Assembly (NCBI GenBank): GCA_035695545.1
Contig: DASRRV010000019.1
Location: 411-64,410, forward strand
Origin: Candidatus Sulfotelmatobacter sp.
GTDB taxonomy: Bacteria > Acidobacteriota > Terriglobia > Terriglobales > Acidobacteriaceae
DNA length: 64,000 nucleotides
Direction of reading: 5' to 3'
The notes under the pieces were generated by a model. The model was not told the DNA's origin and ran no database searches. It saw only the letters and a program-made list of their open reading frames with translations. Positions 1 to 64,000 of the stretch are shown here, one piece after another (positions within the stretch are counted from its first letter, which is position 1; each line of letters begins with the position of its first letter). The position numbers were made by a program, and so were the translations under genes.

Positions 1-171
1 CGTTCGCCGCACGTGGACAAGAAGTCGCGGGAGCAGTTTGAGATCCGCACCCACAAGCGGCTGCTCGACATTCTCGAGCCAACGCAGCAGACGGTGGACG
101 CGCTGATGAAGCTCGATCTGCCGGCGGGCGTGGATGTGGAGATCAAGGCGTTCGGGAAAGAACACAAGTAG
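1..171 (+). CDS. rpsJ: 30S ribosomal protein S10, C-terminal part (5' end outside window)
   Basis: Frame 1 is open from base 1: [56 protein letters not shown], stop TAG 169-171. The sequence is S10-like and lies ahead of rplC. Confidence 0.9.
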
Positions 172-195
172 GCTGTCAGCTCTCAGCTGCTGAGG
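171..195. repeat. GCTNNCA/CAGCT-type heptamer word array
   Basis: ggctgtcagctctcagctgctgagg, directly after the rpsJ stop. Confidence 0.6.
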
Positions 196-201
196 TCGAT
201 T

Positions 202-456
202 GTGCAGAGATGCCCGAAATGCGGATATCGCGAAGGGACGGACTGGCCGGCGATCTTGTGGGTTGTAGCATTTAGCGTTTTGTACCTGGTCTTTATAGTT
301 GTGCCAGATCACGTACCTGTGGCTTTTTTCTTGTTTCAATCGGGAATAACGTGGAAGACGTGGCGCGAAAAGAAATATCGGGATGAGTATCTGACGCTGA
401 ACCCGCCGCCGACGCAGCGCGTGAAGGATCATTTAAAGGCTAGCCCCAGCCAATAG
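202..456 (+). CDS. small hypothetical membrane protein (CPKCG motif plus hydrophobic helix) between rpsJ and rplC
   Basis: ORF-track ORF of 84 aa with a GTG start. GAGG at 191-194 lies 7 nt upstream. Hydrophobic stretch [18 protein letters not shown]. Same strand as the operon. No family recognised. Confidence 0.4.
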
Positions 457-485
457 CCACTGAGCCAAGCTGGATGGAGAAGGAA

Positions 486-1214
486 ATGGCAACGAAGGTC
501 GCAGGCATTTTGGGCAAGAAGGTCGGCATGACGCAGCTGTTTGACTCGAAGGGCGATGTTCGTCCGGTCACAGTGCTGCAGGCCGGTCCATGCGTGGTCA
601 CGCAGCACAAGTCGGCCGCGAAAGACGGCTATGAGGCGGCCCAGATTGGCCTGGTTGAATTTGTGAAAGAGTCGCGGCTGACCAAGCCTGCGAAAGGACA
701 CCTGGCGAAGAACAATCTTCCGCCGGTGAAGTTCATGCGCGAAGTGCCGCTCGAAGTCGAGGGCGCGGAAGATGGAGCGGTGAAGGTTGGCGACCGCGTG
801 CTGGTCGAAATTTTCGACGGAGAGCGCTTTGTCGACATCGTGGGAATCAGCAAGGGACGCGGCTTTCAGGGCGTCGTGAAGCGGCATCATTTCGGTGGCG
901 GTCCTAAGTCGCACGGTTCGATGTTTCAGATCACCGGTTCGATCGGGTCTTCGGCATTCCCGTCTCGTGTGTTCAAGGGGATGCGGATGTCGGGACACAT
1001 GGGCAACCAGAAGGTGACGGCTCGCAACCTGCGTGTGCTGGGTGTCGACAAGGACGAAAACTTGCTCGTAGTTGAGGGCAGCGTCCCGGGACCGCAGGGT
1101 GGATACATCGTAATTACGAAGGCGAAGAAACCGCCGAGAGAGCGCCGCGGATTCGCGGGTTCGGCGACGGTCGATCCGTTGAAGGCTGCGAAGAGAGCTG
1201 CGAAGAAGGCATAG
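486..1214 (+). CDS. rplC: 50S ribosomal protein L3
   Basis: MATKVAGILGKKVGMTQLF... is typical of L3. I prefer ATG 486 (GGAG 8-11 nt upstream) over the ORF-track start at 474. Confidence 0.97.
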   Translation: MATKVAGILGKKVGMTQLFDSKGDVRPVTVLQAGPCVVTQHKSAAKDGYEAAQIGLVEFVKESRLTKPAKGHLAKNNLPPVKFMREVPLEVEGAEDGAVKVGDRVLVEIFDGERFVDIVGISKGRGFQGVVKRHHFGGGPKSHGSMFQITGSIGSSAFPSRVFKGMRMSGHMGNQKVTARNLRVLGVDKDENLLVVEGSVPGPQGGYIVITKAKKPPRERRGFAGSATVDPLKAAKRAAKKA

Positions 1215-1245
1215 GAGTACCGGGTACTGAGTACCGAGTACTGAG
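1215..1245. repeat. GAGTACY word array
   Basis: gagtaccgggtactgagtaccgagtactgag in the rplC-rplD spacer. Contains the self-complementary AGTACC-G-GGTACT. Confidence 0.7.
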
Positions 1246-1253
1246 AAAAAGAC

Positions 1254-1988
1254 ATGGCAACGATAGACATACACAATCTGAGCGGCGAGAAAGTCGGTAC
1301 GCTCGACCTGGCCGACGAGATTTTCGGCGCGGTCAACGAGGATCTGCTGTGGGAAGCGGTGAAGCATTACCGCGCCGGGCAGCGCGCCGGAACCCACAAG
1401 ACCAAGGGCCGCTGGGAAGTTTCCGGCTCGGGCAAGAAGCTCTGGAAGCAGAAGGGCACAGGCCGGGCCCGCATCGGGTCGATCCGATCGCCACTGTGGC
1501 GGCATGGCTACACAGTGCATGGTCCCGTACCGCGGTCATATGATTACACCTTCCCGCGCAAGAAACTGATGGGCGCGCTGCGTTCGGCACTGGCGTCGAA
1601 GCTGGCCGATGGCAAGCTGATCGTGGTGAACGCATTCGACGTGAAGGAACCAAAGACCAAGGAATTCCGCAAGGCGCTGAATTCGTTGAAGGTTGACAAG
1701 ACGGTTCTGATCGTTGAAGAAGCGAAGCACGAGAACCACAATCTGCAGTTGAGCGCGCGCAATATCGACGGACTGGAACTGGTTCGCAGCAATGAAGTGC
1801 ATCCATATCACCTGCTGCGCTATGACCGCGTGATTTTCTCGCAGCCGGCCATCGAGAAACTGCAGGTTTCGCTGAAGTCTTCAGTGTCGAAGCGGCAGCA
1901 TAAGCCGAACCAGGACGAAGGCGCGAAAAAGCCAACGCACGAGCGGCGCCGGCGGGCGCGGCACGATAAAGCGGCGGAGGTAGCCTGA
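1254..1988 (+). CDS. rplD: 50S ribosomal protein L4 (with basic C-terminal extension)
   Basis: L4-like sequence (GTGRARIGSIRSPLWRHGY) in the conserved operon position. Confidence 0.97.
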   Translation: MATIDIHNLSGEKVGTLDLADEIFGAVNEDLLWEAVKHYRAGQRAGTHKTKGRWEVSGSGKKLWKQKGTGRARIGSIRSPLWRHGYTVHGPVPRSYDYTFPRKKLMGALRSALASKLADGKLIVVNAFDVKEPKTKEFRKALNSLKVDKTVLIVEEAKHENHNLQLSARNIDGLELVRSNEVHPYHLLRYDRVIFSQPAIEKLQVSLKSSVSKRQHKPNQDEGAKKPTHERRRRARHDKAAEVA

Positions 1989-2281
1989 TGAAATCCGCAT
2001 ACCAGATCATTCGCCGTCCGGTGATTACCGAGAAGGGCCTGGCCATCAAGGAGAACCAGAACACGCTGGTCTTCCAGGTGGCACCGAAGGCGACCAAGAC
2101 GGAAATCAAGGAAGCGGTGCAATCGATTTTCAAAGTGAAAGTGCATTCGGTGCGCACGGCCACGTATCCGGGAAAAGAACGGCGTCGCGGAAAGTTCGCG
2201 GGCTATCGTCCGGACTGGAAGAAAGCGTACGTGCGGTTGCGGTCCGGCGAGAAGATGCCGGAGTACGCGCAGAATCTGTAG
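1988..2281 (+). CDS. rplW: 50S ribosomal protein L23
   Basis: Its ATG overlaps the rplD stop (TGATG). L23-like sequence and position. Confidence 0.96.
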   Translation: MKSAYQIIRRPVITEKGLAIKENQNTLVFQVAPKATKTEIKEAVQSIFKVKVHSVRTATYPGKERRRGKFAGYRPDWKKAYVRLRSGEKMPEYAQNL

Positions 2282-2286
2282 AAACA

Positions 2287-2366
2287 CAGCTATCAGCTGT
2301 CAGCCGTTCGCGATCCGTAAAAGCGACGGTGCAAGGCTGAGGGCTGATAGCTGAAAGCTGAGAGCT
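2287..2366. repeat. CAGCT/GCTGA word-array hairpin
   Basis: The left arm cagctatcagctgtcagcc (2287-2305) pairs with the inverted right arm ggctgagggctgatagctgaaagctgagagct (2335-2366). The right arm ends 4 nt before the rplB ATG. Confidence 0.8.
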
Positions 2367-2370
2367 TCAT

Positions 2371-3195
2371 ATGCCAATTAAGACTTATCGACCGACCACG
2401 CAGACGCTGCGGTATCGCACGACGCTCGTCAATGACGACATTACGACCAAGCATCCGCATAAGCCGCTGGTAGAACCCAAGAACCGGACGGGCGGACGTC
2501 GCAACTCGGGCGACATGACGATGCGCTTCATCGGTGGCGGCCACAAGCGCAAACTCCGGATCATCGACTTCAAGCGCGACAAGACCGGGATTCCGGCGAC
2601 CGTGACCACGATTGAATACGATCCGAATCGCTCGTCGCGCATCGCGCTGCTGGCGTACGCTGATGGCGAAAAGCGCTACATCATTCAGCCGGAAGGGTTG
2701 AAGGTAGGGCAGAAAGTTGTGAGCGGACCTGAAGCCGACATCCTTGTGGGGAATGCGCTGCCGCTGCGGAACATTCCGCCTGGCACGCAGATCCACAATC
2801 TGGAACTGAAACCCGGCAAGGGCGCGCAGATGGTGCGCTCAGCGGGCGGCGCGGCGCAGTTGATCGCGAAGGAAGAAGAGTATGCGCTGGTGAAGCTACC
2901 TTCCGGCGAGACGCGCAAGATTTCGCAGGATTGCATGGCGACGATCGGACAGGTCGGCAATATCGACCATGAGAACGTCACCATCGGCAAGGCGGGACGG
3001 TCGCGCTGGCTGGGAAAGCGTCCGCACAATCGCGGCGTCTCCATGAATCCGGTCGACCATCCGCACGGCGGCGGTGAAGGCAAGACGTCCGGCGGACGGC
3101 ATCCGGTGACCCCGTGGGGCCAGCCGACGCGCGGATACAAGACTCGCAACAACAAGCGCACGGATAAGTTCATTGTGAACCGGCGCAGCAAGTAA
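2371..3195 (+). CDS. rplB: 50S ribosomal protein L2
   Basis: 274 aa with [19 protein letters not shown] and [13 protein letters not shown] motifs. Confidence 0.98.
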
Positions 3196-3246
3196 GCAGG
3201 TTCCTTACCCGCAGAGAATGAGGGTTTGGGTTAACAAAAGTTTGTT

Positions 3247-3281
3247 AGCTAAGAGCTAGAAGCTAAAAAGCTAGAGGCTGA
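3247..3281. repeat. AGCTARN heptamer word array
   Basis: agctaagagctagaagctaaaaagctagaggctga. Ends 5 nt before the rpsS ATG. Confidence 0.75.
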
Positions 3282-3286
3282 TTTTT

Positions 3287-3643
3287 ATGGCACGTTCAAC
3301 GAAAAAAGGCGCGTTCGTGGATGCTTACCTGCAGGCGAGGGTAGAGGGCATGAATGCGCGCAATGAAAAGAAAGTGCTGCGCACGTGGTCGCGGCGTTCG
3401 ACCGTGATCCCCGAGATGGTTGGGCACACGATCGCGGTGCACAACGGGAAGAAGTTCATCCCGGTGTACGTAACCGAGAACATGGTGGGGCACAAGCTGG
3501 GCGAGTTCAGCTTCACGCGCAACTTCAAGGGACACTCCATGAAGGCTGCGACTGAAGTTGCGGCCAAGCCGGCCGGTATCCCGGGTGGTCCGGGAGCGAT
3601 TGCTCCGGCGGCTTCGTCAGCGCCAGCGGCGCCGAAGGCCTAA
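3287..3643 (+). CDS. rpsS: 30S ribosomal protein S19 (Ala/Pro-rich C-terminal tail)
   Basis: [12 protein letters not shown]...[23 protein letters not shown], in the operon position. Confidence 0.97.
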
Positions 3644-3646
3644 AGA

Positions 3647-3672
3647 CAGCTTCTAGCTACTAGCTAGCTAGG
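3647..3672. repeat. CTAGCTA word array
   Basis: cagcttctagctactagctagctagg. Shares the 13-mer cagcttctagcta with the array at 8601. Confidence 0.75.
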
Positions 3673-3693
3673 CAAAAGACTGAGACAACGAAT

Positions 3694-4158
3694 ATGGAAT
3701 TTCGAGCGGAAATGCGTTACTTGCGCGTGTCGCCCCAGAAGGCGCGGCTGGTGCTGGATTTGATCAAGGGGCGGCGCGTGGAAGAAGCGCGCAACACGCT
3801 GGCATTCACCAAGAAGCGCGTGGCGGCGCACCTGGGCAAGCTGCTGCAGTCGGCGCTCGACAACGCCAACTTTCTCGCGACTGAGAAAGGACTCGACGTC
3901 GAGATCGACAACCTGTACGTGAAGAGTGCGATCGCGAACGACGGTCCGCGCATGAAGAGGATTCGTCCGGCGCCGCAGGGACGCGCGTACCGGTATCAGC
4001 GGCGCATTGCGCACATCGAGCTGATCCTGGCGGAGCGCGGGAAGAGCGGCGAAGTTTCCACCAGTGCGGGCAGCGGCGAGGCAGCGGCTCCGGCTAAGGC
4101 CAAGCGACGGGCTCCGGCGGTGAAAGCGGCCGGCAAGAAGAACGCGGCGGCGAAGTGA
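3694..4158 (+). CDS. rplV: 50S ribosomal protein L22 (extended C-terminus)
   Basis: RYLRVSPQKARLVLDLIKGRRVEEA is L22-like, in the operon position. Confidence 0.97.
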   Translation: MEFRAEMRYLRVSPQKARLVLDLIKGRRVEEARNTLAFTKKRVAAHLGKLLQSALDNANFLATEKGLDVEIDNLYVKSAIANDGPRMKRIRPAPQGRAYRYQRRIAHIELILAERGKSGEVSTSAGSGEAAAPAKAKRRAPAVKAAGKKNAAAK

Positions 4159-4159
4159 C

Positions 4160-4230
4160 CGCAGTTTTGCGGGCGTGAGCCCGCAGCGGTCATCCTGAGC
4201 GTGCTTTGCGAAGGGTCTGAATTTCGGCAG
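4160..4230. repeat. REP-like element with GTCATCCTGAG...GAAGGGTC module
   Basis: Contains ggtcatcctgagcgtgctttgcgaagggtctga in the rplV-rpsC spacer. The same module occurs at 5029-5039 (reverse complement), 8105-8115 (reverse complement) and 50557-50567. Confidence 0.7.
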
Positions 4231-4264
4231 TTTGGTTCGAGATGGGTTTGATTTAGGAGAAGCA

Positions 4265-4930
4265 ATGGGACAAAAAGTCCATCCTTATGGTTTTCGCCTC
4301 GGCTATACCAAGCCGTGGAAGTCGCGCTGGTTTGCCGAGCGGGATTACGACAAGCAGCTGCATGAAGACGTCAAGCTGAAGGCTGAACTGAAAGACAAGC
4401 TGAAGTCGGCGGGTGTCAGCTCGATTGAAATCGAGCGTCCGGGCAACAAGCTGCGCATCATTATCAAAACGGCGCGGCCGGGAATCATCATCGGACGCAA
4501 GGGCGCGGAAATCGACAAGCTCAAGGGCGAGCTGCAGAAACGCACGGCGGGCAAAGATATTTTTGTCGATATCCAGGAAGTGCACAAGCCTGAGCTCGAC
4601 GCGCAGCTGGTTTCGGAGTCAATCGCCCTGCAACTGGAAAAGCGCGTGGGCTTCCGGCGCGCGATGCGCAAGGCGGTGGACTCGGCGCTGCGCTTCGGAT
4701 GTAAGGGAATCAAAGTCCGCGTGAGTGGACGGTTGAACGGCAACGAAATCGCGCGGTCGGAGTGGTATCTGCAGGGGCGGTTGCCGCTGCATACGCTGCG
4801 CGCTGATATCGACTACGGCTTTACTGAGGCGCGCACGACGTACGGCGTCATCGGGGTGAAGTGCTGGGTGTACAAGGGCGAGATTCTGCCGACGAAGAAA
4901 CGCGAGCCGCAGGCGGCAGGCGGCTTCTAG
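4265..4930 (+). CDS. rpsC: 30S ribosomal protein S3
   Basis: [14 protein letters not shown]... I prefer ATG 4265, which has AGGAG upstream, over the ORF-track start at 4232. Confidence 0.97.
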
Positions 4931-4931
4931 C

Positions 4932-5039
4932 AGGGAAGCGCGCCAGACGCGCGATTTAGTAATCTCGCAACGAACGCGAGATTGATCGCGCGGCGCGCCC
5001 AGATCTTTCGCTCGACAAAAACGTGTCGCTCCGGATGAC
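4932..5039. repeat. about 108-nt structured REP-like element, copy A
   Basis: Begins agggaagcgcgccagacgcgcgattt, identical over 26 nt to copy B at 8012. It has internal hairpins and ends ...ctccggatgac. Lies in the rpsC-rplP spacer. Confidence 0.85.
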
Positions 5040-5054
5040 AACGAGAGAACTCTT

Positions 5055-5474
5055 ATGTTGATGCCAAAGAAAGTGAAGTATCGCAAGCAACAGCGCGGGC
5101 GCATGACCGGCAAGGCCTGGCGCGGGTCCACGCTGGCGTTCGGCGATTTCGGCCTGAAGGTGCTGGAGCCGGGATGGATCACCGACCGGCAGATTGAAGC
5201 CAGCCGTGTGGCCATGACGCGTTTCGTGAAGCGCGGCGGAAAGATTTGGATCCGCGTTTTTCCCGACAAGCCAGTCACGAAGAAGCCGGCTGAAACCCGT
5301 ATGGGTAAGGGCAAAGGCGCTCCTGATCACTGGGTTGCAGTCGTGAAGCCGGGAAAGATTTTGTTCGAGATGGAAGGCGTGAGCTTGCAGGACGCGAGCG
5401 AGGCGATGCGGTTGGCATCGCACAAGCTGGCTCTGCGGACCACGCTGGTGAAGCGCGAAGGCGCAGCGCATTAA
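5055..5474 (+). CDS. rplP: 50S ribosomal protein L16
   Basis: [17 protein letters not shown]... is L16-like. Confidence 0.98.
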
Positions 5475-5567
5475 GAAGCTGTGAGCAGCGAGCTTTGAGT
5501 TGCGAGTCAACCGTTGCTTGTGGGGGTTGACTTGCCCGCTCACCGCTCAAAGCTCACGGCTCGAAGC
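5475..5567. repeat. GTGAGC/GCTCA word-array hairpin
   Basis: The left arm gaagctgtgagcagcgagctttgagttgcgagtcaacc pairs with the right arm ggttgacttgcccgctcaccgctcaaagctcacggctcgaagc. Lies in the rplP-rpmC spacer. Confidence 0.8.
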
Positions 5568-5579
5568 TGAAGGAACTTT

Positions 5580-5789
5580 ATGAAGGCAGACAAGATTCGC
5601 AATTTAACGGAAGATGAGCTTCGTCACCAGGAGAGTGAGCTGGCGGACCAGCTCTTCAAGCTGAAGTTTCAGCTGAACATGGGACAGACGGAGAGCCTGA
5701 AGAAGATTCGCGGGCTGCGCAAGGACATTGCGCGCGTCAAGACGATCATCGGAGAGCGCGAGCGCTCGGCCGCGGGTGAGAAGAAATAA
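5580..5789 (+). CDS. rpmC: 50S ribosomal protein L29
   Basis: 69 aa, LRNLTEDELRHQESELADQLFKLKFQ is L29-like. Confidence 0.95.
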   Translation: MKADKIRNLTEDELRHQESELADQLFKLKFQLNMGQTESLKKIRGLRKDIARVKTIIGERERSAAGEKK

Positions 5790-5802
5790 TGGAGAAACGA
5801 TA

Positions 5803-6117
5803 ATGGCGGAAACAACAGCAGCCGCGAAGGTTCAAGGCCGCCGCAAGGAGGTGGTTGGAGAAGTGGTCGCCAACCGCATGCAGAAGACGATTGTGGTCAA
5901 GGTGACGCGGAAGAAGTCGCATCCGTTCTACGGACGCGTGATCGCGCGCAACAAGAAGTTTTACGCCCACGACGAGAAGAACGAGGCGCACGTTGGCGAT
6001 GTTGTGCGGATCGAGGAGACTCGGCCGCTGTCGAAACTGAAGCGCTGGAAGCTGAAGGATATTGTGCGCAAGGCGGCGCTGGTGCCGGAAGCGGCGGTTG
6101 AGGTTCCGGGCGCATAA
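5803..6117 (+). CDS. rpsQ: 30S ribosomal protein S17
   Basis: The S17 core is GEVVANRMQKTIVVKVTRKKSHPFYGRV. I prefer ATG 5803 because the ORF-track start at 5728 overlaps rpmC. Confidence 0.95.
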   Translation: MAETTAAAKVQGRRKEVVGEVVANRMQKTIVVKVTRKKSHPFYGRVIARNKKFYAHDEKNEAHVGDVVRIEETRPLSKLKRWKLKDIVRKAALVPEAAVEVPGA

Positions 6118-6150
6118 CGCGCGAGTGAGATAAAGAGGGAGATTGACGCC

Positions 6151-6522
6151 ATGGCTGTGATGATGAGATCGATGCTGGAGGTCGCCGACAACTCCGGCGC
6201 CCGCAAGCTGCAGATGATCCTGCCGCTGGGCGGTTCGACCGGATTGAATGCCGGGCTGGGCGACATAATCACGGCCGCCGTGAAAGAGTCGGCGCCCGAG
6301 GGTCAGGTGCAGAAGGGCAAGGTCGTGAAGGCGGTCATCGTGCGCACGCGCAAGGAGCATCGGCGTCGCGATGGAACGTATATCCGCTTCGACCAGAATG
6401 CCGCGGTGTTGATCAACGATGCCGGCGAACCGGTGGGCACGCGCGTGTTTGGTCCGGTAGCTCGCGAGTTGCGCGAGAAGAAGTTTTTGAAGATTGTTTC
6501 GCTGGCGCCGGAAGTCATTTAG
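6151..6522 (+). CDS. rplN: 50S ribosomal protein L14
   Basis: [12 protein letters not shown]...[23 protein letters not shown] is L14-like. Confidence 0.97.
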
Positions 6523-6525
6523 CAA

Positions 6526-6633
6526 GTTTCAAGGTTTCAGAGTTTCAAGGTTTCAAGGTGCCTTGGGATTCGGGAGCCGCGTAGAGCCAAGACTGTTTAG
6601 CTCTGAAACACTGCAACCTTGAAACTTTGAAAC
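6526..6633. repeat. GTTTCAAR octamer word-array hairpin
   Basis: The left arm gtttcaag-gtttcaga-gtttcaag-gtttcaag (6526-6558) pairs with the inverted right arm ctgaaacactgcaaccttgaaactttgaaac (6603-6633). Lies in the rplN-rplX spacer. Confidence 0.9.
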
Positions 6634-6641
6634 GGAATTTT

Positions 6642-6983
6642 ATGAGAACTGTTAGAACTGAAAACAAGCGAGTGGATATCCGGCGGAACGACACCGTGAA
6701 GGTGATTACGGGCCGCGATAAGGGCAAGGAAGGGCGCGTGCTGCGCGTGTTTCCGAACGATGCGAAGCTCCTGGTGGAGCACGTGATGATGGTGAAAAAG
6801 CACGTGCGGCCCAACCCGAACCGCAACATCAAGGGCGGCATCGCGGAGCAAGAGAGCCGGATCGCGATCTCCAATGTGCAGTTGGTGTGTCCGACCTGCG
6901 GGCCGGTGCGCATTGGGCATGAAGAGCGCGGCGACCGCAAAGTGCGGGTGTGCAAGAAGTGCGATACAACGCTGGATAAGTAG
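6642..6983 (+). CDS. rplX: 50S ribosomal protein L24 with C-terminal CxxC...CxxC
   Basis: KOW motif DTVKVITGRDKGKEGRVLRV. I prefer ATG 6642 because the ORF-track start at 6627 lies inside the repeat hairpin arm. Confidence 0.95.
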   Translation: MRTVRTENKRVDIRRNDTVKVITGRDKGKEGRVLRVFPNDAKLLVEHVMMVKKHVRPNPNRNIKGGIAEQESRIAISNVQLVCPTCGPVRIGHEERGDRKVRVCKKCDTTLDK

Positions 6984-7077
6984 ATTTGGTAATTGGGGAA
7001 ATTTAGTAATTTGGTAATTGAAAACCAAGAAGGACTTTGATTTTCAATTCCTCAGCCCGATTACAAAATTACAAAAT
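6984..7077. repeat. GGTAATT/TTACAAAA word-array hairpin (AT-rich variant)
   Basis: atttggtaattggggaaatttagtaatttggtaattgaaaacc ... gattttcaattcctcagcccgattacaaaattacaaaat. Lies in the rplX-rplE spacer. Confidence 0.75.
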
Positions 7078-7148
7078 ATCTCACGAACCGGTACACGTCG
7101 GCTAAGAACTGACACTCCGAAACCGTGAGAGGAAGTTGACGAAACGAC

Positions 7149-7769
7149 ATGGCAAAAGACAAAAAAGGATCGAAAGAGTCGGTGCAGGAGCAGAAGGCGC
7201 CGGATCAAGCGCGGCATAGCGCGAAAGAGCGTCCGCGGCTGCGCGCGAAGTTTGAGAAGGACGTGGCTCCGGCTCTGTTGAAAGAGCTGGAACTGAAGAA
7301 CCCGATGGCCGTTCCGCGCCTGAACAAGATTGTAGTGAACATGGGCGTGGGCGAAGCGACGCAGAACGCCAAGGTGCTCGATCCGGCGGTCAACGAACTG
7401 GGCCAGATCACGGGTCAGAAGCCTGTCGTGACCCGCGCGAAGAAGTCGATCGCGGCGTTTAAGGTGCGCGAAGGCCAGTCGATCGGCGCGATGGTGACGT
7501 TGCGCGGCGACCGCATGTACGAATTCCTGGACCGGCTGGTGAACATTGTTCTGCCCCGCGTGCGCGATTTCAAGGGAGTGTCGACCAAGTCGTTCGACGG
7601 GCGCGGAAACTTCACGCTCGGGCTGCACGATCAGTTGATTTTCCCCGAGATCTCGTACGAGAAGGTCGACAAGCAGAAGGGCATGAACGTAACGATTGTG
7701 ACCACTGCGGCCAACGACAATCAAGCGCGGACGTTGTTGAAGTATCTGGGAATGCCTTTTAGAGCATAG
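7149..7769 (+). CDS. rplE: 50S ribosomal protein L5 (N-terminal Lys/Glu-rich extension)
   Basis: The L5 core is [16 protein letters not shown]...[15 protein letters not shown]. Confidence 0.97.
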
Positions 7770-7802
7770 GTTGCAAAGTTTCAAGGTTTCAATGTTTCAA
7801 CC
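7770..7802. repeat. GTTTCAAR word array, forward arm only
   Basis: gttgcaaagtttcaaggtttcaatgtttcaacc in the rplE-rpsN spacer. No clear inverted partner. Confidence 0.8.
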
Positions 7803-7827
7803 GTAAGGCGAAGTTCAGGAGCTAAGT

Positions 7828-8013
7828 TTGGCAACTACAGCAAAACGAGTCAAAGACGCGAAGAAGCCCAAGTTCTCCACGCGCAAGCACAACCGCTGCA
7901 AGCTGTGCGGTCGTCCGCGCGCTTTCCTGCGCAAGTTCGGCATTTGCCGCTTGTGCTTCCGCGGGTTGGCGCTGCGCGGTGAGATTCCTGGGGTTTCGAA
8001 GTCGTCCTGGTAG
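7828..8013 (+). CDS. rpsN: 30S ribosomal protein S14 type Z (zinc form)
   Basis: 61 aa with CKLCGR...CRLCFR. TTG start with AGGAG upstream. Confidence 0.95.
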
Positions 8014-8116
8014 GGAAGCGCGCCAGACGCGCGATTTCTTGGTTCGCAAAAGCGCGAACGATTCGCGCGGCGTGGATAGGTCCTTCGGCCGCAAAAGACG
8101 CGGCCTCAGGATGACC
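8012..8116. repeat. about 105-nt structured REP-like element, copy B
   Basis: agggaagcgcgccagacgcgcgattt ... ggtccttcggccgcaaaagacgcggcctcaggatgac. Lies in the rpsN-rpsH spacer. Confidence 0.85.
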
Positions 8117-8196
8117 AAGGCAACAACCAAGTAACAAGCTGCCGCAGGTTCTCCGCTTCACTCGGAGCGAACGGGCAGCCAGAGGAGAAGCAAACG

Positions 8197-8595
8197 ATGA
8201 GGTTGACCGATCCGGTGGCAGACATGCTGACTCGAGTGCGGAACGCACTCCAGGCCCGGCACCAGAAAGTGGATATCCCGGCTTCGCGGCTGAAGCTGGA
8301 GATCGCCCGCATCCTGAAGGAAGAGGGCTACATCTCCAATTTCAAGCCGACGGAGGAAGAAGGCCATAAGGTCATCCGGATTTATCTGAAGTACGGCGCT
8401 AATAACGAAGCAGCGATCTCGAAGGCCGAGCGTGTGTCGCGGCCGGGATGCCGCGTGTACGTGCGCCGCAGCGAGATTCCACGCGTGTTGGGCGGTATGG
8501 GGATCAACATCCTCACGACTCCCCGCGGCGTGATGACAGGCCGCCAGGCGCGCAAAGAAGGCTTGGGCGGCGAGTTGCTTTGCCAGATTTGGTAG
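8197..8595 (+). CDS. rpsH: 30S ribosomal protein S8
   Basis: MRLTDPVADMLTRVRNA... is S8-like. Confidence 0.97.
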   Translation: MRLTDPVADMLTRVRNALQARHQKVDIPASRLKLEIARILKEEGYISNFKPTEEEGHKVIRIYLKYGANNEAAISKAERVSRPGCRVYVRRSEIPRVLGGMGINILTTPRGVMTGRQARKEGLGGELLCQIW

Positions 8596-8600
8596 AAGAG

Positions 8601-8634
8601 CAGCTTCTAGCTATTAGCTTCTAGCTACTAGCTA
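8601..8634. repeat. CTAGCTA word array
   Basis: cagcttctagctattagcttctagctactagcta in the rpsH-rplF spacer. Confidence 0.8.
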
Positions 8635-8742
8635 AAGGCAGCGATTTGTAAAGTTTGATTCAGCTTGAAACCGATTCGGCGAATGCCGGACTGAAAACCA
8701 GAGCAGCCTGGCTAGAAGCCAGGAGTGAGAAGCCAAAAGCTT

Positions 8743-9282
8743 ATGTCACGAATTGGAAAAAAACCGATCCCGATTCCCAAAGGGGTGACGGTCAAAGTGG
8801 AAGGCAACACGGTCCTGGTGCAGGGGCCGAAGGGCAAGCTGGATACCGCGCTGCCGGCCGGCATCAAGGTCGAGCAGAAGGACGGAAACATCGTCGCCAT
8901 CCGCGAGAACGACTCGCAGGCCGCCCTTCACGGGTTGGCTCGCGCCTTGGTGAACAACGCCGTTGAGGGCGTGACCAAGGGCTGGACGCGCGAACTGGAG
9001 ATCGTCGGCATCGGCTATCGCGCCGAGATGAAGGGGAAGACCACGGTGGTGTTCAACCTGGGCTACTCGCATCCGATCGAGTATCCGTTGCCGACTGGCG
9101 TGGATGCGGTGGTCGATCCCAAGCAGACGAAGATCGCGCTGACAGGAATCGACCGGCAGAAGGTGGGACAGGTAGCCGCGGAAATGCGGTCGCTGCGTCC
9201 GCCGGATCCGTATAAGAACAAGGGCGTGCGCTATGTGGGCGAGCGCTTGAAGAAGAAGGTCGGAAAGACCGGAGCGAAATAG
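8743..9282 (+). CDS. rplF: 50S ribosomal protein L6
   Basis: [15 protein letters not shown] is a typical L6 N-terminus. The ORF-track start at 8725 is less likely. Confidence 0.96.
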
Positions 9283-9336
9283 CTTTCAGCTGTCAGCTTA
9301 GCAGCGGGAGCGTCTGGCTGGCAGTGCTGGCTGAGG
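9281..9336. repeat. CAGCT/GCTGG word-array hairpin
   Basis: agctttcagctgtcagcttagcagc ... ggctggcagtgctggctgagg in the rplF-rplR spacer. Confidence 0.7.
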
Positions 9337-9345
9337 GTTTTAGAC

Positions 9346-9711
9346 ATGCTTACTAGGATTACAAAAAACGAGAAGCGCGGGCATGTGCACGAGCGCATCC
9401 GCAAACGGATGCAGGGGACTGCGGAACGTCCGCGGCTCAACGTGTACCGCTCGCTGAACCACATTTACGTGCAGGTGATCGACGACTTGAGCGGCAAGAC
9501 GCTGGTTTCGGCCAGCACGGCCGAGGGCAAGAAGGAAGACCGGCGCACCGGCGGCAACGTCGCTTCGGCGAAAGCGATTGGCAAGGCGATCGCTGAACGC
9601 GCCAAGGCCAAGGGCGTGACCAAGGTCGTATTCGATCGCGGCGGCTACCTTTATCACGGGCGCGTGAAGGCTTTGGCCGACGCGGCGCGCGAAGCGGGAT
9701 TGCAGTTCTAA
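9346..9711 (+). CDS. rplR: 50S ribosomal protein L18
   Basis: [20 protein letters not shown]...[26 protein letters not shown] is L18-like. Confidence 0.96.
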
Positions 9712-9716
9712 AAGAA

Positions 9717-9799
9717 CAGCCGTGAGTTGTGAGCGGCGAGCTATGAGCGAACGGGTCGGCTCATCACTCAGAGCTCAAAGCTCGCAGCTAGAAGCTGAG
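9717..9799. repeat. GTGAGC/GCTCA word-array hairpin ending in AGCTAGA units
   Basis: cagccgtgagttgtgagcggcgagctatgagcgaac ... ggctcatcactcagagctcaaagctcgcagctagaagctgag. Ends 5 nt before the rpsE ATG. Confidence 0.8.
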
Positions 9800-9804
9800 A
9801 AATT

Positions 9805-10314
9805 ATGCCAACAGTAATAAAGAAGCTCGATGCAGGTTCGTTCCAGCTGAAGGACCAGGTGGTCGCCATTAACCGCGTGACCAAAGTGGTCAAGGGCGGC
9901 AAGAATCTTTCGTTCGCCGCGCTGGTGGTGGTGGGCGATCCCTCGGCCGCTGTCGTGGGCTACGGTTCCGGCAAGGCGAAGGAAGTTCCGCAGGCCATCC
10001 GTAAGGGGATCGAGTCGGCGAAGAAGAATCTGATGAAGGTAAACCTGACGCAGACCAGCATTGCCCACCTCGTGTTGGGACGGTACGGTTCGGGCAAGGT
10101 GCTGCTGAAGCCCGCTCCGGAAGGTACCGGCGTGATTGCGGGCGGCGCGGTGCGCGCGGTGATGACTTCGGTGGGCGTGCAGAACGTTCTGACGAAGTCG
10201 ATCGGCACGACCAATCCGCACAACGTGATCAAGGCGACCTTCGACGCGCTGAAGCAGTTGAAGAGCCGGGAGAGCGTGGCGGCGATGCGCGGGAAAACAA
10301 CGCAGGAATTGTAA
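9805..10314 (+). CDS. rpsE: 30S ribosomal protein S5
   Basis: [27 protein letters not shown] is S5-like. Confidence 0.97.
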
Positions 10315-10334
10315 CGAGTACCGAGGTTTAGGAA

Positions 10335-10535
10335 ATGAAGGCGAAGAAAACGAATTCGGGCAGCGGAACGATCCAGTTGAAATGGGTGCGCTCCGCCATT
10401 TGTGCCCCGGTCAAGCAGAAACGGGTGATCAAGGGGCTGGGATTCACACGGCTGAACCAGGTCATTGAGCGTCCAGACACCAATGCCATTCGTGGCATGG
10501 TGGCCAAGGTCCCGCATCTGGTTGAGGTTGTCTAA
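10335..10535 (+). CDS. rpmD: 50S ribosomal protein L30
   Basis: 66 aa, position between rpsE and rplO. IQLKWVRSAICAPVKQKRVIKGLGF is L30-like. Confidence 0.92.
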   Translation: MKAKKTNSGSGTIQLKWVRSAICAPVKQKRVIKGLGFTRLNQVIERPDTNAIRGMVAKVPHLVEVV

Positions 10536-10540
10536 CTGCA

Positions 10541-10614
10541 GGTTTCAGTGTTTCAAGGTTTTAAAGTTAACCCTTCGAGCCTTGAAAATTTGAAAACTTC
10601 GAAACCTTGAAACT
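10541..10614. repeat. GTTTCAAR word-array hairpin
   Basis: ggtttcagtgtttcaaggttttaaagtt ... ccttgaaaatttgaaaacttcgaaaccttgaaac in the rpmD-rplO spacer. Confidence 0.9.
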
Positions 10615-10625
10615 TGGGTTCACTT

Positions 10626-11078
10626 ATGAATTTATCGAACATTCGAGCACCGAAGAAGGCTACGGAGAAGCGCAAGCGCGTGGGGCGCGGTATGGGCTCC
10701 GGCATGGGCAAGACGTCCACCCGTGGGCACAAGGGGCAGCGCTCACGCACTGGCTCGCGCATGATTCGCGGCTTTGAAGGCGGCCAAATGCCGCTGCACC
10801 GCCGCATGCCCAAGCGAGGATTCACCAACATTTTCCGCAAGGAATTCAACATCGTGAGCCTGGAGCGGCTGGTCGAGCTCGGCGAAACGACCGTTACGCC
10901 CGACGTCCTGCGCAAGGCCGGCGTGATCAAAACCAAGCATCCGGTGAAGATTCTGGGCGATGGCGAGCTGACGACAGCGATCACCGTGCACGCGCATAAG
11001 TTTTCGAAGTCGGCTCAGGAAAAGATCACCAAGGCGGGCGGCAAGTTTGAGGTCCTATCCCTGGGGGCGGGGCAGTAA
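10626..11078 (+). CDS. rplO: 50S ribosomal protein L15
   Basis: MNLSNIRAPKKATEKRKRVGRGMGSGMGKTSTRGHKGQ. I prefer ATG 10626 to the TTG at 10614, which lies in the repeat arm. Confidence 0.95.
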   Translation: MNLSNIRAPKKATEKRKRVGRGMGSGMGKTSTRGHKGQRSRTGSRMIRGFEGGQMPLHRRMPKRGFTNIFRKEFNIVSLERLVELGETTVTPDVLRKAGVIKTKHPVKILGDGELTTAITVHAHKFSKSAQEKITKAGGKFEVLSLGAGQ

Positions 11079-12463
11079 TGTTTGAAAAGCTGGCTAACAT
11101 CTTCCGCATTCCAGACCTGCGCAAGCGCATCCTCTTCACCATGGGAATGCTGTTCGTGTACCGGCTGGGCGGGCACTTGCCCACTCCGGGCGTGAAGTGG
11201 GAGCAGCTGGAGCACTTCTTCGATCAGAACAAAGGATCTTTCCTGGGGTTTGTGGACCTGTTCTCTGGCGGCCAGTTGCGCCGGTTGACGATTTTCGCTC
11301 TGGGAATCATGCCGTACATCACGGCGTCGATCATTCTGCAGTTGCTGACCGTGGTTTATGAGCCGCTGGCCAAGTTGCAGAAGGAAGGCGAACTCGGGCG
11401 CAAGAAGATTACGCAGTGGACGCGGTACATCACCGTCATCCTGAGCGCGGTGCAATCGTTCGGCATAGCTGTGGGCTTGGAGAAGAGCGGGGATTTCGTC
11501 ATCAATCCGGGCTGGTCGTTTCGCCTGATGACAATGCTGACGCTAACTACGGGCAGCGCGTTCATCATGTGGCTGGGCGAACAGATTACCGATCGCGGAG
11601 TGGGCAACGGGATGTCGCTGCTGATCTTCGCGGGTATTGTGGTGGGCTTGCCGCGTGGCGTGGCTGATCTGGTCGAGAAAGCGAAGAACGCTGCCTGGGG
11701 AGCGATGACGTTCCCGCTGATGATCTTCCTGGTCATCTTCATGATTGCGGTGGTGGCCTTCATCGTGTGGGTCGAACGAAGCGAACGCAGAATTCCGGTA
11801 CAGTACGCAAAACGCGTCGTTGGAAGAAAAGTGATGGGTGGCCAGTCGACGCACCTGCCGTTGCGCGTAAATGCGGGCGGCGTCATGCCCGTGATTTTTG
11901 CGTCGTCCATCTTGACGATGCCGCAGACGATCGGGTACGGATTGCGCAACAGTCGCTACTTCTCCGATCTGATTCGCATGCTGGGGTGGGGCGAGCCGCT
12001 CTATACCTTGCTTTATGCGGTCGGCATTATTTTCTTCGCGTATTTTTACGTTTCCATCGTGTTCAATCCGAGCGAAGTCGCTGACAACATGCGTAAGTAT
12101 GGCGGGTTTATTCCCGGCATTCGTCCGGGGAAGCGCACGGCGGACTTCATCAATGACGTGCTGACGCGCATCACGCTGGTGGGTGCGCTTTACCTGATCC
12201 TGATTTCGTTCATTCCGGAGTGGATGATCACCGGCATTCACTTGAATCATCTTCCGTGGGTGTTCGGCCGATTCTTCGAATCGCTTCCCAACTGGGTGAC
12301 GAACGGGTTGGGTGTGAACTTTTATTTTGGTGGAACGTCGCTGCTGATTGTGGTGGGCGTGGCGATGGATACGGTGACGCAGATCGAGGCGCAGTTGATC
12401 ATGCGCCACTATGACGGATTCACGCCGCGCAGTGGACGCATTCGCGGCCGCCGGACTTGGTAA
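11078..12463 (+). CDS. secY: preprotein translocase subunit SecY
   Basis: 461 aa, multi-TM, SecY-like (GIMPYITASIILQLL). Its ATG overlaps the rplO stop. Confidence 0.98.
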   Translation: MFEKLANIFRIPDLRKRILFTMGMLFVYRLGGHLPTPGVKWEQLEHFFDQNKGSFLGFVDLFSGGQLRRLTIFALGIMPYITASIILQLLTVVYEPLAKLQKEGELGRKKITQWTRYITVILSAVQSFGIAVGLEKSGDFVINPGWSFRLMTMLTLTTGSAFIMWLGEQITDRGVGNGMSLLIFAGIVVGLPRGVADLVEKAKNAAWGAMTFPLMIFLVIFMIAVVAFIVWVERSERRIPVQYAKRVVGRKVMGGQSTHLPLRVNAGGVMPVIFASSILTMPQTIGYGLRNSRYFSDLIRMLGWGEPLYTLLYAVGIIFFAYFYVSIVFNPSEVADNMRKYGGFIPGIRPGKRTADFINDVLTRITLVGALYLILISFIPEWMITGIHLNHLPWVFGRFFESLPNWVTNGLGVNFYFGGTSLLIVVGVAMDTVTQIEAQLIMRHYDGFTPRSGRIRGRRTW

Positions 12464-12570
12464 AAGGCTATTCGTAGAGTTGTGGGGGTTGCTGCACCTT
12501 GTTGTTGCAGCACCTCGGCAGTGGTTCTGGGGCGCCGGGGAGACTGGATCGGGAGGCTTTTGCCAAGCCG

Positions 12571-13275
12571 ATGGTGCAGGAAACCTCGCGCGACGTAGGA
12601 CCTGTGGTGCTGCTCGGACCACCGGGTGCCGGAAAAGGCACTCAGGCAAAGCGCATCATGGAGCGTTACGGAATTCCCCAGGTGTCGACGGGCGACCTGT
12701 TACGGGAGAATGTAGCCTGTGGAACGGAACTGGGACTCGTTGCCAAGGCTGTAATGGCGCGCGGAGAGCTGGTTTCCGACGACCTGGTTTGCACCATGGT
12801 CCGTGAGCGCTTGATGCAGCCGGACTGCAAGCGCGGATATATTCTCGACGGATTTCCCCGGACTGCAGCCCAGGCTGGGTGGCTCGATGCTCTGCTCGAC
12901 CATGAGCTCTTTGACAACTCGCGTCCTACCCGGGCTTGGCCGATTGTGATCCGCCTGGACGTGGACTATAATCAATTGCTGCTCCGGATTACTGGACGCC
13001 GTTCTTGTCCCACCTGTGGACGGATCTATAACGTCCACCTCCAGCCGCCCCGGGTGGATGAAATCTGTGACGAAGCCCACGGGACGAAGCTGGTGACCCG
13101 CAATGACGACCGGTTGGAAGTACTTCAGCCACGACTCACTGCATACCAGGAGCAGACTCGTCCGGTAGCGGACTACTACCAGCGCACGGGCAGATTGATT
13201 TCGGTGAACGGCGATCTGCCGATGGACGATGTCACGGACCAGATTTACCGGATATTGGAAGATCATCACGATTAA
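12571..13275 (+). CDS. adk: adenylate kinase (Cys3-Asp lid)
   Basis: P-loop GPPGAGKGTQ. Lid sequence CPTCGRIYN...CDEAHG...RNDD. I prefer ATG 12571 (GGGAGG upstream) to the ORF-track start at 12499. Confidence 0.95.
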   Translation: MVQETSRDVGPVVLLGPPGAGKGTQAKRIMERYGIPQVSTGDLLRENVACGTELGLVAKAVMARGELVSDDLVCTMVRERLMQPDCKRGYILDGFPRTAAQAGWLDALLDHELFDNSRPTRAWPIVIRLDVDYNQLLLRITGRRSCPTCGRIYNVHLQPPRVDEICDEAHGTKLVTRNDDRLEVLQPRLTAYQEQTRPVADYYQRTGRLISVNGDLPMDDVTDQIYRILEDHHD

Positions 13276-13280
13276 GAAGA

Positions 13281-14033
13281 ATGGCGATTGTGTGTAAATC
13301 ATCGGCGGAAATTGAAAAGATGCGGCAGAGCGGCCACATCGTACGCCAGGTTCTCGATCATGTACGAGGGCTGGTAGCGCCGGGCATCACCACCATGGAC
13401 CTGGAGCGCGCCGCCGAGAAGAAGATCAAGGAACTCGGAGCCAAGCCGGCGTTCAAGGGGTATTACGATTATCCCTGCGTGTTGTGCACGTCGGTGAACG
13501 AAGAGATTGTGCACGGCATCCCGTCGGAAAAGCGTACGTTGAAGGAAGGCGACATCGTTTCGATCGACAGTGGCGTCGTCCTCGACGGATATTACGGAGA
13601 CTCCGCGATTACTGTACCGGTCGGCAATGGACTCAAGCCGGAGTTGCAGAAGTTGCTGGAAGTCACCGAAGCGTCGCTGTACCGGGGTATTGAGCAGGCG
13701 CGCATCGGCAACTCGGTGGAAGATATTGGCGCGGCGGTGCAGGAACATGTGGAAGCCGCGGGATTCAGCGTGGTGCGCGAGTTCGTGGGACACGGCATCG
13801 GGACGCGGTTGCACGAGGAGCCGCAGGTCCCGAACTTCGGTAGCCGAGGACACGGCGCTCGGTTGCGCGAAGGCATGGTGCTCGCGATCGAGCCCATGGT
13901 GAATTACGGCAAGCCGGAAACGCGCGTCCTGGGCGACAAGTGGACGGCGGTGACCGCAGACGGAAGTTTCAGCGCGCATTTCGAGCACTGTGTCGCGGTG
14001 ACGAAAGACGGGCCGATGATATTAACGCAGTGA
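13281..14033 (+). CDS. map: type I methionine aminopeptidase
   Basis: 250 aa with the HGIP...DSG...GHGIG...EPM metal-ligand pattern. Confidence 0.97.
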   Translation: MAIVCKSSAEIEKMRQSGHIVRQVLDHVRGLVAPGITTMDLERAAEKKIKELGAKPAFKGYYDYPCVLCTSVNEEIVHGIPSEKRTLKEGDIVSIDSGVVLDGYYGDSAITVPVGNGLKPELQKLLEVTEASLYRGIEQARIGNSVEDIGAAVQEHVEAAGFSVVREFVGHGIGTRLHEEPQVPNFGSRGHGARLREGMVLAIEPMVNYGKPETRVLGDKWTAVTADGSFSAHFEHCVAVTKDGPMILTQ

Positions 14034-14084
14034 GCGATGAGCTGTGAGCAATGAGCAGGCTGAGTTTGCTCAAAGCTCAATGCT
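14032..14084. repeat. GAGC/GCTCA word-array hairpin
   Basis: gagcgatgagctgtgagcaatgagcaggctgagtttgctcaaagctcaatgct in the map-infA spacer. Confidence 0.75.
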
Positions 14085-14095
14085 AAAAGGGGTGC

Positions 14096-14314
14096 ATGAG
14101 CAAAGAAGACGCGATTGAAGTGATGGCGGTGGTGCTGGAACCACTGCCGAATGCCATGTTCCGAGTGGAACTGGAAAACAAGCACCAGGTGCTGGCGCAC
14201 GTATCGGGCAAGATGCGCAAGAACTTCATTCGTATTCTGCCCGGGGACAAGGTTGCGGTGGAGCTTTCGCCGTACGACCTGAATCGCGGGCGGATTGTGT
14301 ATCGGTATAAATGA
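14096..14314 (+). CDS. infA: translation initiation factor IF-1
   Basis: 72 aa, [41 protein letters not shown]. Confidence 0.97.
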
Positions 14315-14329
14315 ATTTGGTTTGCTGGC

Positions 14330-14356
14330 GGCTGAGAGCTGACAGCTGAAGGCTGG
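14330..14356. repeat. GCTGANA word array
   Basis: ggctgagagctgacagctgaaggctgg. Ends 3 nt before the rpmJ ATG. Confidence 0.7.
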
Positions 14357-14359
14357 GTT

Positions 14360-14473
14360 ATGAAGGTACGAGCATCGGTAAAGAAGATTTGCGACAAGTG
14401 CAAGGTCATCCACCGCAAAGGTGTGGTGCGGGTGATTTGCGTCAACTCGAAACACAAACAGCGCCAGGGATAG
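14360..14473 (+). CDS. rpmJ: 50S ribosomal protein L36
   Basis: Translated by hand, not in the ORF track: [37 protein letters not shown], stop TAG 14471-14473. Canonical position between infA and rpsM. Confidence 0.93.
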
Positions 14474-14583
14474 AGCGGCGAGCCAGTAGTTTTGAGCCGT
14501 GAGCCAGGTGGGATCAGGGTTGCTCAAGACTCATAGCTCATAGCTCAAAGCTCATAGCTCAAAGCTCAAAGCTCAAAGCTGAG
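14474..14583. repeat. GCTCAWA heptamer word-array hairpin (8 tandem units in the right arm)
   Basis: The left arm gagcggcgagccagtagttttgagccgtgagcc pairs with the right arm gctcaagactcatagctcatagctcaaagctcatagctcaaagctcaaagctcaaagctgag. Lies in the rpmJ-rpsM spacer. Confidence 0.9.
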
Positions 14584-14608
14584 AAACTGCCGGAGGAATA
14601 AAGGAAAT

Positions 14609-14995
14609 ATGGCACGTATAGCAGGCGTGGATCTTCCGCGCGGGAAGCACATCAACATTGCGCTGACGTATATCTATGGTATCGGGCATCCGCGCGCCGG
14701 CCAGATCCTCGATGAGGCCAAGGTCGAGCCGATGAAGAAGGTTTCGGACCTGAGCGAAGAAGAGGTTAACCGCATCCGCACGGTCATTGAGGCTCAGGGC
14801 TTGGTGGAAGGCGATCTGCGCAAGGAAGTTTCGATGAACATCAAGCGTCTCATCGAAATCGGCTCCTACCGCGGATTCCGTCACCGCCGCAACCTGCCGG
14901 TCCGCGGCCAGCGCACACATACGAATGCCCGTACCCGCAAGGGTCCGCGCAAGGGAACGGTCGCGCAGAAGAAGAAGGCGACGGCAAAGACATAA
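14609..14995 (+). CDS. rpsM: 30S ribosomal protein S13
   Basis: [26 protein letters not shown] is S13-like. Confidence 0.97.
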
Positions 14996-15000
14996 AGACA

Positions 15001-15089
15001 AGTTTCAAAGTTTCGAAGGTTTCAAGGTTTCAAAACAAATGCCTTGAAAACCTTGAAACCTTGAAACTTTGAAACTTTGAAACTTGAGG
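15001..15089. repeat. GTTTCAAR word-array hairpin
   Basis: agtttcaaagtttcgaaggtttcaaggtttcaaaac ... gccttgaaaaccttgaaaccttgaaactttgaaactttgaaacttgagg. Ends 4 nt before the rpsK ATG. Confidence 0.92.
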
Positions 15090-15093
15090 CCTT

Positions 15094-15528
15094 ATGGCTA
15101 AACCAGCAGCAGCGGGCGGCGCAGCAGCCGCACCGGAGAAAAAAGGGAAGAAGAAAACCTTCAAGAAGAAGGAGCGCAAGCACGTGCCCCATGGGTTGGT
15201 GTACGTGCAGGCGTCCTTCAATAACACGATCGTGACCATCACCGACATGAACGGGAACGTTCTGTCGTGGAAGAGTTCCGGATCGCTCGGCTTCCGTGGA
15301 TCGCGCAAGGGCACACCCTTTGCCGCCCAGCAGGCCGCGTCGAATGCCGCGAATATGGCGCGGGATCACGGCGTGCGCAGCGTGGATGTGCGCGTCAGCG
15401 GACCTGGATCGGGCCGCGAATCCGCTGTCCGCGCGCTGGCCGCCTCGGGTATTGAAGTAAGGTCGATTCGCGACGTCACGCCGATTCCGCATAATGGGTG
15501 CCGTCCGCCGAAGCGAAGGCGCGTTTAA
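15094..15528 (+). CDS. rpsK: 30S ribosomal protein S11 (Ala/Lys-rich N-terminal extension)
   Basis: The S11 core is [24 protein letters not shown]...[10 protein letters not shown]. Confidence 0.97.
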
Positions 15529-15547
15529 GCAGTCAGTAGTTGCCTGA

Positions 15548-15613
15548 CATTTCAAAGTGGCAAAGTTTCAAGGTTTCGAAGTAAGAACTTTGAAACCTTC
15601 GAAACTTTGAAAC
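15548..15613. repeat. GTTTCAAR word-array hairpin
   Basis: catttcaaagtggcaaagtttcaaggtttcgaag ... ctttgaaaccttcgaaactttgaaac in the rpsK-rpsD spacer. Confidence 0.9.
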
Positions 15614-15680
15614 ATGATTTTTTGTCCGGGATGAAGGGTGAAGCCAAACCTGTAAACCGGTCATCTAAAGGAGAAGAAAC

Positions 15681-16310
15681 TTGGCGCGTTATACCGATGC
15701 AGTCTGCCGTCTATGCCGCCGCGAGGGCATGAAGCTGTTCCTCAAAGGCGCAAAGTGCTTCAGCGATAAGTGTCCTATCGAGAAGCGCAACTTCGCCCCC
15801 GGACAACATGGAAAGGACCGTAAGGCCAAAATCGTTGGCTACGGTCTGCAACTGCGCGAAAAGCAGAAAGCAAAGCGCATCTACTTCACGCAGGAAGGCC
15901 AGTTCCGCAACTACTTCGAGAAGGCGGCGCGCTCAAGGGGCGTGACCGGCGAATTGCTCTTGCAGCAGCTCGAACGGCGTCTTGACAACGTGGTGTTCCG
16001 CCTTGGCTTTGCGCAGTCGCGGCGCCAGGCGCGCCAGTTGGTGCGTCACGGGCATGTTGCCGTCAACAACCGCAAGGTCAACATTCCTTCGTTTGAAGTA
16101 AGCGCAGGCCATGAGATCTCGATCCGCGAGAGCAGCAAGAAGCTCACCGTGCTCGAACTGGCCAAGGAATTCGCCAGCCACGGGACCATGCCGAATTGGC
16201 TGGAAGTGGATCGCGACAATTTCAAGGCGCGCGTGCTTTCGCTGCCCAAGCGCGAGGATATTCAGCTGCCGGTGAACGAGCAACTGATTGTCGAGTTGTA
16301 CAGCAAGTAA
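15681..16310 (+). CDS. rpsD: 30S ribosomal protein S4
   Basis: TTG start with AAGGAG upstream. [23 protein letters not shown] is S4-like. Confidence 0.97.
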
Positions 16311-16325
16311 CGATTGCGTAGTGCA

Positions 16326-16393
16326 GGTTTCAAAGTTTCAGAGGCTTCAAAGACAAACAACGTTGAAACGTTGAAACTTTGAAACTTTGCAAC
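16326..16393. repeat. GTTTCAAR word-array hairpin
   Basis: ggtttcaaagtttcagaggcttcaaag ... cgttgaaacgttgaaactttgaaactttgcaac in the rpsD-rpoA spacer. Confidence 0.9.
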
Positions 16394-16495
16394 ACCGGTC
16401 CACATTCGAGCCAGATCAGCCTTTGCTGACGCCCGACCTGAATCCGGACCGATTCAGGGAGTCAGCATTGAGCCAAACGGCCGAAGGAGAAACAA

Positions 16496-17533
16496 ATGCT
16501 TTGGAAAGGTTTTCAGAAACCGAAACGTCTCGCAGTTGACACCTCCGCCCTCACCGACAAGTACGGCATGTTCTGGGCGCAACCCTTTGAGCGCGGCTTC
16601 GGAACGACCGTGGGCAATGCCCTGCGGCGCGTGCTGCTGAGTTCGATTGAAGGCGCAGCCGTTACCGCGGTGAAGATGGAAGGCGTGCTGCACGAGTTCC
16701 AGTCGATCCCTGGTGTGGTCGAGGACGCGACCGACATCATCCTCAACCTGAAGCAGATTCCGTTCAAGCTCGCGGGCGACGCGCCGAAGGCGATTTACCT
16801 GCGCGCAGATCAGCCCGGTGTGGTCACCAGCGGAATGATCGAAGCTGATGGAGATGTCGAAGTCCTCGACAAGGACGTTTATATTGCGACCGTCAGCGAG
16901 GGCGGCAAGCTCGACATGGAAATGCGCCTGAAGCGCGGGCGCGGCTATGTCTCTGCCGACAAGAACTTCGACGAGGACCTCGGCATCGGCTTTATTCCGA
17001 TCGACTCCGTTCACTCTCCGGTTCGCAAGTGCAACTACACGGTCGAAGCGGCGCGTCTCGGACAGATTACCGACTACGACAAGCTGACTCTCGAAGTGTG
17101 GACCAACGGCTCCATCACGCCGGCCGACTCGATTGGTCTGGCGGCGAAGCTGCTGAAGGACCACATGAATATCTTCATCAATTTCGAGGAAGAAATCGAA
17201 ACCGGTACGTCGTCGTCCGACGATCGCAAACCCGAGATCCACAACGAGAACCTCAACCGTTCCGTCGAAGAGCTCGAGCTTTCGGTGCGCAGCTACAACT
17301 GCCTGAAGAACGCGAACATTCAGACCATTGGAGAGCTCGTTCAGAAGACCGAAGCCGAAATGCTCAAGACCAAGAACTTTGGCCGCAAGTCGCTGAACGA
17401 GATCAAGGAGATTCTCTCCTCGATGGGCCTGAGTCTCGGCATGAAGATCGACGAGCACGGCAATGCGGTGCCCGGACCGACTTCGAACGTACCGTTGCCG
17501 GCGTCGGCGTACGGACCGGACGACCAGCTGTAG
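16496..17533 (+). CDS. rpoA: DNA-directed RNA polymerase subunit alpha
   Basis: 345 aa with an alpha NTD, and a CTD containing [24 protein letters not shown]. Confidence 0.98.
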
Positions 17534-17540
17534 AAACACA

Positions 17541-17570
17541 GGTTTCAAGGTTTCAGAGTTTCAAAGTTGG
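17541..17570. repeat. GTTTCAAR word array, forward arm only
   Basis: ggtttcaaggtttcagagtttcaaagttgg after the rpoA stop. Confidence 0.85.
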
Positions 17571-17586
17571 AAAGCACACTGGGAAG

Positions 17587-17642
17587 GGCACGGCTTTTAG
17601 CCGTGCCGCCCCAAGCGACAAAGGATTCGCGGCTTGAGCCGC
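17587..17642. repeat. two short GC hairpins (GGCACGGC-TTTTA-GCCGTGCC and GCGGC-TTGA-GCCGC), REP-like
   Basis: Read directly. The first stem sequence, GGCACGGC/GCCGTGCC, is reused in the rplQ terminator at 18236-18255. Confidence 0.6.
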
Positions 17643-17664
17643 TGAGGTTTTGGTCTTTGATCTT

Positions 17665-17700
17665 GAGCTAGGAGCTAAGAGCTAGTAGCTAGAAGCTGAG
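17665..17700. repeat. AGCTARN heptamer word array
   Basis: gagctaggagctaagagctagtagctagaagctgag. Ends 7 nt before the rplQ ATG. Confidence 0.85.
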
Positions 17701-17707
17701 GGTTCTC

Positions 17708-18214
17708 ATGCGTCACAAAGTTGCAGGATACAAACTCGGACGGAACACATCGCACCGGCGCTCGCTGCTGCGCAACCTGGTCACCTCGGTCATCCTTGAG
17801 GAACGCATCGAAACGACTGTTCCCAAGGCCAAGGCGGCGAAGCCGCTGGTCGAAAAGATGATCACGCTGGGCAAGCGCGGCGACTTGGCTGCGCGGCGTC
17901 TGGCTGCCGCCTACCTGATGACCGATGCGGCTGTCGTAAAGCTGTTCGACACGGTCGGACCGCGTTTCGGCGATCGCGAAGGTGGATACACCCGCATCAT
18001 CCGCACGCATTGGAACAAGGGCGACGGGGCCGACAAGGCGTTCCTCGAACTGCTGGGCAGTGAGAAGATTCTCGACGAGAAGAAGGAAAAGCGCGCGGAA
18101 GCTCGCGCCAAGCGTGCCGCAGAAGCCAAGAAGGCCATGGAAGAGGCGGAAGCGCAGGCGCAGGTCGAGAGCGAATCCGCTCCTCCGGCCGAGGGCGGCG
18201 ACAAGAAAGAGTAG
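17708..18214 (+). CDS. rplQ: 50S ribosomal protein L17 (acidic/basic C-terminal extension)
   Basis: MRHKVAGYKLGRNTSHRRSLLRNL is L17-like. It is the last gene of the alpha operon. Confidence 0.96.
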   Translation: MRHKVAGYKLGRNTSHRRSLLRNLVTSVILEERIETTVPKAKAAKPLVEKMITLGKRGDLAARRLAAAYLMTDAAVVKLFDTVGPRFGDREGGYTRIIRTHWNKGDGADKAFLELLGSEKILDEKKEKRAEARAKRAAEAKKAMEEAEAQAQVESESAPPAEGGDKKE

Positions 18215-18235
18215 CTTTTTCTTTAGCTTTCACAG

Positions 18236-18265
18236 GGCACGGCTCGCGCCGTGCCTTTCTTTTCC
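18236..18265 (+). terminator. intrinsic terminator after rplQ
   Basis: Stem GGCACGGC (18236-18243) pairs with GCCGTGCC (18248-18255), loop TCGC, followed by TTTCTTTTCC. Confidence 0.8.
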
Positions 18266-18361
18266 TCTCCAGATTCTGAGTTGCCCCGGTCGTACATGTA
18301 CGTTCGCGTCTCCCACTCGTAATCTTGCCGCCCCTTTTGCAAACTCCATAAACTTCCTGTA

Positions 18362-18859
18362 ATGGCTGCCACTCGCACTCAGATCGGGATCGCTGTCGGT
18401 GCTGGAGTTCTGCTGGTGCTGGTGTTTCTCGGCTACCTATGGTGGCTCAGCAATCAAGGGCCGGTGCTGGCTCGCTCAGAGGATCATGATCCGCTGACTG
18501 GACTGCCGGTCACTATCAAGATGAATCCCCTGCGCGACCGTTCGACCGAAAAGGCTGCCAACAAGTTTCTGCGCGAGTTACGCGACGGGCACTGTGACGA
18601 TCTGCTATCGAAGTGGGAGCACGACTACCACAAGAAGTACGCCCGGTACATCTGCAAGTCAGAAGCCGAGCATCCGCTGCTTTCCTGGGAACTGGCGGAT
18701 TGGGAAGACGCGCCGCCGCTGATCATTCTCCACTATCGCGGCAAGCGGCCCAGCAATGCGGCTCCGAACCAGCCCGGAATTGATCAGGACCTTTTCACCC
18801 TCACCATGACCCACGAGGCCGCCGACTGGGTTGTCACCAAGTACGACGCGATGTACTAG
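18362..18859 (+). CDS. hypothetical membrane-anchored protein
   Basis: 165-aa ORF with an N-terminal TM helix IGIAVGAGVLLVLVFLGYLWWL. No family recognised. Confidence 0.5.
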   Translation: MAATRTQIGIAVGAGVLLVLVFLGYLWWLSNQGPVLARSEDHDPLTGLPVTIKMNPLRDRSTEKAANKFLRELRDGHCDDLLSKWEHDYHKKYARYICKSEAEHPLLSWELADWEDAPPLIILHYRGKRPSNAAPNQPGIDQDLFTLTMTHEAADWVVTKYDAMY

Positions 18860-18861
18860 AA

Positions 18862-18892
18862 CAGCTTTCAGCCGTCAGCCCTCAGCTATCAG
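18862..18892. repeat. CAGCY word array
   Basis: cagctttcagccgtcagccctcagctatcag after the stop of ORF 18362-18859. Confidence 0.7.
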
Positions 18893-18989
18893 TTCTTGCT
18901 TGCGGATTCCGTCCCTTGGATCCATGTGGGGACAGCCGCGCTCGGCTGCCCGGCCGGGCGAAGCCCGGCTTGCCGGTGTCTAATGAGTC

Positions 18990-19430
18990 ATGCGAGTTCG
19001 CTGGACGCTGATCCTTCCCGCGTTTGGTCTGGTCCTGTTCGGATTACTGACGTACAAGTCGATTCAATTCATGCATGGATTTCCTAACGGCGGCGGGCGC
19101 TATTTCTGGTGGTCAGGTGAGCGCCTCGACTCCGATCCGTCGGGTAAACGTCCCCAAGCTCCGATCAAGTATTCGTGCGAGGGCGGGGAAGAGAACTGCT
19201 TGCCGTTTGAGCCAGAATACATTTGGATTGATCCAGGATGGCTGGTGAGATGCTTGGTGCTTACCGCGCTGCCCGCATTCCTCGTTGGGACCGGTGTCGT
19301 TCACGGCCTGGCACGGCTCGGTGTCAGTGAGGTCATCAGTTTCATGGTCTCGATGCCGCTGCTGATCTTTGCCTGGTTCTACCTCGTCGGATGGCTTGTC
19401 GATCGACGTCTTCCGAGGAGGCCCGCGTAG
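18990..19430 (+). CDS. hypothetical membrane protein
   Basis: 146-aa ORF with about 4 hydrophobic segments. No family recognised. Confidence 0.45.
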   Translation: MRVRWTLILPAFGLVLFGLLTYKSIQFMHGFPNGGGRYFWWSGERLDSDPSGKRPQAPIKYSCEGGEENCLPFEPEYIWIDPGWLVRCLVLTALPAFLVGTGVVHGLARLGVSEVISFMVSMPLLIFAWFYLVGWLVDRRLPRRPA

Positions 19431-19487
19431 CGTTTCTTCTGCTTTACCTTCCTCCGTGACTCTGTGTCTCCGTGGTAAAACTCTTCT

Positions 19488-20705
19488 ATGCCAGCCGCTT
19501 CCCCCGATTCCCAGACATCCCCTGCGCGCAACGTCTATGCCTTCGGCGTCACTTCTTTCCTGAACGACACCGCTTCGGAGATGGCTTACTGGGTGCTCCC
19601 GGCGTTTCTAGTTTCGCTGGGAGCAGGGCCGGCGCAACTGGGACTCATCGAGGGACTGGCGGAGAGTGTCGCTTCCTTTGCAAAACTTTTCTCGGGATAT
19701 CTGACAGATCACATCGACCGCCGCAAGCCGCTGGTAGTCGCGGGATACTTCGTCGCCAATGCAGTGAAGCCTTTGCTCGCCATGGTGACCGCTTGGTGGC
19801 ACATCCTTCTGATCCGTTTTGCCGATCGCCTCGCCAAGGGAGTGCGAGGAGCGCCGCGCGATGTGATGGTGGCGGAATCCGTGGAGAAGAATCGGCTCGG
19901 CTCCGCCTACGGGCTCATTCAGTCGATGGATTCTGCCGGGGCAATCGCGGGTCCCCTGACGGCTCTCGTTTTGCTCGCGCGGTTTGGAATCAGAACTGTT
20001 TTTTTGGCGGCGGCAGTTCCAGGTGCGCTGGCCGTGCTGGTTGCATTGTTTGCCATCCGTGAAACCGGACGCCGCTCGCCCCATGAGGCCGATGCCAAGA
20101 CAACGAAGCCGCTCGCGGCCGCGCCGGTTCTCGCGGCTAACGGGCTGTCCGGTGCGTTCTACATGGTTCTGATTGCCGTGACGCTGTTCTCGGTGGGAAA
20201 TTCGAGCGACATGTTCCTGGTAATGCGAGCGCAGAACGTTGGCATTCCGGTGGCGCTGGCACCTCTGTTGGGGCTGGTCTTCAATATTACCTATACGTTG
20301 GGATCGTGGCCTGCAGGCCGGTTCAGCGATCACTTCTCGCGGCGATGGATTGCTGCCTCCGGATATCTCATCTTTGCCGGGGTCTATTTTGTATTCGGGC
20401 GCGCGCCATCAACCCTCGCCATCTGGATCGCAATGGCAATTTACGGTTTGTTCTATGCTCTGACCCAGCCGGTGCTGAAAGCATTGGTGGTCGAAACGGT
20501 GGCGCGGGAAGTGCGCGGTCGGGCGCTGGGGATCTATTTCTTTGCGACCAGCGTGGCTACTCTGGCTGCCAGTCTCATCACCGGTCAATTGTGGAAGCGG
20601 TATGGAGCGAGCGCAGCGTTTTATCTTTCGGCCGGGTTCGCGGTCGCATCGGCGGCTCTGCTTCTTTTCGCGGAAACGGTCCGTCCGCGTCGGCAGAAGG
20701 TTTAG
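19488..20705 (+). CDS. MFS transporter
   Basis: 405 aa with about 12 TM segments. Has the MFS-like loop motif LTDHIDRRKPLV and FADRLAKGVRGAPRD. Confidence 0.85.
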   Translation: MPAASPDSQTSPARNVYAFGVTSFLNDTASEMAYWVLPAFLVSLGAGPAQLGLIEGLAESVASFAKLFSGYLTDHIDRRKPLVVAGYFVANAVKPLLAMVTAWWHILLIRFADRLAKGVRGAPRDVMVAESVEKNRLGSAYGLIQSMDSAGAIAGPLTALVLLARFGIRTVFLAAAVPGALAVLVALFAIRETGRRSPHEADAKTTKPLAAAPVLAANGLSGAFYMVLIAVTLFSVGNSSDMFLVMRAQNVGIPVALAPLLGLVFNITYTLGSWPAGRFSDHFSRRWIAASGYLIFAGVYFVFGRAPSTLAIWIAMAIYGLFYALTQPVLKALVVETVAREVRGRALGIYFFATSVATLAASLITGQLWKRYGASAAFYLSAGFAVASAALLLFAETVRPRRQKV

Positions 20706-21004
20706 GCATGCGTGCCTGAACGGGTCCGGGTCTTCGCGGAAGTCTTCACAGCCTCTGCACTTCGCCCTGCTGTTTCGACTTTGAGCGGCGCCAGCGGTCG
20801 AATGGTCCGCGTCACTTTCGCGAGATAGCAGTCCGCGTGCACGGCATCCCCGTTTTCGTCAGTCTTGCACCGTTCAAGTTCGACAGGACATTCACAAATT
20901 GCACAGGAGATGCGTGGTGGACGGCGCATCAGAGATTCTCTCTCCGCGATTTTTTTTGCCACCGTGACTGGAACCAGTTCAAAGTGCGCTTTCGCATTTG
21001 CCAT
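20702..21004 (-). CDS. hypothetical small Cys-containing protein
   Basis: 100-aa ORF with CAICECPVELERC...HADC, a possible zinc-binding pattern. Convergent with the MFS gene. Confidence 0.4.
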   Translation of the reverse strand: MANAKAHFELVPVTVAKKIAERESLMRRPPRISCAICECPVELERCKTDENGDAVHADCYLAKVTRTIRPLAPLKVETAGRSAEAVKTSAKTRTRSGTHA

Positions 21005-21205
21005 TCGGATCCCTCTTTCTGAAGACCGTAGAAGAAAACTAGCAGGTGGCGATTCATACGGGTGATTTCTTTAGGGCGAGCATGACAGATAGTCGTGCGC
21101 AACCAGTCGTCAAGTAAACGATTGTTGTGACCGCCGTTTGCGCGGAGCCGACGCGGCGGACACGGTCGTCAATTCAAGGTCAAATATGCGCGTGGATTGT
21201 TATAC

Positions 21206-21234
21206 TTGCACGAAATAATGCGCTATGATACGAT
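21206..21234 (+). promoter_or_regulatory. possible sigma70-like promoter (TTGCAC-17 nt-TACGAT) overlapping the palindrome CGCTAT-N7-ATAGCG
   Basis: Read by eye in an AT-richer spacer 50 nt upstream of ORF 21284. No experimental support. Confidence 0.25.
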
Positions 21235-21283
21235 AGCGTTACGTTAGTTTAACGTCATTCAATCACCCGAAGGAGATTTTGGA

Positions 21284-21571
21284 ATGAATGCCCGGCGCGG
21301 CAATCTGCCCATGAACTTCAAGACTATGTCGGTGCCCGACGTTCCGCAGGGACGAAACGGGAAGCACAAGGAAATCGTCACCAGGATTCTTTCCGACCTG
21401 GATCAGGTACAGGAAGGCCTGGCGCTGAAGGTGCCTCTGGCCGACCTGGCGGAAAGCAAGGAGAACGTGCGCTCGGCACTTAATCGAGCCACCCGGAAGG
21501 CAGGGCGCGGCGTCGTTACTGCCAGTGACGAGCACTTTTTGTATGTGTGGAATGAACAACTCGAGACTTAG
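21284..21571 (+). CDS. hypothetical protein
   Basis: 95-aa ORF with GGAG 8 nt upstream of the ATG. No family recognised. Confidence 0.45.
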   Translation: MNARRGNLPMNFKTMSVPDVPQGRNGKHKEIVTRILSDLDQVQEGLALKVPLADLAESKENVRSALNRATRKAGRGVVTASDEHFLYVWNEQLET

Positions 21572-21666
21572 GCGAAGTCAGCTGAGTAAAACGACGGAAC
21601 GATGGACAAGATGGTGAATGCTTCCCGTCCGCGCGCAGGACGCGGCGAACGGGAAACATTCCGGCA

Positions 21667-23838
21667 TTAGAGGGAGGCGCTGCCCCCTGTTTCAGGTTCC
21701 GGCTGCGCCGTGCCCTTCTTGATGGCATCGTCCAAGAGATCCCTCATCTGCCGCACAGCCTGCTGAGCGAGTTCTCCCTGCTGGCGTCCGAGTTCGCCTT
21801 GCTGCGCGCCGAGCTTCCCTTGCTTTTCTCCCAGGGCGCCCATCTCTTCTCCCAGCTTCCCTTGCTGATCACCGGCGTGCGATTGAATCTCACCAATTTT
21901 GCTTTGTAGTTCGCCAATTTCCGACTGAATCCTGCCGACCTGTTCGACCGTTGCTCCGGAAGACAGTTGTTTCAATTCTGCTTTCAGTTTGTCGATCTCG
22001 GCCGACATGTCTGGAACTTTTACCGTAATCTGCTCCATTTTTGCGCCGAGTTCTTCTTGTTGCTTTCCCAGAGCTTCCTGTTGTTTGCCCAACTCTTCCT
22101 GTTTCTTGCCCAACTCCTCTTGAGGAAGCCAGAGCTTTCGGGCGTTGTCGACCGTAGCCTGGTCACGAATGATGTAGGATTTCTCGTCGCGCTGGAACCA
22201 GATGAAGTCCCCCGAGATAGTTTTCTTGAGCTTATCTACATGCCGGATATCTTCCGTCGAGCCCGACATGGTGTAGGAGTCGGATTTGCCGGAGACGATT
22301 ACGAACCGTTGTTCATCGTCATAGCCGTGTGCGTAGGAGAAGCCGCCTCTGTGGGACGATCCTGAGCCGCTCGCTTGAGCTCCCCAAATGGCAGGCGGCG
22401 GCACTGCGGCGCGCGGAGCCCCGGGGGCCGCTGGAGGGATCACCATGTACCCACCCTTCGAAACGACGCCCGCGATCGGCCCTCGCCCGCGCGGGGGCGC
22501 CATCGGCCCCGGTGCTACCGGTGCGAGAACGGGCACGGGGTAACCGTCGGTTGACGACGGAGGAGCCGCTTCGGGCGCCGGACCAGGGGTTGCGGGTGAA
22601 GCACTTTGCGCCTGCGGAGGCGTCTGCGCTTGCACGCCATCCAGATGGGGGCGCGGGACCTGGCCAGCCGGGCGAACGGCAGCGGCGAGATAGACGACCG
22701 GAATTGCGAGAGCGATGATTGCGACGGCGATGGATTTCTTCAGACTCATAGTGACGGCTCCTCTCCAATCGAGAATTCTTTCCAGTCTTTGTTCCGCCTG
22801 ACCTGCCTTGGCCATCGAAACGCCCTGCCACCACACACGTCCTGGCGCGGCCTGCAACGCTTCGAAGAATCCCAACAAGGTCCTGGCATAAGCGTGACGG
22901 TCGGCGCCGCACGATAACGCAGCTTCGTCACTGGCTTGCTCGGCCAGGTCTGCGAGATGCCGGTCAAGCCACCAGGCGAGTGGGCTGAACCAGAAGATCG
23001 CGCGATGCAGCAGGGAAAGGCGTTGCGTTAGAGCGTCGCGGCGGGCGACGTGCGAAATCTCGTGCGCGACGACGGCATCAAGCTTGGCGTCGTCCCATTC
23101 CGGCCAACTCGCAGGGAGCAAAATCGTAGAACGAATAGCACCCATCGTGACCGGCACGGAAATCAACTCGGATTCGGCAGCCCCTGGGAGGAGGGCAAGC
23201 CTGCACGCACGTGCACGCGCAGCCAGCCGTTGAGTCACTCGTGGATCTTCGATCTTCTCTGACGCTTTCCTGAGACGGCGGCCGAAAACCAGCCCAACGA
23301 CAAAGCGCACCAGCAGCAGCAGGGTTACTGTGAGATAGAGGCCGGTCACGACAGCGCTCCATGAAATCGAAGGCCACTCGGAAGACGCGACGACAGGCTT
23401 GGCGGTGGGCGTGGATGTCTCGCGCACCAGAGACTTGGGAGAAGGCGGATGGATAGCTTCGGGAGACGACGTCATTGTTGCCGTCTCGCGCACGACATAG
23501 TGCCGAGCGGCAGATACTTCTTTCGACCGCGACGGAATTGCAGCAGAGATATCCGTTCGCGAATCGTGCGTCAGCTCGGGTGCAGATTGCGCATCTGCAA
23601 ACTGAAGAAAGGCTGGAGTGGGAACTGCCAGTGGTGGCAGCATCCGTCCGAGCAGTGGCATAGCCAACGCAGCATAGAGAACCGCAGTCCAGGTAAACAG
23701 GCGTAAGGAGGTAGTCCGGACCCGAAACGCAGCTAATGCCAGCGCAGCACCGGCAGCCAGTAAGAGAGCGCGCGCGGCCGGGTTCGCGAGTTCGGACAGA
23801 AGGGTTGCGGACGCTTGGATGGCCACGGTTTGCGTCAT
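21667..23838 (-). CDS. BlaR1/M56-family membrane metalloprotease-sensor with Pro-rich linker and C-terminal heptad-repeat coiled coil
   Basis: 723 aa with HEISHVARRD (HExxH) after N-terminal TM helices. The ATGA overlap with the upstream blaI-like gene is the typical BlaI-BlaR1 arrangement. Confidence 0.85.
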   Translation of the reverse strand: MTQTVAIQASATLLSELANPAARALLLAAGAALALAAFRVRTTSLRLFTWTAVLYAALAMPLLGRMLPPLAVPTPAFLQFADAQSAPELTHDSRTDISAAIPSRSKEVSAARHYVVRETATMTSSPEAIHPPSPKSLVRETSTPTAKPVVASSEWPSISWSAVVTGLYLTVTLLLLVRFVVGLVFGRRLRKASEKIEDPRVTQRLAARARACRLALLPGAAESELISVPVTMGAIRSTILLPASWPEWDDAKLDAVVAHEISHVARRDALTQRLSLLHRAIFWFSPLAWWLDRHLADLAEQASDEAALSCGADRHAYARTLLGFFEALQAAPGRVWWQGVSMAKAGQAEQRLERILDWRGAVTMSLKKSIAVAIIALAIPVVYLAAAVRPAGQVPRPHLDGVQAQTPPQAQSASPATPGPAPEAAPPSSTDGYPVPVLAPVAPGPMAPPRGRGPIAGVVSKGGYMVIPPAAPGAPRAAVPPPAIWGAQASGSGSSHRGGFSYAHGYDDEQRFVIVSGKSDSYTMSGSTEDIRHVDKLKKTISGDFIWFQRDEKSYIIRDQATVDNARKLWLPQEELGKKQEELGKQQEALGKQQEELGAKMEQITVKVPDMSAEIDKLKAELKQLSSGATVEQVGRIQSEIGELQSKIGEIQSHAGDQQGKLGEEMGALGEKQGKLGAQQGELGRQQGELAQQAVRQMRDLLDDAIKKGTAQPEPETGGSASL

Positions 23839-24275
23839 GGCTTTCCTTCCTTTTCTGGAGCTTTCTTTTCAGCGGTTGTTCTTTCGGCCGTGCTTCGGTC
23901 GGCGATCTTGCGCGCCAGGCGTTCCAGTTGTTTGCGGTCGAGGACGGCGTTGTCGACCATGCCGAGGAGCAGTTGCTCGGCCGAGCCACCGCAGAAGCGG
24001 TCGATGATGCCCTTCACGGCGCGGACGGCCACGTTTTGCCGCGCGTCAGAGGCCCGGTAAATGAAGGTGCGGCCGTCGACCTCGTGAGTGAGGTAGCCTT
24101 TTTCCTCGAGGCGCCGCAGTACCGTGCGAATGGTGGAGTCCTTCATGGGGCGCGATGACGCCAGCGCTTCGCGACAGGCTTCGGAGGTCGATGGACCGTG
24201 TGTCCAGATGTAGTCCATAACGGCTTGCTCAACTTCTCCCAAGCTCTTTAGACGGACTTGCCTTGTGTTAGTCAT
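23835..24275 (-). CDS. BlaI/MecI/CopY-family transcriptional repressor
   Basis: LGEVEQAVMDYIWTHGPSTSEACREAL...TIRTVLRRLEEKGYLTHEVDGRTFIYRA is a winged-helix BlaI-like sequence. I prefer ATG 24275 to the ORF-track start at 24332. Confidence 0.9.
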   Translation of the reverse strand: MTNTRQVRLKSLGEVEQAVMDYIWTHGPSTSEACREALASSRPMKDSTIRTVLRRLEEKGYLTHEVDGRTFIYRASDARQNVAVRAVKGIIDRFCGGSAEQLLLGMVDNAVLDRKQLERLARKIADRSTAERTTAEKKAPEKEGKP

Positions 24276-24281
24276 TGTAGC

Positions 24282-24296
24282 GTTACAATATGTAAC
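24282..24296. promoter_or_regulatory. candidate BlaI operator, perfect palindrome GTTACA-ATA-TGTAAC
   Basis: Lies 7 nt upstream of the blaI-like start. It overlaps a second palindrome, ATTGTA-GCGT-TACAAT (24274-24289). A TACA/TGTA core is the known BlaI/MecI operator signature. Confidence 0.6.
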
Positions 24297-24351
24297 AGAC
24301 GACAAAAAGCCTGTCAAGCAGAAAGCAGACAAGTCCTGGCGGTTCCTGGCG

Positions 24352-24939
24352 CTATGACGGCGGTCTAAGGGAAAGACGTTCGGATGAGGTGGAGGGTATC
24401 AACAGAAAACACTTTATCCAGAGGAACACCAAGATCTGCGCGGCGAGGCCCGCGCAAGTGTCGAGAACCACGTCCTCCCAGCGCCCGGTTCGAGAAGGCA
24501 GAAAGCTCTGGTGCCATTCATCGAGACTGGCGACTAGCGCAGTTCCCAGAATTGCGAGGTTCGTCCAGCGGATGGTCCATTTCGGATTCCCAAGCGCGGG
24601 CAGCGACTCACGCCAGGCGCGGAACAGCAGAATGCTCAGCAGGCCGTATCCGAAAACATGGCCACCCTTGCGGATGAAGAAATGCCAGTGCTCGAAGTGG
24701 CGGTGATCGACGCCGAAGAGAAAGTGCAGAAGAGGATAAAGAAATCGGCTGGTGTTGCCAGCCGAGAGGAACGAACTCGATTCGATGGCAATAACGATCA
24801 GCCACAGGATCGCGGCGATCCAGGCCTTAAGAACATGGTGGCGGTCGGAGGAACTCAAGCGGGCGAATTCCTGCTCGAGAGTGCGACAGCGAGACGCCCC
24901 TTCGACAAGCTCAGGGCCGGCCCTCGCGACGGAAGGCAA
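24352..24939 (-). CDS. VanZ-like family membrane protein (start uncertain)
   Basis: DEWHQSFLPSRTGRWEDVVLDTCAG matches the VanZ-like motif, and there are 4 TM segments. The N-terminal 30 codons read through a REP-like element, so the true start is probably further downstream. Confidence 0.65.
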   Translation of the reverse strand: MPSVARAGPELVEGASRCRTLEQEFARLSSSDRHHVLKAWIAAILWLIVIAIESSSFLSAGNTSRFLYPLLHFLFGVDHRHFEHWHFFIRKGGHVFGYGLLSILLFRAWRESLPALGNPKWTIRWTNLAILGTALVASLDEWHQSFLPSRTGRWEDVVLDTCAGLAAQILVFLWIKCFLLIPSTSSERLSLRPPS

Positions 24940-24969
24940 GATGCCGGCGCTACGCGGTCGCGCCGCGGC

Positions 24970-26514
<1,545 letters not shown>

Positions 26515-26806
26515 TCATTCTAGAGACGGCTAGGGGATTGAGGCAAATGGTCTGAAGAAGTTGAGCAGAAATCTCTCCAATCAACCGCTCGTGACAATTG
26601 TCTTCTGGCCGAGCCGTTCTCTGAAAAAAAAATGGAAATAGACTCTGCGCCGGGCTGGCCCAAGGGAGAATTGCCGAATGGGGAATAGCCAGCCTGGAAA
26701 CGCCGAGGAAAACGCAGCGGGGGGAAGGCATAGCGGATCGGTCAAGTCGGGGGATGGAGTTCTGGATACCGCGTCCCCCATCGACGATTGGCATTGCGAA
26801 AAGAAG

Positions 26807-27490
26807 TTAGGAAGCAGCTGAGGCCGTTTGTGCCGGCTGGCTGTGGCAGCAGTCGTGTCTTGCTCTTTTGGGAAAATTCCAATAGACGAGTATCTCGTCC
26901 GGAAACTCTTTAAGAACCCGCTCTAACGCTTCGGCGACAGTCCCATTGTCCCCGGAGGCGGAGAAGTGCGGCGGCCCAAGAGGTGGCAACCCGCAGCCGG
27001 CTCCTATCCCTACACCGCTTCCCATACCTATCACTGCGATGTTGTGGCTATTCAAATAACCGGAGACTTCGGGCGCCTGCAGAATGAGCATCAGCGCACG
27101 ATTTGCACTATAGATACCGTGGAAGCAATCGTCCTCAAACGTAAGGTGACTGATTCGGATATCGAGGATGTCCGCAGGAACCCTCTTCTGTCGCATTAAG
27201 AAAGTTCCGTTTGTACTCTGGCTTACCGCCATCCCAGGGAGGTTGGCGACTATTTTGCGAAGGTTCTGAAGAGGAGAATTCTCATTCGTCGTTCCTGTTC
27301 GGAACTGGGGGAGGCCGGGAAGGCGCATAGGGTAATACCCTTGCGAGACCTCGAGAAAGCCAGAACGATGATCCTGAGAGATAACTTCAAAAATAGGGCT
27401 GAGTTCCTCTCCCCAATAGTGTGGCTCCTGCGAGTAGGCCGCACTCAGCAGTCCAACGACTATAAACGACGTTAGTGTGCTTCGAAGCAT
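26807..27490 (-). CDS. hypothetical secreted protein, AT-richer than its neighbours
   Basis: I prefer ATG 27490, which gives the signal-peptide-like MLRSTLTSFIVVGLLSAAYSQEP. The ORF-track start is 27679. No family recognised. Confidence 0.5.
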   Translation of the reverse strand: MLRSTLTSFIVVGLLSAAYSQEPHYWGEELSPIFEVISQDHRSGFLEVSQGYYPMRLPGLPQFRTGTTNENSPLQNLRKIVANLPGMAVSQSTNGTFLMRQKRVPADILDIRISHLTFEDDCFHGIYSANRALMLILQAPEVSGYLNSHNIAVIGMGSGVGIGAGCGLPPLGPPHFSASGDNGTVAEALERVLKEFPDEILVYWNFPKRARHDCCHSQPAQTASAAS

Positions 27491-27734
27491 GGAACTCAGA
27501 ACAGTATAGTTTGAGTAAAGGACTTGTTTTGGCCGAGCCGTGAACTTGCAACCGATCTTGAGTCGCGTTGAACCGTTTCCCGCCCGTTTGTCTTTTTCCC
27601 CTCCACGGGCGTATATTAAGTAACTGAGAACTGCTGTGTACCGGCATTTGGCGAAGCACACCAGTGGGCGCAAGCCCACTTTTTAGTTTGGGCCCATCGG
27701 TGATTGCAGCCAAAGCTCGTAAGTTACTGGATTC

Positions 27735-28253
27735 ATGGCGCTTGACGTTGATCGTGTGCGGGAAATCGCGGAGCGGGTGGCTGTCTCCAGCGGGCTCGAA
27801 GTGGTGGAAGTCGAGATCCTCGGCGGCGGCAAGGCTCGCATGCTGCGGGTGTTTTTGGATAAGCCCGCGGCGGGAATTGATCCGCCTGCAGGTGTAACGC
27901 ACGAAGATTGCGCGAACTTCAGCCGCGAGTTTGGCACGATTCTCGATGTTGAAGATGTGATGCCAGGTTCGTACACGCTGGAAGTTTCGTCACCCGGGTT
28001 GGATCGAAAGTTGATCAAGGCTGCGGATTTCAGCCGCTTCACCGGCAGCCGAGTGAAATTGACGACCCGGCAACCGGTGGGCAATAACCGCCACTTTGAA
28101 GGACGGCTCGAAAGTTTTCAGGACGGCCGACTGACGCTCGACTTGAGTGTGGCCAGCCACAAGTCGCGCAAGAAGATGGGCGCCGCGGCCGGCGAGAAGA
28201 TTGAAATCGAATTCGCCAATATAGAAAAGGCGAACTTAGTTCCCGAACTGTAA
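27735..28253 (+). CDS. rimP: ribosome maturation factor RimP
   Basis: 172 aa, LEVSSPGLDRKL motif, lies upstream of nusA. Confidence 0.9.
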   Translation: MALDVDRVREIAERVAVSSGLEVVEVEILGGGKARMLRVFLDKPAAGIDPPAGVTHEDCANFSREFGTILDVEDVMPGSYTLEVSSPGLDRKLIKAADFSRFTGSRVKLTTRQPVGNNRHFEGRLESFQDGRLTLDLSVASHKSRKKMGAAAGEKIEIEFANIEKANLVPEL

Positions 28254-28325
28254 GTTTCGATGTTTCAAGCTGTCAAAGTTTCAAAAGACCTTGAAACTTT
28301 GAAACCTTGAAACTTTGAAACCTTG
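28254..28325. repeat. GTTTCAAR word-array hairpin
   Basis: gtttcgatgtttcaagctgtcaaagtttcaaaag a ccttgaaactttgaaaccttgaaactttgaaaccttg. Lies in the rimP-nusA spacer and ends 6 nt before the nusA ATG. Confidence 0.92.
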
Positions 28326-28331
28326 ATTCTT

Positions 28332-29828
28332 ATGGCAAGCGAGCTCTACAACACGATCGACGCACTCAGCCGGGAAAAAGGCATTGATCCGCAAATTGTA
28401 GTCAGCGCGGTGGAAGACGCCATTGTTATGGCCACCCGCAAGTACTACAAGTCGCAGGAAAATCTGCGGGCCAAGCTCGACAAGGAAACCGGCAAGATCA
28501 ACGCCTTTGCCGTCAAGGCCGTGGTGGAGACTCCGGAGCAGGTGGAAGATCCCAATCTGCAAATCACGGTGGAAGACGCGCGCAAGGTTGACCCGGCACT
28601 CGAGGTCGGCGGGGAGTTGCTGATTCCAAAAGTCACCGAAGGAATTCTGGGCCGCATCGCCGCTCAATTGGCGAAGCAGGTGATTTTTCAGAAAGTGCGC
28701 GAGGCTGAACGCGACACGGTTTACAACGAGTACATCGGACGCGTCGGAGAAATCCTCAACGCGACGGTGAAGCGTGTCGAAGGGCCGGACGTGATTTTCG
28801 ATATCGGCAAAGCCGAAGCCCGTATGCCGCGCAAGGAACAATCGCGGCTCGAGTCGTTTGCCATTGGCGAACGCGTGCGGGTGGTGATTGCTCGCGTCGA
28901 GCGCGCGGCCAAGGGGCCGGGCGTAGTGGTTTCACGCGCAGCTCCGGATCTTGTACAGCATCTGTTCCAGACCGAAGTTCCGGAAATCTACGACGGCACC
29001 GTCGTAATCCGCGCCATTGCCCGCGAAGCCGGTGAGCGCACCAAGATTGCGGTCATGTCGAAAGACAAGGACGTGGACGCGGTCGGCGCGTGCGTCGGCA
29101 TGAAGGGTATGCGTGTGCAGTCGATCATCCGCGAGCTGCGCGGAGAGAAGATCGACATCATCGAGTATCACGAAGATGCAGTCACCTTCGCCGAGAAAGC
29201 ACTGCAACCCGCCAAGGTCAGCCGTGTGACCGTGGTCGATAGCTCGGAGAAGCATCTCGAAGTCGTCGTCGATGACAGCCAGCTTTCTCTCGCGATTGGC
29301 AAGAAGGGGCAGAACGTCCGGCTGGCGGCGAAGTTGCTCGGCTGGAAGATCGACATCAAGAGCGAGGAAGAGAAGCGCCAGGAAGTCGAGCAGCAGATGG
29401 CTGCCATGGCGCCTCCCGCAACGACCCCGCTCGAAAGCGTTACCGGACTTGGCGAAGGGCTAGTCGAAAAGCTTACCGCCGCCGGTGTAACTACCGTCGA
29501 GGCCTTGGCGGATATGACGCCGGAGCAGCTCGAGGCCATCGAAGGCATCGGGCCGAAGACGGTGGAAAAAATCAGCCTCGCGGTGAATAATTACTTCGCC
29601 AGCCTCGATGCGGGCGCCGCTGAAGCGGAAGTTCCGGCTGAAGCTGCGGTCGCAGAGGGCGAGGCAGTACCTGAAGAATCTGCGCTGGAAGCTGGCTCGG
29701 AAGCAGCGGAAGGCGAAGTTGCCGCAGAAGCCGCGGCACCTGAGGGGACGGCGGAAGCCGAATCAACCTCGGATGATAAGGAAGCGCATGGGCCAGAACA
29801 CGGCTCCGCTCCCGAAAAAACTGAATAG
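28332..29828 (+). CDS. nusA: transcription termination/antitermination factor NusA (acidic C-terminal tail)
   Basis: S1 and KH domains plus a HhH region. [18 protein letters not shown] is a typical N-terminus. Confidence 0.97.
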
Positions 29829-29932
29829 TCATGGCACGCGCGGACACCCTCGATGGCGTGCGAGTGCAGGACGCTGACTCCGTGAGGTTGCAATGAAGAC
29901 CTAAGCACAACGCGGAGTACAAGAAAGGCCGG

Positions 29933-32839
29933 ATGAGCAAGGTTCGAATCAACGATCTCGCCAGGGAGCTGGAAGTTAAAAGCAAAGCCATTCTCGACGC
30001 GCTACCGCTCGTCGGAGTGACGGAGAAGAAGACCCATTCCAGTTCTCTCGAGGAACATGAAGCGGAAAAGGTGCGTCAGCACATCCGTGGCTCGTCCGAG
30101 GCGCAGACGCCGTCTGCCCGCTCCGCACGTCCTCTGCGCGGCGAAGAAGAAATCAAGACCAAGATCGATTTGTCGCACATCTCCCGTCCCGGAGATGTGC
30201 TGAAAGCCATTACGCAGCAGAAGGAAGCCGTGGTGGCTCCGCCGCGTCCCGCCGCGCCCCCGGTGGTTGCGAGGCCGGTGGTTGCGCCTCCGGTCGCAAG
30301 GCCAACTCCGCCTCCTCCGGCCGCTCCGCTTCCAACTCCGGTCGCGCCTGCGGCTCCTGCTACCCCGGCACAATCCGCAGTCGTTGCGCCGGTTGAAAAG
30401 CCTGTTGCTCCAGTCGCAGCCGCGGCACCGCCAGTGGTTGCTCCACCGCGTCCCGTACCGCCGCCTCCAGCAGCGGTGGTAGCGCCGCCAGCACCGGCCG
30501 CGCCGCCAGCACCGCCGGTCACGGCATCGGCTACACCGCAGCCTCCTGCCGCCGCGCCGCGTCCGCCGGCGCCGCCTGTCGTTGCTGGACCACCGCAGCC
30601 TCCCGCGCCGCGCATGATCGTTCCTCAGACGGGACCGCGCCCCGTGTACAAAGCTCCGCCACCGAGGCCTGCTCCGCCCGCGGCTCAGACAAGCGCGCCC
30701 GCAGCCGGGATGATGCGTCCCGCGCCCGGACGTCCTGTGCCCGGACAGCCTATTTTCCAGCGCCCGCGCCCGCAAGTTCCGGGAGGTCCGCCGCGTCCGC
30801 CACTGCGTCCCGGCGAACGCCGTCCGATGCATCCTACGCGTCAGGCGCCTGCTGGCGCTCGTCCACTTGGCGTCGGTCCAGGGCTACCGCCTCCAGGACC
30901 AGCTCGTCCCGGCGCCCGTCCAGGAGCGCCCGCCCGCCGGCCCGGCCAGCGCTATGTTCCGCGTGGCGTAAAAGAAGGCCCAATGAAGGGCTACACGCCG
31001 CCGCCGCGCATGGTGGTGTCGAATGAGCCGATGCCGATCACCCGCAATATCACGATCACGGAAGGCATCAGCGTAAAAGATTTGGCGGAGAAGCTCGATA
31101 TCCGCGCGAAAGATTTGATCTCGCGTCTGCTCGGCCGCGGCGTTTTTGCCACCATCAATCAGACGCTCGATGCAGAACTCGCGAGCGAAATGGCGCGCTT
31201 CTTCGGCGCCGAAACGAACGTGATCACGTTCGAAGAGCAGGCTTCGAAAGATATTGACGCAGCTGCAGCCGCGGCTGGTGGAGAAGACTCCGCCGTCGAG
31301 GTCACGCCGCGTCCGCCGGTGGTCACGATCATGGGCCACGTCGATCACGGCAAGACCACACTGCTCGACGCCATCCGCCTGACGCATGTGGCCGAAGGAG
31401 AAGCAGGCGGCATTACGCAGCATATCGGTGCTTACAAAGTGCGCATCACCGATAAGGAATCTCCGGCGTATGGCCGCGAGATTGTGTTCCTCGATACGCC
31501 GGGTCACGAAGCGTTTACCCGTATGCGTTCCCGCGGCGCCAAGGCGACCGACATCGTCGTGCTCGTCGTCGCCGCCGATGACGGCGTAATGCCGCAGACC
31601 ATCGAAGCTATCGATCACGCGCATGCCGCCGAAGTTCCCATCATCGTTGCCGTCAACAAGATCGATAAGCCCGACGCCTTGCCCGACCGCGTGAAGAAGC
31701 AACTCGCCGATCGCGGGCTGGTTCCGGAAGAGTGGGGCGGCAAGACGGTCTTCGTCGACGTTTCGGCGAAGAAGAAAACCAACCTGAACCTGCTGATGGA
31801 AATGATTTGCCTGGTCGCAGACCTGGCGGAGTTGAAAGCCACGCCGGAACGCGCGGCAACTGGCGTGGTTCTCGAAGCGAAACTCGATCGCGGCCGCGGA
31901 CCTGTGGCCACTGTGCTGGTGCAGAACGGCACGCTCAACGCCGGCGACAACTTTGTTGTGGGCAACGTCTACGGCAAGATTCGCGCCATGTTCGACGATC
32001 GCGGTGCCGCGCTGGTAACTGCGCCTCCATCGACGCCGGTCGAAATCCTCGGCATGGAAGGCTTGCCCCAGGCTGGAGATCAATTCGTTGTGGTAGCGGA
32101 TCGCGACAAGGCCCGCGGCATTTCCGAATACCGTGAGCAAAAAGCCCGCGAAGCCGCATTGGCCAAGAGTTCGCGCGTCTCGCTCGAAGGCCTGGCCGAG
32201 CAGATCAAGACCGCCGGCACCAAGGAACTGAACATCATCCTCAAGGGCGACGTGGGCGGATCGGTCGAAGTGCTCAGCGACTTGCTCGCGAAGCTCTCCA
32301 ACGACAAAGTACGCCTCAAGCTGCTGCGTTCCGGAGTGGGCGCAATCACCGAAACCGACGTGCTACTGGCTTCGGCGTCGAACGCCATCATTATCGGCTT
32401 CAACGTGCGGCCGGAGCGCAAGGCGCAGGAACTCGCGGAGCAGGAAGAAGTCGACATCCGCCTGCACTCGATCATTTACGAACTGCAGGACGAGATCAAG
32501 CGCGCCATGAGCGGTTTGCTCGAACCGACGATCAAGGAAACGTACCAGGGCCGCGCCGAGGTGCTCGAGACCTTCCGCATCCCGAAGGTTGGGACGATTG
32601 CCGGCTGCCGCGTGACCGATGGCGTGATCAAGAACAACTCCGAAGTACGCCTGCTGCGCGACAACATGGTCGTGTTCAAAGGCAAAGTCGGATCGCTGCG
32701 CCGCTTCAAAGACGATGCCAAGGAAGTCACCAACGGCATGGAGTGCGGCATCTCGATCTCCAACTACGGAGACATCAAGGCGCGCGACGTAATCGAAGCC
32801 TTTGCCACCGAGCGCATCGCGGCGGAAGTAATCGCATAG
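29933..32839 (+). CDS. infB: translation initiation factor IF-2 (long Pro/Ala-rich N-terminal region)
   Basis: 968 aa with the G-domain [12 protein letters not shown]...DTPGHEAF...NKIDK. Confidence 0.98.
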
Positions 32840-32842
32840 AAG

Positions 32843-32922
32843 CAGTTCTCAGTTCTCGGTTCTCAGTTCTCAGTGAACGCAACCCGGTTTTTTCTGAGAA
32901 CTGAGAACTGGGAACTGAGAAC
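32843..32922. repeat. CAGTTCT heptamer word-array hairpin
   Basis: The left arm cagttctcagttctcggttctcagttctcag pairs with the right arm ctgagaactgagaactgggaactgagaac. Ends 4 nt before the DUF503 ATG. Confidence 0.92.
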
Positions 32923-32926
32923 GGAA

Positions 32927-33217
32927 ATGCCCATCGCTTTTCTCACCCTCGAACTCCACATTGAAGCCGCTCAGTCGATCAAAGATCGACGCCAGGTCGT
33001 TCGCAGCTTGAAAGATCGGCTGCGAACAAGCTTCAACGTATCGGTGGCCGAACTCGATGCCGCTGAACTCTGGAATCGCGCTACCGTCGGCGTTGTCAGC
33101 ATCTCCAACTCGCGAGATTATCTTGATGGCTTGATGAAGAATGTTGAGCGCGCCGCGACGCGCATCGCCAACAATCACGGGGCGGAGATTTCCGACTCGT
33201 TCGTGGAATATTTGTAG
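32927..33217 (+). CDS. DUF503 (YlxP-like) protein
   Basis: MPIAFLTLELHIEAAQSIKDRRQVVRSLKDRL... matches the DUF503 pattern. It sits in the conserved slot between infB and rbfA. I prefer ATG 32927 because the ORF-track start at 32873 lies in the repeat hairpin. Confidence 0.8.
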   Translation: MPIAFLTLELHIEAAQSIKDRRQVVRSLKDRLRTSFNVSVAELDAAELWNRATVGVVSISNSRDYLDGLMKNVERAATRIANNHGAEISDSFVEYL

Positions 33218-33389
33218 CCCCGCAGCAGTACTGGTGACTTACGCAACACCTCCTAACACATTGTTACCTCCGTACTTATCCTTATTCCTTCAAACCGGAG
33301 GACAATAGCGCTGCGCTTTGGGCCGGCGGGGCCAACACTTGCATCTCATTTTCTGATATTCTCATGCGTTTTACCTGAGGTGCGGAATC

Positions 33390-33767
33390 GTGGAGAAGCG
33401 CGGGCTGAAGTACCATCGCGGGCGGGTTGGCGAGGCTCTGCGCGAGGAGATTGAAACTCTGGTGGAGGGCGAGCTGGCCGATCCGCGCATTGGTCTGGTG
33501 AGCGTGACAGCCGTTCATATTGCCGAAGACGGTCGGTCGGCGCAGGTTTGGGTCAATGTGGAAGGCGATGACGCGGATGCCGACCAGAGTCTGGAAGGTT
33601 TGGAGGCGGCCCGCGAGTACATCCGGCACGAACTGGTGGAGCGGTTGCGCCTGAGGCGTGCTCCGGAATTGTACTTCCGCCTGGATCGGGCGGAGCAGGA
33701 GAAAGCGCGAGTCGAAGAATTGCTGGCGCGGGCGAAAAAACGCAAGAAGGCTCGCAAGGGAACCTGA
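33390..33767 (+). CDS. rbfA: ribosome-binding factor A
   Basis: 125 aa, GTG start. RVGEALREEIETLVEGELADPRIGLVSVTAV is RbfA-like. Confidence 0.9.
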   Translation: MEKRGLKYHRGRVGEALREEIETLVEGELADPRIGLVSVTAVHIAEDGRSAQVWVNVEGDDADADQSLEGLEAAREYIRHELVERLRLRRAPELYFRLDRAEQEKARVEELLARAKKRKKARKGT

Positions 33768-33778
33768 CTCAGAGAAAC

Positions 33779-34744
33779 ATGGAGAGAAAACCTAACGGCG
33801 TCCAAGATGTGCTCCGGCAGATCGGACAGCATGAGCGATTCGTGCTGACCTCGCATGCCCGGCCCGACGGCGATGCCGTCGGATCGGCGCTGGCCTGCTG
33901 CCAGGTTCTGCGCGCCCTGGGCAAGCATGCCGACGTAGTTCTGCACGACGGCGTTCCCCGCATTTATCGTTCACTTCCGTTCGCCGATCAGGTGGTGCAG
34001 TCAAGCCGCGTCGTTGGAAGTTACGAAGCAGCGATCATTCTCGAGTGCGACAGCATTCATCGCACTCGGTTGGAAGGTCTGGAAGACCACGTTCTGATCA
34101 GCATCGACCACCACGTCAGCGGACGTCCCTTCGCACACGTCAACTGGATCGATCCGCACGCAGTAGCTACCGCTGAAATGGTGTTTCGCTTGGCGCGGGA
34201 AGCAGGCGTGAAGTTCTCTCCCGAGATTGCCACGTGTCTCTACACTGCGCTGATGACCGACACCGGCTCGTTTATGTTTCAAGGAACGAATGAAAACACA
34301 TTTGCCCTGGCCCGCGAGCTTGTGCTGGCGGGCGCTGATCCGGCGCACTGTGCGCGTGGAATTTATTTTGCCCACTCGGTCGCAAAGATTCGCCTGCTGG
34401 GCGAAGCGCTTCGCAACCTGAATGTGGAAGGCCACATCGGCTACGCCTGGGTCACCCAGAAACAGATGGAGCGCTGCGCGGCGCTGGAGGAAGATTGCGA
34501 AGGGCTGGTGAATTACGTCTTGTCGATCGGCGGGGTAGAAGTGGCGGCATTCTTCCGAGAGTTGCCTGAGGGACGTTATCGCGTCAGCCTGCGCAGCAAA
34601 GGCAAACTTGACGTTGCTCACGTGGCCGAGAGTTTCGGCGGCGGCGGCCACGAGTGCGCCAGTGGATGCTCGCTCGACGGCCCCCTCGCCGACGCCGTCC
34701 GCCAGGTTCTTCTCCAACTTCGCCGCGGACCTTCCGTACAATAA
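33779..34744 (+). CDS. DHH/DHHA1 phosphoesterase (NrnA-like oligoribonuclease/pAp phosphatase)
   Basis: Motifs HARPDGDAVGS, SIDHH and GGGGHECASG. Confidence 0.85.
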   Translation: MERKPNGVQDVLRQIGQHERFVLTSHARPDGDAVGSALACCQVLRALGKHADVVLHDGVPRIYRSLPFADQVVQSSRVVGSYEAAIILECDSIHRTRLEGLEDHVLISIDHHVSGRPFAHVNWIDPHAVATAEMVFRLAREAGVKFSPEIATCLYTALMTDTGSFMFQGTNENTFALARELVLAGADPAHCARGIYFAHSVAKIRLLGEALRNLNVEGHIGYAWVTQKQMERCAALEEDCEGLVNYVLSIGGVEVAAFFRELPEGRYRVSLRSKGKLDVAHVAESFGGGGHECASGCSLDGPLADAVRQVLLQLRRGPSVQ

Positions 34745-34749
34745 GGCAC

Positions 34750-34860
34750 GTTTCAAAGTTTCAAGGTTTCAACGTAAATCAGCATGGAGATGGATTATCA
34801 AGGAATCTTTAAGTGTTCCCGCTGTTGAGACCTTGCAACCTTGCAACCTTGAAACTTTGC
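34750..34860. repeat. GTTTCAAR word-array hairpin with about 50-nt loop
   Basis: gtttcaaagtttcaaggtttcaacg ... gttgagaccttgcaaccttgcaaccttgaaactttgc. Ends 6 nt before the GT39 ATG. Confidence 0.85.
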
Positions 34861-34866
34861 TTCTAA

Positions 34867-36501
34867 ATGACCAATCGCACCCGCACTGACGTGCTGCTGA
34901 TGGCCGGATTTTGCGGGTTCCTGTTTTTCTACGGCATGGGCCAGTTCGGCTTGATTGGAGCCGACGAGCCTCGCTATGCGCAGGTCGCGCGCGAGATGCT
35001 CGAGCGCCATGACTGGGTTACCCCTGTTCTCGGCGGTCATCCCTGGCTCGAGAAGCCGCCCCTCTACTACTGGCAGGCGATGCTCGCCTACTCCGCATTT
35101 GGCGTGAGCGACGTGGCGGCGCGCGTTCCTGGAGCAGTGGATGCTACGCTCCTCGTGCTGGCTGTGTATCTGTTCTTCCGTCGCTTTCGCAAGGGAGTAG
35201 AAGTTGACGCCGCGCTCATCACCGCTTCGTGCGCAGGAGTAATCGGTTACGCTCACGCCGCTTCGATGGATATGGCGCTAGCCGCGACGTTCTCCATTGG
35301 AATGCTCGCGTGGTGGGCATGGCGCGAGAGCCTGAACGAGAGCCTGAATCAGAAGCAGAATCGCGTCTATCTCGCGATGTTTTACATTTGCCTGGCGCTG
35401 GGCATGTTGGCGAAGGGACCCGTTGCACCGTTCCTGGCGGGAGCAGTCATCATATGCTTTGCGATTGCGATACGCGAATTCCGTTTGGTGTTAAGAACGC
35501 TTTGGGTGCCTGGCATCCTATTGTTCTGCGCCGTCGCATTGCCTTGGTACGTCGCGGTGCAGATGCGGAACCCGCAATTCTTTCGCGAGTTTATTCTCCA
35601 GCATAATCTCGCCCGGTTCTCCAGCGATCTCTACCATCACCGCCAGCCGTTCTGGTACTACCTGCCCGTAACTTTGCTGGCGCTGGTGCCGTGGTCCGTT
35701 TTTGTAGTCGCCGCGTTTGTTCGGACCGTGAGAATCTGGTGGAGCGAACGCAAGTCGATTCCTTCTGTGCCGGATCTTGAAATGCAGTTCAGCGTGTTTG
35801 TTTGCTGCTGGCTCGCCGCCCCCGTAGTGTTCTTCTCTCTCTCGCAGTCGAAGCTTCCGGGCTACATTCTTCCGGTGATCCCTGCTGGAGCCGTGCTTCT
35901 AGCAGAATATCTTCGCCAACATTTTGAAGAGGAAGAGTCCGCCTCCAAGTGGCTGGTGGTTGCGCACGCGCTGGTGGCCACCGCTCCCATGGTCCCAGCG
36001 CTGCTCATCGCTTACGTCGTCACCCAGCGTCGCCTGCCCGCGGGCCAACCGATGTTGGTAGCACTTGCCGTTGCCTTCGTGCTCTGCGCCGCGATTGCAC
36101 TGACGCTGGCCAGCCGCCTGCGGCTGCGCATGTTGCGCTTCGTCACCCTGATTCCAGTGGTCCTCGCAGTTGCTGCCGTGCTGAAACTCGGAACCCTCTC
36201 AATCGACCACGCACTGTCGGTCCGACCGCTCGCGATGGAGCTAGCCAGCGTGGAGACGCATCCCCTGCCGCTCGCAGTGATCGGCGTCTCCCGCGAGACC
36301 GAGTATGGGCTGACCTTTTATCGCAACCGCGCAGCTGTACGTTACGAGCGCGACGGCGTTCCGGCGGAGGAGCACCTGCTGGTTGCACCGGCAACATGGA
36401 AAGTGGAAGTGGCCAAAGAAACGTCGGGTCGGAGAGTGTCGTTTCTGGGCAATTATGCGCCCCAGAATGTCGATTATTATTGGGTGTCCGCAAAGCCTTA
36501 G
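34867..36501 (+). CDS. glycosyltransferase family 39 (ArnT/PMT-like) membrane protein
   Basis: 544 aa, polytopic, with N-terminal GADEPRYAQVAREM and LEKPPLYYW motifs. Confidence 0.8.
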   Translation: MTNRTRTDVLLMAGFCGFLFFYGMGQFGLIGADEPRYAQVAREMLERHDWVTPVLGGHPWLEKPPLYYWQAMLAYSAFGVSDVAARVPGAVDATLLVLAVYLFFRRFRKGVEVDAALITASCAGVIGYAHAASMDMALAATFSIGMLAWWAWRESLNESLNQKQNRVYLAMFYICLALGMLAKGPVAPFLAGAVIICFAIAIREFRLVLRTLWVPGILLFCAVALPWYVAVQMRNPQFFREFILQHNLARFSSDLYHHRQPFWYYLPVTLLALVPWSVFVVAAFVRTVRIWWSERKSIPSVPDLEMQFSVFVCCWLAAPVVFFSLSQSKLPGYILPVIPAGAVLLAEYLRQHFEEEESASKWLVVAHALVATAPMVPALLIAYVVTQRRLPAGQPMLVALAVAFVLCAAIALTLASRLRLRMLRFVTLIPVVLAVAAVLKLGTLSIDHALSVRPLAMELASVETHPLPLAVIGVSRETEYGLTFYRNRAAVRYERDGVPAEEHLLVAPATWKVEVAKETSGRRVSFLGNYAPQNVDYYWVSAKP

Positions 36502-36554
36502 AGCTGCCGAAGATCCTCCGGAATTGAAAAAAGCCAAGTGGCATCGAGGACTCC

Positions 36555-37082
36555 ATGATCCTGAGGGCTGTCGTTATCGCTGCGATCATCGTCGCCGTTC
36601 TTCTGCTTTTCGCTGCGACCAAACCGGCAACGCTCAAGCTGCAGCGTTCGACGGTAATCAACACTCTCCCCGAAAAAGTCTTTGCGCTGATTTACGACCT
36701 TCATCATTGGAAGGACTGGCAGCCACAAGACGAAGAAGATTCCACCCTCACGAGAACTTTCAGCGGTCCGGCATCGGGTGTAGGCGCGGCCTCGGAGTGG
36801 GATAGTCGCGGCAAGGCGGGCAAAGGACGGATGCTCATCACGGAATCCCAGGCACCCAACCGAATTGCAGTAAAGGTAGATTTCGTGAAGCCGTTTGAAT
36901 CTCACAATCTCAACGAGTTCACCCTGGAACCTGACCCAGCTTCGACCAAGGTGACTTGGTCCTGGCAAGGACAGAATCTTTGCTTCATGAAGGTCATGGG
37001 CATTTTCGGGAGCATGGACAGGATGATCGGGAAGCACTTCGATGACGGCCTGGCTGGACTGAAGACGTACGCTGAAAAATAG
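36555..37082 (+). CDS. SRPBCC-family (polyketide cyclase/dehydrase-like) protein with N-terminal TM anchor
   Basis: 175 aa. The sequence pattern is typical of SRPBCC lipid-binding fold proteins, recalled from memory. Confidence 0.65.
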   Translation: MILRAVVIAAIIVAVLLLFAATKPATLKLQRSTVINTLPEKVFALIYDLHHWKDWQPQDEEDSTLTRTFSGPASGVGAASEWDSRGKAGKGRMLITESQAPNRIAVKVDFVKPFESHNLNEFTLEPDPASTKVTWSWQGQNLCFMKVMGIFGSMDRMIGKHFDDGLAGLKTYAEK

Positions 37083-37139
37083 CTGCCCCGCGTCGGACTG
37101 TCCCTCTGAAAAATCTGCCGGTTCTGCGAGACGACTCTT

Positions 37140-37739
37140 CTACTCCTCCGAGTATGCCAACTCCTCCAAGGCCTGTCGCGCAGGAGCCCCCGCCAGCGCA
37201 GCGTTCCCGTACTCGAATCCCTTCTCAAACGCTTTCAAATTCAACTCGCGGAAACTCGGTGGCACAGAATCGGCGACAGCTTTGCGCACGGCGTCGGCTG
37301 TCAGAAGCTTGGTGACCGCCGTGAAGAATCCCACCATCACCGAATTCAGGACCATGCGTTTTCCCAGTTCTTCGGCGATGCGCGTTGCGGGAATGCTGTA
37401 AACCTTCTTGTCGTGATTGAGGTTCGAGACGCGCACCAGATCCTCCTCCACGATCAGAAGTCCACCCTGCTTCAGTTCCGGCGCGAAACGGTTGTAAGCT
37501 TCCTGTGACATCACGACCATGATGTCGGGCCGGGTCAGGTACGGATACAGCACCGGATTGTCGGAGAGAATCAACTGCGCGCTGCACGCCCCGCCGCGCG
37601 CCTCCGGGCCGAAGTTCTGCGTCATCGTGGCGAAGCCGTTTTCGTAAATCGACGCCGCTTTGCCCAGCACAATCGCCGAGAGGATGACCCCCTGGCCTCC
37701 GAAGCCTGCCACGCGGATTTCTGTTAACCGCATACGCAC
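37140..37739 (-). CDS. korC: 2-oxoacid:ferredoxin oxidoreductase, gamma subunit
   Basis: 199 aa, IRVAGFGGQGVILSAIVLGKAA is typical of the gamma subunit. Last gene of the delta-alpha-beta-gamma cluster. Substrate specificity is not established. Confidence 0.88.
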   Translation of the reverse strand: MRMRLTEIRVAGFGGQGVILSAIVLGKAASIYENGFATMTQNFGPEARGGACSAQLILSDNPVLYPYLTRPDIMVVMSQEAYNRFAPELKQGGLLIVEEDLVRVSNLNHDKKVYSIPATRIAEELGKRMVLNSVMVGFFTAVTKLLTADAVRKAVADSVPPSFRELNLKAFEKGFEYGNAALAGAPARQALEELAYSEE

Positions 37740-38605
37740 TCCATTTCTGGCGCTGCGATATATCGCTCGCCCAGCGATTCCACATACTGCGCGCGCATCA
37801 TGGTTTGATAGTCGGGCCGGTCGCGGTCCACGAACTTGCCCACCGCAATTTCTCCGTTGAGCGTGAGCCCCACTTCGCTGGTGGGCGCGCCGTGCTTCAC
37901 TTTACTTTTCTCCTTGTAAAACTTCATGGTGTCGAGTCCATCGCCCATCTTGTTGCGACGTTGGTAGAGCGTCGGGCATGGCGAAATGACTTCGATGAAG
38001 GAGAATCCCTTTTTCTGGAACGCTTCGCTGATCGAGCGCGCCAGTTGCCGCACGTGGAAGGTCGTCCAGCGGGCGACATACACGGCGCCCGCGGCCTCGA
38101 CCAGATGCGGCAGGTTGAACGAAGGTTCAAACGTTCCGTAAGGATTCGTCGATGTGGTCGCATGGCCCGGAGTGGTCGGTGCAGTCTGGCCGCCTGTCAT
38201 CGCATAAATCAGGTTGTTCACGCAGATGACTTTCAGGTCGATGTTGCGCCGCGCCGCGTGAATCAGATGGTTCCCGCCGATCGCCGACAAATCTCCATCG
38301 CCCGAGTACACGACGACGTTCAGCTTCGGGTTCGCCAGCTTCAGGCCAGTCGCAAACGGGATCGCGCGTCCGTGAGTCGTGTGAAACGAATCGAGCTTCA
38401 CATAGCCCGCTACGCGCCCGGTGCAGCCGATACCCGAGACCAGAGCTAGAGTCTGGAGATCGATCTTTGATTCGATCAGCGCATGGGCAAAGGAGTTCAC
38501 CGTGGTGCCGATGCCGCATCCCGGGCACCAGATGTGCGGCATGCGGTCGCTGCGCAGAAACTGCTCTACGGGATTGACGGTGTCGTCATTCAGAACATTC
38601 AGCAT
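37724..38605 (-). CDS. korB: 2-oxoacid:ferredoxin oxidoreductase, beta (TPP-binding) subunit
   Basis: 293 aa with WCPGCG and GDGD TPP-binding motifs. Confidence 0.92.
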   Translation of the reverse strand: MLNVLNDDTVNPVEQFLRSDRMPHIWCPGCGIGTTVNSFAHALIESKIDLQTLALVSGIGCTGRVAGYVKLDSFHTTHGRAIPFATGLKLANPKLNVVVYSGDGDLSAIGGNHLIHAARRNIDLKVICVNNLIYAMTGGQTAPTTPGHATTSTNPYGTFEPSFNLPHLVEAAGAVYVARWTTFHVRQLARSISEAFQKKGFSFIEVISPCPTLYQRRNKMGDGLDTMKFYKEKSKVKHGAPTSEVGLTLNGEIAVGKFVDRDRPDYQTMMRAQYVESLGERYIAAPEMECVCG

Positions 38606-39759
38606 CGGCTTGCCTCCACGATGGCGTTCAGGATTTCCTCAGGATTGTGGACTCCTCCGCCGGCGTGCGAAACGGCGTAAGTCTGCGCTTTTCCGCCCGC
38701 AGCGCGCTCGACCTCGCGCACCATCTGTCCCAGGTTGAGCTCGGGCATAACAAACGCCTTAACGTGCGCGGCCAGATCCGCAATCTTCTTGTCGGGGAAG
38801 GGCCACGCCGTGATGATCCGAAGTTTCCCGACTTTCATGCCGCGATCGCGCGCCATGTCGATGGCTCGCTGCGCCACTCGCGAAGTGATTCCGTACGAAA
38901 CCACGACCACGTCGGCATCCCCCAGCCGATCTTCTTCAAACAGGCAAATCCGGTCGGCCGCCGAGCGAATCTTGTTCTGCAGGCGCCGCACCAGTTTGTC
39001 CTGCACCGGCGGCGTCATGTTCGGATAACCCCGTTCGTCGTGCGTCAGACCCGTAACGTGGAACTTGTAGCCGTCCCCGGCGTGCGCCATCTCCGGCACC
39101 ATGTCACCGTTGGTGCCATAAGGCAGGTAGTCTTCGACCGGCTTGCGAGTGTGCTTGCGCGGTGTGACTTCGATCTGGTCGGCCGGCGGAATCACCACTT
39201 TCTCCGTCATGTGTCCGACCACTTCGTCCATCATGAACATCACGGGAACGCGAAATTCTTCCGCGAAGTTGAACGCTTTGATCGTCAGATCGAAGCACTC
39301 CTGTGGGGAGTTCGGGCACAGTGCAATGATCTCGTAATCGCCATGCGATCCCCAGCGCGCCTGCAGCATGTCGGCTTGCGCTGGAAGTGTCGGCAGCCCG
39401 GTCGAGGGGCCTCCGCGCTGCACATCGACGAATACGCACGGCGTCTCCGTCATGGCGGCGTAGCCAATATGCTCCATCATCAGCGAGAAACCGGGCCCGG
39501 ACGTTACCGTGAACGCCTTGGCGCCGCCCCATACTCCGCCTTGCAGCGCGATCGAGGCCGCGAGTTCGTCTTCCATTTGTATGAAGGTTCCGCCCACCAT
39601 GGGGACGCGCGCCGCGAACCGCTCCACCACTTCGGTCGAAGGCGTAATCGGATATCCGGCAGCAAATCTTGCACCCGCCGCCAGCGCCCCTTCGCAGCAG
39701 GCATGGTCACCGTCGAGAAAGTGGGTGCCGGTCAAAACTCCATGGGGATCCGCTTTCAT
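38599..39759 (-). CDS. korA: 2-oxoacid:ferredoxin oxidoreductase, alpha subunit
   Basis: 386 aa with an alpha-subunit-like sequence (GYPITPSTEV). Confidence 0.92.
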   Translation of the reverse strand: MKADPHGVLTGTHFLDGDHACCEGALAAGARFAAGYPITPSTEVVERFAARVPMVGGTFIQMEDELAASIALQGGVWGGAKAFTVTSGPGFSLMMEHIGYAAMTETPCVFVDVQRGGPSTGLPTLPAQADMLQARWGSHGDYEIIALCPNSPQECFDLTIKAFNFAEEFRVPVMFMMDEVVGHMTEKVVIPPADQIEVTPRKHTRKPVEDYLPYGTNGDMVPEMAHAGDGYKFHVTGLTHDERGYPNMTPPVQDKLVRRLQNKIRSAADRICLFEEDRLGDADVVVVSYGITSRVAQRAIDMARDRGMKVGKLRIITAWPFPDKKIADLAAHVKAFVMPELNLGQMVREVERAAGGKAQTYAVSHAGGGVHNPEEILNAIVEASRC

Positions 39760-40007
39760 TTCTCACCTCCGCTCGCTTTCTGCATCTTGGCTTCCGCGAC
39801 TTTGGTTCCGTTGATCGCGAAGTCGGGGCAGTACATTCCGCACAAATCACAGCCACTGCATTTTTCCGGATGCACCACGTGCGGCGGATGGTAGCCCTTC
39901 GAGTTGAAGGCGGAAGAGAGCGCCAGCACGTGCGTGGGACAAAACTCCACGCAAAAGCCACAGGCCTTGCAGCGCTCAACGACGATCGAAACACGTCCTT
40001 TTGCCAC
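39756..40007 (-). CDS. korD: 2-oxoacid:ferredoxin oxidoreductase, delta (2x[4Fe-4S] ferredoxin) subunit
   Basis: 83 aa with two CxxCxxCxxxCP-type clusters (CKACGFCVEFCP, CSGCDLCGMYCP). Confidence 0.88.
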   Translation of the reverse strand: MAKGRVSIVVERCKACGFCVEFCPTHVLALSSAFNSKGYHPPHVVHPEKCSGCDLCGMYCPDFAINGTKVAEAKMQKASGGEK

Positions 40008-40361
40008 GCGATCCCCCAGCTAAGGAGCAACAATCACTCCCAGGTAGGACTCGATTATCCGGTGGAGGCCGTGTGCGACGGTGTGACTGGCATCACAGAA
40101 CCGGGTGAGGACAGGCACGAGCGATTTTGCGCCTCGAAACCCGGGGGAAAGAGCCCTCTGCAAGCCTGATTGCAGGTCCGTGGGGCCATTTTGCTTCCCG
40201 TTCATGAGTTCGGGGTGCAAGCCTCACGGGTGACTCCTATCACTGGCAAACGTGACGGTGAGCACAAAGAAGCAACCCTCAACGCAAGCCCTCGGGTTAC
40301 ACTTTGCGGCATGTGCATCGGGGCGAGTTCGCTTCCGGTGCTCATAGACAGCGTGGAGGCC

Positions 40362-41120
40362 ATGTCCGTGATTCCTCTGACCTCGAACATGCCGGCAGGG
40401 TTGCCCGCGAACGTCCGCCAGGTTCTGGCTGACTTCCTTTCCAGCGCGCAGAAGTCGTTCGCCGACGACCTGTTGTCGGCCGTGCTCTTTGGCAGCGCGG
40501 CAGAGGGCGCTCTGCGGAAGTCATCGGATGTGAACCTGATCCTGGTCCTGCGGCGTTATCATCCCGACCGTGCTGAACGCCTCCGAAGCGCGCTCGGCGC
40601 TGCTGAAGCGGCGATACTCCTGCGCGTCATGTTCCTCGTACAGGATGAAATTCCAGCGGCCTGCGAAGCGTTCGCGCAAAAGTTCAGCGACATTGTCCGC
40701 CGACGCGTCGCGTTACTAGGGTCCGACCCTTTTGCAGGCCTTTCGATCCCGCGGACGGCCCAGGTGCGGCGTCTCCGCCAGGTCTCGTTGAACCTCTTGC
40801 TGCGCTTGCGCGAGATACACTCCGGTCAGGACAGTGGCAGCAGATCCGCGCTCCACATGCTGGCGGATTCTACTGGCGCGCTGCGATCAAGCGCCGTTCT
40901 GCTACTGCTTCTCGAAACCGGCAATGCCCCCAAGCCGAAGCCAGCGCTGATTCAAGTCGCCGAACAAGTCGCACCCGGAAAGTTCACGGCTGCGATGGCT
41001 AAGCTCTCACAATTGCGCGAGACCAACACTCTCTCCCGTCCGGATGCCCACGAGGTGATGATCGCCATGATGGAGCTGACGGCGGCTATACACGCGCGTG
41101 CAGCCGCACTTCGGGAATGA
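40362..41120 (+). CDS. nucleotidyltransferase-domain protein (KNTase-like, variant GS...DVN motif), start uncertain
   Basis: The ORF is open from 40170. LFGSAAEGALRKSSDVNLILVL fits the Pol-beta NTase motif, except that Asn replaces the second acidic residue. It has a helical C-terminal half. Stop lies 12 nt before the next gene. Confidence 0.6.
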   Translation: MSVIPLTSNMPAGLPANVRQVLADFLSSAQKSFADDLLSAVLFGSAAEGALRKSSDVNLILVLRRYHPDRAERLRSALGAAEAAILLRVMFLVQDEIPAACEAFAQKFSDIVRRRVALLGSDPFAGLSIPRTAQVRRLRQVSLNLLLRLREIHSGQDSGSRSALHMLADSTGALRSSAVLLLLLETGNAPKPKPALIQVAEQVAPGKFTAAMAKLSQLRETNTLSRPDAHEVMIAMMELTAAIHARAAALRE

Positions 41121-41132
41121 ACGCGAGTACGC

Positions 41133-42038
41133 ATGAATCCTTTCGATCTGCGAGGACCGGAGTTTCTGTTCTTCTACGTTCTGCTGTCGGGGGCGGTGAT
41201 TCTCGCAGTCATTTGGCTGCGCGAGTGGATGGAGAGTGGACCGACGCCTCCGGTGCATCTCGAGGATCCCTATTTCTTTGCCTACCTCCGCGGCGGGATG
41301 AACGAGGTCTTTCGCGCCGCGATCGTCGTGCTGCTGGATCGCGGTTGGCTCATTGCAGAAGGCGACATGGTGCATCGCCGCGACGACGTCGAGCCGAATC
41401 CTGAGCAGCCATCAATTGAGCAGGAAGTCTTGTCGTTCTTCTATACGCCCAGGCCTGCCTACGAAGCCCTGAAAAGCAGTCCACTCGGGACCGCGGCCTC
41501 CACCTACGAGCAGCAAACCGTTGAGCTGGATTTGATGCCGAACCAACTCGTCAAAGGGAAGCGTCAAATCCTGTGTGGCATCGCGGCCTGCGCGCTGCTC
41601 GGCGTGTCGCTGACCAAGATTGCAATAGCGCTGTCTCGCGGCCGAACCAATCTTCTGTTTCTAATCATCCTGACGGTCGTGGTGCAGTGGATTCTGGTAC
41701 AGGTCGCTGTCCCCGGCCCGACGGCGAAAGGGCGTGCTCTCCTTCGCGATATCCAGTCTCTGTTTAGCGATTTGAAAGGACGCCGGCCCTTCCTGCGTCC
41801 CGGCGCCGGCACCAAAGAAATCGCGTGGCTCGTGGGAGTATTTGGCCTGGGCTCTCTTCCAAGTGACGGCTTTCCGGACGTGAAGGCTCTGTTTCCTCAG
41901 AGCTCCACCAACTTCACTCTCAGCGGGGGAACCGGAGGCAGTTGCGGTGCCGCGAGCAGTTGTGGCGGTGGAGGCGGTTGCGGGGGCGGCTGCGGAGGCG
42001 GTGGGTGCGGCGGAGGGTGCGGAGGTTGCGGGAGCTGA
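41133..42038 (+). CDS. membrane protein with Gly/Cys-rich C-terminal tail (TIGR04222-like by recollection)
   Basis: 301 aa. N-terminus MNPFDLRGPEFLFFYVLLSGAVILAVIW, two further TM helices, and the C-terminus SGGTGGSCGAASSCGGGGGCGGGCGGGGCGGGCGGCGS. Confidence 0.75.
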   Translation: MNPFDLRGPEFLFFYVLLSGAVILAVIWLREWMESGPTPPVHLEDPYFFAYLRGGMNEVFRAAIVVLLDRGWLIAEGDMVHRRDDVEPNPEQPSIEQEVLSFFYTPRPAYEALKSSPLGTAASTYEQQTVELDLMPNQLVKGKRQILCGIAACALLGVSLTKIAIALSRGRTNLLFLIILTVVVQWILVQVAVPGPTAKGRALLRDIQSLFSDLKGRRPFLRPGAGTKEIAWLVGVFGLGSLPSDGFPDVKALFPQSSTNFTLSGGTGGSCGAASSCGGGGGCGGGCGGGGCGGGCGGCGS

Positions 42039-42039
42039 G

Positions 42040-43173
42040 ATGACATTGCTTTCCCCAGATCGCGTGGGCCTGGGCTGGCGGACTGAATTGGCCGCCGGCA
42101 TCTTCGCCCATCAGGACCAAATCGACGTGGTGGAAGTCATCGCGGAGGACTGGTTCGACGTCCCGCGGTCGAAGGCCTCCGCGCTGCGAACGCTCGCAAG
42201 GCAGATTCCCGTGCAATTGCATGGAACCAGCGCAGGCCTGGCCTCGGCGGCACCCGTGGAAGAGAAGCGATTGGCGAAAATGGCGCGTCTGGTGGACCTG
42301 CTTCAACCTGAAGCCTGGTCGGAGCACCTCGCCTTCGTCCGCGCCGGAGGTTGGGAGATCGGTCATCTGGCGGCAGTCCCGCGAAACTCAGGCACAGTGG
42401 AGAACTCAGCCGCGAACGTGGCACGAGCTCGGCAGGTCGTGGGTACGGCTCCCATGGTGGAGAATATCGCTACGCTGATCGCGCCTCCGGCAAGTCCGCT
42501 AACGGAGGTCGAGTGGCTGACTCAAGTGGCGACCGCCTCGGATGCTCCCCTGCTCCTCGACCTCCACAACTTGTATGCGAACGCAGTCAATTTTGGACTG
42601 GATCGCTCCACTGCGCCCATGGATGCCTTGCGGCACCTTCCTCTGGACCGTGTGCGCACGGTGCACATCGCGGGTGGGCACTGGATCAATGCGCGACACA
42701 GCGACCGGCAGGAGCAACGGTTACTCGATGATCATTTGCATCCCGTCCCCGACGCGGTGTTCGCGATGCTGGAAGAATTAGCGGCGCTGGCGCCCCAACC
42801 GCTCACCGTCGTGCTCGAGAGGGATGGGTCTTATCCGGCGATGGACGCGCTATTGCTCGAACTGCAATTGGCCAGGGCAGCTATGCAGCGAGGCCGGGAG
42901 CGCAAGGCTCAGACGGTGGCCAGACCCACCAGTCTCGCGCAGAGACCCGGCGTGGGAGCTAACTCCGCGAATCTTGAGGCCTTGTTGGCACGGATCTACG
43001 TCGATGAACCCTTGCGCGCCACCTTTCTTGCTGCGCCGGAAGAATTTGCACATCGCCATGACCTCAATCCTGATGACACGGCGGCTCTGATTTCGATTGA
43101 TCGCACCGGACTCGCGATGGCCGCGCGGTCTTTCGCCAGAAAGCGCCATTTGAAACAGGCACACAAGCATTAG
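42040..43173 (+). CDS. DUF692 / multinuclear non-heme iron oxidase (MNIO, MbnB-like) with extra ~95-aa C-terminal domain
   Basis: ATG lies 1 nt after the upstream stop. DUF692 hallmarks: GLGWRTEL, VVEVIAEDWF, VQLHGTS, SEHLAF, VENIATL, LLLDLHNLYANAVNFG, VHIAGGH. I rejected the ORF-track start at 41947 because it overlaps the Gly/Cys tail. Confidence 0.82.
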   Translation: MTLLSPDRVGLGWRTELAAGIFAHQDQIDVVEVIAEDWFDVPRSKASALRTLARQIPVQLHGTSAGLASAAPVEEKRLAKMARLVDLLQPEAWSEHLAFVRAGGWEIGHLAAVPRNSGTVENSAANVARARQVVGTAPMVENIATLIAPPASPLTEVEWLTQVATASDAPLLLDLHNLYANAVNFGLDRSTAPMDALRHLPLDRVRTVHIAGGHWINARHSDRQEQRLLDDHLHPVPDAVFAMLEELAALAPQPLTVVLERDGSYPAMDALLLELQLARAAMQRGRERKAQTVARPTSLAQRPGVGANSANLEALLARIYVDEPLRATFLAAPEEFAHRHDLNPDDTAALISIDRTGLAMAARSFARKRHLKQAHKH

Positions 43174-43216
43174 CCATCGACAGCGATGACAGCGCATTCC
43201 AACGGACCGGAGATGG

Positions 43217-43681
43217 TTGTCAACTACTCTCCGAACCTCGACCTTCGGATCAGCGTACTGCGTGCACAAAGTACTGGCGGCGAACGTCGGGCGGGGCTCG
43301 AAGGGACACGGGAGCATCGCTCGTCCCGACTATTGTTTCGAAGTGAACTGTTGCCTGCGGCATCCCACCGGGGCTTTCACCTACTCCGCCAACGACATCT
43401 ATTTCGATCTGGAGTCGCTGGCAGCATTCTGCGAGGAACTTCGTGGGATGCAACGGGGTCTTAGACAAGAAGCGGCCTTGCACGATCCGGGAGAGATGGT
43501 GGTTTTGCGGCTGAAAGGGAACGCGCGCGGGCTGCAACTGACACTCAACGTCCGAGAGTATCTCGCCCCGTCGATAGCGACGCTAAATGCCAGCTTTGAC
43601 GTCGACTACGATTTGTTTGTCAACAAGCTCCACGCAGAAATGGGACGGTATCTCGAAGAGCTGCGCCAAGTTGAAATCTAA
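43217..43681 (+). CDS. hypothetical protein (start uncertain)
   Basis: 154-aa ORF on the same strand, 43 nt after the MNIO gene. No family recognised. Confidence 0.5.
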   Translation: MSTTLRTSTFGSAYCVHKVLAANVGRGSKGHGSIARPDYCFEVNCCLRHPTGAFTYSANDIYFDLESLAAFCEELRGMQRGLRQEAALHDPGEMVVLRLKGNARGLQLTLNVREYLAPSIATLNASFDVDYDLFVNKLHAEMGRYLEELRQVEI

Positions 43682-43707
43682 GAATCCAGTGGCACGCGAG
43701 CCGCCTG

Positions 43708-44769
43708 TTGCCGCCTCATGTTCGCCGGGTTTGCCTCTATCCAGCGAACCCACTACACTCGGACTTTTGCCGCGATATTGGCCGCTACTCGCTGAATCAT
43801 GGCGGCCGCCGCCGCAGGAGCCTTTTGGAAATCCTCGACCTCAGGCATTTTTCCTCTGTCGATCTGCGTCCCCTGCTCGATGACGAGACGCAGGTCTGGT
43901 CGCGCCTGCTCTCGTGGGATTACTCCAGCTCGGCGAGCATGATTCTGCGCTACGTCGACTCGAAAATCCTGCCGGGTTATGCAGCCGTCGATCGCGGCCG
44001 CGTCTTCGGCTACTCATTCTTCGTATATGAAGGCAGCAAGGGAGTGATCGGCGACCTCTACGTGACCAACGGTACACGTCTGCCCAACGCCCGCGAGGTC
44101 GAGTTGAAGCTGTTGACCCACGTCATCGAGACGCTGCAGCAGTCTCCGGGGATCCATCGCGTGGAGGCACAACTGCTTGCGCATGAGGCCAACGTCGTCT
44201 CGCGCCCTTTCCTCGAGACCGGATTCCAGCGGCATCCACGCTTGTTCATGGTGCTGGCGTTGGGCAAGACGGCCCAGGAGAAAATTCCTCCTCATCCTGA
44301 CGTGGAGATTCGCCCCTGGAGTGAGTCCGATTATCAACCTTCGGCTGCCGTGATCACGGCGGCATATCGCGGCCATGTCGATGCCCAAATCAACGACCAG
44401 TACCACACGCTGAGTGGATCCCTGCGCTTCCTGAACAACATTGTGCGCTTTCCGGGATGCGGAGTATTCGACGCCGAGTCGTCGTTCGTGGCGCTCGACC
44501 GCAAGGCGAAAACCTTGGTAGCGCTGATCTTGTGCTCGCGCGTGCGCGACGATGTCGGCCACGTAACCCAAGTCTGCGTTCTGCCCGAGTACCGTTCCCG
44601 CCACATCGGCGAATCGCTGCTGGCCGCAACCGTAGGCAATCTGCGGAAAAGAAACTTCTCGCTACTGTCGCTAACGGTAACGGAGGCGAATGCCGGCGCA
44701 GTCGCGCTGTATCGACGCTTGAACTTTGATACGAAGAGGATTTTTGACGCGTTCGTGTGGGAAGGGTGA
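43708..44769 (+). CDS. GNAT-family N-acetyltransferase, two tandem GNAT-like halves (start uncertain)
   Basis: The C-terminal half has the acetyl-CoA-binding pattern VCVLPEYRSRHIGESLL...ANAGAVALYRRLNF. Confidence 0.7.
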   Translation: MPPHVRRVCLYPANPLHSDFCRDIGRYSLNHGGRRRRSLLEILDLRHFSSVDLRPLLDDETQVWSRLLSWDYSSSASMILRYVDSKILPGYAAVDRGRVFGYSFFVYEGSKGVIGDLYVTNGTRLPNAREVELKLLTHVIETLQQSPGIHRVEAQLLAHEANVVSRPFLETGFQRHPRLFMVLALGKTAQEKIPPHPDVEIRPWSESDYQPSAAVITAAYRGHVDAQINDQYHTLSGSLRFLNNIVRFPGCGVFDAESSFVALDRKAKTLVALILCSRVRDDVGHVTQVCVLPEYRSRHIGESLLAATVGNLRKRNFSLLSLTVTEANAGAVALYRRLNFDTKRIFDAFVWEG

Positions 44770-44775
44770 GGCTGG

Positions 44776-44793
44776 TGTTAGCTTCTAGCTGCT
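44776..44793. repeat. CTAGCT word array (short)
   Basis: gttagcttctagctgcta after the GNAT stop. Confidence 0.5.
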
Positions 44794-44974
44794 ACCTCCG
44801 CAACACCCACATCGCCCAGCCCGCCACCAGCACTCCGCCCAGGAACATCGCGAAGCAGTACAGGCCGTAGCGCACCATCTCGCGAGTGGTCTCGCGGTGG
44901 GTGATGCCGAACACGATGGCAGCGAACAGAGCAAACACCGCCGCCGCGCTGAAGTGATTCAGTGTAATGGTCAC
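44792..44974 (-). CDS. small hypothetical membrane protein
   Basis: 60-aa ORF with two hydrophobic helices. Confidence 0.35.
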   Translation of the reverse strand: MTITLNHFSAAAVFALFAAIVFGITHRETTREMVRYGLYCFAMFLGGVLVAGWAMWVLRR

Positions 44975-44998
44975 TGCGCCAAACTCCGAATAGAGATC

Positions 44999-45032
44999 TT
45001 AGCTGATAGCTGAAGGCTGATAGCTGAGAGCT
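44999..45032. repeat. GCTGAKA heptamer word array
   Basis: tagctgatagctgaaggctgatagctgagagctg between two minus-strand membrane-protein genes. Confidence 0.8.
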
Positions 45033-45035
45033 GTT

Positions 45036-45452
45036 TCATTGCTTTTTCCCGATCGCGATGTGGTACGCGTCGGCGACGGAAATAAAATTCAGCAGTCCGG
45101 CGACGATCATAAACTTGGTACCGTAATCAGCCGTGGCGAACTGGATCGCGCCCTGACCCCAGTCCATGGCCACCGTGATCAAGTAAAGCCCGCCCGCGCC
45201 GATGTCTCCAATGAATCCGAGAATGTCGAGAATATCGCCGCCGTTCGCCTTGTAGATGCGGCCCTGCATCCCCAGCCCGAGCAGGAACAGGGTCACGACC
45301 GATATGAACAGCAGTGCGCCGCGAATCCAGCGCTTCTGAATCATGTGTCCCGCGCCCGGAATCAGCCAGCCGATCGCGGGGGCGACCACCGCCATCACGG
45401 TCAGGGGCTCCGGTTGCGCCACGTTTGTTTTTTCTGTGGTGGAATTTGCCAT
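45036..45452 (-). CDS. hypothetical membrane protein
   Basis: 138 aa with 4 TM segments. It lies directly downstream of the aminopeptidase gene, whose stop is adjacent at 45453. Confidence 0.6.
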   Translation of the reverse strand: MANSTTEKTNVAQPEPLTVMAVVAPAIGWLIPGAGHMIQKRWIRGALLFISVVTLFLLGLGMQGRIYKANGGDILDILGFIGDIGAGGLYLITVAMDWGQGAIQFATADYGTKFMIVAGLLNFISVADAYHIAIGKKQ

Positions 45453-46625
45453 TCAGATCGTCACAATCTCGCGTTGAATTTTCCCGGTCACTTCTGCCGA
45501 CTTCGCGCGCACCAGCACGTTCACCTCGCTGCGCACGCCAAACTCAGGCAGGTAAATGCCGGGCTCGATCGAGAAGCAGGAGTTGGGAAGGATCTGCCGC
45601 TCGTCGTGGATTTCAAGATCGTCCATATTCGCCCCATTGGAATGGACGTCGGTGCCAATGGAATGTCCCGTGCGGTGGATGAAATAGTCGCCGTAGCCGG
45701 CCTTCCGGATGTGCCCGCGTGTGGCGCGGTCGACTTCCCATCCCGCGATGCGGCGTCCCGAGTTGATCGCATCGAGCACGGTTTTCACGCCGGCGTCGCG
45801 CGCGTCACGCACAATTTCGAAAACTTCCTGCATGCGCGCCGAGGGCGCCCCGCCAACGAATCCCATCCACGTGATGTCGTAATACACCGCGCCCGGTGCG
45901 TTCTTCTTGCCCCACACATCGAGCAGCACAAGATCTCCTTCGCGAATCGGCACGGGATGACTCGCGTGCGGTTCGTAATGCGGATTGGCTGCGTTGGCGT
46001 TAACCGCCACGATCGGAGGATCGTCGGTCGCCAGATTCTCTCGGCCGAACGCTTCCATGAACCACTGCTGGATCTCGTGTTCCTTGGTGCCGCCGTTGCG
46101 TACCCGCTTGCCAATTTCCTTGAACGACTCCGCCACAATGGAGTCGATACTGTCGCGCGCGGCAAAGTGCGACTGGATCTGCTTTTCGGTCCATGTCGAT
46201 TCGAACTGCGCGACCAGGTCGGCCGAACTCACCACGTTCTTTCCCAAACCGCGCAGCAGGTCGATCGTTCCGCCATCGACCAACGAAATTGTGAAGACAA
46301 TATTGTTCGGCGAATATTGCATGGCGAGGTCGCGCTGGTTCGCCAGAATCGCTTTCAGCTTGTCGAACAGTTCCTGCCAGCCGGAATACTGATGCTTCTT
46401 GCCGGGCAGGGTATCGAGGTGCCCCGCTTCAATCTTATGCACCAGTTTGACCGGTTCGCCTTCCGCCGGAACCAGGTAAAACCAGCGCCGCGTCACCATC
46501 AGGCTCGTCGGCAGCCCGAGCACACGGTAAGCGATAGGATCGCGATGATGGTGGTCGTAGAAGAGCCACGCGTCAATATTGCGTTCGCGCAGCGCAGACT
46601 GGATGGCAGCGAGATCCATGGGCAA
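45453..46625 (-). CDS. M24-family Xaa-Pro aminopeptidase
   Basis: 390 aa with DITWMGF...HRTGHSIG...EPGIY metal-ligand motifs. Confidence 0.9.
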   Translation of the reverse strand: MPMDLAAIQSALRERNIDAWLFYDHHHRDPIAYRVLGLPTSLMVTRRWFYLVPAEGEPVKLVHKIEAGHLDTLPGKKHQYSGWQELFDKLKAILANQRDLAMQYSPNNIVFTISLVDGGTIDLLRGLGKNVVSSADLVAQFESTWTEKQIQSHFAARDSIDSIVAESFKEIGKRVRNGGTKEHEIQQWFMEAFGRENLATDDPPIVAVNANAANPHYEPHASHPVPIREGDLVLLDVWGKKNAPGAVYYDITWMGFVGGAPSARMQEVFEIVRDARDAGVKTVLDAINSGRRIAGWEVDRATRGHIRKAGYGDYFIHRTGHSIGTDVHSNGANMDDLEIHDERQILPNSCFSIEPGIYLPEFGVRSEVNVLVRAKSAEVTGKIQREIVTI

Positions 46626-46690
46626 ACGTCTATTGTAAACAAGAGCAGCGATTTGGGCGAATCGGGTCGTGCGGGCGAGAAGTGCCGTCC

Positions 46691-46720
46691 AAAAAAGAAT
46701 AGCCCCGGTTAGCCGGGGCC
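46691..46720 (-). terminator. intrinsic terminator downstream of the tRNA
   Basis: On the minus strand: GCCCCGG-CTAA-CCGGGGC followed by TATTCTTTTTT. Confidence 0.7.
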
Positions 46721-46856
46721 TTCTTAATTCCGTGGTCCAACGCTCTGTCCAGTGTCAGTATCAGCGGCGCAAAGAAACGTTGTCAAGTCACGGAGGGATT
46801 ATCTCTGTGTTTTTCCTCCCTCAAACTTCTCCACCGTGCCTACGCACCTGAGAGAA

Positions 46857-46928
46857 TGGACCCGGCGGGATTCGAATCCGCGCCTGCCGCTTGGACAGAG
46901 CGATGTGTTCCCGTTACACCACGGGCCC
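46857..46928 (-). tRNA. tRNA, anticodon GUC (Asp) by hand fold, with atypical positions
   Basis: Minus-strand cloverleaf: acceptor GGGCCCG/CGGGUCC, D arm GUGU-AACGGGA-ACAC, anticodon arm UCGCU-CUGUCCA-AGCGG, variable CAGGC, T arm GCGGA-UUCGAAU-CCCGC, discriminator A. No encoded CCA. Confidence 0.7.
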
Positions 46929-47011
46929 TGCTGCCATGTGACCATCGAATCAGCACGACTGCAAGGACCGAGAGCACAAATTGCGAAGCCGCTTCCCGAA
47001 TTGGGATGAAC

Positions 47012-47776
47012 TTACGCCGGCCGAACGCCCAGAATCTTCTTCTTCGCCCCCGGCGGCAGCGTCTCGCACGCCGTCCGGAGCACCAGTCGCGGAGCGTGCT
47101 CGCGGATCTTCATCAAATACGGTACCGCCCGCTTCGCATCGTATTTCGACGTCTCCCGCAAAAGCCAGCCCAGGCCCTTCTGCACCATGTCATCTTCGTC
47201 GGAGAGTAGAGAGTCCGAAAGCTTTTTGATTTGAGGCAAGAACTTCTTTTGCCTCGTCCCCTGGATCAGCGCGACGCACGCCGCTCGCCGGTGCCATCGA
47301 TCTTTCGACTTAGCCCATCGGAAGACTGTTTTCACCCGCGAAGGATCCGCCGCCACCATCGGCGCGATCAGATAGTGTACGAGGCCATCGTGATCGGCCC
47401 AACTGCTGATGCGGTCGAGCCACGCCTCGAACATGCGAAACTCACGATCGCCGCACCGTGCATCCAGCTTCTCCAGCAGAAAGATTGCGGCGACGTTCTC
47501 TTCCAACACGCACCCCGAAAAGAGTTCGTCCGCGACCTTCACCAGAAAATCGAAGTCATGCTCACGAAGAATGTCTCGCCTGCACTGGCGCACGGCTCGC
47601 CGCAGAGCTGCCGTATACCATCCATGCGATTTGATTTCTTCCTTAAAGAACCACTGTACCCCGCTGGCATGCTCGGCAGACCCGCCATCCTTGAGCGCCC
47701 GCCTGATTTCGCCCGCCGTTTTCAGTGGAGTCGACACCGGGAGATTGTGGCCGGTTTGCTTGCGGCGCCCCCTCAT
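47012..47776 (-). CDS. DNA alkylation repair protein (AlkD-like HEAT-repeat family)
   Basis: 254 aa with a sequence pattern typical of the DNA alkylation repair enzyme family, recalled from memory. ATGA overlap with the upstream POT gene. Confidence 0.75.
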   Translation of the reverse strand: MRGRRKQTGHNLPVSTPLKTAGEIRRALKDGGSAEHASGVQWFFKEEIKSHGWYTAALRRAVRQCRRDILREHDFDFLVKVADELFSGCVLEENVAAIFLLEKLDARCGDREFRMFEAWLDRISSWADHDGLVHYLIAPMVAADPSRVKTVFRWAKSKDRWHRRAACVALIQGTRQKKFLPQIKKLSDSLLSDEDDMVQKGLGWLLRETSKYDAKRAVPYLMKIREHAPRLVLRTACETLPPGAKKKILGVRPA

Positions 47777-49155
47777 TTGGCGTCTACAGTTTCTGCCCTC
47801 ACCACGCGATCATAAATCCACAGCAGAACCGTCGTAGCAATGCCCACCGCGACAATGCACCACCACAGCATCTCTGGACGATGTTGTTCTTCGCCAAAGT
47901 GATGCATCAACCATCCGCTGAAGGGCCCGGCGATGAACGATCCGATTCCGAGCGGCAGAAACGCAAAACCCATATAGGTGCCCTGCTGCCCCGGGGGCGC
48001 CAGCCGCGAAATGTAATCGTAGTAGCGCGGCTGTTGCACGATTTCCCCAATCGCCACAACCACCAGCGTGGCCACCGCCATCCACACCGACGGACGCACG
48101 ATCATCAGAATAAACGCCAGGCTCGTAATGAGCGTCCCCAGCACGATCGCATGAAATGCGTGCATACGCTTGGTGAGAAAGCCGATGATCATGGTAAAGC
48201 AGATGACCACGATGGGATCGGTTGCCAGAATCCACGCGGTATTGGCTTTAGGATCGATGTAAGTTGAGATGTAGAGCGGCAGGGCAATGAATTCCTGCCA
48301 GAATACGATCCAGTACCCCGTGAAGATCAGAAGAAAAACCATGAACCGCGGATTTGAGAGCACCGTCACGAAGTTGCGCCCAACCTGGGCCAGACTCGCC
48401 GTTTCACCTTCCTCCGACCGGCGCGGCTCCCGGAACAGCAGGAGCACGAGGAAGATCATGAAGAAGACGCTCACAGCCGCAAGTCGGAAGACAATCTGGT
48501 CGCCACCGTGGTCGTGTGCCCATCCCGCGATCAATGGGCCGCACGTGCTCCCCACGTTCACCAGTGTGTAGTAAATCGAGTAGCCAACCGAGCGAACGTT
48601 TTCGGCGGACGCGCGCGCAGTAGTCCCTACCACGCTCGGTTTCACCAGCGCCACTCCCAGCGCCGGCAGTATTAGGACGACCGCGACCAACGGGACGAGC
48701 GGTACCGCATTGCGGATAGGCGCAAACCACGCTGACCCTAGCGATCCCATCATGAAGTAGGCGAAGCTCAAAATCAGGTAGGCCAACGACAGCGCGCGGC
48801 GAAAGCCGAGTCGGTCTGCCACAGCTCCGCCCACCACTGCCAGAAACCACACCCAGCCGCCGAACATACCTGTCAGGCTGCTGGCGCGCTCGACATCAAA
48901 GTGCAGACCTTCATGGAGGTAGCGCGCCAGAACCGCAAACACAGCGTAGTAGGACAACCGCTCAAAAAGTTCGCTGATGTTGGCAATCCAGAACGGCCGC
49001 TCGAACCCTGTGCGGATTTCCTGCAAGCGTTGAGAGAAGGACAAAGTGGCTCCTGTGTCTGTGTGGCGGAGTCTGCGTGGCGCGGGCACCCTCGCCCGCG
49101 AGATGCAGCGGAACGCGACCGCTTCGCGATCAACCGGACAATACCAGCCGAACAA
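47773..49155 (-). CDS. POT/PTR2-family peptide:proton symporter (MFS), start uncertain
   Basis: 460 aa. ELFERLSYYAVFAVL matches the ExxERFxYY POT signature. About 12 TM segments. Confidence 0.85.
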   Translation of the reverse strand: MFGWYCPVDREAVAFRCISRARVPAPRRLRHTDTGATLSFSQRLQEIRTGFERPFWIANISELFERLSYYAVFAVLARYLHEGLHFDVERASSLTGMFGGWVWFLAVVGGAVADRLGFRRALSLAYLILSFAYFMMGSLGSAWFAPIRNAVPLVPLVAVVLILPALGVALVKPSVVGTTARASAENVRSVGYSIYYTLVNVGSTCGPLIAGWAHDHGGDQIVFRLAAVSVFFMIFLVLLLFREPRRSEEGETASLAQVGRNFVTVLSNPRFMVFLLIFTGYWIVFWQEFIALPLYISTYIDPKANTAWILATDPIVVICFTMIIGFLTKRMHAFHAIVLGTLITSLAFILMIVRPSVWMAVATLVVVAIGEIVQQPRYYDYISRLAPPGQQGTYMGFAFLPLGIGSFIAGPFSGWLMHHFGEEQHRPEMLWWCIVAVGIATTVLLWIYDRVVRAETVDAK

Positions 49156-49156
49156 A

Positions 49157-49780
49157 TCAGCCGAACAAGCGATCCCGTACGTATTGGCCGGTGACTCCGG
49201 CGACGCGAATCACTTTATTCCGGGTGGTCTGGCCGGACGCAATGGTAACGGAAGAGCGCGGCACCTTCAAAAGTTTTGCGAAGAATTCGACACAAGCCTC
49301 GTTCGCCCGTCCCTTTTCGGCAGCGGCCGTCAGTGAGACTTTCAGCGCATCGCCGAGCTCTCCGGTAATGGCGTTCTTGTTCGCGCCCGGATGGACCTTT
49401 ACCGCAAACGTCACACTGTCGGCCGATTCTCGAACAGGGATCAAGCGTTTCTCCTTCAGTGAGAAACCAGTTTCCAGCAACAATAGTCCCGCTACGACCG
49501 GAATCTGCGCGTTAGCCACGGTGCGCGACATCCCAATGCTCGCCATCAATGCAATGAAGAACGCTAGCATCGAGACGTTGCTGATGACGCAGAACATTTT
49601 CAGGCCGCGCACCGAGCTCCCGTTCTGTATTCGCAGCAGGTTCAGCATCGCTGAAAAGAGCAGAGCCAGGTCCGTCCCGAATATCCAGATGCGCCCGGTA
49701 TAGGCCTTCGGAATCAGGAAGGACGCGGCAATGGCCAGAAGAAAAAGGCTTCCGGCACAAAGCAAATCGAAGAATTTCAT
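49157..49780 (-). CDS. fusion of a three-TM membrane domain with a DUF167 (YggU-like) domain
   Basis: The C-terminal 95 aa, VTFAVKVHPGANKNAITGELGDALKVSLTAAAEKGRANEACVEFFAKLLKV, is DUF167-like. The N-terminal 110 aa are hydrophobic. Confidence 0.7.
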   Translation of the reverse strand: MKFFDLLCAGSLFLLAIAASFLIPKAYTGRIWIFGTDLALLFSAMLNLLRIQNGSSVRGLKMFCVISNVSMLAFFIALMASIGMSRTVANAQIPVVAGLLLLETGFSLKEKRLIPVRESADSVTFAVKVHPGANKNAITGELGDALKVSLTAAAEKGRANEACVEFFAKLLKVPRSSVTIASGQTTRNKVIRVAGVTGQYVRDRLFG

Positions 49781-49813
49781 AGCGTCCTCCGTGTTCCCCT
49801 GTGCCCTGTGTGT

Positions 49814-50518
49814 TTACGCTTTTGGTCTCTCCCCGAAAATTGCCGTTCCCACGCGCACGCAAGTCGACCCTTCCTCGATCGCAACCTCAAAGTCGTGCGA
49901 CATTCCCATGGAAAGCACTTCCATGCGGACAGCCGGGAGCCTGCGCCCGCCAATCGTGTCGCGCAGCTGGCGCAACTTTCGAAAAAAAGGCCGCGCTTCT
50001 TCGGGATCGTCCGTGAACGGAGGCACCGTCATCAGCCCCCGCAACTCCAACCCTTCAAGACGTGGCGCCGCCAGCAGCAATTCCTCCAACTCGCGGGAGT
50101 CCAGAGCCACTCCGCTCTTAGCCGCTTCTCCGCCAACGTTGACTTCAATCAGGATGCTCAATTTCTTGCCCAGCCCTCGCGCGGAAGCATCCAGTTTCTC
50201 CGCCAGCTTTACCGAGTCGACCGAATCCACCGCGCCGAACAATTCCGCAGCCTTGCCTGCTTTGTTCGTCTGCAAGTGACCGATCATGTGCCACTCGGCT
50301 CCGGCGAGATCGCCCAGTGCGCCGGCCTTACCCGCGAACTCCTGAACTCGATTTTCGCCAAACACACACAGCCCTGCGGCATGGGCCTCCCGAATGCGCT
50401 CCGCCGGATGCGTCTTCGTCACCGCCATCAACACGATTTCGTCGACGGAACGTCCCGCCCGGCGCGCCGCTACTGCCATTCGCTCGCGCACCACCGCGGT
50501 GTTTTCAGAGATGGCCAT
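49814..50518 (-). CDS. yggS: YggS-family pyridoxal-phosphate homeostasis protein
   Basis: LMAVTKTHP...FGENRVQE...HMIGHLQTNK...LSMGMSHDFEVAIEEGST is YggS-like. I prefer ATG 50518. Confidence 0.9.
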   Translation of the reverse strand: MAISENTAVVRERMAVAARRAGRSVDEIVLMAVTKTHPAERIREAHAAGLCVFGENRVQEFAGKAGALGDLAGAEWHMIGHLQTNKAGKAAELFGAVDSVDSVKLAEKLDASARGLGKKLSILIEVNVGGEAAKSGVALDSRELEELLLAAPRLEGLELRGLMTVPPFTDDPEEARPFFRKLRQLRDTIGGRRLPAVRMEVLSMGMSHDFEVAIEEGSTCVRVGTAIFGERPKA

Positions 50519-50551
50519 AAGAAACACTAAACCACAAAGGACACAACTCAC

Positions 50552-50672
50552 GCCTCGTCATCCTGAGCGAAGCGAAGGACCCATGCATTTGCCGGCAGCG
50601 AGAGAGTGCACAGGTCCTTCACGGCAAATAACGCTGCTCACGACGACAATCGTGAGATGTCCTTCGTGGTTG
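50552..50672. repeat. REP-like element with GTCATCCTGAG...GAAGGACC module
   Basis: cgtcatcctgagcgaagcgaaggaccc..., with a second inverted ggtccttc / gaaggac pairing. Lies in the yggS-OPT spacer. Confidence 0.7.
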
Positions 50673-50678
50673 AAGCTC

Positions 50679-52736
50679 CTACATGATCGCGGTCGGAGGC
50701 GCCGGCTCGTTGGGATCGCCGGCGCTCGAGATCGGCAGGCGGGTCATCAACACCGCCAGTCCAATCATCACAACAATGCCCGCAATGTATGAAGGGTTCT
50801 CGAAAAATTGCGGTGGATGGTGCGGAGCTTGCCAGCTCGGAATCAGCTGCATTCCTGCCCACACTAGTCCCATGAGGGCCTCTCCCACGATCAATCCGGA
50901 AGCGGTCAGTACCCCGGCATTCTCCACCCGCGCCATCTGGGCCGAGTTGAATCCACGCCGCTTTGCGAGTCCGTCTCCCAACAGGCGAAACACGCCACCC
51001 AGAAAAATCGCGAATGTCGTTTCAAACGGTAAATACATCCCCACCGCCACCAGCATGGGACTCTTCACCTGCATCAGAATCAGCCCAATACCAAAGAAGA
51101 CGCCCACCACAATGAGCGGCCACGGCATGTCTCCGCCGACAATTCCAACCGCGAGGGTTGCCATCAATCCGGCCTGCGGCGCGGCCAGACCACGGTCGCC
51201 AAACCCGATCCCGCCGTGCGCAATATTTCCGTCGTACAGAATCTTCAGAGGCCAGTACATCACCAGGCTAGCCACGACCACAGCAATCAACTCGGCGATC
51301 TGGATGGTGCGGGGCGTGCCTCCTAAAATGTAGCCAACCTTGAAGTCTTGCAGCAATTCCCCCGCCACCGCCGACGAAACGCAAACGACGGCGGCGACTC
51401 CCAGCACCGCCGCCACCCCGGCGATCCCTTTCACGCCCAAAGACACCATCAGCAGTGCGGCGATGATCAGCGTCGATAGCGTGAGTCCGGAGATAGGATT
51501 GTTCGACGACCCGATCATCCCCACCAGGCTGCCGGAAACCGTGGCGAAGAAGAAGCCGACGACCAGCATCACGACCGCCGCCAGAATCGCCGGCCACACC
51601 AGCCCCGAAATCCCGATGTATAGCGCGCACATGACCACGAACGTGCCCGCGATCAGTCCGAAAACGACCTTCGAACTCATATACTGCTCGGTGCGCGAAA
51701 GCTTGGCGCGTTCGTCGGCAGACTGTCGCAGATCGGAGAGAGCTTTGGCCAGGCCTGCCGTGAGGTTGCTCCCCATCTTGAATAGCGTGTAAGCGGCGCC
51801 AACCAACATTCCCCCGACCGCAATGGGCCGCACGATGAATCGCCAGACCGCAATCGACATCGTTGCCCAGTCGTCAGGCGTGTCCGCCGGAAGGTATTGC
51901 TTTACCTGCGGCCCCAGAAAATACATGAGCATGGGCACCATCAGTCCCCAGGCAAGCACGCCGCCCGAAAATTGCAGTGCCGCTAGTTTCCATCCAATGA
52001 TGTATCCCACTCCCAGGTAAGCGGGACTTACGCTCGCTGCGGGCATCATGCTGGCCCCGCCTGTCGCCAGAATCTGAGTGCTCCCGGTCGCGCCCAGCCT
52101 CACCTGACTTCGCCCCATGCTGCCCACAGTGAAGTGAAGATCCTTATCGGCGGCGAAGAGGCCAAAGCGCCCCAGGAGGAACACCACTCCGCCCACCCCA
52201 ACGTTCCAGAACAAATATTTTGCCGCTTTGGCGCTGCGCTGGCCGGCCTTGTGAATCTCCGATGCCGCCACGGATTCGGGAAATGGCAACTCCGGGTCTT
52301 CCACTAACACTCGTCGCACAAGCGAAACGAATAAGACCCCGAGCACGCTGCCCACAGTCATTAATGCTGTGGATTTCCAGTACGCGTCTCCCGGCATGAA
52401 AGACGGCCATGCCCTGGCAATCAGAAATGCTGGAATGGTGAAGACTGCTCCCGCCGCCACCGACTCGCCGATCGATCCCGCGGTTCGGGCGATGTTTTCT
52501 TCGAGCAGTGATCCCTTCCACGCACGCACGGCCGCCATCGCAATTACTGCTGCCGGATACGTCGCGGCAATCGTGATTCCCGCGCGCAGTCCCAGGTATG
52601 CATTTGCGGCTCCCAAAATTACTGTCAGAAACAGTCCGAGCAGTAGAGCTTTCCAGGTGAACTCCGTCATCTTCATGTTCTCTGGAACGAAGGGGACGTG
52701 TTTCCTGGAGCCGGTTCCGGGGTCAGTGCTGCTCAT
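50679..52736 (-). CDS. OPT-family oligopeptide transporter
   Basis: About 685 aa, polytopic, with an OPT-like sequence. I prefer ATG 52736 (MSSTDPG...) to the ORF-track start at 52841. Confidence 0.88.
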   Translation of the reverse strand: MSSTDPGTGSRKHVPFVPENMKMTEFTWKALLLGLFLTVILGAANAYLGLRAGITIAATYPAAVIAMAAVRAWKGSLLEENIARTAGSIGESVAAGAVFTIPAFLIARAWPSFMPGDAYWKSTALMTVGSVLGVLFVSLVRRVLVEDPELPFPESVAASEIHKAGQRSAKAAKYLFWNVGVGGVVFLLGRFGLFAADKDLHFTVGSMGRSQVRLGATGSTQILATGGASMMPAASVSPAYLGVGYIIGWKLAALQFSGGVLAWGLMVPMLMYFLGPQVKQYLPADTPDDWATMSIAVWRFIVRPIAVGGMLVGAAYTLFKMGSNLTAGLAKALSDLRQSADERAKLSRTEQYMSSKVVFGLIAGTFVVMCALYIGISGLVWPAILAAVVMLVVGFFFATVSGSLVGMIGSSNNPISGLTLSTLIIAALLMVSLGVKGIAGVAAVLGVAAVVCVSSAVAGELLQDFKVGYILGGTPRTIQIAELIAVVVASLVMYWPLKILYDGNIAHGGIGFGDRGLAAPQAGLMATLAVGIVGGDMPWPLIVVGVFFGIGLILMQVKSPMLVAVGMYLPFETTFAIFLGGVFRLLGDGLAKRRGFNSAQMARVENAGVLTASGLIVGEALMGLVWAGMQLIPSWQAPHHPPQFFENPSYIAGIVVMIGLAVLMTRLPISSAGDPNEPAPPTAIM

Positions 52737-52846
52737 AATGGAATCCTCTTGTGGCGTGGAATGGGAGCGAGAACTTACTTGCCTTTGCCTGCCTAACTCA
52801 TTCGAAACAACGGCGCACCTTAGCACGCGGCAAGCCCACATGACAA

Positions 52847-52881
52847 GTGCGTTACCGCTTGCCTGTGCGTTACCGCTTGCC
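52847..52881. repeat. exact tandem direct repeat, 2 x GTGCGTTACCGCTTGCC separated by 1 nt
   Basis: Copies at 52847-52863 and 52865-52881 are identical. A partial GGCAAGC lies upstream at 52829-52835 in the opposite orientation. Located in the divergent spacer between the OPT gene and the secreted-protein gene. Confidence 0.9.
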
Positions 52882-53240
52882 GCTTACAGTGGGTGTAATT
52901 GCCGGGCCTCTGGAATTCGAGGATGGACTGCGACGGAAACATAACGAAAGCCCGCCGCCGAGTTCTTCGCCGACTCGCTCGCCTCCGGCAACCTCTTCCA
53001 CTCCCCAGCATCCAAGTAAGTGGCAGAACTGCAGCGTCTTCCCCTTCGGCCTCACTGAGCGGAGAGGGGTTGGAGGGGAAGGTCGCCGCGGTGTGTTATT
53101 CGTTGTCCTATTCGTACAGACTTAGCTTTGCTACCTCTTGCATCCGGCACCGGAAAACCATGGTTCGCAGGTGCCCTCCGGCACGGACGTTGCCAGCATC
53201 GTCTCAACGAACAGCCTCTGATTCGATTAAACTGGATATT

Positions 53241-54113
53241 ATGAAACTGGCGTTTCGCGGTATCGTGTGCTCCCTGTCGCTTCTGTTGTTGACGTTCTTC
53301 GTTCTGCCTTTGCGCGCGCAGGAGGGTCCCCTCGACCCCAATCCTCCCAAAGACGCCACTCCTGAAGACATCATCAAACGCTTCGCCGCCAAAGAGACAG
53401 AATTTGCCAAGGCGCGCGACCAGTACACCTTCCGCCAGGACGTAAAAGTTCAGACCGTTGACGGAGATACGGTCGACGGCGAATACCGTGAAGTGTTCGA
53501 CGTGCTTTTCGACGACAAGGGCAAGCGCATCGAGAATGTCGTCTTCGCTCCGTCGTCAAGTCTCACCAAGATCTACATGTCGCAGGAAGACATGGAAGAT
53601 ATCCGCCACAAGCTGCCATTCGTGCTGACGACCGAAGACTTGCCGCAATACAACATCCTCTATGTCGGCCAACAGCAGGAAGACGAACTGCACTGTTACG
53701 TCTTCGACATCGCCCCAAAACAGATCGAAGGCAAGAAGCGTTACTTCCAGGGACGAGTCTGGGTCGACGGCCACGACTTTCAGATCGTGAAGACCTACGG
53801 CAAAACCGTTCCCGACATCCGCAAGAAGCACGGCGACGAGGAGAATCTCTTTCCCAAGTTCACCACCTGGAGACAACAGATCGACGGCGCGTACTGGTTC
53901 CCGGTCTACACCAAGGCCGACGATGAATTGCACTTCAAGACTGGCGACGTGCGCATCAAAGAAATCGTCAAATACGAAGACTACAAGCGGTTCGGCACCA
54001 ACACCAAGATCATCTTCGAAGGCAAAGAATTGCCCAAGGATCAGAAGCCGGACGCGAAAAAGCCGGATCAGCAGAAGCCGGACGCCACGCAGCCGCCTCA
54101 GAAGCCGCAATAA
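53241..54113 (+). CDS. secreted hypothetical protein (LolA-like outer-membrane lipoprotein-sorting family by recollection), Lys/Pro/Gln-rich tail
   Basis: I prefer ATG 53241, which gives the signal peptide MKLAFRGIVCSLSLLLLTFFVLPLRAQ. The ORF-track start at 52899 is upstream of it. Confidence 0.55.
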   Translation: MKLAFRGIVCSLSLLLLTFFVLPLRAQEGPLDPNPPKDATPEDIIKRFAAKETEFAKARDQYTFRQDVKVQTVDGDTVDGEYREVFDVLFDDKGKRIENVVFAPSSSLTKIYMSQEDMEDIRHKLPFVLTTEDLPQYNILYVGQQQEDELHCYVFDIAPKQIEGKKRYFQGRVWVDGHDFQIVKTYGKTVPDIRKKHGDEENLFPKFTTWRQQIDGAYWFPVYTKADDELHFKTGDVRIKEIVKYEDYKRFGTNTKIIFEGKELPKDQKPDAKKPDQQKPDATQPPQKPQ

Positions 54114-54118
54114 GGCAA

Positions 54119-54152
54119 AGTTTCAAAGTTTCAGGGTTTCAAAGTTTCAGAG
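54119..54152. repeat. GTTTCAAR word array, forward arm only
   Basis: agtttcaaagtttcagggtttcaaagtttcagag after the stop of the secreted protein. Confidence 0.85.
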
Positions 54153-54228
54153 TGGAAGCACTTGGCGCATGCTTTCGCGGAAGAGACTCAATCAGACGAT
54201 TGAGGAGACCTAGTACCTGATAGATCTC

Positions 54229-54528
54229 TTAGGACAATTTGTTGTACCGGTCCGCATCGAGATAGGTCAGGTCCGATGCGATCAGTGGTTGCGCATCCAG
54301 TTCCAGCAGTGAACCCCTCGCCTGCCCTAGAAAATGCAAGAATTCACCAGGGGTGAGCCTTCCCTGACCCCCGGCGATGTTCGGTACGACCGAAACTACT
54401 GCCCGCCTGACCTGAGAGGTCAATCCGTAGATTTCTGCTTGGGGAAACTGCTCCGTGGATCGATAGACCTCAACAGCCAGTGCTCTGGCCTTCTGCCAAA
54501 CGAACAATTCCCGATAGGAACGAGCCAC
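54229..54528 (-). CDS. four-helix-bundle protein (23S rRNA intervening-sequence protein family)
   Basis: 99 aa with YRELFVWQKARALAVEVY...LTSQVRRAVVSVVPNIAGGQGR...FLGQARGSLLEL, the characteristic family pattern. Confidence 0.85.
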   Translation of the reverse strand: MARSYRELFVWQKARALAVEVYRSTEQFPQAEIYGLTSQVRRAVVSVVPNIAGGQGRLTPGEFLHFLGQARGSLLELDAQPLIASDLTYLDADRYNKLS

Positions 54529-54540
54529 GTCTGAGTCTAG

Positions 54541-54622
54541 GTTTCAAAGTGACAAAGTTTCAAGGTTTCAAAGTTAAATCGCGAAGCGAGTGTTCCACTT
54601 TGAAACTCTGAAACCTTGAAAC
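54541..54622. repeat. GTTTCAAR word-array hairpin
   Basis: gtttcaaagtgacaaagtttcaaggtttcaaag ... ccactttgaaactctgaaaccttgaaac between the four-helix-bundle and HNH genes. Confidence 0.9.
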
Positions 54623-54623
54623 A

Positions 54624-55232
54624 TCAATAAAAGAGATACTTCCGCCACTTATCATCCGACCTTCCCATGAGCCGCATGATGTGCCGGCTGGTGTGCAGGT
54701 TGAACGCACGTGGCTCCCTCATCAGCTTCATGCCCGATTCAAGCGGCGTCTGGTTCCCCTTGCGGCGGTTGCAGGCATGGCAGCAGGCAACCAGGTTCTC
54801 CCAGGTGGACGAGCCTCCGCGCGAGCGCGGGATCACGTGGTCCAGCGTCAACTCGCTCGAGGGCAGCACCGTGCCGCAGTATTGGCAGGTGTTGCGATCG
54901 CGCAGCAGAATGTTCTTACGCGACAACGCGCGGCTCTGATGAGGAATGCGGCGGTACTCAAGCAGCCGGATGACCGACGGCAACCGCATGGCGACACGAG
55001 CCGAGTGCAGGAAGTGTCCGTTCTCTTCCTCGGTCATGGCCACGCCCTTGAGCACGAGCACTAGCGCGCGCCGTGCGGCGCAGACGTTGATCGGCTCGTA
55101 AGACGCGTTGAGCACGAGGACGGGCGCGAGCAGAGCATGGCCGTCACCGGCCCGGTGCGTGGCCGCCGGCGTGAACAAGCCGGCGGCGAGCCGGGATGTT
55201 GGAGTCGCGTCGTGTTCCATCCGTGGAGACAT
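54624..55232 (-). CDS. HNH endonuclease
   Basis: CQYCG...[29 protein letters not shown]. Confidence 0.85.
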
Positions 55233-55243
55233 AAAATCTTAAC

Positions 55244-55325
55244 GCTTCAAGGTTTCAAAGTTTCAATGTTCCAAGTGCCTAAGCTCCGACCGGTGCAATG
55301 GCATCGTCTTTGAAACTTTGAAACC
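55244..55325. repeat. GTTTCAAR word-array hairpin
   Basis: gcttcaaggtttcaaagtttcaatgttccaag ... ctttgaaactttgaaacc between the HNH gene and comF. Confidence 0.85.
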
Positions 55326-56257
55326 TGCTTCTTGCAAACTTGCCTCTTGCTTAGATGCCAGCTTCAGCGTCCGCGCTACAGTTCCTACCCATACCTGGGC
55401 GGCCCCGGCGCGGAGGAGCACCCGCGCGCATTCCGACGCCGTGGTCCCCGTGGTATAGACATCATCCACGAGAAGCACCTCGCGGCCAGTGACTTCTGCG
55501 ACACGCGTAACGGCAAAGGCTCCCCGCATATGTTTTCGCGCCGCTGGTGGCTGGTCAAGCCGATCTGCGAGTGCGTATCCCGCTTCCGCAGCAACAGGTC
55601 ACTGACGAGCCGAAAGCGCTCGCCCCCGGGATACGGCTTGATCGCCGCCCGTGCGATCAACTCCGCCTGGTTGAATCCGCGCTGCCGGTGCCGGCTCTTG
55701 AACAGCGGCACGGGGATAACCAGCACCTCCTCCTGCCCGAACGAACTCTCCAGGTCCGCAATCGCCTCAGCCAGCATGCGTCCTAGTGCCTTCGCCGCCG
55801 GGCGCACTCCGTTGTACTTCAGCAGGTGCACCAGTTCGCGCAGACCGCCGTCATAGCTGCCATACGGCACCGCCCGGCTAAATGGATGCTCGATGCGGCA
55901 GCATACCGGGCATCGCCGCAAGCCGTCGGGATCGGTCAGCGCATACGACGAAAGTACGCGCTCTCCGCACACGGAGCACACCTTACCCATCACCGGCTGA
56001 ATTTCATCCAGGCAATCGGGACACACCGGCAGCCGGGAAATGTTCAGCAGAGGTATGCCGCAGATGCGGCAGTCGGAGGGAAACAGAACAGAGAAGAGAC
56101 TTTCGGCAGCCCGGGTGGCCCAGCCTTGCGCCCAATCTTGTACGAGTCGGGTCTTCTGCAAAACAATAGAAGTCCCCGCTACTGCGATACTGGCCTGGCT
56201 AGCCCGGATTCGGTCCTCACTACTGCTGAAGACGGCCTCCTTGTTACTCCCGCGCAC
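55263..56257 (-). pseudogene. comF: ComF-family (amidophosphoribosyltransferase-like) gene split by one frame break near 55526-55533
   Basis: ORF 55385-56257 carries the Cys-rich N-terminus and ...[14 protein letters not shown] 55263-55529 continues in another frame with RGAFAV...[21 protein letters not shown], the PRT motif. Confidence 0.75.
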
Positions 56258-56345
56258 ACCAGCGCGAGTCCATCGTTACTCGAACCAACTACGGGATCCA
56301 CTAATACCACCTGCTACTACGGCAGTATAGCGGCGACGCCCACCA

Positions 56346-56609
56346 CTAGGCAACGTTTCGGTTGGACGGAGCCGATGGTTTTCCCGGAATGATCCTGCTG
56401 GGCGTATCCGACAACCGGTGGCGCACTGGTGTAAATATCAGCCGGTAGTCTCGCCGAAAGCATTCGCCGCAGCGCACGGGCTGCAGGAACAATAGCGGGA
56501 GGATAAGTTTTTCGGTCAGCGTTCGCCGCCGCGAGCGGAAGCCGATTTCACTGCCGCAATCGTGGCAACGGTACGGGGGGATCAAAGGCCGTTCGGGGGA
56601 GTCGCTCAT
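56346..56609 (-). CDS. hypothetical zinc-ribbon protein
   Basis: 87-aa ORF with CHDCG...CGEC. Confidence 0.4.
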   Translation of the reverse strand: MSDSPERPLIPPYRCHDCGSEIGFRSRRRTLTEKLILPLLFLQPVRCGECFRRDYRLIFTPVRHRLSDTPSRIIPGKPSAPSNRNVA

Positions 56610-56808
56610 CTCAGTGCACCTCAGAAAGACTCGAACTACGAAGGGGCGGAAGAACCGATTGGCCCATTTTACACCTCAGCCGGGGAGTTAGCGTCAAGTC
56701 GCGGGAGCGGAACAGGTGACGCTTTCCATTCGCCCGCCGAACGAAAAAAAGCCGCCTTCCCCGCGAGACGCAGAGAGGCGGCTTGCTTGATCGTTTGTTT
56801 GTGCCAAC

Positions 56809-57738
56809 TTACGGCTGGTAAATCTGCACCTTATTGAAAACGCTCCCGGTAAACAGGCGTCCGTCATCCGATCCGCCGAAGCAGTACAGTTGGTTGTTCG
56901 CGACCGCCGGCATGGCATTGATCGTTGCTAGCGGTGCTGGCGCCAGCCACTGTCCAAACGCCGGTCGCTGCGATAAAAGACTCTGTTTTGATGGTCGCAC
57001 CACCCGCGAGGTTCGAGGTGCTACCGCCCGTCACGCACAGCTTGCCGAGTACTGCCGCACCGCACCCGCCGTTTCGCGGCGTCGTATCGGGCATTAGAGG
57101 ACTCCACTTGTTTGTGGTCGCGTTGTAGCCTTCGGTATCGCCCGTGGGATTTCCGCTATTTTCCAGGCCACCAGCAGAAACGATCGTCGTACCCAGCAAC
57201 CCGACCACAGGGCCTGATTTCGCCGTGAGCATCGAAGCCTCCGAGGCCCAAGTATCGGTGGCGGGATTGTAGCGCTGCACTATTGCAGACCGCGATCCCG
57301 TGTACCCGCCGACAACATAGATCAGGCCGTTTGTGAGGGTGCCGGCCGGAGTTATCTTGTACACCGTTCCACAGCAACTCGAGCCTCCTGTATAGGTGGT
57401 GCCGTAGAAGTTGCCATCCGTGCCGAGCGTCAGGCCGCGAGGGGATCGCTGCCATGCGTCTGATCAAAGCTGTAGATCACCGTCTCCACTCCTGCGGGCG
57501 TGATCTTCAAAACTGCGCCATTGCCGTTGATCGCTCCGCCGCTGGGAGCGGTGCCGTAGAGGTTGCGGTCGCGGCCCTGGGCAATGACGCCGGAATATGC
57601 CGGGCTATAGGTGTCGCTAGCCTTGCTGCCGAAGTTGTAGAGTACGGAAAATGTCTGTCCGTACGCAGGCGTCAATGCAGCGGCGAGGATGACGGTGAGA
57701 GCGGTGACGAAGTAGGCGGAGTCTTGCAGTTTGCGCAC
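56809..57738 (-). pseudogene. secreted GloVer-repeat / Kelch-repeat protein broken by two frame shifts
   Basis: GTG 57738 with GGAGG upstream and the signal peptide AYFVTALTVILAAALTPAYGQ. FSVLYNF...NLYGTAPSGG...VLKITPAG repeats are followed by Kelch-like units (YNPATDTW, YNATTNKW, QLYCFGG). Frame changes lie at about 57441-57444 and about 56947. Confidence 0.7.
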
Positions 57739-58138
57739 GGGTGCCTCCCAGAGGGAAAGGATTTTTGGAGTTTCGTGATTCTCTCGGACTAAAAAGACGG
57801 GGCCCAAATTCAAACCGCGAATCGCTTTGGGGGAACGAGCGGAAAGGTGAGGCGCGATAGTAGTTCGACTCAGATCACCCTGTCAATGTGAAAGATATTG
57901 CGGCTCTTGTGGATAACATCGCCGAGATGCCTGGGACAATCCTCGCGCGCTTCTGTACCTCCCCGTAATGTTTCGTGCGCGCCTCCTGCGTTATACTCGA
58001 TCCCGGCGTACAGGACGCCGCCCGTCCGCGGACAGGACTGAGTCCACCTGAGCGAATCTTCAAATCTCAAGGTTCTCACGAACCTCCTTTTCGCCCGCTG
58101 CAGCGGACCCCGGGCATGACCACGAAGGAGGTCCGTCG

Positions 58139-59440
58139 ATGTCAGATAAACCAGCAAAGCAGTTTCACGATCGTCAATTTCCTGTCCATCCCAACCTCGA
58201 TCAACTCAAACACCAGGCCAAGGATTTTCTCCGCGCCATCCGCCAGGGCGATCCTGCAGCGGTCGCCGAATTTCAAAAGCATCATCCGAAGCAAATCGAC
58301 CCGGCGGCGGCGAAGCTCGCCGACGCGCAGTTCGCGCTCGCGCACAGCTACGGCTTGCCCAGCTGGCCACGCCTCGTGGCCGCGTGCCGCATGACCGACG
58401 CCATTTGGCTCGGCGATGCCGACACCGTCCAAAAACTGATTCTCAAAGATCCCAAACTGCTTCACGAGGCCGCGCGCGGAGTCGCCGACAGCAACTGGGG
58501 GCCGCCCATGTCGTATGCGGCGAACATCGGGCAGGACAAGATCATCGAAATGCTGCGCAAGATGGGCGCCAGCGACGTCCAGCATGCTTTCGACCGCGCC
58601 TGCCTGCAGGGGCAACTCGAAACTGCGCGCCGCCTGCATGCCATGGGAGCGCTCGCGACTCCGGGTTGCGTGATGGGGCCGTGCGAAACGTTGAATGACG
58701 CGGGGCTCGCGTTTCTGCTCGATCTTGGCGCCGAACTGGCCGACGAACACGGCGACCGTCTCGCGCCCATCGGATTGCTGCTTCAGACCTATTGCCGCGC
58801 ACCTGAACCGAAGCATCGTTGTCTCGAACTGGTTGCCGCGCGCGGCGTAACTCTTCCCGACACTCCGACGATGGCCGTGCATCGCGGCCGCATCGATCTG
58901 CTGGAAAAGCATCTTCTGGAAGGGCACCGGCGCGGCGATCCGCAAATGCTGAACCGGACTTTCTCGCACGAGGAGATCTATCCGCCGGAACTTGGATGCA
59001 GCGCCGACCACTCCCTGGCGCTGCACGGCACGCCTCTGGCGGGCGCGACGCTGCTGCACATGTGCGTCGATTTCGACGAGATCGAAATCGCGCGCTGGCT
59101 GATCGCGCATGGCGCCGACGTAAATGCCAAAGCGGAAATCGACGTCGACGGCTTCGGCGGCCACACGCCGCTGTTCGGTTGCGTGGTGTCGCAGGCATAC
59201 ATGTGCCGCTTGCAGCGGGACGCCGCTTTCGCACGTCTGCTGCTCGATCACGGAGCCGATCCCAAGGCCCGCGCCTCGTTGCGCAAGCGGCTGCGCTTCG
59301 TCCCGGACGAGTCCATGCACGAATACCACGACGTCACGCCGCTGTCGTGGGGCGAGCGCTTTCACGGACCGGGAACGCCCGGCCACACCTGGGTCAGCAA
59401 GCCGGCAATGCAACTAATCGCCGAACGCGGCGGCCGCTAG
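58139..59440 (+). CDS. ankyrin-repeat protein
   Basis: 433 aa. GATLLHMCVDFDEIEIARWLIAHGADVNAK and GHTPLF...ARLLLDHGADP are ankyrin units. AGGAGG upstream of the ATG. Confidence 0.8.
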   Translation: MSDKPAKQFHDRQFPVHPNLDQLKHQAKDFLRAIRQGDPAAVAEFQKHHPKQIDPAAAKLADAQFALAHSYGLPSWPRLVAACRMTDAIWLGDADTVQKLILKDPKLLHEAARGVADSNWGPPMSYAANIGQDKIIEMLRKMGASDVQHAFDRACLQGQLETARRLHAMGALATPGCVMGPCETLNDAGLAFLLDLGAELADEHGDRLAPIGLLLQTYCRAPEPKHRCLELVAARGVTLPDTPTMAVHRGRIDLLEKHLLEGHRRGDPQMLNRTFSHEEIYPPELGCSADHSLALHGTPLAGATLLHMCVDFDEIEIARWLIAHGADVNAKAEIDVDGFGGHTPLFGCVVSQAYMCRLQRDAAFARLLLDHGADPKARASLRKRLRFVPDESMHEYHDVTPLSWGERFHGPGTPGHTWVSKPAMQLIAERGGR

Positions 59441-59516
59441 AAGCGGCTGCTAGAAGGGAAGGCCCCCGCCTGCTAAACTCATCCGTTTGTCGTAGAGACG
59501 TTGCGTGCAACGTACG

Positions 59517-59557
59517 TTTCAATGTTTCAAAGTTTCAGTGTTTCAAAGTTTCAATGT
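59517..59557. repeat. GTTTCAAW word array, forward only
   Basis: gtttcaatgtttcaaagtttcagtgtttcaaagtttcaatg after the ankyrin gene. Confidence 0.85.
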
Positions 59558-59565
59558 CTGAATAA

Positions 59566-59611
59566 CTCAAAGCTCAATGCTCAATGCTCAATGCTCATGC
59601 TCAATGCTTCA
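59566..59611. repeat. GCTCAAT heptamer word array
   Basis: ctcaaagctcaatgctcaatgctcaatgctcatgctcaatgcttca. Immediately follows the GTTTCAA array and lies upstream of the S9 peptidase. Confidence 0.85.
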
Positions 59612-59631
59612 CTGATCTGAGGAGTTCCCTT

Positions 59632-61869
59632 ATGCGCCGTCTTCTTCTCTCCCTGCTGGTTCTTGCCTTCACTCTTCCCGCCGCAGCCCAGGCCAAGCAT
59701 CCCTTCACCTTCGAAGACATGATGAAGCTGAAGCGCGTGGGCGAACCCGTAGTCTCGCCAGACGGCAAGTGGGTAATCTTCAGCGTGGTCGACGTCGATC
59801 TAGAGGCGAATACGAAAACACCGCACATCTGGATCGTGCCCGCGGCTGGTGGCCAGGAGCGCGAGCTGATCGCCGATCAGGACGGAGACCGCCCCCGCTG
59901 GGCGCCGGACGGCAACCGCTTCGCGTTCCTGTCGACCAAAGAAGGCGGCTCGCAAGTTTGGATCGCGGAGTTCGACGGCGCCTTAGGAACAGTCAAGGGC
60001 GTTACCAAGCTGACGTCGATTGCGACGGAAGCTGGCGGCGAGCTGTGGTCGCCGGACGGATGGAACATCCTTTTTACCTCAGATGTCTATCCCGAATGCG
60101 ACGGGTCCCCGGAGCCAGAACGCTCCTGCAACGCGAAGAGAGTTAAGGCAGCCGAGCAATCACAGGTCAAAGCGTTGATTTTTGATCGTCTCCTTTATCG
60201 TCATTGGAATGCATACAAAGAAGGCAAACGAACGCACATCTTCGCGATCGGGCTCGACTGGCCGTCCCTGTCTCAGCCACATCCCGCACAAGGGGGGATG
60301 AGCGGAAGTCTGCCAGTTGAGCGCGATCTGACCCCGGGCGACTACGACGCGCCGGTGTTCTCTCTTGGCGGGCAGGACGACTATGCCTTCTCGCCCGACG
60401 GTAAAGAGATTTGCTACGCGTCGAATCACGACAAGAACGAAGCCGCTTCCACCAACAACGATCTGTGGATCGTCCCGGTCAACGGAGGAGCTGCGAAGAA
60501 CATCACCGCCGACAATCCCGCCAGCGACTCGACGCCGCTCTATTCGCCCGATGGCCGCTACATCGCCTACCGCGCTCAGCAGCGTCCCGGATACGAGAGC
60601 GACTGTTTCCGTCTGATGGTCTACGACAGGACTACAAGCAAATCCCGGGAACTGATGGTGCCCAAACCCGATTGGGTGGGCACGTTCATCTGGTCGCCGG
60701 ATTCGATTAGGGTCTTCTATGTCACGAACCACATGGAAGGGCGCAACGCGGGACAGATAAATGTAGTGTGGTCAACCACGGTTGACCCGGTGACGGTGAA
60801 GCCGAAACCTCTGCCCAAGAGCATTCCAGAAAACCTGCGAAAGGGTATGCGTCAGGTTTCCCGGATAACAATGGTTCAGGCGTGGGCTCGCGGGTACGCC
60901 GACGACCTCGCGTTCTCCCCTGATGGCAAGACCCTATTCTTTACGCGTATGTCGCTGCAGCGTCCGAATGAGATTTGGAACCTGATTCTCCCCGACCAGG
61001 TCGACTGGGACAACCTACCGACGGGCGAGGCGGTCACCCACTTCAACGACGCTGTACTCTCCGGCGTCTTAATGACTCCCCTCGAAACATTCTGGTTCCC
61101 CGGAGCGAATGGCGATGAAGTCGAAGGCTTACTCGTCAAGCCACCGAACTTCGACGCCTCCAAGAAATATCCCGTGAAGTTTCTGATCCACGGCGGGCCG
61201 CAGGGGGCCTGGGCGGATGACTGGAGCTTTCGCTGGAATGCCCAGTTGTTCGCGGCGCCAACTTCTGCGACGAGCAGCGGATACGTCGTCATCATGATCA
61301 ACTTCCACGGCTCGACCGGGTACGGACAGAAGTTCATCGACGCCATCAATGGCGACTGGGGCGGCGCTCCGTACGAAGACCTGATGAAGGGCCTCGACTA
61401 CGCGGAAGAGCATTATGGGTTTATTGATAAGTCGCGCGAGTGCGCGCTCGGCGCGAGCTACGGCGGATACGCCATCAACTGGATCCTCGGCCACACCGAC
61501 CGCTTCAAGTGCCTGGTGTCGCACGACGGCATGTTTAACGCCGAGTCGGCCTGGGGATCGACTGAAGAACTCTGGTTCAACAACTGGGAGTTCAAAGGGA
61601 CTCCCTACGACAATCGCGCCAGCTACGAGAAGTGGTCGCCGCATCAGTACGCGAAGAACTTCAAGACGCCGACGCTGGTAATCCACAGCCAGCGCGACTA
61701 CCGCCTCGACGTGAGCGAAGGCTTCCAGCTTTTCACGACTTTGCAAACGTTAGGTGTGCCCTCGAAGATGCTCTATTTCCCCGACGAAGGCCACTGGGTG
61801 CTCAAGCCGCAGAACGGCCGCCTCTGGTACAAGACGGTGAACGACTGGGTCGATCAGTGGACGAAGTAG
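59632..61869 (+). CDS. S9-family serine peptidase (prolyl oligopeptidase/acylaminoacyl peptidase type), secreted
   Basis: I prefer ATG 59632, which gives the signal peptide MRRLLLSLLVLAFTLPAAAQA. GASYGGY nucleophile elbow, with a beta-propeller N-terminal half. Confidence 0.9.
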   Translation: MRRLLLSLLVLAFTLPAAAQAKHPFTFEDMMKLKRVGEPVVSPDGKWVIFSVVDVDLEANTKTPHIWIVPAAGGQERELIADQDGDRPRWAPDGNRFAFLSTKEGGSQVWIAEFDGALGTVKGVTKLTSIATEAGGELWSPDGWNILFTSDVYPECDGSPEPERSCNAKRVKAAEQSQVKALIFDRLLYRHWNAYKEGKRTHIFAIGLDWPSLSQPHPAQGGMSGSLPVERDLTPGDYDAPVFSLGGQDDYAFSPDGKEICYASNHDKNEAASTNNDLWIVPVNGGAAKNITADNPASDSTPLYSPDGRYIAYRAQQRPGYESDCFRLMVYDRTTSKSRELMVPKPDWVGTFIWSPDSIRVFYVTNHMEGRNAGQINVVWSTTVDPVTVKPKPLPKSIPENLRKGMRQVSRITMVQAWARGYADDLAFSPDGKTLFFTRMSLQRPNEIWNLILPDQVDWDNLPTGEAVTHFNDAVLSGVLMTPLETFWFPGANGDEVEGLLVKPPNFDASKKYPVKFLIHGGPQGAWADDWSFRWNAQLFAAPTSATSSGYVVIMINFHGSTGYGQKFIDAINGDWGGAPYEDLMKGLDYAEEHYGFIDKSRECALGASYGGYAINWILGHTDRFKCLVSHDGMFNAESAWGSTEELWFNNWEFKGTPYDNRASYEKWSPHQYAKNFKTPTLVIHSQRDYRLDVSEGFQLFTTLQTLGVPSKMLYFPDEGHWVLKPQNGRLWYKTVNDWVDQWTK

Positions 61870-61874
61870 AGCAT

Positions 61875-61931
61875 CGGGCTATCGGCTTTCGGCGTCGGGC
61901 TTTCGGCGTCAGGCTTCGGGCTTCCGGCTCC
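61875..61931. repeat. GGGCTTTCGGCGTC-type word array
   Basis: cgggctatcggctttcggcgtcgggctttcggcgtcaggcttcgggcttccggctcc after the S9 peptidase stop. Confidence 0.75.
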
Positions 61932-62112
61932 CGCACCTGTTCGCCTTGAGCGACGCGGGGTACCTCTGCACTTCGACGTTGACCACTGGCTCTCTTATAG
62001 ACGTTGCTGGCAACAGCTTGCTCGGTCGTGTCCGTGCCACTCCCGGGATTCAGCGGAGGTACGCCGCCACGCGCGGCGTCGTCCTCTTGCCGCTAAGTTG
62101 TTGAAATTGTTT

Positions 62113-62283
62113 CTAAGTTGTTGACGCTTCGTGGAAGTGATTGAAAATTCGTTGCGCGCGTTTAGAGCGCGTTAGAGCGCGGAATTTCCGGCGGACGACC
62201 GGTCGGGTCGCGAGGCGTTCGTCGATCCTAAGGCCGTTTCCGGCCCCGCAAATGGCATTCCAGGCGGCAGTCTGGGTCGACAT
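62113..62283 (-). CDS. very tentative small ORF in an AT-rich patch
   Basis: 56 codons from ATG 62283. The palindrome TGTACGTACA and TATA-like boxes lie upstream. No family recognised. May be non-coding. Confidence 0.2.
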   Translation of the reverse strand: MSTQTAAWNAICGAGNGLRIDERLATRPVVRRKFRALTRSKRAQRIFNHFHEASTT

Positions 62284-62482
62284 TTCGACCTTTATCTCGA
62301 TCCAAATAGTATGCGTATAAAAATGTACGTACAATTAAGTATGTAAAGCTTGAGGACGCCCGGCCCATCTAACTGGTGTAACGTCCCATCTGTCCCCGGG
62401 GCTTTGTCGTCCCGGTTTTTCCCCGTCTCATCCCCCGATTTTTGTCAGAGAAGGTCACTCGAGGTCCCCGTAACTACACACG

Positions 62483-62896
62483 TCAATTTCTCTCATTCTC
62501 CATGTGCAGTACCATCTTCTTATCGGCTTTTTCAGGCCGCACATCTATTGGCACGTTTGCGGGACAAAACCCCTCAGACTTTACGACCAGCCTGTAGTTC
62601 CCGCTTCTAATGTTTCTCAACGCGAACCTTCCGTCGGCATCAGTGTGTGTTTTGGCGAGCAAGCGGTGCTTTTGGCCCGTGAAAAGAAGTACCTGTGCTT
62701 GGGAAACGGGGCCCCTGCGGGGTCGATGGCAATGCCCTCAACCGCAGGAACTCTAAGGAGCTGAGGCTCGACTTGATTGCGATCTTCGTAGCTTTGGTCG
62801 ATGGCGCCAGTTAAGTCATTGGCCGGCGCCAGCAGGGCCCAGTGTTAGCAACACAATTAGAATCTCAAATAGCGTTGGTATCCGGGTGGTCGTCAT
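62483..62896 (-). pseudogene. small secreted carboxypeptidase-regulatory-like domain protein, broken by two frame shifts
   Basis: Hand translation gives three pieces. MTTTRIPTLFEILIVLLTLG is signal-like. Next comes ALLAPANDLTGAIDQSYEDRNQVEPQLLRVPAVEGIAIDPAG. The last piece is PVSQAQVLLFTGQKHRLLAKTHTDADGRFALRNIRSGNYRLVVKSEGF. The frame changes sit at GGGCCC (62835-62840) and GGGGCCCC (62708-62715). Confidence 0.5.
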
Positions 62897-62995
62897 TTCT
62901 TCTCCGATGCTATTAGCTCTCCGTTCACAAGTTTCTCGATTTGTTGGGCGAATCGGCGGGTGGTCAGGCTTTTGAACTCGCCCTCACCCATTAAG

Positions 62996-63215
62996 AAGGT
63001 GAGTGCCCCATCCTTTCGCGTTTCTTTGCGAAAGAGCCTGTCCTGAGCCTGCCGAAGGGTGAGAGGGATGCCGCATGGAGCGCGGATTTTGGCTCTCCCA
63101 AATCGCATGGTACAAGCAGCATCGTACCCGCCCTTGCAAAAAACGCAAGGAGGGGGCACCCGCTTTCGTGGTGGTGACAGCGGAGATCGAAGGGTGGGCC
63201 ACTCGCCGGGATACC
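62996..63215. repeat. MITE/REP-like element with imperfect terminal inverted repeats (GTGCCCCATCC ... GGAGGGGGCAC)
   Basis: The inverted termini at about 63001-63013 and 63151-63163 were read by eye. There are internal palindromes (ctttgcgaaag, ttgcaaaaaacgcaa). Translations of this element give the low-complexity peptides seen in ORFs 62893-63288, 62984-63271 and 62991-63239. Confidence 0.5.
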
Positions 63216-63253
63216 AAAGGTTTGAAATAAATAGAGCATGAGGAGGAGGTGCC

Positions 63254-64000
63254 ATGCCTGACCATTTGCAATTCAACATCGACAGCACCTATCAGGGCCG
63301 GTGGACGATTACATTCAGCAATCCGCCGATCAACATGTTTGTACCCGCAACGATCGTCGAGTTAGGAGCACTAATGACCGACCTTGAGTCGGACCCGTCC
63401 GTGAAGGTCGTGGTGTTTCAGTCGGCAAATCCCGATTTTTTCGTCGCCCATCTCGACGTAGCCAAGGCAGCTGAACAGCCAGAGATGCTGGGCCTTTGGC
63501 GCGAATTTGTATTGCGCCTCTCGTCCACGCCAGTCGTAAGCATCGCCAAGATTCGGGGCCGCACGCGCGGCATCGGCAACGAGTTCGTGCTGGCCTGCGA
63601 CATGCGCTTCGAAAGCCGGCAAAGCGCTCTGTTCGGGAACCCCGAGGTCGGCGTCGGACTGGTCCCGGGCGGGGGAGCACTCGAATGGCTCCCGCGATTG
63701 GTCGGCCGCTCGCGGGCACTGGAGATCGTGCTCAGCGGCGACGATTTCGATGCGGATATCGCCGAGCGCTATGGCTGGGTGAACCGCACGCTGGACGATA
63801 ACGACCTTGACCCATTTGTCGATACGCTCGCCGGGCCTTGGCCTCGTTCGACCGTGAAACGCTGGCTGCGGCGAAGGCCCAGGTCAACCGATTTGGGATG
63901 CCGACAGCTGCGGAGCTTCAATCCAGCAACGACCTGTTCTTCCCGTTGCTGGCCTTGCCAGGCGCGCAGGCGCGCCGTGCCAAGGTTCGTGATATCGGTT
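63254..64000 (+). pseudogene. enoyl-CoA hydratase/isomerase (crotonase) family gene with a frame break near 63831-63837, 3' end outside window
   Basis: Translated by hand from ATG 63254 with AGGAGGAGG upstream: ...VVVFQSANPDFFVAHLD...RGIGNEFVLACDMRF...PEVGVGLVPGGG. After DTLA the crotonase-like sequence (RALASFDRETLAAAKAQVNRFG) continues in another frame. Confidence 0.75.

Follow-up and report, generated by a model that had tools for sequence, protein, structure and literature searches.

The stretch of DNA analyzed here, 64 kb long and referred to as the window, raises the question of what the tandem 7- and 8-nt words that occupy nearly all spacers of its ribosomal superoperon are, how they arose, and what they might do. 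We conclude that they belong among the long simple-sequence repeats, here with units of 7 or 8 nt, alongside the cyanobacterial STRR and the heptanucleotide LSSR, and we infer a function for them at the RNA level. The host of the window is a soil acidobacterium, Sulfotelmatobacter-like (Terriglobales).

TRF returned 83 rows in the window, 53 of them with a period of 7, 8, 14 or 16 nt, and these merged into 41 arrays. The four periods accounted for 17, 23, 7 and 6 rows, respectively, against 1.55, 1.35, 0.45 and 0.25 in 20 dinucleotide shuffles made in 500-nt blocks; the excess of arrays is confirmed as real and lies far above chance. Every locus named in the original prediction was recovered where it had been placed, and the count of 13 GTTTCAAR loci was reproduced. 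Its claim that the arrays are confined to non-coding DNA applies to 38 of the 41, under a refined gene map in which 87% of the window is coding and 13% non-coding, and with 59566-59608 counted as non-coding only when the start of the peptidase gene is moved to 59632. The three coding exceptions (4909, 17875 and 63959) are two-copy, GC-rich and chance-like, and the confinement is inexact at its edges, in that an array may start on a stop codon (7768, 14027).

Position relative to genes also follows a pattern. Arrays are present in 23 of 49 co-directional and 2 of 5 convergent spacers, in none of the four divergent (promoter) spacers, and never at overlapping gene junctions (L4/L23, L29/S17, L15/SecY). 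The stem typically begins 3 nt past the stop codon of the preceding gene (median; IQR 1-5) and closes 10 nt short of the following start (median; IQR 4-22). The Shine-Dalgarno (SD) core begins about 11 nt 5' of the start codon, which is the edge of the stem (n=866). In many cases the SD lies partly within the stem (mean paired fraction 0.44), which could mean repression instead of coupling. ATG and GTG triplets occur in the 5' arm but hardly at all in the 3' arm on the side of the ribosome-binding site (RBS; 194 vs 32 in all), a scarcity that fits a constraint from translation. Additionally, single arrays tend to have a purine-rich sense strand (38:7 for AGCTGAG, 38:6 for AACTGAG and 28:2 for AAGAGCT types), and those of these three types stop about 13 nt short of the start codon.

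Inverted pairs make up about half of the window loci, and, as predicted, a forward array is followed by its reverse-complement arm, within about 5-60 nt. Folding energies from RNAfold were compared with 100 dinucleotide shuffles for each window locus, a comparison that could have refuted the predicted long stems; inverted pairs gave stems of 25-35 bp, far more stable than the shuffles (z -4 to -9). Folding of these hairpins in the transcript is predicted thermodynamically, and the operon structure is our ground for assuming that the spacers are transcribed. The suggested pairing in several registers was borne out: each arm is periodic, and among single-diagonal helices the best alternatives lie one or two units apart, at offsets of exactly +-7/8 and +-14/16 nt. 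For instance, the locus at 32840 has single-diagonal helices of -54.1, -41.1, -36.0 and -28.3 kcal/mol, the L23/L2 hairpin (2282-2370; -43.8 kcal/mol, z -6.2) has an alternative register at +7 nt (-33.2 kcal/mol), and the L18/S5 hairpin has registers at -7, -14 and +7 nt. Permuting the units of one arm leaves the energy unchanged. Among hairpins as a whole, each arm has a median length of 31 nt, the periods of the two arms match in 251 of 253 cases, and the stems are 54-55% A+T. The arrays reported to lack an inverted arm do so: those at 7770, 54114 and 59500 give z of at least 0, and the one at 17541 has no complementary array. Similarly, the stretch at 172-230 is no more stable than its shuffles (z +0.2), and the repeat named at 61875-61931 exists as a GC-rich 7/14-mer that forms no hairpin (z +1.2). 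Since about 40% of arrays (523 of 1260) have no partner arm, the hairpin is not obligatory.

Table 1. Word arrays and paired-array hairpins in the window, in order of position
Feature	Coordinates	Strand	Evidence
GAGTACY x4.4, self-complementary, fills L3/L4 spacer	1215..1245	+	TRF; fold -12.5 kcal/mol, z -4.5
CAGCTRT arm, loop, GCTGAKA arm; L23/L2 hairpin	2287..2366	+	TRF, fold
Single AGCTARR array, purine-rich, directly 5' of S19	3247..3281	+	Spacer z -1.1
CTAGCTA array, S19/L22	3647..3672	+	TRF
GTGAGCN and NGCTCAC arms; L16/L29 hairpin	5475..5568	+	Fold 5475-5579: -49.7 kcal/mol, z -4.7
GTTTCAAR x4 arm, 45-nt loop, YTTGAAAC arm; L14/L24	6525..6633	+	-42.6 kcal/mol, z -3.8
GGTAATTK arm and AATTACAA arm; L24/L5	6984..7077	+	TRF, fold
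Single GTTTCAAR array, begins on L5 stop codon	7768..7800	+	TRF; z +0.3
CTAGCTW x4.7 array, S8/L6	8601..8634	+	TRF
GTGAGCN / GCTCAVA hairpin, L18/S5	9717..9799	+	-38.2 kcal/mol, z -3.9
GTTTCAAR hairpin, L30/L15, ends at L15 start	10540..10613	+	TRF, fold
GTGAGCW / GCTCAAW hairpin, map/infA; map stop codon (TGA) within first unit	14027..14089	+	TRF, fold
GCTGAVA array, infA/rpmJ	14331..14356	+	TRF
Degenerate GAGCC arm and GCTCAWA x8.4 array, rpmJ/S13	14474..14583	+	TRF score 83; fold
GTTTCAAR x4 / YTTGAAAC x6 hairpin, S13/S11	15000..15087	+	Fold 14996-15093: -44.4 kcal/mol, z -8.6
GTTTCAAR hairpin, S11/S4	15549..15616	+	Fold
GTTTCAAR hairpin, S4/rpoA	16325..16393	+	TRF, fold
Single GTTTCAAR array 3' of rpoA	17542..17568	+	TRF
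Single AGCTARG array, purine-rich, ends 8 nt before L17 start	17665..17700	+	TRF
CAGCCNT x2.7 weak array 3' of ORF 18362-18859	18868..18886	+	TRF; z +0.1
GTTTCAAR hairpin, fills rimP/nusA	28252..28326	+	Fold 28254-28322: -31.6 kcal/mol, z -8.8; Pfam
CAGTTCT x4.6 / AGAACTG x4.1 hairpin, infB/DUF503	32843..32922	+	Fold 32840-32930: -54.9 kcal/mol, z -9.0
GTTTCAAR / CCTTGMAA hairpin, DHH phosphoesterase/PMT_2	34750..34860	+	TRF, fold, Pfam
Single array between two minus-strand genes; sense strand CAGCTNT	45000..45033	-	TRF
Single GTTTCARR x4.8 array, 3 nt past stop of ORF 52899-54113	54116..54153	+	TRF; z +0.2
GTTTCAAR hairpin adjoining 3' side of HNH gene	54541..54622	-	TRF, fold, Pfam
GTTTCAAR hairpin, ComF-like/HNH	55246..55324	-	-34.3 kcal/mol, z -4.7
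GTTTCAAW x5.2 then GCTCAAT x6.3, adjacent single arrays 5' of peptidase	59516..59608	+	TRF; z +1.6
CGGCKTY GC-rich 7/14-mer array past peptidase stop, no hairpin	61883..61933	+	TRF; z +1.2

The same superoperon in 80 related genomes extends these observations. Its spacers hold 1204 arrays in 155 kb and its genes 73 in 1012 kb, an approximately 108-fold difference in density that agrees with the expected enrichment in spacers, and 1597 of the relatives' spacers fold with a mean energy of -36.7 kcal/mol vs -27.7 kcal/mol when shuffled. These arrays comprise 227 distinct words, of which GAACTGA/AACTGAG is the commonest in the clade. Comparison of words upholds the view that different spacers share one architecture, and in orthologous spacers the word changes while the hairpin is retained. 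For instance, the S13/S11 spacer carries arrays in 62 of 70 genomes, built from CAGTTCT, CAGTGKC, GTTTCAAR, GGTCGTT, TAGCTTC and other words. CTAGCTW is the dominant S8/L6 word in 40 of 64 relatives. Two genomes of Pyrinomonadaceae, which belong to another acidobacterial class, have the same architecture with other words. In a pair of genomes with 99.3% identity, copy number is unchanged in every array, and therefore slippage is not fast. Arm order is fixed for each word family, with no exceptions among about 700 paired arrays, and different spacers within one genome share words at a rate of 9.6% against a 4.45% baseline (2.2x). Neither pattern is predicted by slippage purely in place, and together they hint at a spread of whole hairpins or at ectopic conversion.

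The original prediction knew of no named repeat family that behaves in this way, but named relatives exist: the TAACTGA repeats, heptanucleotide LSSR and, in cyanobacteria, STRR. STRR are tandem 7-bp units dispersed between genes in Calothrix, Nostoc and Anabaena, with function unknown (PMC2670836). Like the arrays described here, they place tandem heptamers at many intergenic sites, including the operon-internal hupS-hupL spacer, where a hairpin is possible. In Nostoc, TTTTGAA/TTCAAAA arrays lie close to start codons, and a TTTTGAA array is also present at locus L162. Unlike STRR, our arrays occur in Acidobacteriota, combine 8-nt with 7-nt units, use hundreds of words instead of a few, are dominated by the inverted-pair hairpin (about 58% of arrays) and fill the superoperon spacers almost completely. 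LSSR (Mrazek et al. 2007, as cited in PMC4679880 and PMC4692102) have units of 5-11 nt with heptamers most abundant, and the period spectrum of the present arrays is sharply highest at 7, followed by 8. Like our arrays, LSSR are intergenic where unit length is not divisible by 3, and slippage of the polymerase has been put forward as the origin of heptanucleotide repeats. The surveys, as far as those papers describe them, deal with direct arrays, whereas the present ones form paired register-free hairpins anchored to stop and start codons. In Acidobacterium capsulatum, the acidobacterium in which SSRs were examined, 92% of them are in coding regions (PMC8717266).

The TAACTGA repeats of marine Beggiatoaceae, Cyanobacteria and Bacteroidetes (MacGregor 2015, PMC4679880) share with our arrays forward heptamers just 5' of starts and locations internal to ribosomal-protein operons, but they have one dominant word and only one indirect repeat, whereas many words and hairpins as a rule are found here. 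The GGGAATC repeats of Xanthomonas and GGGGA(T/C)T repeats of Nostoc are likewise intergenic heptamers beside the same genes across related species, vary extensively in length and sequence, and include some inverted pairs (PMC4692102); however, their G-richness led to their study for quadruplex formation, whereas ours are AT-rich duplex formers, with the GGGGTTA/TAACCCC hairpin of locus L177 as an exception. REP/BIME, too, are imperfect palindromes that lie outside genes, in transcribed spacers and at 3' ends, and mRNA stabilisation (PMC3733652), termination and supercoiling figure among the roles proposed for them. REP units of 20-40 bp are, however, conserved in sequence across copies, have a GTAG or CGTC head and are RAYT-linked, whereas here a conserved sequence is absent, each arm has its own internal periodicity and the window showed no RAYT. 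What is new is the paired-array hairpin in acidobacterial spacers; heptamer repeats are known, but poorly understood, in cyanobacteria.

Our best explanation, which we hold with moderate confidence, is that slippage-born repeats persist in transcribed spacers, where paired arrays loop out the RNA and keep stop codon and RBS adjacent. Replication slippage would create and resize the arrays, and since neither 7 nor 8 is divisible by 3, they would be purged from genes and build up only in non-coding DNA. In transcribed spacers they would survive mainly as two complementary arrays with a stem of about 30 bp, a fold that would loop out an extra 60-150 nt and bring the stop codon and the next RBS side by side. 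A terminating ribosome would then need to unwind the outermost turn of this stem, freeing the region beside the next SD, so that translational coupling or re-initiation would be preserved across a long spacer. For the STRR hairpins between hupS and hupL, the roles put forward are transcript stability or translational coupling (PMC2670836). Because any unit pairs with any other, the stem simply grows or shrinks as units are gained or lost, and register-free pairing may therefore allow words to turn over while the hairpin stays. Secondarily, a duplex at each cistron could block 3' exonucleases or serve as an RNase III substrate.

That last effect could instead be the primary one, with the hairpins selected as regulatory RNA elements (RNase III/RNase E processing sites or exonuclease barriers) whose differing half-lives set the stoichiometry of ribosomal-protein cistrons, the words being simply the easiest route to a long stem; we consider this possible but unlikely. 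RNase III needs roughly 20 bp, which the stems exceed, the hairpin outlasts word turnover, arm length keeps to a narrow range (24-38 nt), and spacers with no detectable array are structured too (median z -1.6). REP stem-loops, moreover, have been hypothesized to act in mRNA stabilization (PMC3733652). However, the distribution is patchy: of 1797 spacers at least 20 nt long, only 905 carry arrays, the lengths of orthologous spacers vary from about 10 nt to over 150 nt, and arrays were not found in some acidobacterial lineages. Nor were single-unit compensatory changes found, or a strand-specific G:U signal beyond composition (in stems, G:U 1385 vs A:C 1167, a small excess). Sense strands fold 3.5 kcal/mol better than antisense strands, an asymmetry that we attribute to composition because shuffled spacers show the same (-3.1). 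Neither this asymmetry nor the G:U count separates selection on RNA from selection on DNA.

Fixed arm order, within-genome word sharing and the wholesale swapping of spacer contents between species would suit small mobile hairpins like REP/BIME or MITEs, with each word family one element lineage copied by a RAYT-type or other enzyme or by ectopic gene conversion. We regard this as improbable: copies of a family lack a common core or loop (the window's nine GTTTCAAR loops are unlike one another in sequence, with lengths of 4-58 nt), unit numbers vary, no conserved head (GTAG, CGTC) or boundary motif was found, and a Pfam scan of 40 non-ribosomal window ORFs revealed no transposase or RAYT. The L14/L24 loop, moreover, is vertically inherited and kept in orthologues, and words recur more often at one spacer position in different genomes (13.7%) than in different spacers of one genome (9.6%).

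It is very doubtful that the words serve to bind a protein with RNA or DNA sequence specificity (S1, Csp, CsrA-like), with tandem words recruiting several molecules of it. The strand bias of single arrays and their ends near start codons, as in the TAACTGA repeats for which protein binding was proposed (PMC4679880), point that way, and the top clade word GAACTGA is one base from TAACTGA; yet the vocabulary has no common motif and two unit lengths, is entirely different in Pyrinomonadaceae, and would mostly be sequestered in duplex. More doubtful yet is a transcription-independent role in DNA, with cruciform-prone palindromes affecting supercoiling, nucleoid organisation or replication. Such a role would suit the strand symmetry of inverted repeats and the failure to detect an RNA-specific signal, but stem edges tied to stop and start codons, absence from divergent promoter regions, single arrays biased to gene direction and ATG/GTG avoidance in the RBS-side arm all argue otherwise. 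Least credible are intrinsic terminators, attenuators or pause hairpins, which stable hairpins immediately past stop codons might suggest, since no + strand word hairpin has a T-tail, the stems are AT-rich, more than 20 hairpins lie within one essential operon, and that operon closes 3' of L17 with a canonical GC-rich stem and T-run at 18234-18257.

The window opens with the S10-spc-alpha ribosomal superoperon, which runs on the + strand from the end of S10 to L17 (1-18214), and later contains the rimP-nusA-infB-DUF503-rbfA operon (27735-34744), followed by unrelated genes. Tandem Repeats Finder (TRF) returned 83 rows for this DNA, 53 of them with a period of 7, 8, 14 or 16, which merged into 41 arrays. 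For these four periods, 17, 23, 7 and 6 rows were observed, against 1.55, 1.35, 0.45 and 0.25 in 20 dinucleotide shuffles made in 500-nt blocks. The arrays therefore have the form of long simple-sequence repeats (LSSR), namely head-to-tail repeats of a 5-11-nt unit that are longer than expected by chance. Printing the spacers and comparing them with TRF showed that the coordinates and word families of the original prediction were correct, and its count of 13 GTTTCAAR loci was reproduced. Its statement that arrays are confined to non-coding DNA holds for 38 of the 41, which lie in the 13% of DNA outside genes on a refined gene map (87% coding), and fails for the remaining three, GC-rich 2-copy matches inside genes. 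As in LSSR, units of a length not divisible by three are kept out of coding regions.

Arrays occupy 23 of 49 co-directional, 2 of 5 convergent and 0 of 4 divergent window spacers, and at several sites (7768, 14027) the stop codon itself is the start of the array. No Rfam 15 family matched the word arrays; the only match at or above the gathering score was a tRNA-Asp (46857-46928). In practical terms, the arrays produce spurious ORFs and displaced start-codon calls in MAG annotation: the start of a peptidase was moved from 59584 to 59632, which has a GAGGAG Shine-Dalgarno (SD) motif and a signal peptide, and that of DUF503 from 32873 to near 32926.

Each window spacer was folded as RNA and scored against 100 dinucleotide shuffles. 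A strong hairpin was predicted wherever a complement array comes after a forward array, in agreement with the proposal that such pairs form stable stems (z down to -9.0). The arrays at 7770, 54114 and 59500, which had been described as lacking an inverted arm, gave no hairpin (z >= 0 against shuffles), and the same was found for the array at 61870.

Predicted hairpins in window spacers, with folding energy and z score against dinucleotide shuffles
Feature	Position	Energy (kcal/mol)	z
Spacer hairpin	2282-2370	-43.8	-6.2
Spacer hairpin	5475-5579	-49.7	-4.7
Spacer hairpin	14996-15093	-44.4	-8.6
Spacer hairpin	28254-28322	-31.6	-8.8
Spacer hairpin	32840-32930	-54.9	-9.0

The next-best helices are displaced by exactly one or two units; for the hairpin at 32840, helix energies were -54.1, -41.1, -36.0 and -28.3 kcal/mol at offsets of 0, -7, +7 and +14 nt. 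The earlier description of these hairpins as register-slippery is therefore accurate, and the full register is predicted to predominate at equilibrium. Across 866 strongly folded spacers, the main stem begins a median of 3 nt past the stop codon (IQR 1-5) and ends a median of 10 nt upstream of the next start codon (IQR 4-22), and the core SD motif, where present, begins about 11 nt before that codon, at the stem edge. These edges carry no conserved boundary motif, only A-rich flanks. Arms are typically 31 nt long (median; 10th-90th percentile 24-38), with a median gap of 23 nt between paired arrays. Of 253 hairpins, 251 have the same period in both arms, and the lengths of the two arms correlate weakly (rho 0.24). 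The energy stayed the same when units of the 3' arm were permuted (-49.4 vs -49.6 kcal/mol, n=213), which indicates that complementarity between the arms lies in the word family and not in individual units. Recent fold-back duplication and unit-level compensation, which a mirror-image unit order would have indicated, are thereby disfavoured, and the robustness of the stems to slippage is explained. Palindromic cores were rejected as a defining property, since their enrichment is modest (49% vs 31-35%) and mainly due to AGCT. Spacers without any TRF repeat are still more structured than their shuffles (median z -1.6; 46% below -2).

Relatives were gathered by an L6 protein scan with one genome per species, giving 80 loci and 1.45 Mb, all of the same clade (Candidatus Sulfotelmatobacter, Acidobacteriaceae or Terriglobales MAGs; L6 identity 87-98%); their ribosomal genes share just about 78-89% nucleotide identity with the window. 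Among their TRF rows, periods 7, 8 and 14 account for 1095, 321 and 362, respectively. Period 7 thus dominates at dispersed intergenic sites, as in the short tandemly repeated repetitive sequences (STRR) of cyanobacteria, and 8-nt units are also present in the window. In complete loci, 1204 arrays fall within 155 kb of spacer and 73 within 1012 kb of genes; arrays are thus 108-fold denser in spacers, which extends the spacer enrichment seen in the window. Arrays were never present in relatives at the overlapping gene pairs L4/L23, L29/S17 and L15/SecY.

The relatives contain 227 distinct canonical words, the most frequent being AACTGAG, AAGCTAG, AACGACC, AAACCTTG and AGAGCTG. The length of orthologous spacers varies between about 10 and more than 150 nt, and their words differ between genomes with the folding kept, so the claim of one architecture with different words is upheld at the level of orthologues. 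For instance, the S13/S11 spacer carries arrays in 62 of 70 genomes, with hairpins built from CAGTTCT, CAGTGKC, GTTTCAAR, GGTCGTT, TAGCTTC and other words. Some inheritance was seen: L14/L24 has mostly GTTTCAAR with a conserved loop, S8/L6 has mostly CTAGCTA, and word sharing reaches 13.7% for the same spacer across genomes and 9.6% for different spacers within a genome, against a baseline of 4.45%. Arm sizes and spacer lengths differ among species. The only close pair of loci, L089 and L092, showed no array change; they are 99.28% identical over 20 kb and differ by 128 substitutions and 10 indels, 0 of which lie in arrays. At this divergence the arrays do not behave as hypervariable contingency loci.

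An exact look-up of the window's L5 protein gave no match, and a metagenome scan with L5 recovered loci down to 62% identity. At 69-74% L5 identity, arrays are dense in three loci (L147, L172 and L162) and absent from four equally distant ones (L156, L170, L159 and L153), of which L156 is labelled only as Acidobacteriota. L172 was assigned to Pyrinomonadaceae, class Blastocatellia, by the names of L5 proteins 97-98% identical to its own. Two long Pyrinomonadaceae contigs, L176 and L177, have a heptamer-array hairpin in nearly all ribosomal spacers, built from different words (GATGAAT, AGGATGA, AAATCGT, GACAAGT, CGGAATG, GGGGTTA and TCAGCNN). Given arrays in Terriglobales and Pyrinomonadaceae and their absence from some loci, the trait is patchy and occurs in at least two classes of the phylum. 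A scan of viral contigs for (GTTTCAAR)x3 found 5 stretches only, mainly AT-rich and unrelated.

Within the Terriglobales set no word occurs with both arm orders, and 253 of 262 hairpins begin with the T-rich arm; only 2 of 17 do so in Pyrinomonadaceae, which rules this out as a universal polarity. Single arrays, which have no partner arm, also show a strand bias relative to gene direction. ATG and GTG lie mainly in the 5' arm in both groups, with counts for the 5' arm versus the 3' arm, which lies beside the ribosome-binding site, of 115/16, 36/16 and 43/0 in three data sets. We treat this bias as a lead and not a result because only about nine independent families underlie it. In L177, the 5' arms at 5101-5200 and 3234-3337 consist of AGGATGA or GATGAAT units, in which an SD-like AAGGA stands 6 nt ahead of the following unit's ATG; these repeated pseudo-initiation sites are always in the arm distant from the real start codon.

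Folding of sense and antisense strands was compared as a G:U test of RNA-level selection, and the sense strand was the more stable in 1167 of 1582 spacers. This test was discarded because dinucleotide shuffles are equally biased, making the asymmetry a matter of composition and uninformative. Mismatches in stems are G:U in 1385 cases and A:C in 1167 (54:46). Neither strand folding against shuffled spacers nor mismatch typing in stems thus provides an independent RNA-level signal. The possibility that the arrays are actively selected processing or stability elements is, in our judgment, rather unlikely.

Mobile hairpins of the REP or MITE type, or spread by ectopic conversion, would be consistent with the fixed polarity and with the sharing of words within a genome. 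However, REP/BIME elements have a conserved 20-40-bp palindrome with a GTAG or CGTC head, whereas we found 227 words, no boundary motif and unrelated loops. Similarly, the loops within one word family span 4-58 nt and differ in sequence, with no conserved internal core of the kind expected of MITEs. No transposase and no RAYT (TnpA-REP) gene was detected among the 40 ORFs scanned in the 64-kb window, and no target-site duplications were obvious by eye around the arrays in the printed window spacers. We consider this origin quite improbable. Protein-binding sites are a very improbable function for the arrays, cruciforms acting at the DNA level slightly more so, and terminators or attenuators the least probable: the arms are 54-55% A+T and lack a GC-rich stem with a U-tract, no + strand word hairpin was flagged in the terminator scan, and the best + strand terminator is a true one, a canonical GC stem and T-run directly after L17 (18234-18257). 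Since the arrays failed the tests for REP, MITE and intrinsic terminators, we placed them within the STRR/LSSR kind.

STRR are 7-bp tandem repeats of cyanobacteria that can form hairpins, as in hupS-hupL, and for which roles in transcript stability or translational coupling were proposed (PMC2670836). The arrays described here can likewise fold as hairpins in operon-internal spacers; however, their host is an acidobacterium and not a filamentous cyanobacterium, and their words differ from STRR1-3. STRR2 (TTGGTCA) resembles TTGGTCG, and STRR1 (CCCCAGT) resembles GGCCAGT. A literature search on the STRR words returned primer noise only. TTTTGAA arrays occur close to start codons in Nostoc. According to Mrazek 2007, as quoted in PMC4679880 and PMC4692102, heptanucleotide repeats outnumber every other class of long SSR in many genomes and are ascribed to polymerase slippage. 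The TAACTGA direct repeats of Beggiatoaceae lie just 5' of start codons, also within ribosomal operons (PMC4679880). Our arrays are similarly positioned, ending a median of 13 nt ahead of the start, but their words differ by at least 1 nt and inverted pairs are the majority. The GGGAATC repeats of Xanthomonas occur at the same gene pairs in related species, variable in length and sequence and in some cases inverted (PMC4692102). In Acidobacterium capsulatum, 92% of SSRs are reported to lie in coding regions (PMC8717266), and no description of word-array hairpins was found in the literature searched for repeats of Acidobacteria or Sulfotelmatobacter.

Compared with known heptamer repeats, what is new is the phylum, the joint use of 7- and 8-nt units, the hundreds of words, inverted pairs as the dominant form with their anchoring to stop and start codons, and the near-saturation of the ribosomal superoperon. 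The original observation is confirmed and its structural interpretation supported; the word arrays are a real variant of a known but unexplained class of repeats, lineage-wide and apparently not described before.

To explain them, we propose, with about even confidence, that the arrays are slippage-generated simple-sequence repeats of the STRR/heptamer-LSSR kind which persist as spacer hairpins that loop out RNA. Replication slippage would generate the 7-8-nt repeats, whose unit length, by shifting the reading frame, would restrict them to non-coding DNA, and in transcribed spacers they would persist chiefly as complementary pairs. By looping out the added RNA, the hairpin would leave the stop codon and the following ribosome-binding site next to one another, and a terminating ribosome would have to melt the outer turn of the stem. 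Periodicity would make the stem indifferent to the gain or loss of units, so that words could drift and be replaced with the fold kept. Exonuclease protection or RNase III cleavage are plausible additional effects. The data show the repeats themselves, where they lie, their predicted folds, the stem edges and their turnover in evolution; that they arose by slippage, that the spacers are transcribed and that translation or decay is affected are inferences.

A bolder reading, which we regard as unlikely, is that the hairpins are an evolvable coupling device across Acidobacteriota, clamping the stop codon to the next ribosome-binding site and tunable by units and registers. A ribosome at termination would open the outer turn and license initiation on the next cistron, and gain or loss of 7-8-nt units, or register slipping, would adjust how much of one ribosomal protein is translated relative to its neighbour. 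Such a device would stand in for the close overlap of genes on which other bacteria rely, and a 3' arm nearly free of ATG and GTG would be one of its design rules.

To our knowledge, what heptamer repeats such as STRR and LSSR do in bacteria has been a question since about 1990, and known examples are for the most part direct arrays at scattered sites. In the present case, the most conserved operon of bacteria is close to saturated with heptamer-type repeats, orthologous spacers from more than 80 genomes can be compared in which one word gives way to another and the hairpin stays, and two classes of one phylum share the architecture with separate vocabularies. This provides a natural comparative system for weighing repeats as tolerated junk, mRNA-processing elements or translational couplers, and for asking why the unit is 7-8 nt and how long inverted repeats stay stable.

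Other features of the window deserve mention. A near-identical GC-rich stem (GGGCACGGC...GCCGTGCC) occurs at 17585-17608 and 18234-18257; the copy after L17 has a T-run and is a canonical terminator, and the rpoA-L17 copy has none. A non-periodic dispersed element of about 110 nt is present at 4931-5045 (S3/L16) and 8013-8125 (S14/S8) in copies 78% identical, both with nested GC-rich hairpins (GGGAAGCGCGCCAGACGCGCGATTT...) and GGATGAC at the end; a related motif, GTCATCCTGAGCG, lies at three other sites (4189-4201, 11435-11447 and 50557-50569). This looks like a REP-like family separate from the word arrays. The S10/L3 spacer is 302 nt long, where the median in relatives is 92 nt, and contains an 87-codon ORF (GTG 202 to TAG 465) that opens with a CPKC zinc-ribbon-like motif and continues with a hydrophobic stretch; this ORF may be an insertion in the S10 operon that encodes a small membrane protein. 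An HNH endonuclease gene (54624-55232, minus strand) is flanked on either side by GTTTCAAR hairpins (region 54114-55335), and no gene was called in the roughly 330 nt of 54160-54530. A perfect 18-nt direct repeat (GTGCGTTACCGCTTGCCT x1.9, 52847-52881) fills the 57-nt divergent region between an OPT transporter gene and ORF 52899-54113 and may be an operator or promoter element. In-frame 21-nt tandem repeats, coding and unrelated to the spacer arrays, occur in a BlaR1-like peptidase M56 gene at 21768-21824 (2.7 copies) and 22052-22116 (3.1 copies). Finally, 40170-43681 may be a small RiPP cluster: the ORFs adjoining its MbnB/TglH/ChrH-family RiPP-modification enzyme gene (41947-43173) have no Pfam match, and the gene itself carries a GGAGGC-type Gly-rich repeat at 41965-42032.

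Follow-up and report, generated by a model that had tools for sequence, protein, structure and literature searches.

A candidate system for modifying the Gly/Cys tail of a TIGR04222 membrane protein, encoded with an MNIO oxidase in Candidatus Sulfotelmatobacter

A compact operon in a 64,000-nucleotide stretch of a Candidatus Sulfotelmatobacter sp. contig (the window, in which position 1 is the first letter) probably serves to modify the C-terminal tail of a membrane protein after translation, turning its cysteines into 5-thiooxazoles. We put the probability of this reading as a whole at roughly 60%. The operon lies on the + strand and comprises three genes that contribute four modules: a nucleotidyltransferase (NTase)-like gene, a gene for a TIGR04222 membrane protein, and a gene for an MNIO (DUF692) oxidase with a fused module of the NHLP/Os1348 fold (Table 1).

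Table 1. Features of the operon, in window positions, with the basis of each assignment
Feature	Position	Strand	Size and basis
AadA-like nucleotidyltransferase-fold protein, first gene of the module	40362..41120	+	252 aa; weak Pfam, PDB similarity, synteny
TIGR04222 membrane protein, presumed substrate	41133..42038	+	301 aa; TIGR04222 95.8 bits; AF2 mean pLDDT 81.2
TM1 (residues 11-29)	41163..41219	+	hydropathy; AF2 helix 8-34
Loop-1 soluble domain (residues 30-145)	41220..41567	+	AF2 pLDDT ~90
TM2 (146-167), 6-residue loop SRGRTN, TM3 (174-193)	41568..41711	+	hydropathy, AF2, dGapp
Post-TM3 region (residues 194-262), basic, short helices	41712..41918	+	K+R count, AF2
Gly/Cys/Ser tail (residues 263-301), presumed modification target	41919..42035	+	7 Cys; AF2 disorder
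MNIO/DUF692 catalytic domain (residues 1-282)	42040..42885	+	PF05114 215.8 bits
Linker (residues 283-310), variable, basic, low-complexity	42886..42969	+	poorly aligned, length-variable among 120 homologues
NHLP/Os1348-fold helical module (residues 311-377 + stop codon), presumed MNIO partner	42970..43173	+	HMM, AF2, Foldseek

The genes are closely packed. The stop of the NTase-like gene precedes the TIGR04222 ATG by 12 nucleotides, and the oxidase ORF (42040-43173, + strand, 377 amino acids) opens with an ATG 1 nucleotide past the stop of the ORF at 41133-42038, its GGGAG Shine–Dalgarno sequence lying within the final TIGR04222 codons. The preliminary description of this DNA had placed a TGA at 42036-42038 and the next ATG at 42040, and both positions are correct. 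In a sample of 80 genomes picked solely through the TIGR04222 N-domain, the oxidase gene stands directly downstream of the TIGR04222 gene, on the same strand, at 73 of the 76 loci with room for it, a co-occurrence well above chance of the kind that a functional pair had led the preliminary description to expect. In this sample a median of 2 nucleotides separates the TIGR04222 stop from the first codon of the oxidase alignment. An NHLP-like module is present at all 73 of 73 MNIO-type loci (fused at 17, a separate small gene at 56), and an NTase-like homologue sits immediately upstream of TIGR04222 at 64 of 74. No conserved neighbours were found beyond these three in the loci compared, nor was a conserved metal-homeostasis gene found near the locus. 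Judged from sequence, the window locus and its relatives define a near-obligate, compact TIGR04222–MNIO subfamily.

The membrane protein begins MNPFDLRGPEFLFFYVLLSGAVILAVIW and ends ...SCGAASSCGGGGGCGGGCGGGGCGGGCGGCGS. It matches the TIGR04222 HMM at 95.8 bits (curated cut-off 43), with residues 14-243 aligned to profile positions 1-229 of 229, which bears out the family name that had been suggested for it. NCBI has a 100% identical protein from a MAG of Candidatus Sulfotelmatobacter, under the name 'TIGR04222 domain-containing membrane protein'. Three transmembrane (TM) helices anchor the protein: hydropathy gives segments at residues 11-29, 146-167 and 174-193, and the AF2 model has helices at 8-34, 138-169 and 174-192, in agreement with the N-terminal helix and the two more at about residues 150-195 first read from the sequence. 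TM1 follows the conserved N-terminal motif MNPFDLxGPEF, in the region of which N2, P3, G8, P9, F11 and L12 are invariant, and its best 19-mer has a mean dGapp of -2.9 kcal/mol over 120 homologues; the means for TM2 and TM3 are 0.0 and -1.1 kcal/mol. A further segment, h4 (229-243), was rejected as a TM helix: its AF2 helix spans only 10 residues (228-237), and its dGapp is +7.8 in the window protein and +4.7 as a family mean. The AF2 fold of the loop-1 domain is confident (helix/helix/beta-hairpin/helices), and Foldseek found no structural relatives of it in the PDB (all E > 2, TM < 0.3). With its several TM helices and an unstructured, Ser/Gly-rich, Cys-bearing C terminus, the protein corresponds to TIGR04222 proteins as described in PMC12452194.

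The AF2 model is disordered over residues 259-301 (pLDDT below 50), and the final 32 residues hold seven cysteines, as had been counted before. The unit of the tail is [G/S]-C-G, and the terminal motif of the window protein is C-G4-C-G3-C-G2-C-G-S. The corresponding end motif, C-G(3-5)-C-G(2-4)-C-GG-C-G-x, recurs in 102 of 120 homologues with bodies only ~40% identical; across 828 tail cysteines in these 120 homologues, Gly comes next after 90% and Gly or Ser comes before 95%. At 15 loci the last 15 residues are identical and are encoded by 15 different DNA sequences, whose mean pairwise identity is 0.79. The DNA repeats of the tail are imperfect, and all four Gly codons are in use. We rejected chance low complexity as an account of the tail, because so many homologues share the end motif and a single 15-residue end exists in 15 DNA versions. 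This comparison of peptide and DNA shows that strong purifying selection maintains the terminal C-G4-C-G3-C-G2-C-G-S as a peptide.

The downstream protein had been assigned to DUF692 by its motifs, every one of which is present. PF05114 (MbnB_TglH_ChrH) matches residues 9-282 at 215.8 bits (gathering threshold 25), over profile positions 2-262 of 263, and 95 C-terminal residues extend past the match. The best NCBIfam matches are BufB (NF050167), at 174.6 bits against an equivalog cut-off of 310, and HvfB (NF003818), at 149 bits against 360; these are its closest named relatives, and it is not a member of either. The MbnB model gives 28.9 bits (cut-off 325). By these scores the oxidase belongs to the BufB/HvfB-related part of the MNIO family. 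Its PDB matches are 3bww (E=3e-24) and TglH 8hci (E=1e-12), and the ligand motifs align with both. H61, E95/H96, E141/N142, D174/N177, H209, D230/D231/H232/H234 and E260 are conserved in at least 97% of 120 homologues, and we take these His, Glu and Asp motifs to serve individual sites of the multi-iron centre in the TIM barrel, as in MbnB structures. With these ligand motifs intact, the oxidase looks catalytically competent.

In Nitrospirota, two loci (L041 and L053) instead couple TIGR04222 to a TIGR04082 SbtM gene (537.3 and 538 bits; cut-off 350). Both SbtM proteins have Pfam matches to Radical_SAM and SPASM; they align with positions 195-516 of the 516 in the profile and lack its N-terminal region of ~195 residues. 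SbtM equivalogs (at least 350 bits, with CxxxCxxC and SPASM) occur in related loci only, and the window encodes none. In metagenomes, TIGR04222 adjoins short-form SbtM-like genes at 11 of 15 loci and long-form ones at 0 of 31 (Fisher p=1e-7), and the SbtM-type loci keep TIGR04222 together with its tail. The site at which SbtM forms a thio(seleno)oxazole is a conserved Gly-Cys (PMC9204691), and BufB, HvfB and FonB form a 5-thiooxazole at K-C-G sites (PMC13097082). This displacement of the oxidase by a non-homologous radical SAM maturase in anaerobe-type loci lends the substrate idea independent support. The two enzymes may be isofunctional, although the SbtM-type loci come from different lineages, and the swap predicts 5-thiooxazole chemistry.

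We rejected the C-terminal extension of the oxidase as an RRE or DUF2063-type recognition domain; it has an NHLP/Os1348/LigA-clan fold instead. Its AF2 model consists of five helices (pLDDT 84.7), for which the best Foldseek match is 6lk7 (Os1348; TM 0.62-0.66, probability 0.99); SonA and the NHLP leader of a proteusin come next. Foldseek gave no fold match to 3dee (NGO1945), 8hi7 (TglI) or MbnC, hmmsearch with the extension profile gave no match to 3dee at E up to 10, and HMM searches of the ORFs adjoining the oxidase gave none to DUF2063 or MbnC, in keeping with the earlier remark that no such partner gene is visible. Among the 38 members of the module family, 36 match NF038399 (E < 0.1, best 2.4e-9), 18 the Pfam family LigA, 16 TIGR04509 and 9 Frankia_peptide; the window extension scores 24.8-27.5 bits against NF038399, below the cut-off of 40, and the tie to NF038399/NHLP-LigA is one of clan-level relatedness, not of family membership. 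In L001 and L003 this module has an overlapping gene to itself (73 or 81 amino acids), and the split form is translationally coupled. With 1,180 representative clusters, the family consists mostly of proteins that stand alone and are 65-110 amino acids long; the stand-alone forms have R/L/W/F-rich C-terminal tails, and one has two TM helices. A median of 16 residues follow the domain, with Cys in 19 and GG in 9 of 141 stand-alone modules, and nothing among these resembles an NHLP-type core peptide. The module goes with the oxidase, and no SbtM-type locus has it. Its separability, seen in the fused and split forms, fits a partner role; recruitment, which the preliminary description had suggested for the extension, is something that the module might perform.

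The NTase-like gene stands outside that description altogether. Its mechanical ORF starts at a TTG (40170), but the ATG at 40362 is the probable start and yields a protein of 252 amino acids, within the 241-252 of its homologues. Pfam scores lie under the cut-offs (Polbeta 22.0 against 26.9, NTP_transf_2 18.4 against 21), and the nearest PDB entry to a homologue is AadA ANT(3'')(9) (4cs6, E=4e-4), over only ~50 N-terminal residues. In the motif G-S...S-D-V-N, no fewer than 90% of the 72 sequences have Asn where the AadA SDIDLL has its second Asp; measured against hG[GS]-x(9-13)-D-h-[DE]-h, the protein conserves G-S and the first Asp and is missing one canonical catalytic carboxylate. A homologue lies directly upstream of TIGR04222 at 11 of 12 SbtM-type loci as well, and the protein thus appears to accompany the substrate whichever maturase occurs.

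In the mechanism that we propose, the oxidase would use O2 to convert up to seven tail cysteines into 5-thiooxazole heterocycles, as BufB, HvfB and FonB do at K-C-G. The NHLP/Os1348-fold module would stand in for the usual DUF2063-RRE partner and may help the enzyme to dock at the membrane, and the NTase-like protein would be either an adaptor or chaperone of the tail or a further modifying enzyme. Modification would take place at the cytoplasmic face, where the tail most likely remains. If bufferins and captophorins are a guide, a poly-thiooxazole thiolate chain would result, tethered to the membrane and able to bind soft metals such as Cu(I). We are confident that the tail is the substrate of the oxidase and think it probable that the product is a 5-thiooxazole, whereas metal binding as the function is put forward tentatively. 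The thiooxazole chemistry is extrapolated here, because MNIOs catalyse many reactions and the oxidase falls below the BufB and HvfB cut-offs. More speculative still is a widespread cytoplasmic-face thiooxazole system in which the membrane protein bears its own 'core peptide', a C-terminal tail of about seven [G/S]-C-G units, an O2-dependent MNIO with its NHLP partner in aerobes and a short-form SbtM in anaerobes are isofunctional, and the NTase-like protein, altered in its catalytic motif, is the common substrate-handling factor that replaces the RRE; the MNIO/SbtM pair would then parallel the FGE/anSME pair.

With three TM helices in the protein, loop 1 and the tail must share one side of the membrane. 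The residues flanking the TM helices include ~12 K+R on the loop-1/C-terminal side against 2.3 on the opposite side, and the post-TM3 region alone has 8 in the window protein (family average 5.5). Many TIGR04222 homologues match DUF2207_C (PF20990), for which the window protein itself reaches only E=0.059; in DUF2207 proteins the Gly/Ser-rich C terminus is predicted to lie inside the cell (PMC10457818). No recognisable signal peptide was found in the four accessory proteins or modules examined. Radical SAM enzymes require the cytoplasm. Whereas the published prediction is periplasmic, the charge bias and the likeness to DUF2207 proteins suggest that the tail is in the cytoplasm, and this is the placement that we favour, with some reserve. 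With the same chemistry and substrate, loop 1 and the tail could alternatively be periplasmic, the tail being modified in the cytoplasm before translocation and then serving as a membrane-anchored, bufferin-like chelator. Such an arrangement would agree with bufferins, which work in the periplasm and are modified ahead of Sec export, and with PMC12452194, in which the large domain and tail of two other TIGR04222 proteins are predicted to be extra-cytoplasmic and the tail periplasmic. The conserved R-G-R within the short TM2–TM3 loop also favours this orientation when taken alone, as the positive-inside rule applied to short loops only gives N-in; the flank charges as a whole and the predicted topology of the related DUF2207 proteins point the other way. 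A tail leaving a membrane-bound ribosome would, moreover, be open only briefly to slow multi-site oxidation, and a partner that delays export is not evident. We therefore regard a periplasmic tail as unlikely.

Cys-rich tails can bind metals unmodified, and the tail might function in that way, as a direct metal or Fe-S ligand, or simply as a flexible linker, while the oxidase acts on another substrate. One locus of our set (L073) has no maturase within 6 kb, and across the published family about one-third of the TIGR04222 genomes have no MNIO and more than one-quarter of the proteins no C-proximal Cys (PMC12452194). Against this stand the translational coupling and 96% adjacency in the subfamily, the lack of any other conserved candidate precursor ORF among the 81 loci compared, and the fact that what specifically takes the place of the oxidase is a further peptide-Cys maturase, known to act at Gly-Cys; we consider an unmodified tail very improbable. 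A different division of roles would make the NHLP/Os1348-like module the substrate, as a RiPP-like precursor sometimes fused to its enzyme, and TIGR04222 an anchor, exporter or immunity protein. The clan of the module (NF038399, TIGR04509, Frankia_peptide, SonA) does comprise precursor and leader domains of RiPPs, and borosins are a precedent for fusion and fission of enzyme and precursor. According to a table in PMC12452194, non-Cys residues too can be modified by MNIOs. Yet the modules are followed by no core-like peptide, the SbtM-type loci dispense with the module while keeping TIGR04222 and the tail, and it is this tail that shows extreme conservation at the peptide level, which leaves the module a very improbable substrate.

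That the tail of TIGR04222 proteins is a substrate is an idea already published: Antoine, Leprevost, ... Jacob-Dubuisson (Microb Genom 2025; PMC12452194) described TIGR04222–MNIO clusters and proposed that the MNIO acts on the Cys-rich segment at the C terminus. Their clusters resemble the operon in families, gene order, the Cys-rich low-complexity tail and the absence of a DUF2063 (PME-type 1) partner, but cover the whole heterogeneous family, mostly from Actinomycetota, with a looser association. PME-type 2 partners, which resemble NGO1945 (3dee) or TglI (8hi7) by HHpred or structure but have no DUF2063 match in Pfam, and among which are short helical proteins of 115 amino acids, occur in at least 10% of those clusters, and in many none is visible. 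The very small 'adjamnio-V' proteins of that paper might correspond to the NHLP/Os1348-fold module. The paper makes no mention of NHLP or LigA, or of nucleotidyltransferases, and has no radical SAM replacement. New here are the linkage at 73 of 76 loci, the NHLP/Os1348 module, the upstream NTase-like gene, the replacement by SbtM, the selection on the [G/S]-C-G tail and the argument for a cytoplasmic tail.

Among the proposed MNIO substrates that are proteins rather than peptides, TIGR04222 proteins form the largest class, encoded next to 11% of MNIO genes, and MNIO enzymes are an active field in natural-product and metallo-enzymology research. With its near-obligate pairing and a target motif that is short and invariant, the subfamily is a good entry point for experiments, and the hypothesis can be tested directly. 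The ever-present NHLP/Os1348-fold module and the NTase-like protein that follows the substrate are candidates for the place of the absent DUF2063-RRE. If a cytoplasmic, membrane-tethered thiooxazole chain is indeed made, the biology of these heterocycles would reach beyond periplasmic copper buffering. The wider system, if real, would provide the first thiooxazole modification of a membrane protein, the first aerobic/anaerobic pair of maturases for thiooxazole and a partner of a new type for MNIOs.

Among known systems, bufferins and captophorins (BufA/BufBC, HvfA/HvfBC, FonA/FonBC) have MNIOs of the same large sequence group, which convert cysteines at multiple sites in x-C-G contexts into copper-binding 5-thiooxazoles (PMC11626156, PMC13097082). 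Their precursors are soluble, carry a Sec signal peptide and require a DUF2063-RRE partner (PME1), whereas the presumed substrate in the window is the tail of a polytopic membrane protein without a signal peptide, and an NHLP/Os1348-fold partner and an NTase-like protein are added. Although it has [G/S]-C-G cysteine motifs, the window protein is not a bufferin-type precursor, its first hydrophobic segment being an uncleaved TM helix. SbtM/SbtA (Bandarian lab; PMC9204691; TIGR04082) is alike in converting Cys or Sec in Gly-Cys into a thio(seleno)oxazole, and its short form takes the place of the oxidase, but SbtM is a radical SAM/SPASM enzyme whose fold is unrelated and which works without O2; the canonical form is longer by ~200 residues at the N terminus, and its substrate is a small selenopeptide. 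In the methanobactin system (MbnA/MbnBC), an MNIO likewise acts on Cys of a ribosomal substrate to give copper-binding groups, with a small partner encoded just downstream; there the product is an oxazolone/thioamide, the peptide is secreted and the partner is MbnC. The small helical fold of the oxidase extension is shared with borosins (SonM/SonA, OphMA), NHLP/Nif11 leaders and Os1348 (6lk7), in which it binds a RiPP enzyme to another polypeptide and is either fused or separate. In borosin and NHLP systems the domain belongs to the precursor and a core peptide follows, whereas the window module is coreless and goes with an MNIO, an enzyme absent from the cluster of Os1348 itself. DUF2207 proteins (PF09972/PF20990; S. 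mutans SMU.243, PMC10457818) differ in their large extracellular N-terminal domain, Cys-free tails and lack of an associated maturase, but resemble TIGR04222 proteins in having a TM core followed by a Gly/Ser-rich low-complexity C terminus.

The TIGR04222 membrane protein and the MNIO (DUF692) oxidase are parted by one base (TGA G ATG), and the TIGR04222 gene supplies, in its final codons, the GGGAG Shine–Dalgarno sequence of the oxidase. Both ORFs, their spacing and their families are as the preliminary description had them: the TIGR04222 assignment lies well above the cut-off, the downstream ORF matches PF05114 (MbnB_TglH_ChrH), and 95 C-terminal residues of the oxidase lie outside that match. 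An entry from a MAG of Candidatus Sulfotelmatobacter (Acidobacteriota), which NCBI labels ‘TIGR04222 domain-containing membrane protein’, matches the membrane protein with 100% identity.

Features of the candidate modification operon and its surroundings in the window
Feature	Position	Strand	Remarks
2-Oxoacid:ferredoxin oxidoreductase operon	37140–40007	−	Four subunits: POR gamma, TPP-binding beta, POR_N alpha, 2x[4Fe-4S] delta
NTase-like gene	40362–41120		Probable start ATG 40362
TIGR04222 membrane protein	41133–42038	+	301 aa; TIGR04222 95.8 bits (cut-off 43)
Mechanical ORF in the oxidase frame	41947–43173	+	Starts GTG 41947
MNIO oxidase	42040–43173	+	377 aa; PF05114 215.8 bits over residues 9–282
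154-aa ORF	43217–43681	+	5 Cys
GNAT gene	43708–44769	+	Two-part acetyltransferase; Acetyltransf_1 at residues 255–340
DUF6677 membrane protein	45036–45452	−	138.6 bits; adjoins M24 metallopeptidase
tRNA-Asp (GTC)	46857–46928	−	The 64-kb window yields no other RNA gene (ARAGORN; Rfam gathering thresholds)

More than 3,500 TIGR04222 proteins were gathered by Antoine et al. (Microb Genom 2025; PMC12452194), in whose data the family accounts for 40% of Cys-containing, signal-peptide-free proteins encoded just before MNIO genes, and who proposed that the MNIO modifies the Cys-rich C-terminal segment in a subset of TIGR04222 proteins. Because this pairing is already published, the central hypothesis of the preliminary description, that the Gly/Cys tail is the substrate of the coupled oxidase, is sound but not new; judged by its genes, the locus is a fresh member of a type described bioinformatically, its biochemistry predicted only. 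In the published TIGR04222–MNIO clusters no DUF2063 partner was found, ‘PME-type 2’ partners occur in at least 10% and many clusters have no visible partner; NHLP, LigA and nucleotidyltransferases are absent from the text of that paper, as are radical SAM enzymes in the TIGR04222 context (PMC12452194). What we add is an always-present NHLP-fold partner, a conserved NTase-like gene, a swap with SbtM that predicts the chemistry, and a question of topology, which together make the hypothesis directly testable.

Among solved structures, the oxidase is closest to 3bww (E = 3e-24) and TglH (E = 1e-12). BufB (174.6 bits) and HvfB (149 bits) are its best named families, both scoring well under their equivalog cut-offs, and MbnB gives only 28.9 bits; across 120 oxidase homologues, conservation of the His, Glu, Asp and Asn motifs typical of a multi-iron site is at least 97%. 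By these measures it looks like a competent MNIO of the BufB/HvfB-related group, outside both named subfamilies. The tail of the TIGR04222 protein holds its 7 Cys in [G/S]-C-G units and is conserved in its own right: of 120 homologues, whose bodies share about 40% identity, 102 end in C-G(3–5)-C-G(2–4)-C-GG-C-G-x, most commonly in the exact form C-G4-C-G3-C-G2-C-G-[S/G], and the 828 tail Cys residues are followed by Gly in 90% of cases and preceded by Gly or Ser in 95%. The last 15 residues are identical in 15 loci, yet are encoded by 15 different DNA sequences with a mean pairwise identity of 0.79, the peptide being fixed and its synonymous sites near saturation. On this codon-level evidence the tail is more than mere compositional drift, and is selected at the peptide level.

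We surveyed 80 genomes, one per species, with the TIGR04222 N-terminal domain alone as the query, and scored all six-frame ORFs against HMMs for four components. A conserved architecture of three genes and four modules emerged. In 73 of the 76 loci with enough sequence, the oxidase lies directly downstream of TIGR04222 and shares its strand; its first aligned codon is a median of 2 nt from the TIGR04222 stop. Every one of the 73 oxidase loci has an NHLP-like module, as a separate ORF in 56 and fused to the oxidase, as in the window, in 17. Of 74 loci, 64 carry a homologue of the window ORF just upstream of TIGR04222. This NTase-like protein is similar to the aminoglycoside adenylyltransferase AadA both in length and in its LYGSA..G.L...SD motif (4cs6, E = 4e-4); at least 90% of the 72 sequences compared, however, have Asn in place of the second metal-binding Asp, and Pfam nucleotidyltransferase scores are below threshold. 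The surveyed loci share no further conserved neighbours, and neither those that are conserved nor the window flanks include metal-homeostasis genes. Nothing above chance came from a promoter and terminator scan of 39700–44900.

The C-terminal extension of the oxidase, found in 110 of its 120 closest homologues, has the conserved core LExxLARxYVD...R..FL..P...GL...AL..ID..GL..AA.SF..KR. Among 38 extension sequences, 36 match NF038399 (the Os1348 family; best E = 2.4e-9), 18 Pfam LigA, 16 TIGR04509 and 9 Frankia_peptide, and by these profiles the extension is a member of the NHLP/LigA clan. The window extension alone matched nothing in the PDB, so a family profile was needed; this retrieved Os1348, nitrile hydratase alpha arms and the borosin precursor SonA. 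An AlphaFold2 (AF2) model of the extension (five helices, pLDDT 84.7) superposes best on Os1348 (6lk7; TM 0.62–0.66, probability 0.99), with SonA and a proteusin NHLP leader next; the fold matches include none to DUF2063 (3dee), TglI (8hi7) or MbnC. In L001 and L003, two of the related loci, an oxidase that lacks the extension is followed by a separate module gene of 73 or 81 aa overlapping the oxidase stop codon, and an exhaustive profile search returned 1,180 representative clusters, mostly stand-alone modules of 65–110 aa. One of these proteins, P0347 (158 aa), is a stand-alone NHLP/Os1348-like module followed by two predicted TM helices. Together with the R/L/W/F-rich ends of many stand-alone modules, these helices suggest that the partner module is generally docked at the membrane surface. 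The cluster of Os1348 itself was considered as a link between module and MNIO, and was set aside: it has no MNIO alongside its acetyltransferase, HEXXH peptidase-like protein and SagB-type dehydrogenase.

All three oxidase-less loci of the survey belong to Nitrospirota. L041 and L053 have a radical SAM/SPASM gene coupled to the TIGR04222 stop. With a cut-off of 350, its product reaches 537–538 bits on the TIGR04082 profile (‘thio(seleno)oxazole modification radical SAM maturase SbtM’); the alignment is confined to profile positions 195–516, so that the N-terminal ~195 residues are lacking. The third, L073, combines at 5977–8136 an NTase-like gene with a TIGR04222 protein whose Gly/Cys tail is complete; hemC follows, and neither oxidase nor SbtM lies within 6 kb. 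The tail may go unmodified in this organism, or the maturase gene may lie elsewhere. A metagenome scan with the short-form SbtM returned at least 562 relatives, far beyond the literature's distribution in Geobacter and Desulfobacteria, from which 80 loci were kept. Where at least 1 kb was available on each side, TIGR04222 adjoined 11 of 15 short-form genes versus 0 of 31 long-form genes (Fisher p = 1e-7). The long forms, never beside TIGR04222 in the 80 loci, carry ~180–310 extra N-terminal residues, a region without a Pfam match; the short forms are often convergent or co-directional with TIGR04222. The NTase-like gene is present in 11 of the 12 TIGR04222-bearing metagenome SbtM loci, and an MNIO or NHLP-like module in none of the 80. 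By gene content, then, the oxidase is displaced by SbtM, the module tracks the oxidase and the NTase-like protein tracks the substrate.

In a conserved Gly-Cys motif, SbtM turns Cys or Sec into thio(seleno)oxazole, a change marked by a 4-Da mass loss and by absorbance at 304 nm (PMC9204691). The large MNIO group that includes BufB, HvfB and FonB is now credited with forming copper-binding 5-thiooxazoles at K-C-G sites (PMC13097082). An O2-dependent oxidase and an unrelated anaerobic enzyme, each tied to the same heterocycle, therefore share the position by the [G/S]-C-G tail. Of the available arguments for the tail as substrate and 5-thiooxazole as product, this displacement is the strongest. 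The aerobic and anaerobic formylglycine-generating enzymes offer a parallel.

We give a probability of about 0.6 to the overall explanation, an operon-encoded thiooxazole modification of the TIGR04222 tail. The oxidase with its NHLP-fold partner would turn tail Cys into 5-thiooxazoles, the NTase-like protein would handle the substrate or modify it further, and the modified tail, probably cytoplasmic, would bind soft metals. That the tail is left unmodified, as may be so in L073, is very improbable in the face of the displacement by SbtM. It is, if anything, more improbable still that the NHLP-like module is the true substrate of the oxidase: its fold matches include the precursor SonA, but the stretch after the module domain (median 16 residues, R/L/W/F-rich, with Cys in only 19 of 141 stand-alone modules) does not look like a core peptide.

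The side of the membrane on which the tail lies is the more closely contested point. An AF2 model of the TIGR04222 protein (56 homologues; mean pLDDT 81.2) has three long TM helices (8–34, 138–169 and 174–192), a folded loop-1 domain (35–137) and, after TM3, short helices and the disordered tail (259–301). The hydrophobic stretch 229–243 forms a helix of only 10 residues with an unfavourable apparent insertion energy (mean +4.7 kcal/mol; +7.8 in the window protein), against −2.9, 0.0 and −1.1 kcal/mol for TM1, TM2 and TM3, so that there are three TM helices, with loop-1 domain and tail on the same side. Over 120 homologues, the N-terminus averages 0.42 K+R and 1.7 acidic residues; K+R counts are 2.8 in the flank after TM1, 3.6 before TM2, 1.9 in the TM2–TM3 loop and 5.5 in the 35 residues after TM3. 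The totals, ~12 on the loop-1/C-terminal side versus 2.3 opposite, favour by the positive-inside rule an N-out protein with its domain and tail in the cytoplasm. A periplasmic tail, as predicted for the large domain and tail of other TIGR04222 members (PMC12452194), would accord with a conserved R-G-R within the six-residue TM2–TM3 loop, but runs against these totals and appears rather unlikely. The cytoplasmic placement, drawn mainly from charge counts, is probably correct; the cytoplasmic nature of all accessory proteins agrees with it, as does an apparent relation to DUF2207, whose DUF2207_C Pfam domain matches many TIGR04222 homologues and whose members have a predicted extracellular N-terminus and intracellular Gly/Ser-rich C-terminus (PMC10457818). 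A winged-helix/RRE-like identity for loop 1, prompted by a helix/helix/beta-hairpin in the AF2 model, was rejected, as a Foldseek search of the PDB returned no significant neighbours (all E > 2, TM < 0.3).

The oxidase frame is open upstream across the tail-coding DNA, so a single indel in the GGN/TGC region can yield false ‘fusion’ proteins or scrambled tails. P0378 (683 aa), considered as a natural TIGR04222–oxidase–module fusion that would fix the topology, was discarded: its sequence after TM3 corresponds to an alternative frame of the tail DNA, which makes it a frameshifted gene call. The scrambled tail of L023 is an artefact of the same type, and such errors call for caution with the database entries of this family.

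Two ORFs downstream of the oxidase were rejected as parts of the system. The GNAT gene is syntenic in the five closest relatives only; in L005 (6752–9109) oxidase and GNAT share one uninterrupted stop-to-stop frame of 786 aa, and the acetyltransferase also present in the Os1348 cluster may be a coincidence. The 154-aa ORF has no homologue across the 80 loci, and its single family hit, to a WapI-like immunity protein, is faint (E = 0.11). This ORF sits in a ~535-nt insert between oxidase and GNAT, and in L006 and L007 the GNAT gene follows the oxidase directly. It may be a lineage-specific insertion or no gene at all. The DUF6677 gene is unlinked to the operon. The oxidoreductase operon, divergent from the NTase-like gene, indicates anaerobic-type metabolism, although the host carries the O2-dependent version of the maturase.
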